A stretch of 59,024 nt of DNA, counting the filler, from Bipalium vagum (lineage: Eukaryota), in the NCBI GenBank assembly GCA_037834085.1. It is 3 parts of 3 records of this genome, joined end to end, with 100 filler letters (N's around TTAATTAATTAA, not from the genome) between each part and the next. Parts side by side here need not be neighbours in the genome. Positions count along the whole stretch, not along the records: positions 1 to 26,960 come from JBBMKC010113317.1; 2 more parts are not named here. One strand, given 5' to 3'. Positions 1 through 59,024 of this stretch are shown here, piece after piece (position 1 is the first letter of the stretch; each line of letters starts with the position of its first letter). The notes below the pieces were generated by a model. The model made no database searches and was not told the DNA's origin. It worked only from the letters and a program-made list of their open reading frames with translations. Position numbers and translations under genes: made by a program.

Positions 1-280
1 CTAAAATCAATAATGTTATTGTTTTGAAAATTTGGATTGCTTTGGGATCGAAGTTTTTGAAGGATTTGATTGAATTGGTTGGTCCGAAGGTGGGAGTCTC
101 CACAATATTATATTTATCCATGTATAAATCACTAATAACTTTATAAATAATAAGCAAATAAGAATTGTGCATTTACTTTGTTTCCAACCCAAACTCAAAA
201 AAAAACCACTAAAAAACGACTGAAAAAATTTTGAGCAATTTTAAAATATCCCATTTCTAACTTTATAAAATTTGTTTCAG

Positions 281-520
281 CAAACGGTTTTGAAGACTGC
301 CATACAACATACCCAGGATCATATTTTGGAAACTTAGATAAAACTATAGATGGACGTTTATGTTTACCATGGAACCTTGTTGGAACAATACATCAAAAGC
401 TTCAAATTCTACAATATGAAGGAACGGATATGCATTCATATTGTCGTATGATAGATGACTATGTCAAGCCTTGGTGCTACGTGAAAAATGGATTTGCTTA
501 CTGTAATATCCCTTTATGCA
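281..520 (+). CDS. Mosaic kringle/lectin gene, exon: kringle 1 (6 Cys)
   Basis: tttcag|...|gttatt, phase 1-1. Translates to DCHTTYPGSYFGNLDKTIDGRLCLPW...HSYCRMIDDYVKPWCYVKNGFAYCNIPLC, with kringle motifs C-x-x-W, YCR, PWCY and C-x-IP-x-C. Not in the ORF track (no start codon). Confidence 0.9.
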
Positions 521-568
521 GTTATTTATTTAAATAATTGAATAAAAATATTATCATTTTCAATGCAG

Positions 569-955
569 GCAATATTTATAAAGATAAGACTGGCATAATG
601 TTCTTTACAAAAGAAAAGCTGGCACGTGTTAAGTGCATGTATATACAGAATAATATAAGAAAATTTCGAAGCTGCAAGGAATTGTCCCAAAATAACAGTG
701 AAATGAAATTGAAAATAACTCTTAGCCAACCCCTTAAAGTGAAAGCAATCGTTATAAATAAATGTTTTGGCTTTGCTAATTATTCCAAGTTCATGAAGGT
801 AACGGTGATGAGTGATTATAGCCAGTCATATTGTTATTTACATAATGGTAACGATTTTGACGGAAATCCTGTATATTATTTCTGTAATGCCGTTGGGTTT
901 AATATTTTTATACATTTTAAAGATAGGACAAGAATTTGCGAAATTCAAATAATTA
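569..955 (+). CDS. Mosaic gene exon: F5/8-C / F-type-lectin-like beta-sandwich domain 1
   Basis: Follows a 48-nt intron (521-568); atgcag|...|gtaag, phase 1-1. Lies inside ORF 538..1053 and ends RICEIQII, resembling the C-terminal LCEVEV strand of FTP/discoidin domains. Confidence 0.75.
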
Positions 956-1649
956 GTAAGAATCAAATTCGGTTTTCATCTTTACATCTTCAATTTAAGT
1001 TTTATACGAAATCTCTAAGAAGTATGTTGATATTACAACCCATTTCAAATTAACTCATATCCCTCTTCAAATGACAAGTCCTTTTCAAAATCCTTTTAAA
1101 TCAGACATTTAATTAAAGTCACTTGGAATTGTATTATTATATATTTAAAACACAGAAAATATGATTCACAGATTATTTATAAATTATTTAAATATTAACT
1201 TATTTTCATTTAAAATCATATCAATAACTTATTGTCGGCTTATTCTTTGACGATATTATAAATCTTTACACTATTGGGATATTGCTTATTTTGAGAAGTT
1301 AACAATAATCACTATTTGAAATGTTTTCAATTAGAATGTAGGACCTAGACATGTGAAAGAAGAATTTCGTTATGAACAAACAAACATTAATCAGTAAAGT
1401 AGTCATCATTTGAATCAACTGTTGAAGTGAAAAACAATAATTAAGAAATTTTTATTAATTTGTTAAGTGTACAAATAAATACACTCAATTCTCTTTTTAT
1501 GCGGTAGATACGTACCAGGAAAAGTTGCACATAAAAATAGTATAAAAATATATATTTATATACAAAAAGATAGATATGGACCACCGTCCTGGAAATGTTT
1601 ATCTAATGGTCCCCCATTGAAATTTGAAAACATTATTTTTTTATAAAAT

Positions 1650-1910
1650 GTTATTTTTAGGGTCTCAACTGTTTATAAATACGAACAGCAATTAAACAAG
1701 TCACAATTATTATTGATGCATAAAATAGTCAGTAATTAATGTCTGTGATGGCTTGGATAAATTTTATAGAGTTCTCGGTAACCTGATTATAAACACTACG
1801 AACCAGCATTATCGATAAATTTTCTATGGGGTGAATATGGTTCCCAATCCTTAACTTGAATTTTTTGTCTTTTAGCCATTGTTAAGTTGAGCTGGCAACA
1901 TGGCATCGGC
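1650..1910 (-). mobile_element. Tc1-like transposase 3' fragment
   Basis: Minus translation DWEPYSP...LVRSVY resembles the Tc1 WP.xSPDLNPIEN region. Confidence 0.5.
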
Positions 1911-2587
1911 AATTACCTTACTGAAACACAGGATTTAAACGCAAAATTTATCGATATTATAGTAATAATAGATTGACACAAACAAATTTAATTTAATTTT
2001 AAAAGTAAAGTATAATAAAAACTTAAAATATTGTTTAAAAATACCTATAAACCTTGTACTTTGTTAGAATAAATCAAAAGTTAAATTTTCAATAAAAATA
2101 ATAAAGATTTCATAATTTTACAAAGTTTAGCAATTAATTATGGTTACACTGTATATGGAGCGCTGGAAAAATTTTATGGAATCCGTTACGTTAAATTACT
2201 TTTATTTTTTATAACTAATATAATCATAATTAGTTAGTAATTCCATAAATAATTTTATTTAATCTAAATTAAGGAAAATTTTTGAATAAGTAAAAATTTG
2301 AAATGGGAGTTATAAATAATAATGTGAAACTTTTTCGGGAAATTATCATTCGATTATTAAGTTCTGTAATACGCCGAAGCAACACCAAAGAGGAGCGTTT
2401 ACAAATGGTTTACAGGACTAGTTGAGCCACAAATCTGGAGAAAGAGTTTTTATTTTTATTCATTTATAAATGATTTAAACATTTAAATGATTTACACATT
2501 TAACCAAAAATACAATTATAGTTAAAAATGGAAATATATTTTATACCGATTATTTTCATTTTTAATCAAAAACACTTTTGGTTGTAG

Positions 2588-2851
2588 TTGATACAATAAA
2601 TACCAATTGCCACAATTTTGACTTTGATTATCAAGGAATTTTATCGATGGCTGTTCATTACCAGTGTGTTTTATGGAATAGTGGTGTTCTCAATGTTAAA
2701 CTTCCTGAAGGGACACAGTCGCAATTAGCACACTTTAAGAATAAATTCAACGTTTACTTGGAAAATAATTACTGTAGACCAGTAAATGGCAGCTTACTAT
2801 GTTTAGAAAAACCCTCAAAGTTACGACATTGCCATATCCCTAAATGTTCAT
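2588..2851 (+). CDS. Mosaic gene exon: divergent kringle 2
   Basis: ttgtag|...|gttagg, phase 1-1. CHNFDFDYQG...YQCVLW...NNYCRP...LLCLE...CHIPKC; 6 Cys, but PWCY is replaced by LLCL. Confidence 0.85.
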
Positions 2852-3339
2852 GTTAGGTTTCTTTTATTTATCTTTTCATTTTTTTATATTTCCACAAAAG
2901 CAAAGTGAATTTCTTAAAATTAATAATAATATATATTAATAATGTTAGAATTGTTAATAAAAATTATTAATTAAAAACATTGTGTTATTTGTTTAATCAT
3001 TTATATAAGCGAGCTTGAGCTGACTAAAATTTAAAACATTACACAAGAGTAATATTATATCTTATTTATCAATTTCATGAAATCTTATCACTGTATAAAG
3101 AAATCACACTGAAAATAATGAGTACATTGATTATGGTCTAAAATTAAATTAACTATATTTGTAATAAAGTCAAATTAACAACTTATTTTAAATATATAAA
3201 GGATTTTTTTAATAAATGCTTAGACATCGCAATAAATGAATAGGTCAAAATTACACATCCACTAATGTTTTAATCGATTTGCGGAAACAGTAATGAAGTG
3301 CATGAAATGCTTGATGAGACTCCTTAATCTTCAAAATCA

Positions 3340-3660
3340 AAATTCTAGTTTACCAGATTTAAACCACGTGACTTCAATTTGAATGATAAAGAAAGTTAAG
3401 GTCAGCCAAAAAAGTTTGAGAATAGTGAATAGCAAGATTTGTTGAATGAAAACAACACTCAAACAAAGAAAAATTTCCTATGACATTTAGCGCTAGAAAG
3501 TATTCAAAAGGGTGGAAGATAAGTCTCTCGTAATGGGATGAAAGTGCTATTTGTATTTTATAAAGTAAAGCCACATCTCTACTTGCAAGAAAAAAAAGTT
3601 GTTTGTGACAATTTTTATGAGGTAATGTGCAGCATCATTATTCAATAATTGATTTTTCCA
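3340..3660 (+). mobile_element. mariner relic (HTH region)
   Basis: FKPRDFNLNDKES*GQPKKFENSE*QDLLNENNTQT. Confidence 0.65.
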
Positions 3661-5314
3661 ATTTAGTTTCAATATAAATTCTTTTATATATTTCACCTTG
3701 AATTCTAAATTTATATTATTAAGATATTCAAAAATGTCAACCCAAAACCAGAAATCCCGTAGCCAATATGGATCGATTAATTCTTTAGGCTATGGATTTT
3801 CAATTTTAAAATTAAATCTATTTCATATTTCAGTTCAATAAATCTTCTTTGGCATGTGTAACGGCTTAACCACCTACTGTTACTAAAATGAACTAAATCG
3901 TAGATTGATATCAATAATTTATCGTTCAAAATTAAATACCGCTACTTAAGCTTCTTCTAACCTATCAAATCTCAAACTGTTAGAAAGCGGCAGATTTGTT
4001 AATTTTATATACTTATTTATATATTTTTTTCAAGTATACGCTTTCTAAAAATAATTTTGAACCCACAAAAATTTTATTTATACTACTATTTATTATATTA
4101 TATTATTTATATTATTATCTTCAAACATGTTTCGATCTCTTCTTTCAGATCTTCTTCAGTCAATTTTATTCTTCTTCGATATCTATCTTCATATGATATC
4201 ACTATTATGATTTTAATAAAATTATCTACATTATTATTGAGCAAAAGTAAAAAAAACCTTTTTAATTCTACAAACTTTAAAAATAACATTTTATAATATT
4301 TTTAAATTAGTTTTTTAAAAATATTAATTAAAGAAAACATTAATAATCCATTGATTCCCGCTTTCTCCATTTTGTGAATACATTTTTGGTTTTAGTTTTT
4401 TTATTACTAATGATTCGCATATTTACTTTCTTCATCATTATCAAAGTTGTTTATTATTATTACACTAAACTCATTTTCATTGGCATATTTATTTCCTTGT
4501 CTTTCTTTGCAACTAACAGTTTGATCCAACACTTTACTTGTTCTACTTTTTTGAGAAGGCTCACTAATTTGTGTCTTTAGGTGACATTGTTTCTCCCACA
4601 TGTATAGTTGACCACATACATGATATTGAAATTTATACATAATATTAGCTTGCATTGGTTTTGTAGTCAATGTTTTGATTTTTTAAAATTTCTTCGATTT
4701 CGCAGTTACTGATATTACTTTTAGGCCTTCATCATTTATTGACTGTAATATTTTACTTTTATAAATTTTGAATCCCTCTGAATAGTGAATTTTAATAATT
4801 TTCTTATATTCACTTTTTACTTCTTCTTTTTTCGCATTGCATTCTTGATTGTTCATATATATATGATATTATCTAAATCTACTAGGCATGACTTTTGAAA
4901 TGTGTTTGGTTTCAAAATTAGATTATTTTTGAAAATTATTTATTTAAAATGATAAAATCTCATTAATTTTAATTATCAATTTAACTTATTTTATTTGTTC
5001 TTTTTAGATTTGAAAATTATTCTTATCATAATCTATCAAAGATTGATGAAAATGAATTTTCACAATATTTGCAATAAATCATTTTTCAATAATTTCTACA
5101 TTTTATAATGAAATTAAAATCAGTTTATATTTTTAGAAAAATATAAAATTAAAATTTTCCATTTTTTCAATATGTACGTATATTAATATTATTATTTTTT
5201 TAATTTTTTCAAAGTTTTATTAATTATGTTAAAATAATTATTATTAACAATATGTAAACTTAACAAGCTAGTAATTTTTTAAAAAATTATTTATTAAATT
5301 TAATAAAATTCTAG

Positions 5315-5469
5315 ACAAAGGAATCGTGTCTTGCAAAATTGAATGTCTGGATTCTTCGTTTTGTGTTTCGTTTCATGAAACCCCATTTAGCTCTTTAGAT
5401 GAAGCCAAGCAAATATGTTTTTACTGTGGTGCATTGGGATTAGTGAAGATAGCTAACTTCATGCAAAGT
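5315..5469 (+). CDS. Mosaic gene exon: C-type lectin domain, N-terminal half
   Basis: ttctag|...|gtaaat, phase 1-0. CKIECLDSSFCVSFHETPFSSLDEAKQICFYCGALGLVKIANFMQS matches the CTLD alpha1 pattern (A-x-x-x-C ... L-V-x-I). Confidence 0.8.
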
Positions 5470-5659
5470 GTAAATATTTGTTTAATTTCTCACATTATAT
5501 TACTATATATAATAAAACAAGTTTTAATAATTTAATTTTATAATTTAAATTAAATAATTATAAATATTTCTTTGAATTTTATGATATTCATATACTTTCA
5601 TAAATTTATTTCTATTTAATGATGATATATATATAATATAAGTATATATGGTTTAATTA

Positions 5660-6490
5660 GGTGCTATCAATCAATGAAAATAAATGGTGTCATTGATGGG
5701 AACACATTGGGGAGTTATTCCATAAAGACAATCTCATCTATGCTTGAGATGAAATACTTAATTGTGAACATCATTGTAAAAAGATTTTTAAAGACAGAAA
5801 AGGTACAACTCAATAATGCGATGGTAAAAGGTGGTCCAGGTTAAGCTTCAAATAAAAAAAAGAGTTGTTATAACATGTGGATATGGAATGCACTTTGACA
5901 TTAAAACAACATTCAATCTAAGTTAAAGAAAAGTCTATCATCGTTGTATCATTGAATAGGCTTGACAGAGCTCTTGTACAATTTCAGAACCACGTTGGTT
6001 CCATTTAAATTTAGTAGAAGAAACTGCAAAAAACAATAAATTTAAGAACCTGAAACTGAATAATGAAAATAGGAGTCTTTTGAATGAAATAGGATTTTGT
6101 GTTGCTGCAAACCTAGTAGAGATAGAAATCAAAGCGAAAAATCAGTATATGTGAACGTTCCAGCAGCTCGTAGTAGAAATATTTCTATTGTTACTGCAAT
6201 GATAAAATATGATTCGATTTATGATAATAACCATGAAAGACCATTCAATGGAGAAGATTTTAAAGTTGTTTTAATTGAAATAAAATCAGCATTTACTACA
6301 GTTGGTATCTTCCCTTCCATACACACCATTTTTATCGAGAGAGTATTCCCGGTCGTGGAGGTGTAAAAAATGAAAAGGAGTTGAAAATCTTAATTTCAAA
6401 TTAATTTGATCACATTACTGAAGCGCATTTTTGGTCTTTTAAAGGAAAATGCTTTCCTATCTTATTAAATCTTCAAACAGGGAAATGATT
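5660..6490 (+). mobile_element. IS630/Tc1-type DDE transposon relic
   Basis: LNEIGF, RNISIVTAM, FNGEDF and a frameshifted YLP-PYTPFL motif. Confidence 0.7.
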
Positions 6491-7160
6491 AATAAATAAT
6501 AAATAATAATAAAATGTTGTTTGTTGTTTATAATTATTATAAAAAATTATTTAATTGATTGACAAACTTTATAATAACAAATAATATTTATTATTATTAA
6601 TTTTTTTATTATTTATTATAAAAGCCTTATATCACTGATGTTATTGAAAATTTTTGTTTTAATAGAAATTAATTGATTATTTTAAATAAGAATTGATTAA
6701 AATCTAAGCTAAATAATCACATTCGTTACTGTTTTAATGTTGAAATTGATTAATAAAAGGTGTTACAATAATTAGAAAAATAAATAATGTTTTATCGGAA
6801 ATTGACTGAATATTCTCTAAAATTGGGATGAGTTAAAGTAAATATTTTAATTAAGTTTTATTTCAGCTTCATCTGTGATACTAATTCAATTATATTAAAA
6901 ATATTCTTTTTCCTCTTTCCATTAATTGGCATATTCTAGATTGGTACACTTGGAAATTTTCTCCGAAGCTTCAATACGGGATGTTGATCATTAAATTTTA
7001 TTGATATATTAACGAATCAAAATAAATGAGTAATTAAATTCGTTAATTAGAATTTCTTTTTTATATATTTATCTGTCAACTAGACTTCAAATTACTTTTC
7101 ACAAAATATTTGATTGAAAAATGAAATAAAATCAGGATGAAAAGTTCTTTTATTGATATA

Positions 7161-7860
7161 CAGTAGAACCTGCTTAAGAGCACTTGTAAAATGTCAGTGT
7201 GCGTCAATTAAAATTACTTGATTTCGGACAGAAAACTTATTAGGCATTATTATAGGACCGCTTAAAACAGCATTTTGGTTTTGCCTTTTCTCAAACCAAA
7301 TATACATTGCTTGATATAAATCGACACATTTACCTTTTTTTAATTTTCTGGAAAAAGTATTTCTTTTACTCACAGCAATGGATCGTAACTTTTTCTCTTG
7401 GTTTAGCATTTTGATAATATACATACATCACACTTATATTGTTTAGCAAAATCCTTTCTTTTGGAACCATTTTTCAATTTATTAATAATTTCGATTTTTT
7501 GTTGAACTGAAAAATTTTGTCTCATTTTTTTACCATTGTACTAAAAAAATTTTAATCTATTGAAAAATAAGCAAAACTTTGAAAATTTAAAATTGTGTAT
7601 TTAAAGATGTGCATTTATACGATTGAATTTATATTATATTATATTTATATATTATTATATTATATATTTATTATATTTATATATTATATTTATACGAACA
7701 TATATTTTATATTACAATAAATTTATAAAATTGTGCTTCAAATATCTGACATATATGCATCTGAGTTTCAGCAAGGTTAAAATGCTGCTGAACCATATAA
7801 ATCCTGCTCTAATCTTGGAAAGAATGCAGTTTTCCAGTACATGTAAATTTTAGTTCTGTA
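7161..7860 (-). mobile_element. pogo/Tigger (CENP-B-like) deleted element
   Basis: TA+CAGTAGAACC TIR-like end at 7161; HTH_psq MRQNFSVQQKIEIINKLKNG and CENP-B HTH LYQAMYIWF...LSGPII. Confidence 0.75.
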
Positions 7861-7864
7861 AATT

Positions 7865-8480
7865 CAAAGAAAGAAATGTTGATGTCACTGATTAAACACT
7901 CGTTGGTACTCCACGAAAATTGAAATCTGAACTAATAGAAGGACATCTGAATGAAAATAGTGCACAGACGCAAGTAGAATTAGCTGAACAACTGGAAGTC
8001 AACCTACCAATTATTAGCACACGATTACACGAAATGGGAAAAATTAAAAAATTTGGAAAGTGTGTGCCACACAACTGTCAGAAAGCATTTTTATTCCTGT
8101 TAAATACATGTGGGTCGCTGCTCGTAAGGCACAGAAAAAACGATTTTTTATGAAATATTGTCATTCAAGACGAACAATGTATTTACTATGATAATCATAA
8201 GCGGAGACATTCATTGGTGGCCTCTGGTGGTAAACCTGTTAACCCGGCCGCAAAACTAATATGTCCCCAGCAAAAAGTTGCTAGTTTACATAAGGTGGCG
8301 TATGAAAAGTCTTATTCACTATAAGTTCATTTAAGTAGGCGAGGCTGTTAATACAAAACGTTACAGCATACATTTAATTAAAATGCTTTTGGCTTAGAAA
8401 ATAGGAAAACCTATTTTCGGACAATGGTTGCGTAATATTTTGTTGTTGTATTACAATACCAGGCCGCGTGAGAATAAGAA
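7865..8480 (+). mobile_element. mariner relic
   Basis: QTQVELAEQL...MGKIKKFGKCVPH; NIVIQDEQCIYYDN (first catalytic D region). Confidence 0.85.
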
Positions 8481-8608
8481 TGGTAACTAACATGGCGACC
8501 ACACTAGGACTTTAGTAAAATATAGATTTTAAAATGGCATGAATTTCCTTACTTTCTTAATTTTATTTAAAATGATCTTTTTAAAATTTGTACCTATTTT
8601 CTTTGTAG

Positions 8609-8891
8609 GACTTTATACACAGTCGAATCAGAACCATCAATCCACTGGTACAGTGGCTGATAGGATATAACAAACCCATAGGATCGTCCTGGAAAAATGA
8701 TTGGGGAGAAAATATTATTTTTCAAAATTTCAAAAATTATGAAATTCCTAAAACGAACAATGACTCCTTCTTGTGCACCTTACTCAATGCCTACAAGAAC
8801 GATACGTGGAAATGGGAATTCTGCATTAACATTAATAACCCTTTCATTTGCCAGCATACGGATTTTGTAAAATCTCAAAATAAAAGATCAG
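8609..8891 (+). CDS. Mosaic gene exon: C-type lectin domain, C-terminal half
   Basis: ttgtag|...|gttcga, phase 0-1. DFIHSRI...QWLIGY...SSWKNDW...FLCTLL...WKWEFCININNPFICQ has a WIG-like motif and the terminal W..C..FIC. Not in the ORF track. Confidence 0.85.
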
Positions 8892-9039
8892 GTTCGATTT
8901 CAGTTTTAAGAATTTTTAAAAAAAATAAAGCAAACATTTATTAAGTTAAGTTAATTATAATTGATAAGTTAAATATTAGAAATATCTGACCATACAAAAT
9001 GAAGTAGAAAGAGACCAAATAAATCAAAAGATTCAGGAG

Positions 9040-9260
9040 AAAATCATAGCAGTCTTCTAGGTTTCCTTAAATCTTCTTATCAATTTATAAACTGTTGTTT
9101 TCTTTGTTTCATCATCTTGATAAACGTTTTTCAAAGATTCGATGATATCCGATGTTTCCCATCCGAATTTGGTGAAGAATTTCAATACCAAACCCTATTC
9201 AAGTTTCAAAGTTGCCATTTTCTAAAATTACTACCTTAGTAAAAATTTTGTATTATCTTA
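9040..9260 (-). mobile_element. mariner (irritans-like) N-terminal fragment
   Basis: LKFFTKFGWETSDIIESLKNVYQDDETKKTTVYKLIRRFKE. Confidence 0.7.
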
Positions 9261-9609
9261 GTTAGAAGTCTAATGGATGCATTCAATCCTTTTTCCCATT
9301 AATTATCATTATCCTATTCATTCTCTTACATTTTGATAAAACATTCGTATACTTTATTGCATACAATTATTGTACATTTACAGCATAAAAATATTTGATA
9401 AAAATAAAACAAGAAATAATGATGATGAGAATGATTAATAATAATATAATAAAAAAATTAAATTAAAAAAAAAATAAATAAAAATATATATAAATAAATA
9501 AATAATAATAATAATAGTCAGCTAAAAATATTCAAAAGTCTCAACTTTTTAATTCAATATTTTAATGCATAAATATTTTAAATAGAAAAAATTAATTAAC
9601 AAAATTTAG

Positions 9610-9864
9610 ATTCACCGTTTACGTCATGCGCATCCCCAGATTATGATAGATTATATTTCGGAAATATTTCAGTAACTCAAAACAACAAACCCTGTTTTGA
9701 ATGGAAAATATTCGATGATTCTTATACCGTTAATACATTGTCTAATAATATTCTTGATCGTGGAGACCATAATTACTGTCGTTTTCAGCTGAACAGACCA
9801 CTGCCATGGTGTTTTACAAACTCAGATAATACGGAATCAGATTATTGCTTTGTTCCGAGATGTA
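9610..9864 (+). CDS. Mosaic gene exon: kringle 3 (6 Cys)
   Basis: atttag|...|gtatga, phase 1-1. SCASPDYDRLYFGNISVTQNNKPCFEW...HNYCRFQLNRPLPWCFT...DYCFVPRC. Confidence 0.9.
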
Positions 9865-10009
9865 GTATGATTATTATATTAAATAAAAATTTATTTTCCT
9901 AAAATTCTAATACTGTAGTCCTTCTATTAGTTACAACCTCTTTGATTTGCCACAATTTCACTTTTAAACAGACAAAAAAATCTTAGAAGACAAGAAAATA
10001 TTTTATTAA

Positions 10010-13000
10010 AAATACGACCAATAACAATCAACACATTTCTGCCAATGCGAAAAAAGTTTATCTATTCAAAACAATCAAATTTGAAGGCTGAAATGTGCCC
10101 ATTGTACTTAGGCCATAAAATTTGACAAGAGTATCAACCATGAGAAACACATTAAGCAGGTCCACAAAATTGAGTCGAGCGATTCACAGATGTACAAATG
10201 CGTCTGTAATCTGATATTCAATAGGGAAGCATTCTTCCCAGACGTCATCACTCACAATAAAATGATGACCCAAGCCCCGTTTCCTACCCTTGACGACCTA
10301 ATGGTCAGTCTGGAGAATAAGACCTCCAGCTGACTCGAATGGCACGCAATCGAGGCCTACCTACGCACTCACATCCAAGACCCCAATATCGTCTTTATTT
10401 GACCCGGGCCTGCGATTGCCCTCATGAAGAGGAATGCCTTAGACTTCTATAAGCTCTTCCCTTTGCACCGAATGGCCAAATGGTCCATCTTGATCTGGCT
10501 CATCTTATGAGAACTAAGACATTGGATACTCTTTATTGTCGACCACTCCTTATCCTCATCTTTTCTTCTCAACCCGCCATCATCCACCCTGTTTGGAAGC
10601 AAAGTGAATTCCATCAGACTGTTAACTTTGTTATTACCAAGCTTTGCTGCACCCTGGAGACCAATATTATCACAGGTGGATCGATACCGGGACTACCACT
10701 TCAAGGACCCACTACAGACTGTGGCTTCTTCATATGTCAATATGCCCTTGATTATATCGACACAAGGGTGAGGCATTTTTCTGCCCGAACATCACTGAAA
10801 TTAGATCCTCTCTCTCCACCATCATTGATGGCATTATCCGCAACCGCGCCACCATGCCGGGGAGTGAACTAGCGACACAAACCCACCCTATTCTTAAGGA
10901 AGGACTCTCGCTCAGTGATACCACCGACGCCAAACTCGACCTTTCTTCAAACACATCCTTTCTTACGCCAAACGGCTACTATACAACTCTTTCCAGCACG
11001 CTTCGCTGACCGATCACCAAAACCTCCAGTATTCGCACATAAGGACCGCATGGCTCAATTGGCACATCACCTCCGCCGAATATATGAAATTAACCCCAAA
11101 GCGACCTTCCTTGAGCTGCTGCCAAATAATACTCCGAGCTCCTTTCCATCCTGCTTGGACATCACCCAACACTTTGCCTCCGAACCACCACCGCCGATTG
11201 ATCTCCACTTGCAGCCGGCACTCAAATCTCACCCCCTTGATAGACTCCGGGCTCCGATTGACCCAACTGAGATTCTCCAAGCATTAAAAGGGACCTCATC
11301 TTCGGCGCCAAGTGAAGATGGCTTGAATTATGCCGACTGGAAGGCGATTGACCCACTCCACACATTCTTAACGACCCTCTTCAAGTTTAGCTCCTTCACC
11401 AAGCAATGGCGCTCTTTCAAAACCATCCTACCCCTTAAGCCGGGGAAACTTAAACTCTCTCACCTTGTATCTTCCTGGAGATCCATCGCCATCCTTGCTA
11501 TCTCCTACCGTATTTTTATTCTTGTTCTCAACCATCGTCTCCTAGGATGGATATCCTCAGCAAACTTGTTGCACTCCAATCAAAAAACCATCCACTCCCA
11601 GAACGGATGCGGAGAACACAACGGCGTCATTATGGGCCACACGGAATAATGTAAAGCCATTAAAAAGGAGCTGCTTGTGTGCTTCCTGGACGTTGCTGAA
11701 GCATTCCCCAGCCTGCCACATGAGCTCCTTACGTAAATTGGGTCTTTCGGAGAGCAACATTGACTTGTTGAGAGGCATCTATCAGGGCAACTCCATCTAT
11801 TATGTGTGCCATCATCTCACCACACACAGTATACCAATCGAAAAAGGTTTCAAGCAGGGTTGCCCCGTCTTCATGTCATTGTTTTGCCTCTCCATCAACT
11901 TTCTGATAGATCACTTTCGCACGACTCCGACTCGAATCTTGGCTCTTGACTCCACCTTTGACTGTCTTGCATATGCCGACGATTTGGCACTCATTACAGA
12001 CAGTCAGGATAGGCTCCAAAATATGGTCGACACTCTCTACTGTCTCCTTCAGGCGATCCACTTGGCCTTTCGCCCCATGAAAAGCGGATATCTTTGTCAA
12101 TTCTCATTCACATCAGCCACTCTCTTCATCTATGGGGGGCCTATCCCTCAAGTTGAACCGGCAAATATTTACTCGTATCTTGGAGTCACTCACGAAGCTG
12201 ATCTCCGAAGGGCTACAGATGAGATTCTTGAGAAGAATCTGACGGACTTCCGACATATCTCTATCTCCGATCTTCACCCAGCGCAAATGTTCCATCTATA
12301 TAAGATGTTCATCCACTCCCGCCTTCCGTTCCACTTCGCTAACTGGGTGGTCGATCACCTTACCCTGGCCTCGAAGCAGTCACTGCAGTCCTTATATCGG
12401 GACCAGCGTAAAGGATACGATGAACGTCTTAGGGAAATATTTCGAAACATCACCGACACGGACCGCCTCAAGGGTTCCAATAAAGCCTTCCTCTACTCCC
12501 CTGTGGTTCTTGGAGGCTTTGGCATTACTCGCGCTATCGAGGATTACTAAATCTGTAGTATTGTGCAAGGGCCGCGATTCCTCACTAGCTCTGATCAGTC
12601 CTTCCCCACATTCATTACTAACCATCTTCTCCATGTCGTGCGAATGAGGCAATCGGTTACGGCCCACACGGATCTCACTTTTGCCCCGGCTTGGGTCTCA
12701 AATCTCAAGAACTTCTTCGTCTTTGGCCAAGTCACATGGTGGATTAAATTCCGCAAAGCGTGTAAGGCCCTTAAACTTCAACATATTGACTGCTCCTTCA
12801 TGCTTTCCAATAATCCCGTGGCCCTCACAGTTATTTTTACAACCGCCAATGAAACTCTCAACTACATCTTTGACGGAGTGAACATCCATAAAGCTACATC
12901 GACGCTCCATGAGGCAGTAGCTTCCAGAACTATATGGAATGGCGGTCACATAGGTCACATGGCCTACTGGTCCCTTGCTTTGACTTTAGCTCATTCTCTA

Positions 13001-14200
13001 ATTTCATCCTCCATAAACACCATCTTTCGCCGATCATCTGACGCTTCCTTATTAAGGCACACAAAAACAATTTAGCGCTTAATTACTGGCCTTTTAACCT
13101 CATCAAGAATCGTGCCATCATCTGCCGAAAATGCAATGATCATCCTCAGACGCAGGCGCACGTCCTCAATCATTGCAAAAGTCGACCATTTATGCCTACG
13201 ACCAAGCATAACACAGTCCTTTCGGCTGCTGCTGATTTTCTTCGTGACCTTCATTTTGATATGGCCCCTCCTTCACTTCGGACCACCTTGTGCTCGGATC
13301 TGGTCATTCGTCATAAAACAAAAAATGTCATCCGTATTCTTGACGTCAAAGTGCCTTATGTCAAAAACTTCTCGATCCATAGGGAGGCCAATCACCATAA
13401 ATACAGGTCCTTGGTCGACCAGCTGGCCACCAGCAGCCGCTCAACCGTACTCCTTGATGTACTTAATATGGACTCTCTAGGGTGCTGGGACCCAGCGAAT
13501 GACGGCCCGCTGAAAAAGATCGGCCTTAACAAAGACCAACGTGCGGCCCTCACTCACCGTCTTCTTACTAATGCCATCCGCGAATCGTTCCATATTTTTC
13601 TCAACCATGTGGCCTCTCCTAACACTTCTCTTAATGTACCTCCATCATAGCTCCAATATCTATCCGTTATCTATTTATTACTATTTATGTCTCCTATACT
13701 TATTTCATACTATTTCTTCCATATTGCCAAATACTCTCGAGACTTGCATACCTCTCCATCCTGTACTGTTTCCCTGCTCCACTCATATGTTTGTTGTTGT
13801 ATGTGTTGTGTAACCATAATGTCTATGTCCCTTTTTTTTGTGTTTCCATTATTTTAATTGTTATACCTCATGACTGATTAGTATGTAGTTTACCACAGTA
13901 ATCGCCGGTGCTCGTGTTCTCCTTGTATGTATGGCTTTGAAAGTTTCCCTGCTCTCTGTTGACAGATGTAGTCTTCATTGAAAGCAGAGATCATTTGGTC
14001 TCGATAATGAGCCCAATGTGGTTTATCCCAATCCCTGAATTGCACTAATGTTTAGCTTTAAGATTCTTCAGGGGTCACAAGTGGATCACATGGGCCACAG
14101 CCAGAGACTGGAGGCATGAAATGACATAAAGAATTATTGTATATATAAATCTGATTACTGTACACTGTACAGATGTGAAATGTTATAATAAATATACATT
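10010..14200 (+). mobile_element. Decayed NeSL-group (RLE-type) non-LTR retrotransposon with Ulp1-like protease
   Basis: GC-richer block. Contains a C2H2-like finger (CAHC...HIKQVH, ~10094-10165), protease motifs HWILFIVD (10520) and QGPTTDCG (10702), RT motifs SAPSEDG, WRSIAI, KQGCP, YADD (11972) and YLG, a CCHC knuckle CRKC-x8-H-x4-C (13123-13176), then KHN, SDL, DVK, HKY and SLGCW of an RLE; stop at 13650. Multiple stops and frameshifts; ends approximate. Confidence 0.9.
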
Positions 14201-14459
14201 ATTGTGTTTATGTAATAGAAATAATCAAATTCATTAATAATTATTGTTTAATTAATCAGAACTGAGAGAAAAGCATTATTTTGAAATAAAATTTGTATTA
14301 TGGAATTTCTTCTGGATAATAAGAACATGTTAAAGTATAAGAATTAAATTATAGATTAAAGCGTTTTTAATATAATTTAACTGAAATTAAATATTAAAAA
14401 TATATTATTATTTATTTTTTTATATTATTAAAATATTTAATTTTTATTACTTTTTTCAG

Positions 14460-14780
14460 TAAATGTAAATTCTTTAGCAAGAGGAATGCCTTATAATTTC
14501 ATAGATCAAAATGAGCAATCATGTCATTATATATCTAAAAAATATTATAAATCTCTGTGGGATGATTTATTGTTCATCCTTGGGTTCAGCTTAATATTTG
14601 AAAATACCATGCCATTGTCAGTGGTAAGGATTAGATATGGTTTTCCTGAAAAAATAAGAAATATTGATATCCAAGATTCAAGGGTCCATATCGCTCTTGA
14701 GCTGCTAACTGATTCGGGCTTTTACATTGGTTTTGATTATATTAATATTCCTAGAAAGTTGTGCGAGATTTACATATATG
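14460..14780 (+). CDS. Mosaic gene exon: F5/8-C / F-type-lectin-like domain 2
   Basis: tttcag|...|gtaata, phase 1-1. Starts NVNSLARGMP (cf. NLA-x-GK of FTP domains) and ends RKLCEIYIYG. Confidence 0.8.
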
Positions 14781-14887
14781 GTAATATTTTTCTGTTGTAA
14801 TTTTTTTCATGTTTCATAATAATAAATGCATAAACTGATTTGTTGTATAAGAAGTGTACTTGATATATATATATATATTGATTATAT

Positions 14888-15560
14888 TATCAGGTGGTCT
14901 CAAAAGTTATGTCGTTATTTTAAAAAATTTTTATGATAAAACAAAATATACTTAACTTAAAATATACACACGTACATTAATCACAAACATAATCACCATT
15001 ATGTTCAACAATGTCACTTCATTTACAATAGAATTTCATTATGCCAGTCTTGTAAGTTTTCACTCCTGGAATCAAAAAGCTCCTGTACAGCGATATTAGC
15101 AGATTCATAAAAATTAATTCTTTTACGACTAAAAAAATGTGCAATGTCCGGACTATATGGAAGGTAGGTAAAAATCCCTAGTCAAACTCCTTAATTTTCT
15201 GGAGTGATTTCTTTGCGATGTGTGCTCGCGTGTTATCTGGAGAATGATTCCTTTTCTCTTTGCCAAGCTTGAAACCTAACCACAAAAAGACTTAAGCAAA
15301 CCGTTGTATACTATTCAGAATTGACTGTTCTTTGACTCTCTAAACTTGTCAATACAGTATGTTATTATAAGCTGAAGAAAAAGACAATTAATTTCTTTAC
15401 AGCACCACTGGACCGAAAAACTTTTGTTGTTTAGTATTTATACCCAATCAATAGATTACTAATTACTTACAAAGTCATACCAATAAATCTACGTGGCCAT
15501 CTAGTAAATCAAAATTGAACAATCTCCGTTAATTTTCTAATTATTCATTGATACTGAAAC
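14888..15560 (-). mobile_element. mariner relic (3' half)
   Basis: TIR-like atcaggtggtctcaaaagtt; YLPYSPDIA on the minus strand near 15150. Confidence 0.7.
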
Positions 15561-15966
15561 CACAGGTCAGTTCACAAAAGCTGGCTTAAAGCATCCAAAA
15601 AGATCTATAATACAGTAGTCCAAACTTACTCTTCTACGAAAGATCAGAAAAATACCAAAGGAATCAAAATGGTAATCTATTATTTCTCATATACCTTATT
15701 CCACCCCACTGTATATGATTAGTATGAGCTGTCATGCCAAATTTAAAAATTATATGTGAAATAATATTAAATTTAAATACATAAATTAAAGTAAAACAAA
15801 ATAAGAATAACAAATTTTTAAGATTTTTTAAAATTTTCATGTTTTGCTCATTTTTTGAAATATTTATGTTTTGAGAGATAAATAACATCATGGGTTTGAA
15901 ACCTGTTCAGGTTAATATGTTATTTTTTATTTTTAAAATTGATATTATTATAATAACTTTCTTCAG

Positions 15967-16254
15967 TAAGGGGCTCCATGGATAGTGACACTAAAATTAG
16001 AACTCTGTTTGATTACATTGGAGATTTGGATATATCAGCTTCTGGAAAACCTTGTCTGCCATGGTATGATGCTATGGATGCAAATATATATATTTTTCCT
16101 GAAGGAAGAAGTGACAGACTATCAACCGAAATTATTAAATACCAAATAGCAAATAAATGTCGCTCACTATATAAAGAAAATTTTATCCCCGTCACATCAG
16201 GATTGTCGTGTTACACTGATCATTATTTTATTGAAAATTGTGATTTAAGATCAG
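15967..16254 (+). CDS. Mosaic gene exon: divergent 4-Cys kringle 4
   Basis: cttcag|...|gttaat, phase 1-1. DYIGDLDISASGKPCLPW...NKCRS...LSCYT...ENCDLRS; first and last kringle Cys absent. Confidence 0.85.
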
Positions 16255-16844
16255 GTTAATGAGGATTTACATTTATGATATTTCACACTTTATAAACTGC
16301 CTTAGTTGTATTTCTGTTCATAAATTTAATTTATTATTAAGTTTTTTTGAATTTTAACTGAAATTTGAATTAATTTCATTATTATTTAATTAAATCTGTA
16401 ATTTGATTGGTCGAGTCCTTCGATAAATATGGAAATGGTTCAAAACCATATTACAATGTTAATTGTTTCATAAACTCTTGAATTTTTTTTAAAGAAACAC
16501 CTGAATGATATAATAAAATCATTTAATTATTTTAAAATTCTATTTAGTGACGCATTTCAATTACCGTAAAAAATAAAGACGAAATTCAATTTTAATTTTT
16601 TAAATTTAATTAATTTTTTTCTTATTTAAATTTTAAAATAATTAAAATTTTATTAATTGGAAAGATATTTTTTGAAAATATATAAATAATCTTATGAAGC
16701 CTCACATAAAATAATCTTATTTTTGATTAAACAACTTTTTTACCTAAACCTTTTTACAATTTTTTGCATGTTTGCTGTTTCTTAATATTTTATTTTATTT
16801 ATATTCAAAATATATTCTGTCATAAATTTTAATATTGTAAGTAT

Positions 16845-19050
16845 TCCCGGAAAACCGGCCAAAAATATGTAAAAACATTTATCTGTAAAGAAACTCGGTT
16901 AGCCGGTAAATTCGGTAAATTTAAAAACAAAAAGTATTATTATTTAAATTTGAATTAAAAGGGGTTTGTCACTCAATTTTTTTAAGAATTTAATTAAATA
17001 TAAACGCAATTGTTTTACTGCAGCTCAAAATAAATGAAGTTTTTTTCTTTAAATATTTATCCATGTCAAAAAATCTTGCTACTAATTTACCATGGATCTA
17101 TTACAAGAAATCATTTGATGGAAAATTTGGAATATGTACAATAAAAAAAAGTGCTACCTTAATTCAATTTAAAGGAGGTTCAACATTGAGATTACATAAT
17201 CGTTTAGAAAGTCGACAAGAGATCAATATATTAAAGTGAGATAACATGACAGGAATTAATGAACTGTTACCTAAATCTAACAATCTAATAAAAAACCACA
17301 AATTACTTTTCTAAAATCATTGACAATTCTTTGGATGCAATAGTATCTCGAATTCTTGTCTTAGATAGTGTTCCTCTCAGAACATTTGTAAATTCAAAAG
17401 ATTTAAGATTTTTACTCTTCAGTCGTGATCATTTACTACCAAAATCAGTCAAAACGATTAGAAGCTTTGCTTTCATTTATTCAGAAAAGGTTACAGGAAG
17501 GTTTAAAATATAATTAAACTTTTTCTCACATTTGACGAAAATCGTTATGCAATCGTTGCTACTTAAATATTAATATTCAAAATTGTTCTCAATTCTACAA
17601 TATTTGATTACTTAGCATAGAAGAATCCATGTCTGCAGAAAAATGTAAACCTGTTTGAGAAGTTATTTAAATTTGGATTACGTATCGATCAATATATCGG
17701 TATTAAGAGTGACAGAGAGGCAGTGATAAAAAAAACTTGGCGAGTTGGTGAAGGCTGAACATCAATTATGTTTGGCTCATAGGATTCAGTTAGCGGTAGA
17801 AGATGTTTTATATGGAAATGCTAAAAAATTGCATTTAGCTTAGAATGAGCTTTTAACCATCAAGATGGCGTAAGTGTGCATAGTGATGAGGATTGTGAAT
17901 CCATTGGAGACTTGTCAAAAGAGAAAATAACGACTTCAGGTGCTATGAAAAATTTGATATTTTCCATGAAAAGACAGAAGCTGATTCTGAATTGAAAATG
18001 AATATCAAAGTTGGTAATTTCCAAAGTTAGGAAAACCGTGAATATGTGTCGAAGCTCCCTAGTAAAAAATGATAAAATCTTGAAAAAGTATGTTAAAGAT
18101 GAGTTTGGAAAGGCTTTAGTTTTAATAATGGATAATAAAACTAGATGGGATAGTTTATTTGATATTCTAGATAGATTTATTATGTTAAAAATTGTGTGAG
18201 TAAAGGTCTAATTGATTACTACAATTTATTACTACAAGAGGAAATGACATTTTATCGCAGACTTCATTTATTAAAAATTGCTTTAAAGAGCTTTGTTCTC
18301 TTAGTAAAGATTTATACATTGCCGATGTCGTACAAAAAGTTATGTTGGACGAGTTGATTTCTCAAAATAGAACTCTGAACAATGCTCTTAAGAAAAGATT
18401 GATTGAGCAAATAAAATGGAGAAGTGCAAATAATTCAAATATATTTTCATATTTGAATAAACCGAAGAATGTAATAACAACAGGAAGAGATTATGATATT
18501 TTAATAAGATTAATAGCAAAAAAGAAATTGCATAAGAAATAGCTTTCTAAATTAAAAATTCATCAGGTGATGATGTAATTACAAATAATCCCAATATTAT
18601 CGTATAATGTAATGAGGACGTATATTCATATCAAACCATGTTAACAATGCAAAAAAGACTAAATTTGACAATTGAACAAATAAGAAAGCAATCATTATCA
18701 AAGGAGAGAGATGTGAGATAAATTGAAAATTAGTCAGGAAATGTAATTCATTGGTAAGAGAAGTCCATGCGCATGTGAAGGATTCCGGGTTCCAATCCCG
18801 GTATCTCCGATTAATTTTCAACAATCATAATAATACAGGAAATGAATTATTTTGAAGCCGTTATCAGCAGAGAAAAATATTTAAAACTTGTTTAAGTACA
18901 GTTCAGCCTACAAGTGTAGAATAGGAACGGAGGGATGCAGCGGGAACATTTTGTACAAAAATTCATTTCAGATTAAATGATAAATCACTAGGCGCCTTTT
19001 GCTTACTGAGAGTACATTTTCAACGAGTACAAGAGTGAGGGAAAATTATT
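16845..19050 (+). mobile_element. hAT DNA transposon relic
   Basis: BED-finger-like start (~17090, WIYY...C...GGST), HQLCLAHRIQLAV (~17760), DNKTRWDSL (ORF 18011), dimerization region SVE*ER...RLNDKSL (~18910-18990). Many stops. Confidence 0.85.
18737..18809 (+). pseudogene. tRNA-Ala-like pseudogene / tRNA-derived SINE head inside the hAT relic
   Basis: ggaaatgtaattcattggtaagag...gcgcatgtgaaggattccgggttccaatcccggtatctcc: acceptor stem ggaaatg/tatctcc, perfect T-stem ccggg/cccgg, A-box-like TGGTA. Resembles eukaryotic tRNA-Ala; anticodon stem is degenerate. Confidence 0.7.
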
Positions 19051-19377
19051 TATCTGAATAAATTGAGATTGTTTTTTAAAATATAAACTTTTCCTTAAGA
19101 AATTAAAGTTATTTATTTTTATTTTATTTACAAAGTATTAAAAATGCATCAATAAACTTTCAAATAAAAGTGGATTTTATTTATTTATCTATTTATAATT
19201 TACAGAAAAATAAAGTGTACAGATAAATAAATTGATTAACCTAATTGGAAATCTACTAAAACACCTTATAAAAGCACCTAACAATATTATTTTACATAAT
19301 ATCTTTCTTTATTGTTTTAAATATATTTGGTTTTCTCTCTTTTCTAACTTCCTTCTCATTGTAATTAAAATATTTAG

Positions 19378-19650
19378 CGGAATCCCGATCCTGCTTAATG
19401 CCTGAGGATGTGGAAATGGAATATAATATTTATCAAGGATCAGTAAATAAGACAAAATCTGGTAAAAATTGTTTGTTTTGGCTAAACCTAAAATTACCGT
19501 TGGAATTGATAATGAAAATTAACAGGTTAAAGTTATATCCAGGATTGAGTATGGCTAATAATTTTTGTCGAAATTTTGGAGAAACTTTTTATCCTTGGTG
19601 TTATATAAATACAAATTACGAATGGGAGTTTTGTGATGTGAATAGATGTG
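19378..19650 (+). CDS. Mosaic gene exon: kringle 5 (6 Cys)
   Basis: atttag|...|gttagt, phase 1-1. SCL...YQGSVNKTKSGKNCLFW...NNFCRNFGETFYPWCYINTNYEWEFCDVNRC, the most canonical kringle in the gene. Confidence 0.93.
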
Positions 19651-21383
19651 GTTAGTTTTATTGTCAACTTTTAGATAATTATATATATAATTTTTAAATT
19701 CCATAATATTTATATAAAAAACTTCATATATTTCGTTTCTCCTGACATCAACGTCAAATTCCTAAGTGCAGAATTTTGATAGAATTGATTAATGGATCTT
19801 GACTCCGTTTTACCATGCCGAAATTTGTAAATCACACAATGCCTTTTGTGATATTCACTCGGTATTTTGTTGTCATTCCAAGAGATTTAAGTCCGCTAAT
19901 TTTTTGCCTATAGTATCAGGTCCTTGTTGGAAAGATGGCAGATGATTTTTTTATTAATGATGATGAATAAATAATTGATTGATACTATTTTTTATTAAAT
20001 GTTATTTTAAAACTTTGATTTTTGGTCTTTGTTTTCTTTTTGGGACTTCTAATAATTGAAAAATATTTATTGATTAAGTTTCAAAAAATCGAAAAAATTG
20101 TTTTAATATATTTAAACAATTTATTAATTGATTGAATATAAATTCTTAAGAAAATGACATTATCCGTTGTCGACCTGATATTATGATTATCATTTATTAA
20201 ATTTTAAATTTCATTAAAGTTATATTTTTTAAATTTATTTAATTTCATTATAAAATTTCTTTTTTCAAATTGAAATTAATTTAAAATTAAACATTCACTT
20301 TACTTGACGATAATCCTAAACAAGTTTGATAAATTTGATGTGACACAATTCGTTTCCATTGATCCTTTTTTTCCCTAAAATATCCACAGGTAGTTGTCAA
20401 TCCAATCCATGGTGCTTTCCGGTGGTTTACCTTTTTAGCTATTGTCTGTTAACTGTGAAACAATACCTCTAATATTTTTAATTAAGATAAAAAAATTAAT
20501 CAGGATTAAAAAAATATCATAAAATTAAAATTTTTAAAATTTTTAAAAGATAATTTTTAAAATTTTTAGATACTACTAGTAATTATTATTTATTATTGTT
20601 GTGTCAATTTTTCAATTTTAAAATCTTGTTTAACTTGACATGTTTTCTTTTAATAAAATAAGTCTTATAATTGTCTTTATATTTGTAATAGGTTCCTGTT
20701 AAGTCTCTTAAATAAAGATGGATCAGGTTAAGGGCTTAACGGTAGAAGGTTTTATCCGGTAACGAATAATGATTTTTAATCGACAGATGGAAAATAACTG
20801 AGACACAATTTTCATATTATTTTATTGATATTAAATAACAAAATCTAATATGTGCAAATTACAAAGATCAGAGTGATTGTTGTAACAACAATCCTCAGTA
20901 AGAAAAGTTCCGAAAGTTTAAATTAATTAAAGTTCAGAATCTTTTCGTACTAATATAAAAATCTTCTTATTTACTATTTTGTTTTTTTAAAATATTTTTA
21001 TATACATATATTTTTGCTTAATAATGACAATAATAATTATTAATTTTTATCATTTATATTTGGAGAAGAATTCATTTACAATAAGAAATCAAAGAAAATA
21101 AATTATTTTTATTCAGAACCAAATAAAATATTGTCATTTTTGGAATAAATAAAAATTTTTTATTCACAATAAAGTATTATCCTTTTTGAGACTGATGAAT
21201 TCTCCACATTTCTAAAGATTGAGAATGTACCAAAATTTCCTTCCAACCTATGCCAAACTAAAATATTTTATCATACTTTTACGTCAACCATGCCGATCTG
21301 GAAAAAAACAAAATAAATTCTCCTCTTTTCAATAAGAAAAAAAATTAACATTAAAATAAATCTTTACTATTTTAATTTTTAAG

Positions 21384-21749
21384 CCGAAATATCAATACTG
21401 AGCAGTGCAAAAATTGAGCGCAACGGTTATTGGGAAAACATAGAAAATTTTAAAAAGATTTATGGTAATGATTGTCAAAATATAAAGTTCAGAACACTCA
21501 ATTTAACGTTTCCGTCAAAGGTTTCCATTAGTAAAATTTTTCTTAAAACCAAACCGTCCAAATTCATACTAGACCAACCTTCAATTGCCAACTTTTTCAT
21601 AACAATCAAAAACTATGAAAAAATGTTTTACTATGTAAAATGGATAAACATGTTCTCCTCATTCATTTCGTTTCCGACTTCTTTCTCCGAAAATTACGTT
21701 ATTTATAATACGAATTTAAACTTATCATTTTGCGAAATAAATGTTTTAG
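21384..21749 (+). CDS. Mosaic gene exon: F5/8-C / F-type-lectin-like domain 3
   Basis: tttaag|...|gtattt, phase 1-1, 366 nt open. EISILSSAKIE...DCQNIKFRTLNLTFPSKVSISKIFL...LSFCEINVLG. Not in the ORF track. Confidence 0.75.
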
Positions 21750-21860
21750 GTATTTTTTAATTATATTATTATTTGTTCATAAATTTATTTATTATTACTA
21801 TTTTAATTATTACATTACATTTCTGCATCATGATATTATTATACTTAGTTTACTATGATA

Positions 21861-22840
21861 TTAGGTGTCTGCATAATATTAGTCTATTTTTAACAGAAAA
21901 ATATTTTGATAAAAAGTTAATATATTATTTTTACATAACATAGGTACAAAAAATCAATCAGCAAATAAGATCCGTTGTTTTCGATCACGTTTTTATATCT
22001 TTCAGGTAATTGGCAAATTCCCGAACGATAGAATGATCGGTTTTCAAAGCAGTGAAATTGCCAAAAAATTCTTGAATCTCAGATACATTTTTGAAACGAT
22101 TTCCTGCTAAAAACTGTTTCATTGATCGAAACAGATGGTAATCTATAGGTCCAAGGTCCGAGGAATAAGCCGAATAAGCAATAACTTCCCAACCTAATTG
22201 TAAGATTGTATCCTGTGTACGTTTTGCCACATGCTGTCTAGTATTGTTGTAAGATGATTATATGAAATCTTTGACTTGAAAAAGGTCTTTTTTCCTTTAT
22301 TTTTTCAGCCAATTGCAACAACTGTTTGCTGTAATTTTCTGAATTAATGGTTTCACCAATCTAGAGAAAATCATAATAAATTGAACCTCTTATATCTCAC
22401 CAGATTCAAAGGGGCATTTTGCTGTGGATATTAACTTTTGCGGTTGAAGTTACGGGTACACCGGGGTCTATCCACGAATGAATGTGCTTTGGCAATCCAT
22501 TTTTCATCTCCAGTGACGATCTGCCATAAAGTCTTTTCTTGCCTATCAAGAAGCGACACGCATGTTGTTCAACGACATTAAATGTTGATTTCTAATAGTT
22601 CATATGGCACCCACTTTCGAACCTTCTAAATTTTTCCTAATCTATGTAACTACCTCCTAACAATTTCTTGATCGACTCCAAGCTGTTTTGCAAGTTCTTG
22701 TTTTTTGGCAGTATTCTCATAGAGCAGTTTTCCCAATCTCTTAGGGTGCAATATTCGTGAAGCACCAGTTCGAAGTAAATTGTTTACATCAAATTTTCAT
22801 TCCTTAAATCGGCAATACCAATATTTACATGTACTATACC
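21861..22840 (-). mobile_element. mariner relic
   Basis: TA+TTAGGTGT TIR; WEVIAYSAYSSDLGPIDYHLFRSM; IVTGDEKW; WVPYEL. Confidence 0.9.
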
Positions 22841-23958
22841 ATATTGTAAAAATGAATGTAGGTTAAGACACAGTTATGATTATTAAATTTGATTAATCTT
22901 AAATGTAGGCCACAGAATGACCAGTGAAACAATATAGAACGTGTGACATGTGACAAATTACATAAATTTTAAAGGCTAGCAAAATACGTGTCTACGAATC
23001 AATTATACAGGGTGCTAATTGAACCTCAACTCCCAATCCATCTTTGAGAAAATATTTCAATGAAAAATTGAGGAACTGCTACTTTCCAATGTGCAGGTGC
23101 CCTTCCTTGTTGTAAAAATGTATTTCTCAGAATTCTATGGCTTTTAAGGATAGATACAATATAATCTTTAAGCATCTGTAAATAATTTTCTGATTTCTCG
23201 GCTTACGATACAAAAAATAGGAACCATCTTATTTTTTGGAAGAGATCGCTATTCAAAAATTGACTTTTGCTAATGTTTTTCTAATTTCAGCAGAGTTTCC
23301 CGGATTATTGATTTTGTGGTATAATATTCCAAACACAAAAATTCTTTCTACTGCTGTCAACATACTGAAATTTATACAAACCCTTTTATCAATATTAAAA
23401 AAATTAATTAATTTTCTTACTTAGACTAAATAAATCTTCAATATTGAAATTACTATTATACAAGAAGAATTTATTTTAAATATTTTTATTTTGAAAGTAA
23501 TATTAAAATAATAAAAATAAAATATGAATAGACTTAACTAAAAAATATGTCAAAAGTTAGTATAATAGTGAGCAAAATTTTTGACATCCTTAAAAATCTT
23601 TATATTATTTATTGAATTAAGTTTAAAATGATATAAACTTATGTAAACTATAAATATTAATTAACTAAAGAATTTTTCACCCAAGTAATTAATTAGTTGT
23701 TTAAATATTCAATTTAATAATTTGCATAAGTTCAAAATTTTTGACACCCACACATATTTTAATTTAAAGTAAGTTATTTTGACGAGATATAAAATTTACA
23801 ATTTCCATGTATAGTTATTATATATAATATAATATAGTAATATATAATATTATAATATTTTATCATAATAAACTTGTAATGATTTACGAATAAGGCTTGT
23901 ATAAATATGAATTCAAGAAAGAAATTAAAATAATTATTGAATTTCACTGTATTTTCAG

Positions 23959-24294
23959 CGGACTCAAAACCGGAAACAGGAATAAATAATGATTATGAAA
24001 ATTACGTTAGCATTACAAAATTTGAGAAGCCTGGTTTTGTTAAGAATACAGCTGAAAGTTGTGGATTATGGTCAAAACTTCTCACAGGAACCAAATTAAA
24101 GAATGATTTAATTATAAACATAAAGTATATGATATCCGACTTACCAATCAATTCCATATCATCTAATTATCTTAAATACCTTAAAACGTCTTGTTTGAAT
24201 GTTTTTGTCAAAAATGAGCTCAGAGTGCTGAAGTCGGTTTGCATTTCCGATAAGTATAATTCTATTGTAAATTGCACAGAAGACGAATTTATGA
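23959..24294 (+). CDS. Mosaic gene exon: highly divergent 4-Cys kringle-like 6
   Basis: tttcag|...|gtaaat, phase 1-1. GFVKNTAESCGLW...TSCLN...SVCIS...VNCTE; Cys spacing matches kringle C2-C5. Confidence 0.7.
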
Positions 24295-24802
24295 GTAAAT
24301 TTCATTATACACAATAAAATATAAAAAATGAAAATTAAGAGCCGTTATTAATTCGAAAATAAGAATTCTTGCTATTATCACATTGAAATAAATAAACTTT
24401 GATGTGAAAATAGCAAATAATTGTTTTAATGAATAATGTAAGAAATTGAGACTCTGTCATTAATAGTTAGAGAGCTTTAGTTAATGTCATATTTAATGTC
24501 AAAACTGATATTTTAATGATTTAGTTAAGATTAAAACAAAATATTATCATTATTTTCATTTAAATGTTGCAGATAAAATATAATAATAATTTTGACCTAA
24601 AATTTAGACTTCGGAACTAAATACATTATAATTATTACCTTCTCACCCTGAAATAAAAGTTAAAAATTATTATTATAGTATCTCAGTCTTTTATCCAGAA
24701 TTCACTGGGAATTTTTAAGTGTAATTATTGATATTTTATATTTGATCAAATGAATATAATTTATACAAATATTAAATTAAACGTTGATATCCTCTTTTAT
24801 AG

Positions 24803-25072
24803 ATTTGACCAGATTTTGTTATGTATTAGAGGAAGACACTCATATTTTTTCATACACTGGTGATATAAGTACAACTAAAAAGGGTTTTAGTTGTCAGTTT
24901 TGGAATACAGATTTCCCAAATATTAGATCAAAACCTGTTGTTTATGTAGTACAGAAATATAATATAAACCATAATTATTGCAGATTTTTCCCGCACAGGT
25001 TCTACATAAAAGCTTGGTGTTATGTCGATGAGGTTTTTGAAAAACAAGATGAATGTGATATCCCAATTTGTG
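24803..25072 (+). CDS. Mosaic gene exon: kringle 7 (6 Cys)
   Basis: ttatag|...|gtaaga, phase 1-1. FCY...YTGDISTTKKGFSCQFW...HNYCRF...AWCYVD...ECDIPIC. Confidence 0.93.
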
Positions 25073-25689
25073 GTAAGAAAAGATTTTTTTAATCGTGTTT
25101 GGTTTTCAATAAAATCTAGAGAACTCTTCTTAGATATAATTATCAAAAGGTCTAGGTATGAAACCCCATTCTTAATAATAAAAAAAAGTTACAATGACGA
25201 TGATAGTGTTGAATTAATTTTTCATGTTCAAATAGTTTTAATGTAATAAAGAACCCTGTAATATCATCGATGCAATATTATTGATAATTGACGGTCGACC
25301 AATTATTGGTTTATCTTGAAGGTCGAATTCTCCATTCCGGAATTTTGAAAATCATTTGTATACCGTAGATCGAGAAATAATTCCATTACCAAAAGCTTTA
25401 CTTATTCTATCTTAGGATTGACCAACATTTAAACATGATTTGTAATCATAAGATAATAGAAGATATACCTTCTCTCGTAATAGATGTGAATTTAGATTTG
25501 ATTTATCGGACATTTTATAGAGTCAACCCTCATTATCCGAAAACTTCATAGTCCGACAAAAAAAATTTATTTCGTCTATTTCCAGAAAAAATTGAATCAT
25601 TAATCCGAAAATTCATGATCCGCAATCAAAAAGATCTTTTTTGAATTAAAAATAAAAACCACAAATTTCCTAGTTCAAATTTTATACAA

Positions 25690-26200
25690 AAAAGATTATG
25701 AGAGCCCGGTAGAAATATGTAAAAGAATGGGAATACCGTTAAAGACAGTAAAAAGAACTGTCTCTAAAATAAAAATGTGATGCAGTCTTGAAAGAAAGAA
25801 ATGAATTGGAAGGATCAGAATATTTTTAAAAATAGATAGACTCAGAGAGAGAGACTCAGCTATTTTTTCATAAATTGTGAACACAAGAAAATTTTGATAT
25901 GTGTGAAGATATGACATATCATGGTTCCCCAAGAGTATAACACCATTTTAAACTACCTGCATCGATCAGGATTTTCAAAATTTGCTCCTTAGAGGATGTT
26001 AAATACAACCTGCAGGCGTGAAGAGAATAGAATTAAATGGTGTGAGAAAAACAGAATAACAAAATGGCATAACTGAAATTTTAGCGATGAAACCACTTTT
26101 GAACTGTATGACATGAAAGGAAAACGCTGGGCCAAAACTAGACCTGAGTTACGTGCTCCGAAATATGGACCGTCAATAATGACATGGGATACCATTAGCT
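25690..26200 (+). mobile_element. Tc1-like relic
   Basis: HTH-like start and FSDETTFEL near 26080. Confidence 0.65.
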
Positions 26201-26469
26201 TTTCGTGGAAATCATTATACATATTCATTATTTTTATCATGGTCCAGTATAATTTTCCGTTTAACACATTGAACAATCACCAAATATTTAATCACTTTCT
26301 GATTTTGTCCTCTGAAAGAAAATTGATAGAAAATTCTTCTGTTTCATTTTCGTAATATTTATGTTCATTACACATTCTTAAAATATAAATATATTTTTAT
26401 TGTACTCAGGTTTATATATTTCAATAAAATTATTATTATTATTATTTGAACAAACAATAAATCAAACAG

Positions 26470-26808
26470 TTGATATCTCAAGAAGTGGCTATTTTATCAT
26501 TGATAATAAAAGTATTACCGGTATTCCGAACTCAACTCTTTCGAACTCAGTGGTACAGTGGGATTTAATAAAAAGTGGCCACTTGATTACTCTCTTAGGG
26601 GGGACAGTAAAATACTTTACCGATAGTCGTTTCCCAATCAAAATGTCTGTCCTTTTTAAAAATGATGCCTATCAGAACTACGGTTCATGTTACGTAGGAA
26701 TAATAACATATCTATTTACCTGTAGGCAAAACGTAACGAGCATGAAATTTATATTTCATTCGTCCAGCTATAATGAAACCATTCATTTTATTAATATTAA
26801 AATTTACG
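26470..26808 (+). CDS. Mosaic gene exon: F5/8-C-like domain 4 (last visible exon before the gap)
   Basis: aaacag|...|gtaaga, phase 1-1, inside ORF 26400..26828. Ends HFINIKIYG like the other F exons and has an internal C...C pair as in domain 1. Confidence 0.65.
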
Positions 26809-26882
26809 GTAAGATATTATGTTTTTAAATTATTTATATTCTAATTTAATGATAAAAAGAACTACTTATCATCTTGTAAATT

Positions 26883-26883
26883 A

Positions 26884-26960
<77 letters not shown>
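26883..26960. repeat. (TAC)n microsatellite
   Basis: Direct reading; abuts the gap. Confidence 0.98.
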
Positions 26961-27060
26961 NNNNNNNNNNNNNNNNNNNNNNNNNNNNNNNNNNNNNNNN
27001 NNNNTTAATTAATTAANNNNNNNNNNNNNNNNNNNNNNNNNNNNNNNNNNNNNNNNNNNN
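26961..27060. other. Assembly gap with TTAATTAATTAA stop linker
   Basis: 44 N + ttaattaattaa + 44 N. Confidence 0.97.
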
Positions 27061-27117
<57 letters not shown>

Positions 27118-27137
27118 ATTATTATTATTATTATTAT
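27061..27137. repeat. (TTA)n microsatellite
   Basis: Direct reading. Confidence 0.97.
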
Positions 27138-27570
27138 AGGAATTATTATTTTTCTTTCTGTTATTTTTATTGAATTTCATAAAATCAATTGATTTTCGTT
27201 TAAAAAGACAATTCAAGAAGAAGGATAATAAAAGTAAAAAGTATTTAAGATAACGAAAAAAATCATTAGAAAATATTTTCCTATTTCTCTCTTTTCTAAC
27301 TAAAATCTAAAAATATATCCGATATCTTCTTAGAACCTCGAGGATTATCATTTAATTAACAGAAGACATTAAAACAGTGCACATGCCTTATATTACATGA
27401 AATAATATCCTCACAATGAAAAACATTGATTAATAGAGAGAGATTTCCACATATTGAGCAAGAAGTGACCTACTCTTGCTCATTTATTTTATTATATTCC
27501 TTGAGTCTAGACATAATTAGAGGTTCGTTAATATTCATTTTATTCATGATTCCGTGTGATAATGTATTCA

Positions 27571-27813
27571 TTAATATTTTTGGAAATTATTAGTGAATAT
27601 ATTTCCTATACCTCTTCTTCGATAAACATTGGAATATTGTCCGGTTTGGGATGACATCGATTCGCTCATATAATCCAAATCCATCGAATTATGATAAAGT
27701 TCGTTAGAATTCATTGAACCGTTCATACACATCGAATAATTTGGCTTTTCATTCGATTGAAAATAAACTCCATTTGCGATTCTATTTTGATTCATTTGAT
27801 TATTGTTTAGGAT
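27571..27813 (-). CDS. Terminal coding exon (N/S/M/Y-rich), possibly a distal C-terminus of the RRM gene
   Basis: atatttag| acceptor, phase 0, ILNNNQMNQNR...NNFQKY-stop (ORF 27571..27795). Linkage to the RRM gene crosses a gap and is inferred. Confidence 0.5.
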   Translation of the reverse strand: MLNNNQMNQNRIANGVYFQSNEKPNYSMCMNGSMNSNELYHNSMDLDYMSESMSSQTGQYSNVYRRRGIGNIFTNNFQKY

Positions 27814-28129
27814 CTAAATATTCAAAGAATTTCCATTAAACAATGATGGGTTTATTATTGATCAATAATATTTACAACACACTTTCAATTTTAGTAATAA
27901 AATTTTGACAAACATTTTAATTTTTTTCAATGTTTTCCTTATCTTTGATAATACTTAACAAGAGTAACAAATCTTTTGCATATTCCATGATTCAGTAATT
28001 TTATCAATATTTATTATTGTCTTCAGTTTTTGTAATATGATTATGTAAAAAACCCAGAATCGATCAACTATAAACCTGAAAGAGATTGTTTTCATTAAAT
28101 AGCTTTGATAAATGTAAAGGAAAGATTAC

Positions 28130-28500
28130 AAAAAGTCATAATGAGATATAATACGCACGTAGATGGTTAAGTTTGTGAAATCTAGTAGTTTATAACAAAA
28201 ACCTTTTTTCAAAATAATCTCCTCTAAAGTCAACACAATTTTGCAGGCAATCGAATCAATTTTCGAGGCATTTTTTCCATTCTGAAGCTGACAATTCAGA
28301 TACAAATATCTTGAATTTTTTTGGCAATTTTTAAAATTCTCTGTCGTATGCGTAGCAACATGTCTTTTTAAACCAAAGAAACAGGCAGTCATCTTTACAG
28401 AATTGTGAAACCGAACAACTTTTCTATTTTGAATTAACCTTTTAATACCAAAACATTGGATTGTTTCTGACTTTCACTGTCTTGCGAATAAATAATGATA
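28130..28500 (-). mobile_element. mariner-like catalytic-domain fragment
   Basis: KMTACFFGLKRHVAT resembles the mariner KxMxxxFF...GHVAT region. Confidence 0.5.
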
Positions 28501-28820
28501 ATTTAAATAGACGCTAAATTATGTATGACGACCTCTCTTATATTACTTGAGAAATTTTGGAACTATTTAACATAATATTTTTTTCAGATGTGTGATTGCG
28601 TGATATTCAACAGCTGAAAAGCTTCTAAACCTTCCGGTGGTCATGCGAAATGAGTACTATTCCTTTCATTTAATACTAATGGATGTCTCAATTTCACGCT
28701 GTGTTATAAATATCTCTTTCAATCCTTTTAAAAGAATCAAATATTTGTGACAAATGGGGTGTAGACAGGCCACTCTCGTGAAATTCATCCCCCAGACTTC
28801 TGCATTCACGCTGGATTCTA

Positions 28821-29820
28821 CTAGGTTGGTGCAAAAATAATGTCGTTTTTTTGGTAAGTCATTAATCTCATTCATTTTAATAAATGTTTTGTTTGAATAT
28901 TCAATATATTTAGATAAATTTTTGAAAGGGATATGATACCCTTGAAGATGAGGATGGTCGCAGAGATAATCGAAGCTGATTCATCAAAATCCACTAGGGA
29001 AGTCGGACTGGAACTTGCGGTTGATCATGCAACAGTACCTCGTTACTTAGACGAAAATGGAAAGGTGAAAAAAATGAATAAGTGGGTGCCACATGACCTG
29101 AGCGAAAAAATTGTCGTTTCGAAGTGGCATCTTCTTTGCTTTTGCGCAACAACCGCGACCAATTTCTCAATCGAATCATGATGTGTAATGAGAAATGGAT
29201 TCTCTGGGACAATCGGCGACGTTAGGCACAATGGTTGGATAGAAATGAAACTCCGAAACATTTCCCAAAGCCAAATTTGCATCCTGAAAAAACTACGGTG
29301 GCTGTTTGGTGCTCCATAGCCGATCTGATCCATCACAGCTTCCTAAATCCGGGCGAAACTATTACAGCAGAAACATACTGCCAGCAAATAGACGAGATGC
29401 ATAGGAAACTTCTGGTCATCTGTCCGGGACTGGTCAATAGAAAAGGTCCAATTCTGCTGCACAACGTACGTCCAAACGTCGAACAAACAACATTGCAGAA
29501 AATAAAAAATTTGGACTACAAGATTTTTACTTACCCCCCATATTCGTTAGATCTCTCGCCAACAGATTTCCATTTCTTTAAGGCTCTGGATAATTTATTG
29601 GTCAATAGGTACTTCGAAACCCGAGCCAATGTGTAAATGGCCTTTGATGAGTTTGTTGCCTCCAGGAACAAAGACTTTTATTCCACATGCATAAATAAAC
29701 TCAGCAGAAATGTATTGACTCGCATGGAAATTATTTTGATTAATAAAGTTTATTTTCCATTGAATTATGACGTTTTTACTTTTATAGCTGTAAAACGAAA
29801 TTATTTTTGCAAACTTTTTG
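28821..29820 (+). mobile_element. mariner (cecropia/Hsmar1-like), internally deleted, both TIRs present
   Basis: TA+CTAGGTTGGTGCAAAAATAATG...AAACGAAATTATTTTTGCAAAC; WVPHDL, PKHFPKPNLH, YSLDLSPTDFHFF; frameshifts. Confidence 0.93.
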
Positions 29821-32760
29821 TAAAAATATTTTTTTGATGATTCTTCATTCCGAAAGGCTAATTGAACTCGTTTTTGATATTGCTTTGGTGAAAGACCACA
29901 TTTAAAATCAAATTAAATTGTCGAACGATAATTTCTTGGTGAAAAAACATTTATAACTCTTATCTCAAATGTTACATATTTAAAAAAAATTCATAAATTT
30001 AGATTTTTACAAATGATTTATACTAATTCGAGTTGAATTTTATGATTATGTCCGTTTTAAAATGGGTATATCACTTAAAGTACCCGATTATATAAACTTT
30101 CCAACACAGTAAGACAATTTATTTAACATTCAGAATTTTAAGTTTCAAAATTGTCTTGAATTGAAAAGCCATCCAGAAATAATTTTTTAAAATTTAAGTA
30201 CTCAACAATTTTTTAGGGTTAAGTATTTTCATTGATTTAATAAAAAAACTTATAATAAAAGTATTAACTTGTAATAAATAAAATTTAATAATTTCAAAAT
30301 TCTTTGAAAATTGATGTTAGTTGTGTAATGCGAGGCTTTCTAAAAGCAAATATTTTTCAAAAAATATTCTAAAAAATATCTAAAAAAACACACAGGTAAA
30401 TATAATTCTACCGCATCAGCTGAATTTATCAAAATATAAAGCAGCGGAGTTAGGCTAATCCTGATACGTCTTATTCGTATATTTTTGTTTAATTCGTACA
30501 GTTTCTATTGTACCAAAATGTAATATAGGATTTTATTGCTTGTACCGTTCGGCTAACCCAAAATGAAAATTCAAAAAATTTTAATTAGATATTTTTCTAA
30601 TTTGGATAAAATTTGTTTTAAAAAAGAAATTTAACAGAATATTATTTGAAATTAAGTAATAAAATTTAATATTAATTATAATTAGCCTGGTTATTATTTA
30701 ATTTAATAAATCAAAAATGTCAAAGATATGAAATATATTTGAATCGTAAGTATGAAACTATACAATATGTCGTTGAAAGTTTTATACTTCATAATAAAAA
30801 ATTTTGAAGAGATAAAACAACATTTAAAACTTGTTGATTTCAATGATTTCGTAAATTTTGATTCTGAATGTTAAGAAGTCTAGATTTTACCGTCTCTAAA
30901 ATCTTTTCCTTACTTAGTTGAGCAACAATAAGTAATCATAATAAAATGATGATGTCAATAAATGAAATTTGGATAGAAATAATTATTTATATATTAATAT
31001 TATAATTATTATATATATTTTATTATATATATTTTTATATTAATTAAGTTTTTGGTAAAATCTAATCTACAAACACATTTATATATCATAGTGAATATGT
31101 CAAAGATTATTTTTTAAAAATCAATCATTTTTTGATGGAGGTAGAAAAGGAAATTATTAATCGATCAAAGCAATTGAAAATTGTCATAAATTGATAACAT
31201 TGAGAATTTTATTGAAACCTTTTTTTAAAAAAATGTTTTTTCATGTAATCAATATTATCTTGATTCGGATATCAGGTAATCCAAAGCAAACCTCGCCATC
31301 TCCAACCAAAGGGAATTAGCCGAAATACACTACATATTAATATTAAGCAGATTCAAACTTGAATCAAAATATGTTTGATGATTTCCTTAATAAAATCATC
31401 TATTCATTCTTTATCTTTGAAAAGTACACGGAGGAACTTTATATTGATAAAGAGAGTTTTGGATTAATGTTTAAAACTTATATCATTTTTCCTCTATTAT
31501 TATTTTATACTCTCATCTCCTCAAATATCTCATTCTACCAAGCCAACCTGGCCAGGAATATTTCTTTCAACAACTTATCGATCATTAAAGTTTTTCATCT
31601 GTTTTAAACATTATTTGCTATTTCAAATGAATAAAAGAAAAAATAAAATCTTCTTTCATATAAGTAAAAAAATTGCTGACATTAAACAGTAAAAGTTCGA
31701 AATTATAAAAAATTATTTTCAAAAAATCCAAAAAGAAATGCAGACAAAAAATAAAATTACTGGATATCAAAATAAAATAATCCTTTGAAAATTTCTAAAG
31801 AAATCATTAAAATGAATTATTTAACCAAATTATAAAATTTCTTGTGAAGAGAAAAAAGTTCGTAAAAGTCAACCGAATTTGTACAATATTATTATACATA
31901 ATTATGTTTCGCAAAATCCAAATATCAATACAATGAAGTCGGATCCTTAACTGCACCTAGAAACCCGACCGAATTTCCATTCGACTTTATAGTAAAGACA
32001 AAACTGGGAACTGTTAATGTAAATATCCCCATCCCCAGCTTATTAGCAGTTAATCAGTATTTTGAAACATCAAAAAAGATAAACGGCCGACTCAACAAAG
32101 TATTCTAAACTCTATTTCCGACTTCATATAATTTTATTTCTTTAAAAAAGCCACAAATTCAATTATACGAATTTAATGCTTCCCTTTTGAAAAAGAGGAA
32201 TATTTATATATTTTAAAAAGCAGAATTTGCTAGTTTCATGATTTTTCGATAAAGTATAATACTTAAATATTTTAATTTCCTCTATTGTCCTTTAAAGGTT
32301 GTCAAAGGGTTGAAAATGTTTTTTTGTTTGTGAAGGTATAACCAAATATCGGCTACAATTATTCTTTACTGAAATTGGAAGAGGATTAAGAGTGTCCTCA
32401 ATTATATCGATCAATATATTATAATAGTCCACTGAAATGGATATTATATATAAATCAAAAACTATTGAAAAAAAAGAAATATATGTATATATATATATAT
32501 ATATATATAAAAGAATATATTTCTCCATTTAAAGATTAACAATTGGCATAAAGCCAAAATTGGGAATTCTTAAGAAAAAGTACGTAGCTTCAAGTATAAA
32601 CATATATAATTCCATGGAGCGCATAAAGATAAATTTAGTATTGTGGTTGTATTATGTATGTAAATTAGTGCCCATCGTCTTGTTATAGATTAATTATTAT
32701 TATAAATATCGTGTATTTTTCATTGAAAAAAAATCAAAAAGTAATATTGTGATATATCCA

Positions 32761-33350
32761 TTAGGTGGACCAGAAAGTAGTTTCGGTTTTTGTTTAAGTA
32801 CTTCATTAATATTTATCATTTGATTGCTATTGTTAAAATCAATTTGAATACATTTTAAATTTAAAGTATCTTATTTCCTTGTAAATTATTGAATATTAAA
32901 CTTTTTTGTAGTTGTACTTTTAATGGTCACTCAAATACCAGAAGAGATGCATATCCGGCATTGAATGCTGTTTGAATTTAATAAGGACAGTAGCGCACAC
33001 AGTTGCACCAAAAAAAATTACGATGTCTATTCAAAATCATTATACGTTCGCAAATGCCAAGTGGTTTAAATCCGCTAATTTTGACGTTTTGGACTCGCAT
33101 CGATCAGGAAGACCATCATCTTTGAATAATGCCATCTTAAGGGCGAATGTAAAAGCAAATAAATGTTAGACTATTGAAGAAATATCAAACACACTTAATT
33201 AAGAACCATCCAAGAACATTGGCGCCAGATTGGCAAAGTAAGTAAAACAAATATTTTGGTATCTCATAAACTGTCCGAAAGCAAGAGTTAATCGAAATAA
33301 TACATGTCATTTATTGTTTCAACAATCTAGTGAAGGAATATCAATATAGT
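32761..33350 (+). mobile_element. mariner 5' fragment
   Basis: TIR ttaggtggaccagaaagt; KWFKSANFDVLDSHRSGRPSSL. Confidence 0.8.
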
Positions 33351-33479
33351 ATATATAAGATATCAATAGTTAGTATTTGTTTTAGCTGATTTATTTATTT
33401 TAGTGAAAATTAAGTCTTAGATCAAGAAAAAAGCATTTGAGGTAATCATTATTATTTTACTACAATTTAAAGAAATTAG

Positions 33480-34140
33480 CATCTGAAGCCCATAAATTAA
33501 TGACAAAAGTTTACGATGAATATACCATATCCCAGGATGGTGTCGATGATTTAATACAGGTAACTTTAGCGACGAAGACAAATAACGTTCAGGACAACAA
33601 AAGAAGTTCGAAGATGAATTTTTCGAATTTTTTTTTCGATGAATTATCAAAGAAGATCTATGCCAAACGCTTGAAGAAATAACAGACATTGAATTTTTAC
33701 AGGTCAACTGCTGGTAAACAGATGCACGCATTGGGAATGATCCAAAAGTGTGGAAATGGATATCATATGATTTGACCAAAATACAGCAAGAAAGTCACAA
33801 AACTGTTTGCGAAATGTTACTTACAAAATACTCATTTTGTTTCGAATTATAACTGGTGATAAAAATTGGGTGTGATATAAGAATTTTGCAAGCTCAGAAA
33901 ATCATCCGAAACTGTAACTGGTGATCGATATCAGTAGTAATTACTCGATTTGAGTCAAGCAATGAATACCAAGAGACCACAATATGGTCTAAGACATAAA
34001 CAGATAATTTTGCGATAACGCCAAACCACATCTTGCAAAACCTGTTAAAGAAACATTGAAAAGACTTAGCTATGAGGTTCTACTTCACCAGCCGCACTCA
34101 CCAAACATAGTGAAGCATCTGACTACCACTCGTTTCAATC
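33480..34140 (+). mobile_element. mariner relic
   Basis: GMIQKCGNG, RIITGDKNWV, DNAKPHLAKPVKETL, PHSP...SDYH. Confidence 0.8.
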
Positions 34141-37100
34141 AGTCTTTTTTCAAAAGTAATCTCATTGATTTATGCCTTTGAATTTTTTTGTCCATGAGTG
34201 CAAAGTCTGAAAGTTCTTATTCAAATTTAAAGTATAGAATACAAGACAGAACAATAAAATTTCGAACTCAGATTTATAGAAATACATACCAAAAAGGTAG
34301 ATTATTATTGAAAGTTTCTAAATGATAGCTAGGAATTAAGAGATTTTTAGTATTTTCGACAAGAATGACATGAAATATAAAGGGGTTGCTTTTAATCCGG
34401 AGTAACCAAACTCCACTATATTATAATATTAATCAGATTCAAACGAAAATCAAAAAATGTTAAATGATTTCTTTAATAAATCCCGTATTGATCGACAACT
34501 CTTAACATCACATATAATGGGAAAAATATAATTCTTCAAATAATGTGTTTCTTAATGTGAAGATTGAGTTTCTGATTTTTTTTTATTTAAACTTATGAAA
34601 CAGAATAAGTATTATTAATAATATAACTTAATTAAAGATTAAAATTTTTTTAAAAACATAAAATTAAAACAAAATAATAAGTATTGATTTTTACACGAAG
34701 GTTATATTTTCAATTATGAAGTATTTTATTATTGTTTTAGTATTTAATAAATTTTTATTCTTCTGACTCTGATAAGTAAAAAAAATTTTTAAATCAATCT
34801 TGGTCACTGTCACTACCATTTTCCAGTTGAAGGTGTGAAATAAACAATAATTCAAGAAATTTATTTTGAAACGAGAAATAAATTTTAATTAAAAATTATT
34901 AATACGTTTGCGACAAATGTTCATTTGGGTGCTGAAGATATTCAGAGGATCTCGAAATTAATATACCAATAGTTGATATCTGGAATATCAGCAGAAAGAA
35001 CAAAAATTGTTGGTTCATTGTCTTAAGAAATTTCAAGGAAACCGAAATCCGGTAATATAGTAAATTTGATTGAGACCTCTTTTCTTTTATTTTATCTAAC
35101 CAACGGAGATCGTTTTTCATACACGAGTGGGTTGGAAATGTTACGAGAGATCTTTTTGAAGAAATTTAAGAAATTGTCAAATGGTAAAGTAGGCGGTAGC
35201 AAATGAAACAAGAAAACTGACATAATGACTTAAGAAAAAACAAAATCATTAAAGTGCAAAAAACAAAATCAATAACAAAAGTAGACAAATTAGTTTTACT
35301 GAAAAAGTTTGAAAAATAATAAATAATAAATAATAATAATAATTCTTTAAATTTCACATGAGGTATCTCGATCGTTTTTGTAATTAAGGAAATCTTTAAA
35401 ATATTTTCAATCAAAATAGTAAATACATTTGCTGAATTGTAAATATAATTCGGAACCAGTCCTGGTCTGATAATGGAGTCTTGACGATGATGTGGAGCAC
35501 TGATTACGTTACCTCGACAATGGAGAGAACCTTCGATAGAATAAGAAGCATCTGAACGAAAAATAAAGACATTGAAAAAACTCACTACTTCATTTTTACA
35601 GTTAACAATTAAATAATATTTATTTTCCAAAAGATAATTGCAACACCTAATAGAGCTACAATTAAAGACAGCTCTCATTTTCAGCTTTTCAAAGCGGGAT
35701 TATTTTGAATATATATTTGAGGTTAATTTTCATGAATTATGGAAGATTCGATTAATATTTCAATTACCAGGAATATTATAATTGAATTCCTTTCTCAAAA
35801 CTTTATACAAATTATAATTCTCACACTTTGAAACAAAATAAAATATTAAAAATAAAAACTAAATTTTTAAAGGCCAAAACTTATTACATGTTGACTAATT
35901 TCAGAAAAATATAAAATAATTCTTATAAGATATATTTATATATAATACTTAGAAGACCAATAATTTTAATTCTATATTTCTAATATTTAAAAACGGAGTT
36001 TTAATGAAAAGTATTAATTAAAATATTTTGAAAATTTAATTTAATTACATTTTTATTCACAATACTTTTCAAATGAAAATAAGTTTGATAAATATAAAAA
36101 TCGACGTAGCAAAATGTTTTTTCGGTTCTTAATCTAATATTAAATAAAACCAAGAAAACCACAAATTCTCTTTATAACAACATTTTTTAAATTTAAAAAT
36201 TAAATTATTTTCAAAATACTTTGGAAAGATATTCAAAAATAACAAGGTTCTTCTGAAGAACTTCTAAGTTCAATATTGGATGTGATATTTTATTTAATTT
36301 CTTTTACAAGACTATCTCTAATAATCCTACATTGTTTTTCATAATTTAAAACAGGGCAATATTTCGTTGTGAACTCTGTTCTTCATTTACTCATAATAAT
36401 AGTTATAAATGATAAACATAAATTACTCTGAAACAATAATTTTTATGCAAAATATTTCTCTCTGATTGCATATTAAAAAGTAGGAAGTATTTTTTTTACA
36501 TAACGAACTATAAAGATTAATGATTTCATCATTTCGTTTTACCTAAATGATTGAATATTTTGCTCCATCACGGAAATTATTCAGCTGCGTTTTACTATTT
36601 ATAATTCCTCAAAATATTTTCCCCTCCGAAACCAATTTCGAAGAAAATATTAATTTTTTCTCTTTTACTTCAAAATTTTAAAAATGTTAATTTTCGTTCT
36701 TTAGCAAATCTTCTTAAGCTTATATAAAGCTTGAAACAATAAAAATAATTTTAAATAATAAATAAATAAAATCAGTGAAAATAAATAACGTACAACATTT
36801 TATTATTTATTAATTGTAAAAAAAACTTATTTTCATAATTTTTCAATATTTAACGATAATTTTTGATTTCTTTTATGAAAGCTTTCCAATCCTGGAAAAG
36901 GCACAAACTCGAAACACGCTTTTAACAATTGGTTTATTTTTAATTTTTATGACCCTTTTTATTAATTTTATCTTCGTTGCATAAATTGGGCATTTTCATC
37001 AGTGAAATTAAACAAAAATAAAATAGAAATGAAAATAAAATATACAATAAAACATAAGTGTGCCAATAAATTGTTCACAATTTTGTTAAGCAATTAAAGC

Positions 37101-50829: not shown

Positions 50830-52970
50830 TAATTTAAAGCTTTGCTTATGAAACATAATTTTGGCTAAAAGTATAAAATTGTGGCCCACAATACATTAAA
50901 CAAACAAATAAAAGATCAGGAAAGTATTCTTTAGCATTTTTTTATTTAAATTTTTATTAATATTAAAACCTGTTATTATTATTATTATTATTTATTTATA
51001 TTTTCATATTAAAGAAGATGAATATTAGAAAATTTTTGCCTACCAAAGTCCTGCTGTGTATGAAATATAAAATATGTGGATGCTCGACTTCACTTATTTG
51101 TTTAAAGAGATATTTAAAAAGAAAAATAAATATTTTTTATTATATATTATTGTAAGCAGTAGAGTAATATAAAATGAATTTTTAATCACTAAAGATAAAA
51201 CAATTGTTCATTAAATTCAATAAGAAATACGACCAATCTAACCGTGTCATTATAACATATATCTCGATATGTATTTAATAATTAATTTTCTCTTTACATT
51301 TCTATAATCATCTCTTATTATGTTTCCATTGAATAACATTGAATAAAAGAATTTGGGAATATATTTTTTTCATAGGAGTTTTCAATAATCGCATTCTAAG
51401 TAAGCTTATGAGTTGCATCGATAATTTTACCATTTCCTTTTCTCACTCAAATCTATATTATGCTAAAAGATAAATTGTTGAAGTTGTTCTTAAACGATCT
51501 CGAATCATTATCAACGAGTTAGAATTAATAATTATTATCAATTAAAACAAATCCTAAAGTTGAAAGAGAAAAAAACCTATCATACCCCAGAGCTCGATAT
51601 AATAATCATAAAAATAATTTTTCAATCATTCCTTTTTTGTTAAGAGTAGGCAAAGTATGGATACCAAACTATTTTTTTATGATGTGGATAACCACGATTC
51701 AACTAAAACAATTTTCATATCGGAAATTATAGACCAAATATTATAATTACTACTTACATTTTGAAGGACAAGAATCAGAAAAAGTATCAAATTAATTAAA
51801 CAAAATCTTTTTCTAATGAAACAGTATAGGACACTTCCGCCCAGGAGCAGGCTGTAAACGGTCATTATTTCTCTGTTACGTAGTCCTTTCTCTCAAGCTA
51901 TATGGACTGATTTACTCAAAGATATTTAAGAGAGCTAAATAAGAACACTAGGAAGATCAACTCGATGATGTATGTAGTAATTACTTTTTGTTTGTGTAAA
52001 AAGTTGAGGAAAAGTTCACTTCAAAACAATTTAAAGGACTTAAACTATGTTTTTTTCAAAAATGAAGTTCTTTAAGAGTTTATAAGCAAAATTTTCGTCT
52101 TTGTTGACATTTTAACACAGTTAGGCTTAAAGAACAAATATTGTATTCGTAACAGGTGACAAGAAAGTTTTTAGAACGAACATTTCTAGAAATATTTAAT
52201 TTTTTATTGGGGGCTTTAATATATTAATCAGACTTTGAATTGAGGTAATCTTAAAGAGATTTAACTTGAAAGTCGAAAAATCTCAAATTTTTTCTTTAAA
52301 ATTAGATCATTTGGAAATTCTTGTGGATTTTCACCAGGGAAAAATAGAATCCATCAGGTTTTCATACTTTTATTTAACCATTTTTATTCACCATTCTCTT
52401 TACTTATCGTTGCTATCGGCTTGGTAGTTTAAAAATCCGTTTTTGATAGAAATCCATAGGCTCATTGGAGAAGTCATCATAGTGCTTTTGTATTGTTTCC
52501 TAACTGATTTCTCACCCGTTAATGTATTTTTGATGAATAGGAATAAATGGTAATGACAAAGTCAGGTGAGTATAGCGGTTGAGTCATAAGAATCCAGTCA
52601 CTCCAGATTTTTTTGGGTGAGGTCTGGTATTATCATGATGTAATACAAGACTCATGTGTTCAATTCTGATTCAATGTAATGAAAATTGGTTTTGAATACC
52701 CATCCGACAGTAAGATCAAAGATATCATGAAAAAATTAAACAGTACCAAAGTTACCAATATATAATCGTCCTTATTATTCATTAGTATAAAGAAAACATT
52801 TCGTAGTACAAATAGTTTTATTATTCAGGAATTTACAAAGACTTTCAAGAACAACACATTTAATATCTAACTAATATTTAATTTTACGTCCAAACCCCAA
52901 TAAAATTTTCTTTAACTCTTCATTATCATGTTAGTTCCTAAAATTAGATTATGTAAACAATTCGAATAAT

Positions 52971-54277
52971 ATGGGTTGTGTGAAAAATTATGAAAGCAAA
53001 GATAAAACAACGTTAATGTTTCACTGAAATTGATATGATTAATGATAATAGTCTTCTAGCAATTCAACACGTTTACTTTAGTTTTTCTCCAATAATTCTA
53101 TGCCATGTTTGAAGTGTGATTCCGGAAGGTCTACGAAAAACTAATATACAGCTTCAAGAGGTTCTTTATTTGATGAAACACGCTTCTCTCGGAGAAATTG
53201 TTTTAGGTTTATTAAAAGTTTGAAATTATTTGGAGCCTAATCTTAGATATAATGTGGTGGCTTAAGCAAATAATAATTTAATCCATTGATTTTTGCCATT
53301 GATAAAACATGTGCATTGTCTTTATTGAAAATGATATTTTTCTTTTATAAATCAGGCCTTTTTCGCGAATCATTGAATTTAACTAGTTTAATAATCTTGT
53401 ATAGTATTCGGAGTAAGTATTTTTGGGTTTTCAAGGTATTCTATTATTAGAATACCTTCAGAATCCAAAGAAACTATTAACATAATCTTCTGCCAGTTGA
53501 TCTTTTTGTAGTTTTTTTAAAATGAACATCCAGCTTTAAATTACTCTAATTTATATGATTTTGGTAGTAAATTATTTTTTTATAATTATGAAACGACGAA
53601 TAAAATCCGTTTTATCTTCAATCAAAAGTTCCAAATGGTTTTCACAAATCTGTTTCCTAAAGAGTTTTTGCTGAGTTGTTAAAGAATGTGACATCACTTT
53701 TCCAAATGTTTTCCACATAGAAATCCTCTTTTGAAATATAAGCTCGTCTGTCTGAGATGACCAAAATTTCATCAATTTCATAAGAGATCACACTTGAATT
53801 TCTATGTACACTTTCTTTTTGATGACTGAGCGATTCTCAATGTTTTTCATAATAAAAATTCTATTTTATCAGAACTTTTAATCCATTTATTATTGTAAAA
53901 ATCGGTAGTCTCTTTCTTTATTTCCCTATTGCTACCAGGTCTCCGATTATATAATCCGGTAACTAAGAAATTCTTCAAGGATCTAGATAGTTGTTTGATG
54001 TATTCTTATCTTTCTTCTAATATCTCTGTCACTCTAACTCTCCTTTTTAAATATAATAATCTTTACATGCCTTTTTTCCTATGACAGATAAAATACAAAA
54101 CACTTTAATGTAATTTAAAATCTTTTTAAAACAGTCCAATTATATTTATTTTACGTACTTAAACCAAACATAGCAGTTAAAGATATAGGCAATAAATATT
54201 TTTCAAGATCTGCACATGATAGAGAAAAAATTCATAATTGTATATCAGAGGTGGTAATTTTTCGGACGAACTGTGTA
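52971..54277 (-). mobile_element. mariner relic with degenerate TIRs
   Basis: Ends tgggttgtgtgaaaaatta / taatttttcggacgaactgtgta; SHSLTTQQK...DFIRRFI; DNAH; KPPHY. Confidence 0.7.
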
Positions 54278-57200
54278 AATATGATGATTAATTTTTATTA
54301 TATTATTAACTAAAAAAATAGAACAAAAGACAGTAATTTATTAAATAAAAAACTGATACATTAAATTCGAATTTATTTCGTGAAATATTTGTTCTTTGAC
54401 TGTTTTATAGGAGTTACTTTCATAACTTTTCAGATAACACAAGAGATCAGGAATAAATGATTAGATATGCATTATTTCTCCTATGAAAGAAGAAACAGAA
54501 ACAGTCCTTTGGATTTAGAAAAGAACTGCTAAGAGCTCAAGTTTTCTTTGAGAATCATGGAACATCACAGGTAACCGACATTTTTCTTAATAACTTAAAT
54601 TAACATCTACATTTAATTTAAGATTTTCTAAAAAGACTATATTAAATAAATAAAGACTATATTTCTCTTATTAAATTAGATAACAGAAACCATAAATCTG
54701 TAGATTTTTTCTAGTATAATAACTGGGACATATTTCTTTTGAAATTATTAAAAACTGCTTTTTATCAAAAGCACAGACCAATATGCTCTTCTATGATTCT
54801 CATTCATCATTTCTATTAATTAATTTTCACAATTTCATGAACATATAGAGTGCAAGCTGTTTTCTGGAAGGTTTTAAACTTTCTTTGAAATTTTCCTAAC
54901 CTCCTTGAATTCAAAAGATAGCTCGTCTTGGAATTCTAGACATTTGAATCATCTTTTTTCGTAACAAAAGGTATATAGCAAAATGAGGTGCCATTTCAAT
55001 CGGCATTAGTTTGATAGTATAATATAAAAATAATAAAATTCCATTAAATGTTGGTTATCCTTAATATTTCTTCTAGCTTCATAGTTATCATCACGGTGTA
55101 TGATCATCCTAATCCTACATCTAGATCGGATCTATGAATTTTAGGGAGATTTTGCGGCCCTTGAACCCAGCCCGCCCCATTGGGAGTAGGCGGCCAATAT
55201 CTTAATCTTTTTCGGCGGTCACTCAGATGGTAGAAAAGTGGTTTTTAAATCTAGTGCGCGTTAAAAGAACATTTATTAAGATGGTTTAAATGTGTTCCGT
55301 TAACTCAGTTTACCTAAAAAAGGGTCATTGTTTAAACATCCTTTCCTTGAACTCAGGAGAATTATTTCATCTAATATTTAACAAAAGAAATCTCTGTTGC
55401 TTCGGAGAATTTTATAAGAGAAGCTGGAATAATTTGTTTTCAGTTCAATTCTTATTTCGATTTAGATCATATCAATAATAACTTTTAATCCGTTCTTTAA
55501 TACATCTTTATTATACAGACTAAGAGCTTTAATTCAGAGTCTGAGGAAAAAATGAAAAACACAGAGAAAGATCTAATTACTGACTTTTCTTCTTTTCTTT
55601 AGCAAAGTTCTCAAATTTTAAGATAATGCCTTTTCCTATACAATGATTTATTTTTATTTTTATTGTCTATTTCAGACAATCTTAAATCATAACATTACAA
55701 TAATTTATTATTTAAATCAGACTTTCATAAATCATCTTGTCTAACACATCGTGGATTTAGCAGTACATACAGCAGTTTTTATTATCTAAGAATATAATAT
55801 AATGATTTCGATGGTGAGAATGAAGGGATTTGCAAAATCCCTCTTTATAATTATTTATGACAATTTTGATAATTTCTAAGTCACATTTTATGAAAAATGT
55901 TTTCCATTTCAATGTTGATTATTTTAGGTCTGGTAAAGTGAATATCATTCAGAAATAAAATTAAGATTATCTTTCAGATGAAGCTTAGGAAAAAGAGAAA
56001 AACGGTATTCCATTGAACTTGAAATTTTTAGAAATATATATAAGGAATTTCAGGGAAAAAGTCTTTTTGAACAATATTATTTATGTAATAATGAAGCAGT
56101 AAAACAAATTTAAAATATTCGAAAACCCCTAAGGAAAATTAGCCAATAAATATTTAAAAAATTTTAATTACTTTAAATTTTTTTACTGCTTCAATATTGC
56201 AAAACTTTCCGGTCCAGTATTTAACATCATTTTAAAGCTCTTGAAAAGGTAAAATATTTGTAGATTTGATAATTTACTTTGTTTCATTTTCAATGTGATA
56301 TTTTACCCTGGAAAGTAAGAGACAAACAAAATTAGAAAAAAGACCTACTACTGCTTCGGATATAGAAGGCAAAGATTTCTTGAAAAATTGTACAACTTAA
56401 TGGTTGCTTAAACGCTTCAAGTAAAGTGACAACAGCCTTGAAGATCAATAATAATTCTTAAGTCGAGTATTACTGGTGAACAAAGGTACTGCCTATCAAG
56501 ATGGAATAGCAGTCTTGTTTCTGAAACTGTAGGCTGTCTGACAAAATAGGTCCTTCCTATAGCATTATTTCTCGTTATTTTCAAATTGTAAGTTTAGTAA
56601 TCTGAAATTCTTTAAGTTCCTTTAATTTTAACAGAAAAAAACTAAGTGTTAATTTGATGTTTGCCGTAAACCCCTCACCAATAGACAATACATTTAATCT
56701 TTGAAGTTACAAACGACTAAAAGTGGATACAACCACGATGAAATAGTTATTCAAACTGGGATTCTTAAGACAATCATTTAACTAAGGTTGTGAAATTTCA
56801 AGGACCTATCCACTGGGAATTCAATCCATTTTGTCTTTTATTCAACAATGAATTTTTTTAAAGCTTTTCTTTGACTTCATTGTGAAAATTGATAATTTAA
56901 AGCTCACAATAGCTTTAATAATTTTTCCAAGTCATCTCCAATTTAAGTTTCAAATACTGGACCAATTATTGAAACACAACATATAAATTAATTTTAAAAC
57001 CACTCATATGGGATAGTTGAGCACATTCAAATCTGGTAAGTATGGTTACATTTTGTGGTTTGAAAAAGCTCTTCAAATTGAATTTCTAAAAATCTTCTCA
57101 TTTTCCTGAATTTGGGGTCTCATTGGAAGAATGAATCTTGATCTGAATTATTTTGCCAACTGACATTCAACACAACAGCTTCAAAAATATACCACGTGAT

Positions 57201-57459
57201 TTTGTATTTACGAAAGCAAGCTCAGTTTAGTCGAAAACGATACTTCAGCTGAAACGAATTGGAAAGCCCTCCAAGCTTCTGATTGGATGAGATGATATTT
57301 CATTTATATGGCTGCAGATCTTTAGGAAATGATATCCTATTACTAAGACTACTACCCGTTAATAAGGAACATGAGCTGAGTTTAGACCGTTGTGAAACAG
57401 TACGAGAGGAACCACAGATTTGGATCACTGGTAAATGTGCTTGATCGAAAGGTCAGTTT

Positions 57460-57806
57460 CACAAAGCTACATCTCACCTGATCTCAATCCTCTGGATTTC
57501 TCAATATGGGCTTTTGTTCAGACAGAGGCCTCCAAAGTACAGCACCCTAATTTGAAGTCTCTAAAGAAAGCTGTAACGAAGGCATGGAATAGTCTATCTC
57601 AGGAGTACATTCTCAAGACTTGCTCCAGATTCAGGTCCAGGGTACAGGCCGTAATTGATGCTGATGGAGGTCTTTTTGAATAATTGTTTAATGTATGTAT
57701 AATGTAATAAAATATATGTTCATATTTAGTTCTCAATAAAATTTTACTTCAGAAATTTAATTTTTATATTTGTGCATTTATTTCCGAGATTAATGACGCA
57801 CCTTAC
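57460..57806 (+). mobile_element. maT/DD37D-like transposase 3' end
   Basis: SPDLNPLDFSIWAFVQ...HPNLKSLK...CSRFRSRVQAVIDADGGLFE-stop, followed by TIR-like gacgcacctta. Confidence 0.85.
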
Positions 57807-58953
57807 ATATGTTCAATACAAAAATTTATCTGATAAAAACAATTTCACATGAATTTGAGAACTACGACCTCATAATAAGCCAAAAAATTCTTGGTTTCAT
57901 AATATTTTTGTCTTTCTAAATAAAACAATGTTTTTAATATGAAAATGTTCGTTCAAAGTGTCCAAACTCATCACATTTCGTTCTAATAATTTTTTGTTAG
58001 AATTTTCCTTTCACGAAAAATTATAAAGTATTCTTGTTTTAATGAATTATTAAAATGAGGAATGAAAAAAATATTTTAAAAAGAAAAAAGAAAACCTAAA
58101 TTTTTTGGATAATAAAAAATATATTTTCGTTCACATCGATTTTGGAATACTATTAATAGTTGACTCCTACAAAGATTTTACATAAATAAATAAAGGAACA
58201 AATTGTACGATCGATATAAATGTCAGTATAATTTTATCGACATTCATAATTAAACTCATAATTTACTGTAAATCTTCAATGTAGTCTTAGTCTGGTACTG
58301 ACCGAACATCAAACTGAAACCCATGAATCTATCACTGAATTGTAAACATAAACAAAATGATAAACATTAAAAAAGAGAAAACGTTGCCAATCCTTCTATG
58401 GAGGACTGCTAAACATATTCCGATGTACAGATGAAAGTCCAGTTCAATATTATAGGTACATTTTAATTATGCTATAAAATGAAACTAAAACTACATGTTA
58501 CAGTCGAATAAATGATTAATAATAAAATAATAAAATGAATCTTTATTTTGCAATTACACTGAACGATTTCGTAAAATTTACATTATTGAATATTGAAGAA
58601 ACTACTTTGCAGGTCATATAAAAGGTTTTCAAACTATATATCTTTTTGAAACATCACGTTTATATTTATTTTACATACTTAAACAAAATACGTAAATTAA
58701 AAATATATTCAATAGAGAAAAAAATTCATAATTGTGTATCTGTGGTGTTAATTTTCCCGACGAACGGTATATAATGATTAATTTTTACGTTATTATCAAC
58801 TAAGAAAATGATTTCAATAAAATAGAAAAAATAAATAAAAAAATTTCAAAATGAAAAAATAATTTATTAATCATTCCAAACTTTTTTTCAAAAATAAAAT
58901 AAAGTTTCGATTAAAATGACTAAAATAATATCGGCTAAATATATATCTATCAC

Positions 58954-58954
<1 letters not shown>

Positions 58955-59024
<70 letters not shown>
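58955..59024. repeat. (AAT)n microsatellite at the window end
   Basis: Direct reading. Confidence 0.97.

Follow-up and report, generated by a model that had tools for sequence, protein, structure and literature searches.

A candidate adhesion or recognition protein assembled from kringle, galactose-binding-like and C-type lectin-like exons that lack canonical ligand motifs

What kind of protein is encoded by the kringle-like and lectin-like exons found between positions 281 and 26808 of an AT-rich, animal genome, and what might it bind? The window (the whole 59,024-nt stretch of DNA that was analysed) had been described in a first-pass annotation as holding 13 exons that join in one frame of about 1259 codons. 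This was borne out: 13 plus-strand exons, all with AG and GT ends and compatible phases, splice to 3777 nt, that is, 1259 codons with no stops. The module order along them, K-F-K′-CTL-K-F-K′-K-F-K′-K-F (K, kringle; K′, degenerate kringle; F, galactose-binding-like; CTL, C-type lectin-like), also agrees with the order given there, [K-F-K′]-CTL-[K-F-K′]-[K-F-K′]-[K-F...]. The features are:

281..520, + strand: K1, kringle, first exon seen; Pfam Kringle 39.1 bits, six cysteines, PWCY
569..955, + strand: F1, putative degenerate galactose-binding-like (F5/8C or F-type) domain; Atlas 0.95, fold match
2588..2851, + strand: K2′, putative degenerate kringle; 23.3 bits on our own profile, six cysteines, no PWC motif, no Pfam match
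5315..5469, + strand: first half of the C-type lectin-like domain (CTLD), phase 1-0; joined-domain profile
8609..8891, + strand: second half of the CTLD, phase 0-1; Atlas Lectin_C 0.94, alignment
9610..9864, + strand: K3, kringle; Pfam 40.5 bits, six cysteines
14460..14780, + strand: F2, F-type domain, probable and degenerate; the C-terminal strand is of CEI type and the D..SC segment resembles that of the gastropod domains
15967..16254, + strand: K4′, putative degenerate kringle; 21.3 bits on our own profile, four cysteines, Cys1 and Cys6 both gone
19378..19650, + strand: K5, kringle; Pfam 51.6 bits, six cysteines
21384..21749, + strand: F3, F-like exon of unconfirmed fold; likeness limited to position, size, phase and a CEI strand at the C terminus
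23959..24294, + strand: K6′, putative, highly degenerate kringle-like exon; 0.1 bits on our own profile, inner four cysteines kept, Cys1 and Cys6 gone
24803..25072, + strand: K7, kringle; Pfam 45.1 bits, six cysteines
26470..26808 (acceptor possibly 26410), + strand: F4, probable degenerate F-like domain; combined profile
26961..27060, no strand: run of N, read as an assembly gap, flanked by (TAC)n and (TTA)n repeats

Eleven of the 13 exons were of phase 1-1 and held one domain each, while the CTLD was formed by two exons around a phase-0 intron. The two remaining frames contained 90 and 142 stops, with about 89 expected from the intron composition, a comparison that is not independent because openness was a criterion for picking the exons. 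A relaxed scan of the gene span, minus the retroelement, recovered 11 open phase 1-1 segments of at least 240 nt; these were the 11 claimed exons, three of them with alternative possible ends. One hundred block shuffles yielded a mean of 0.28 and a maximum of two such segments, and no further one was found on the plus strand up to 59 kb. The earlier claim that the exons are under constraint is supported; the loss of cysteines in pairs (see below) suggests as much. Alternative splice sites were seen for F4 (acceptor at 26470 or 26410) and F1 (donor at 955 or 1021), and the F3 acceptor reads AAG. The K1-F1 intron is just 48 nt long, the longest introns reach 4.6 kb, and a retroelement and remains of transposons lie within the introns. 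Contigs from sequencing run X1 matched 158-1505 and 2083-4152 with no mismatch (positions 1-5200 were compared); they cover introns, and the run may be the window's own source. Rfam gave no matches.

Neither a start nor a stop was seen, so that the frame stays open at either end. The phase-1 acceptor of the K1 exon indicates that earlier exons lie upstream, before the window, and the phase-1 donor of the F4 exon that the gene continues 3′ of 26808. No additional plus-strand module exon was detected after F4 within the window, and what follows of the gene on its 3′ side probably falls within the gap or on another piece. The spliced product has 58 cysteines and 15 N-glycosylation sequons, and hydropathy revealed no membrane helix in its visible part.

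Four of the seven kringles (K1, K3, K5 and K7) passed the Pfam Kringle (PF00051) cutoff of 34.3 bits; K2′, K4′ and K6′ had no Pfam Kringle match. On a profile built from the fetched proteins, K2′ and K4′ read as weak kringles, while K6′ may be counted as one by its cysteine pattern only (a four-cysteine pattern, defined after the fact, that was reached by 13 of 200,000 shuffles). In kringles, a disulfide joins Cys1 with Cys6. K4′ and K6′ have each lost exactly this pair, as would be expected if the kringle fold were retained. The lysine-binding site of kringles is a D-x-D/E pair; after the third cysteine it was present in all five kringles of a fish plasminogen (P0138) and in none of the seven window kringles. 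A search with K5 against longer proteins provided seven candidates and no matches. The single locus found with K7 in 598 metagenome stretches lay on a bacterial contig without a kringle gene and was discarded as a chance match. K6′, F1, F2 and both halves of the CTLD also drew weak Pfam rows (e.g. DUF7775, E 0.0004), which were taken as noise.

The split C-type lectin domain was confirmed. Once joined, its two halves scored 24.6 bits, whereas none of 1000 shuffles exceeded 9.2, and the profile match included the core cysteines and a WIGL-like strand. The calcium- and sugar-binding motifs of C-type lectins are EPN or QPD, and WND; here, KTN and WKW stood at the EPN and WND places, with no EPN/QPD and no WND.

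Two methods place F1, with modest confidence, in the galactose-binding-like (F5/8C, fucolectin) fold class. Atlas assigned it to F5/8C clusters at 0.95 (159 of 256 features). Its model, with a pLDDT of 55.1, matched 3ggl in VIA with a Z of 7.2, short of the 8 under which the tool advises caution (rmsd 3.1, 99 aligned), and the fucolectin 3cqo with a Z of 6.4; judged by their titles, nearly all of the 50 matches listed were galactose-binding-like. Foldseek returned nothing for F1 at E 0.001, its top rows being a mixture of C2 domains from coagulation factors and an unrelated protein of beta-sandwich type, and the F1 sequence had no matches among 1.84 billion representatives. An alignment of F1 to whole proteins spread over several domains and was not used for folding. 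For F2 (1.8 bits on the gastropod profile, reached by two of 500 shuffles; 42 of 500 when the combined profile was used) and F4 (2.6 bits on the combined profile, five of 500 shuffles), the profile scores are suggestive of a galactose-binding-like domain. Those of F3 were not significant; its model had a pLDDT of 40.0 and its best structural match a Z of 3.0. The proposed check of the F exons against a galactose-binding-like fold thus came out in favour of F1, weakly so for F2 and F4, and with no match for F3. No pair of F copies was significantly similar, and nothing relevant came up when PDB sequences were queried with the F alignment and with the halves of the CTLD. F-type sites are defined by a fucose motif, H-x24-R-x-D-x4-R/K, and a cation motif, hhDGx (PMC5712786); neither occurs in any of the four F exons. 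The count given earlier (seven kringles, four F domains and one CTLD) holds for the four Pfam kringles, the CTLD and, with modest confidence, F1; it is weak for K2′, K4′, F2 and F4, and weaker still at K6′ and F3.

The array may have grown by duplication of an F-K′-K unit. An ancient triplet duplication, as claimed before, fits the module order, but the sequences do not show it: the K′ copies were closer to K (3.7-22.5 bits) than to each other (1-2 bits, leave-one-out), and the F pairs had no significant similarity. The tree of K versus K′ copies that had been put forward as a check (39 rows; K6′ and two fragments excluded) was saturated and grouped neither K nor K′; nor did the window kringles group in it with gastropod or flatworm kringles.

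Literature searches found no paper on this kringle/F/CTLD architecture, but the uniqueness suggested in the first pass was overstated, since databases hold uncharacterised gastropod proteins with kringle, Sushi and F-type-like domains: LOC112555197 of Pomacea canaliculata (P0022), and BaRGS_00029633, 00033075 and 00033053 of Batillaria attramentaria (P0120, P0121 and P0128). In common with the window gene, they alternate kringle pairs with degenerate F-type-like domains in a repeated F-K-K order; these domains are likewise missed by Pfam and lack the fucose and cation motifs, and P0128 also carries C-type lectin domains. Pfam reports Kringle only, or Kringle plus Sushi, in P0022, P0120 and P0121. 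In P0022, the F-K-K repeats are accompanied by an S/T stalk, and the C terminus has a hydrophobic segment. In the gastropod proteins only, a cysteine-rich spacer and a Sushi (or Sushi-like) module separate the kringle pair from F, and both kringles of a pair are canonical, whereas the K-F-K′ joins of the window gene are direct and its K′ is degenerate. It has no Sushi match in Pfam and no spare plus-strand phase-1 exon for a spacer or Sushi. When scored on pre-F and post-F gastropod kringle profiles, K3, K5, K7 and K2′ were higher on the former, K1 on the latter and K4′ about equal on both, the tree being saturated. No ortholog was found among the fetched proteins, the best matches being through generic kringles only (20-30% identity). 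The alternation of kringles with degenerate F domains was already in the databases.

Other systems resemble the window gene in part. In the polyclad Theama mediterranea, adhesion is abolished by knockdown of Tmed-krg1, predicted to be a membrane protein with an array of kringles (PMC9229212). The window gene may come from the same phylum. Both Tmed-krg1 (P0131) and Mlig018513 of Macrostomum (P0132) are, like the window gene, large and multi-kringle with no protease seen, but their kringles are purely tandem (eight and six, respectively, by Pfam) with no F or CTLD, while F and CTLD exons lie between the window kringles. The lysine-binding mechanism proposed for Tmed-krg1 requires residues absent from the window kringles. 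Drosophila Furrowed and CG9095 share with the window gene an F-type domain plus a CTLD in one protein, a likeness by published description, and in CG9095 both domains lack the canonical sugar-binding residues (PMC5712786). Unlike the visible part of the window gene, these two have CCP repeats and a membrane helix, and no kringles are listed for them (PMC5712786); Pfam found no Sushi/CCP in the window exons seen, the 3′ end being missing. The kringles of plasminogen, apolipoprotein(a) and HGF have the same fold and six cysteines, yet are in tandem and accompanied by PAN and trypsin-like domains and a D-x-D lysine site, none of which was seen in the window gene. The phase-1 module logic is shared with these three proteins. 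Four amphioxus or echinoderm proteins (P0133, P0203, P0043 and P0044) combine kringles and a Pfam-recognised F5/8C domain in one chain, P0203 with a CTLD too, but in irregular orders with Ig, PAN, SRCR, Kazal or trypsin domains and with no repeated K-F-K′ unit.

The canonical lysine-, fucose- and calcium-binding motifs are missing from the modules, which makes adhesion or recognition through protein contacts the likeliest role. By a slight balance of probability, the exons would form the middle of one large, membrane-tethered or secreted, non-enzymatic, multivalent rod acting in this way. One transcript would join all 13 exons; the product would be extracellular, judging by its cysteines, its sequons and the lack of a membrane helix in the part seen; and the 3′ end that is missing may supply a stalk and membrane anchor, on the pattern of Tmed-krg1 and the gastropod look-alike. 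Behind each F domain, the K′ kringle might be there for structural packing or as a spacer, with the K kringles and the F or CTLD surfaces binding a protein partner. The surface or secreted recognition protein proposed before is retained as an extracellular, periodic mosaic that is non-enzymatic in the part seen, and is narrowed in its lectin sense.

With the frame open at its 3′ end next to the gap, the exons could instead be the N-terminal ectodomain of a signalling receptor or mosaic protease (e.g. seven-transmembrane, trypsin or astacin) whose effector end lies in the gap, a reading we consider rather unlikely. Kringle arrays are joined to seven-transmembrane domains in the fetched P0005, P0124, P0130 and P0135, and the echinoderm P0043 and P0044 combine kringles, an F5/8-type domain and trypsin; however, no seven-transmembrane or protease domain appeared in any long open frame scanned, and in Pfam the closest module orders (P0022, P0120 and P0121) show just the kringles, or kringles and Sushi. 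A true multivalent lectin or immune pattern-recognition protein, binding glycans at non-canonical sites of F and the CTLD, seems improbable. The nearest folds to F1 (CBM32 and fucolectin) are carbohydrate-binding modules, the extreme divergence between copies would suit diversifying recognition, and changes in F-type motifs may signal altered specificity as well as loss (PMC5712786). Sugar binding of a non-canonical kind may be compatible with the loss seen. Against this, none of the fucose, cation, EPN/QPD or WND motifs is present, and the fold alone proves no function, the same list of matches containing the non-lectins muskelin, SUN2 and factor VIII. Least probable of all is that the exons are split among neighbouring paralogs (two or more) or come from a gene that has begun to decay: the long, element-bearing introns, several weak splice sites and the barely recognisable K6′ and F3 would suit it, but all 13 exons are of internal type with compatible phases (short first or last exons may lie within introns), the codons run without stop or frameshift, and the paired loss of Cys1 and Cys6 suggests ongoing constraint.

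To our knowledge, shuffled kringle/lectin mosaics are many in invertebrate genomes and almost none has been tested. The window gene is unusual among them in its strict K-F-K′ period and in having shed every canonical ligand motif with its frame intact. This suggests that the modules bind proteins as a composite unit. A speculative and distinctly unlikely extension of the adhesion-rod reading is that F-K′-K is an ancient, as yet undescribed lophotrochozoan ectodomain module common with the gastropod proteins. The gene would then represent, in a flatworm, an unnamed family of adhesion receptors tethered to the membrane, in which pseudo-lectin and pseudo-kringle domains together make up one composite unit for binding; it might act on the body side as partner to the secreted glue, alongside Tmed-krg1. 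Since F domains of this sort escape Pfam, kringle-only annotations may conceal a wider family. If the animal is a flatworm, the gene would be a concrete RNAi candidate for surface adhesion, a process in which one kringle array is already required.

Thirteen exons, each with AG/GT ends, were recognized on the plus strand of the window (59,024 nt, GC 27.8%, 176 N), which contains spliceosomal-type introns as well as remains of mariner-type and non-LTR elements and therefore belongs to an AT-rich animal. K denotes a canonical kringle, K′ a degenerate one, F an F5/8C- or F-type-like module, and CTLD a C-type lectin-like domain:

281-520, plus, K1 exon
569-955, plus, F1 exon
2588-2851, plus, K2′ exon
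5315-5469, plus, CTLD exon, first half
8609-8891, plus, CTLD exon, second half
9610-9864, plus, K3 exon
14460-14780, plus, F2 exon
15967-16254, plus, K4′ exon
19378-19650, plus, K5 exon
21384-21749, plus, F3 exon
23959-24294, plus, K6′ exon
24803-25072, plus, K7 exon
26470-26808, plus, F4 exon

When joined, these exons gave 3777 nt, that is, 1259 codons without a stop; the anatomy proposed in the first-pass annotation was accurate and the feature is real. Eleven of the 13 exons correspond to one module each in phase 1-1, and the CTLD is interrupted by a phase-0 intron. With the retroelement excluded, the gene span had 11 open phase 1-1 segments of at least 240 nt, matching those eleven exons; in 100 block shuffles such segments averaged 0.28 and never exceeded 2. 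No extra kringle or CTLD-like segment was found among the window's 1298 stop-free segments. The K1 exon begins in phase 1 and the F4 exon ends in phase 1, 152 nt short of the gap at 26961-27060, on whose far side the minus strand carries open frames; this indicates an internal piece of a gene. Such a piece might come from the N-terminal portion of a receptor or of a protease, which we consider rather unlikely.

Other open frames and exons in the window were:

27574-27813, 28129-28473, 28669-28980 and 35169-35699, minus, open frames lacking a meaningful match in Pfam
31347-31604 and 31902-32105, plus, open frames (86 and 68 codons) past the gap, no Pfam match, placed in neither gene
44592-45366 and about 50480-50600, minus, exons of an RNA-recognition-motif gene, weak RRM_1 match (E 0.062)

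The minus-strand frames at 27574-35699 may be exons of a gene heading to the gap, ending near 27571 and convergent with the kringle gene. The RNA-recognition-motif gene is, by eye, presumably RBMS/MSSP-like. In both gaps (26961-27060 and 42925-43024) a 12-nt linker with stops in all frames sits between two runs of 44 N; this is an assembly placeholder, so its length need not reflect the true gap size. The K3-F2 intron holds a frameshifted non-LTR retroelement (about 10250-14130, plus; GC about 46%) with a reverse transcriptase (PF00078, 34.5 bits, 11546-12547), followed at 13042-13647 by a frame in which inspection by eye suggests a Cys/His knuckle and, at its end, an endonuclease-like part. 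Decayed mariner/Tc1-type copies were seen at 28918-29690, 21988-22800, 7780-8500, 41400-42100 and 57200-57680; the copy at 29226-29633 passed Transposase_1 (69.1 bits), the others being weak or recognized by eye.

K1, K3, K5 and K7 passed Pfam Kringle. With our own profile (250 kringles out of 346 fetched), K2′ scored 23.3 bits, K4′ 21.3 and K6′ 0.1. A PWC-type motif was present in all four K and in none of the three K′. K4′ and K6′ kept only the four inner cysteines, a pattern defined after the sequences were seen and matched by 28 (K4′) and 13 (K6′) of 200,000 shuffles. In kringles, Cys1 pairs with Cys6; their joint loss removes one whole disulfide, suggesting that the fold is still constrained. 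The joined CTLD scored 24.6 bits against a profile of 11 fetched CTLDs (best of 1000 shuffles, 9.2), and Atlas concurred with very high confidence.

Pfam matched none of F1-F4, which share no significant mutual similarity. Atlas placed F1 in F5/8C clusters, also with very high confidence, with 159 of 256 features common, below the 170 typical for same-family matches. A single-sequence model of F1 (pLDDT 55.1) resembled CBM32, fucolectin, discoidin and factor VIII C2 domains; the top hit had Z 7.2 (rmsd 3.1, 99 aligned), with Z of at least 5 in 65 of 48,161 chains and of at least 8 in none. Against three small local profiles (500 shuffles each, 21 tests), scores were equalled by 91, 8 and 3 shuffles for F1, 46, 2 and 42 for F2, 32, 163 and 71 for F3, and 366, 9 and 5 for F4; three control exons were equalled by 319-500. 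With that many tests, F2 and F4 count as no more than suggestive F-like domains. F3 is assigned by its position, phase and size, together with a CEI strand at the C terminus that F1, F2 and most gastropod F domains also have. The galactose-binding-like fold initially expected for all F exons is supported at modest confidence for F1 and suggested for F2 and F4, but the shuffles do not bear it out for F3.

Module order is strictly periodic, with an F after every K; perfect alternation of four K and three K′ is one of 35 possible orders. This fits the triplet duplication first envisaged, but the sequences do not settle the history: the K profile gave each K′ a higher score than the other K′ did, and in the kringle tree, whose branches were very long, neither K nor K′ formed a group (support 0% in 200 bootstrap trees). 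Identities were 27-34% among K and 23% between K2′ and K4′. An old duplication of units is plausible.

Searches that depend on shared words, capped at 2000 or 2356 residues, found no ortholog. Kringle searches yielded 208 proteins, eight with a kringle and an F-like domain, recognized with a profile built from seven of them. The gastropod proteins P0022 (Pomacea canaliculata LOC112555197), P0120 and P0121 (Batillaria attramentaria) show repeated kringle-kringle-spacer-(Sushi)-F units; P0022 carries an S/T stalk and a hydrophobic segment at its C terminus, and P0128 (B. attramentaria) has CTLDs in addition, one apparently inserted in an F-type-like domain. All four are annotated as Kringle, Sushi or CTLD alone, although degenerate F-type-like domains are present. 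Three of five gastropod F domains reached 13-15 bits on the canonical profile (0 of 300 shuffles), the others 6.2 and 1.0; Pfam recognized none of the five. Kringle/degenerate F-type alternation therefore already exists, unstudied, in databases. Profile scores between the window gene and these proteins were mixed, and the tree was uninformative on homology. The literature covered, by titles and abstract openings and mostly outside subscription journals, did not describe the window architecture. In the parts available, the kringle content of PMC11755087, PMC4795655 and PMC3435950 was uPA-like proteins or FN2 domains, and PMC5712786 names CTLD, pentraxin, CCP, membrane and FA58C regions as partners of F-type domains, Furrowed/CG9095 being F-type + CTLD mosaics. 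The flatworm protein Tmed-krg1 (Theama mediterranea, P0131) and a relative of it from Macrostomum (P0132) have tandem kringles without F or CTLD. According to PMC9229212, Tmed-krg1 is specific to anchor cells and predicted to be membrane-bound, and a small knockdown test showed that adhesion requires it; lysine binding is put forward there as a proposal only. A complete D-x-D pair was clear in one of the six Tmed-krg1 kringles read by script (eight in total), most lacking it, which fits poorly with that lysine-binding model.

The D-x-D/E pair past the third cysteine occurred in none of the seven window kringles versus five of five in a fish plasminogen; of this pair, K1 retained just the first Asp. 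EPN/QPD and WND, the CTLD ligand motifs, were absent from the CTLD, and the fucose and cation motifs, as defined in PMC5712786, from all four F exons. The exons seen hold 58 cysteines and 15 N-glycosylation sequons; their highest 19-residue hydropathy was 1.66, within F2. A non-canonical lectin, with its lectin-like folds but these motifs missing, is improbable, and several genes, or decay, are still less probable beside one stop-free frame and paired cysteine loss. The searches made turned up no other case of the exact K-F-K′ period with degenerate K′; the kind of protein, an invertebrate mosaic of shuffled kringle and lectin-fold modules, is already represented in databases. Since ligand motifs are lost, folds are kept and gastropod and flatworm analogues exist, the reading we somewhat favour is a long ectodomain without enzyme activity, probably tethered, which would make multivalent contact with protein partners, with K′ serving as a structural support of F.
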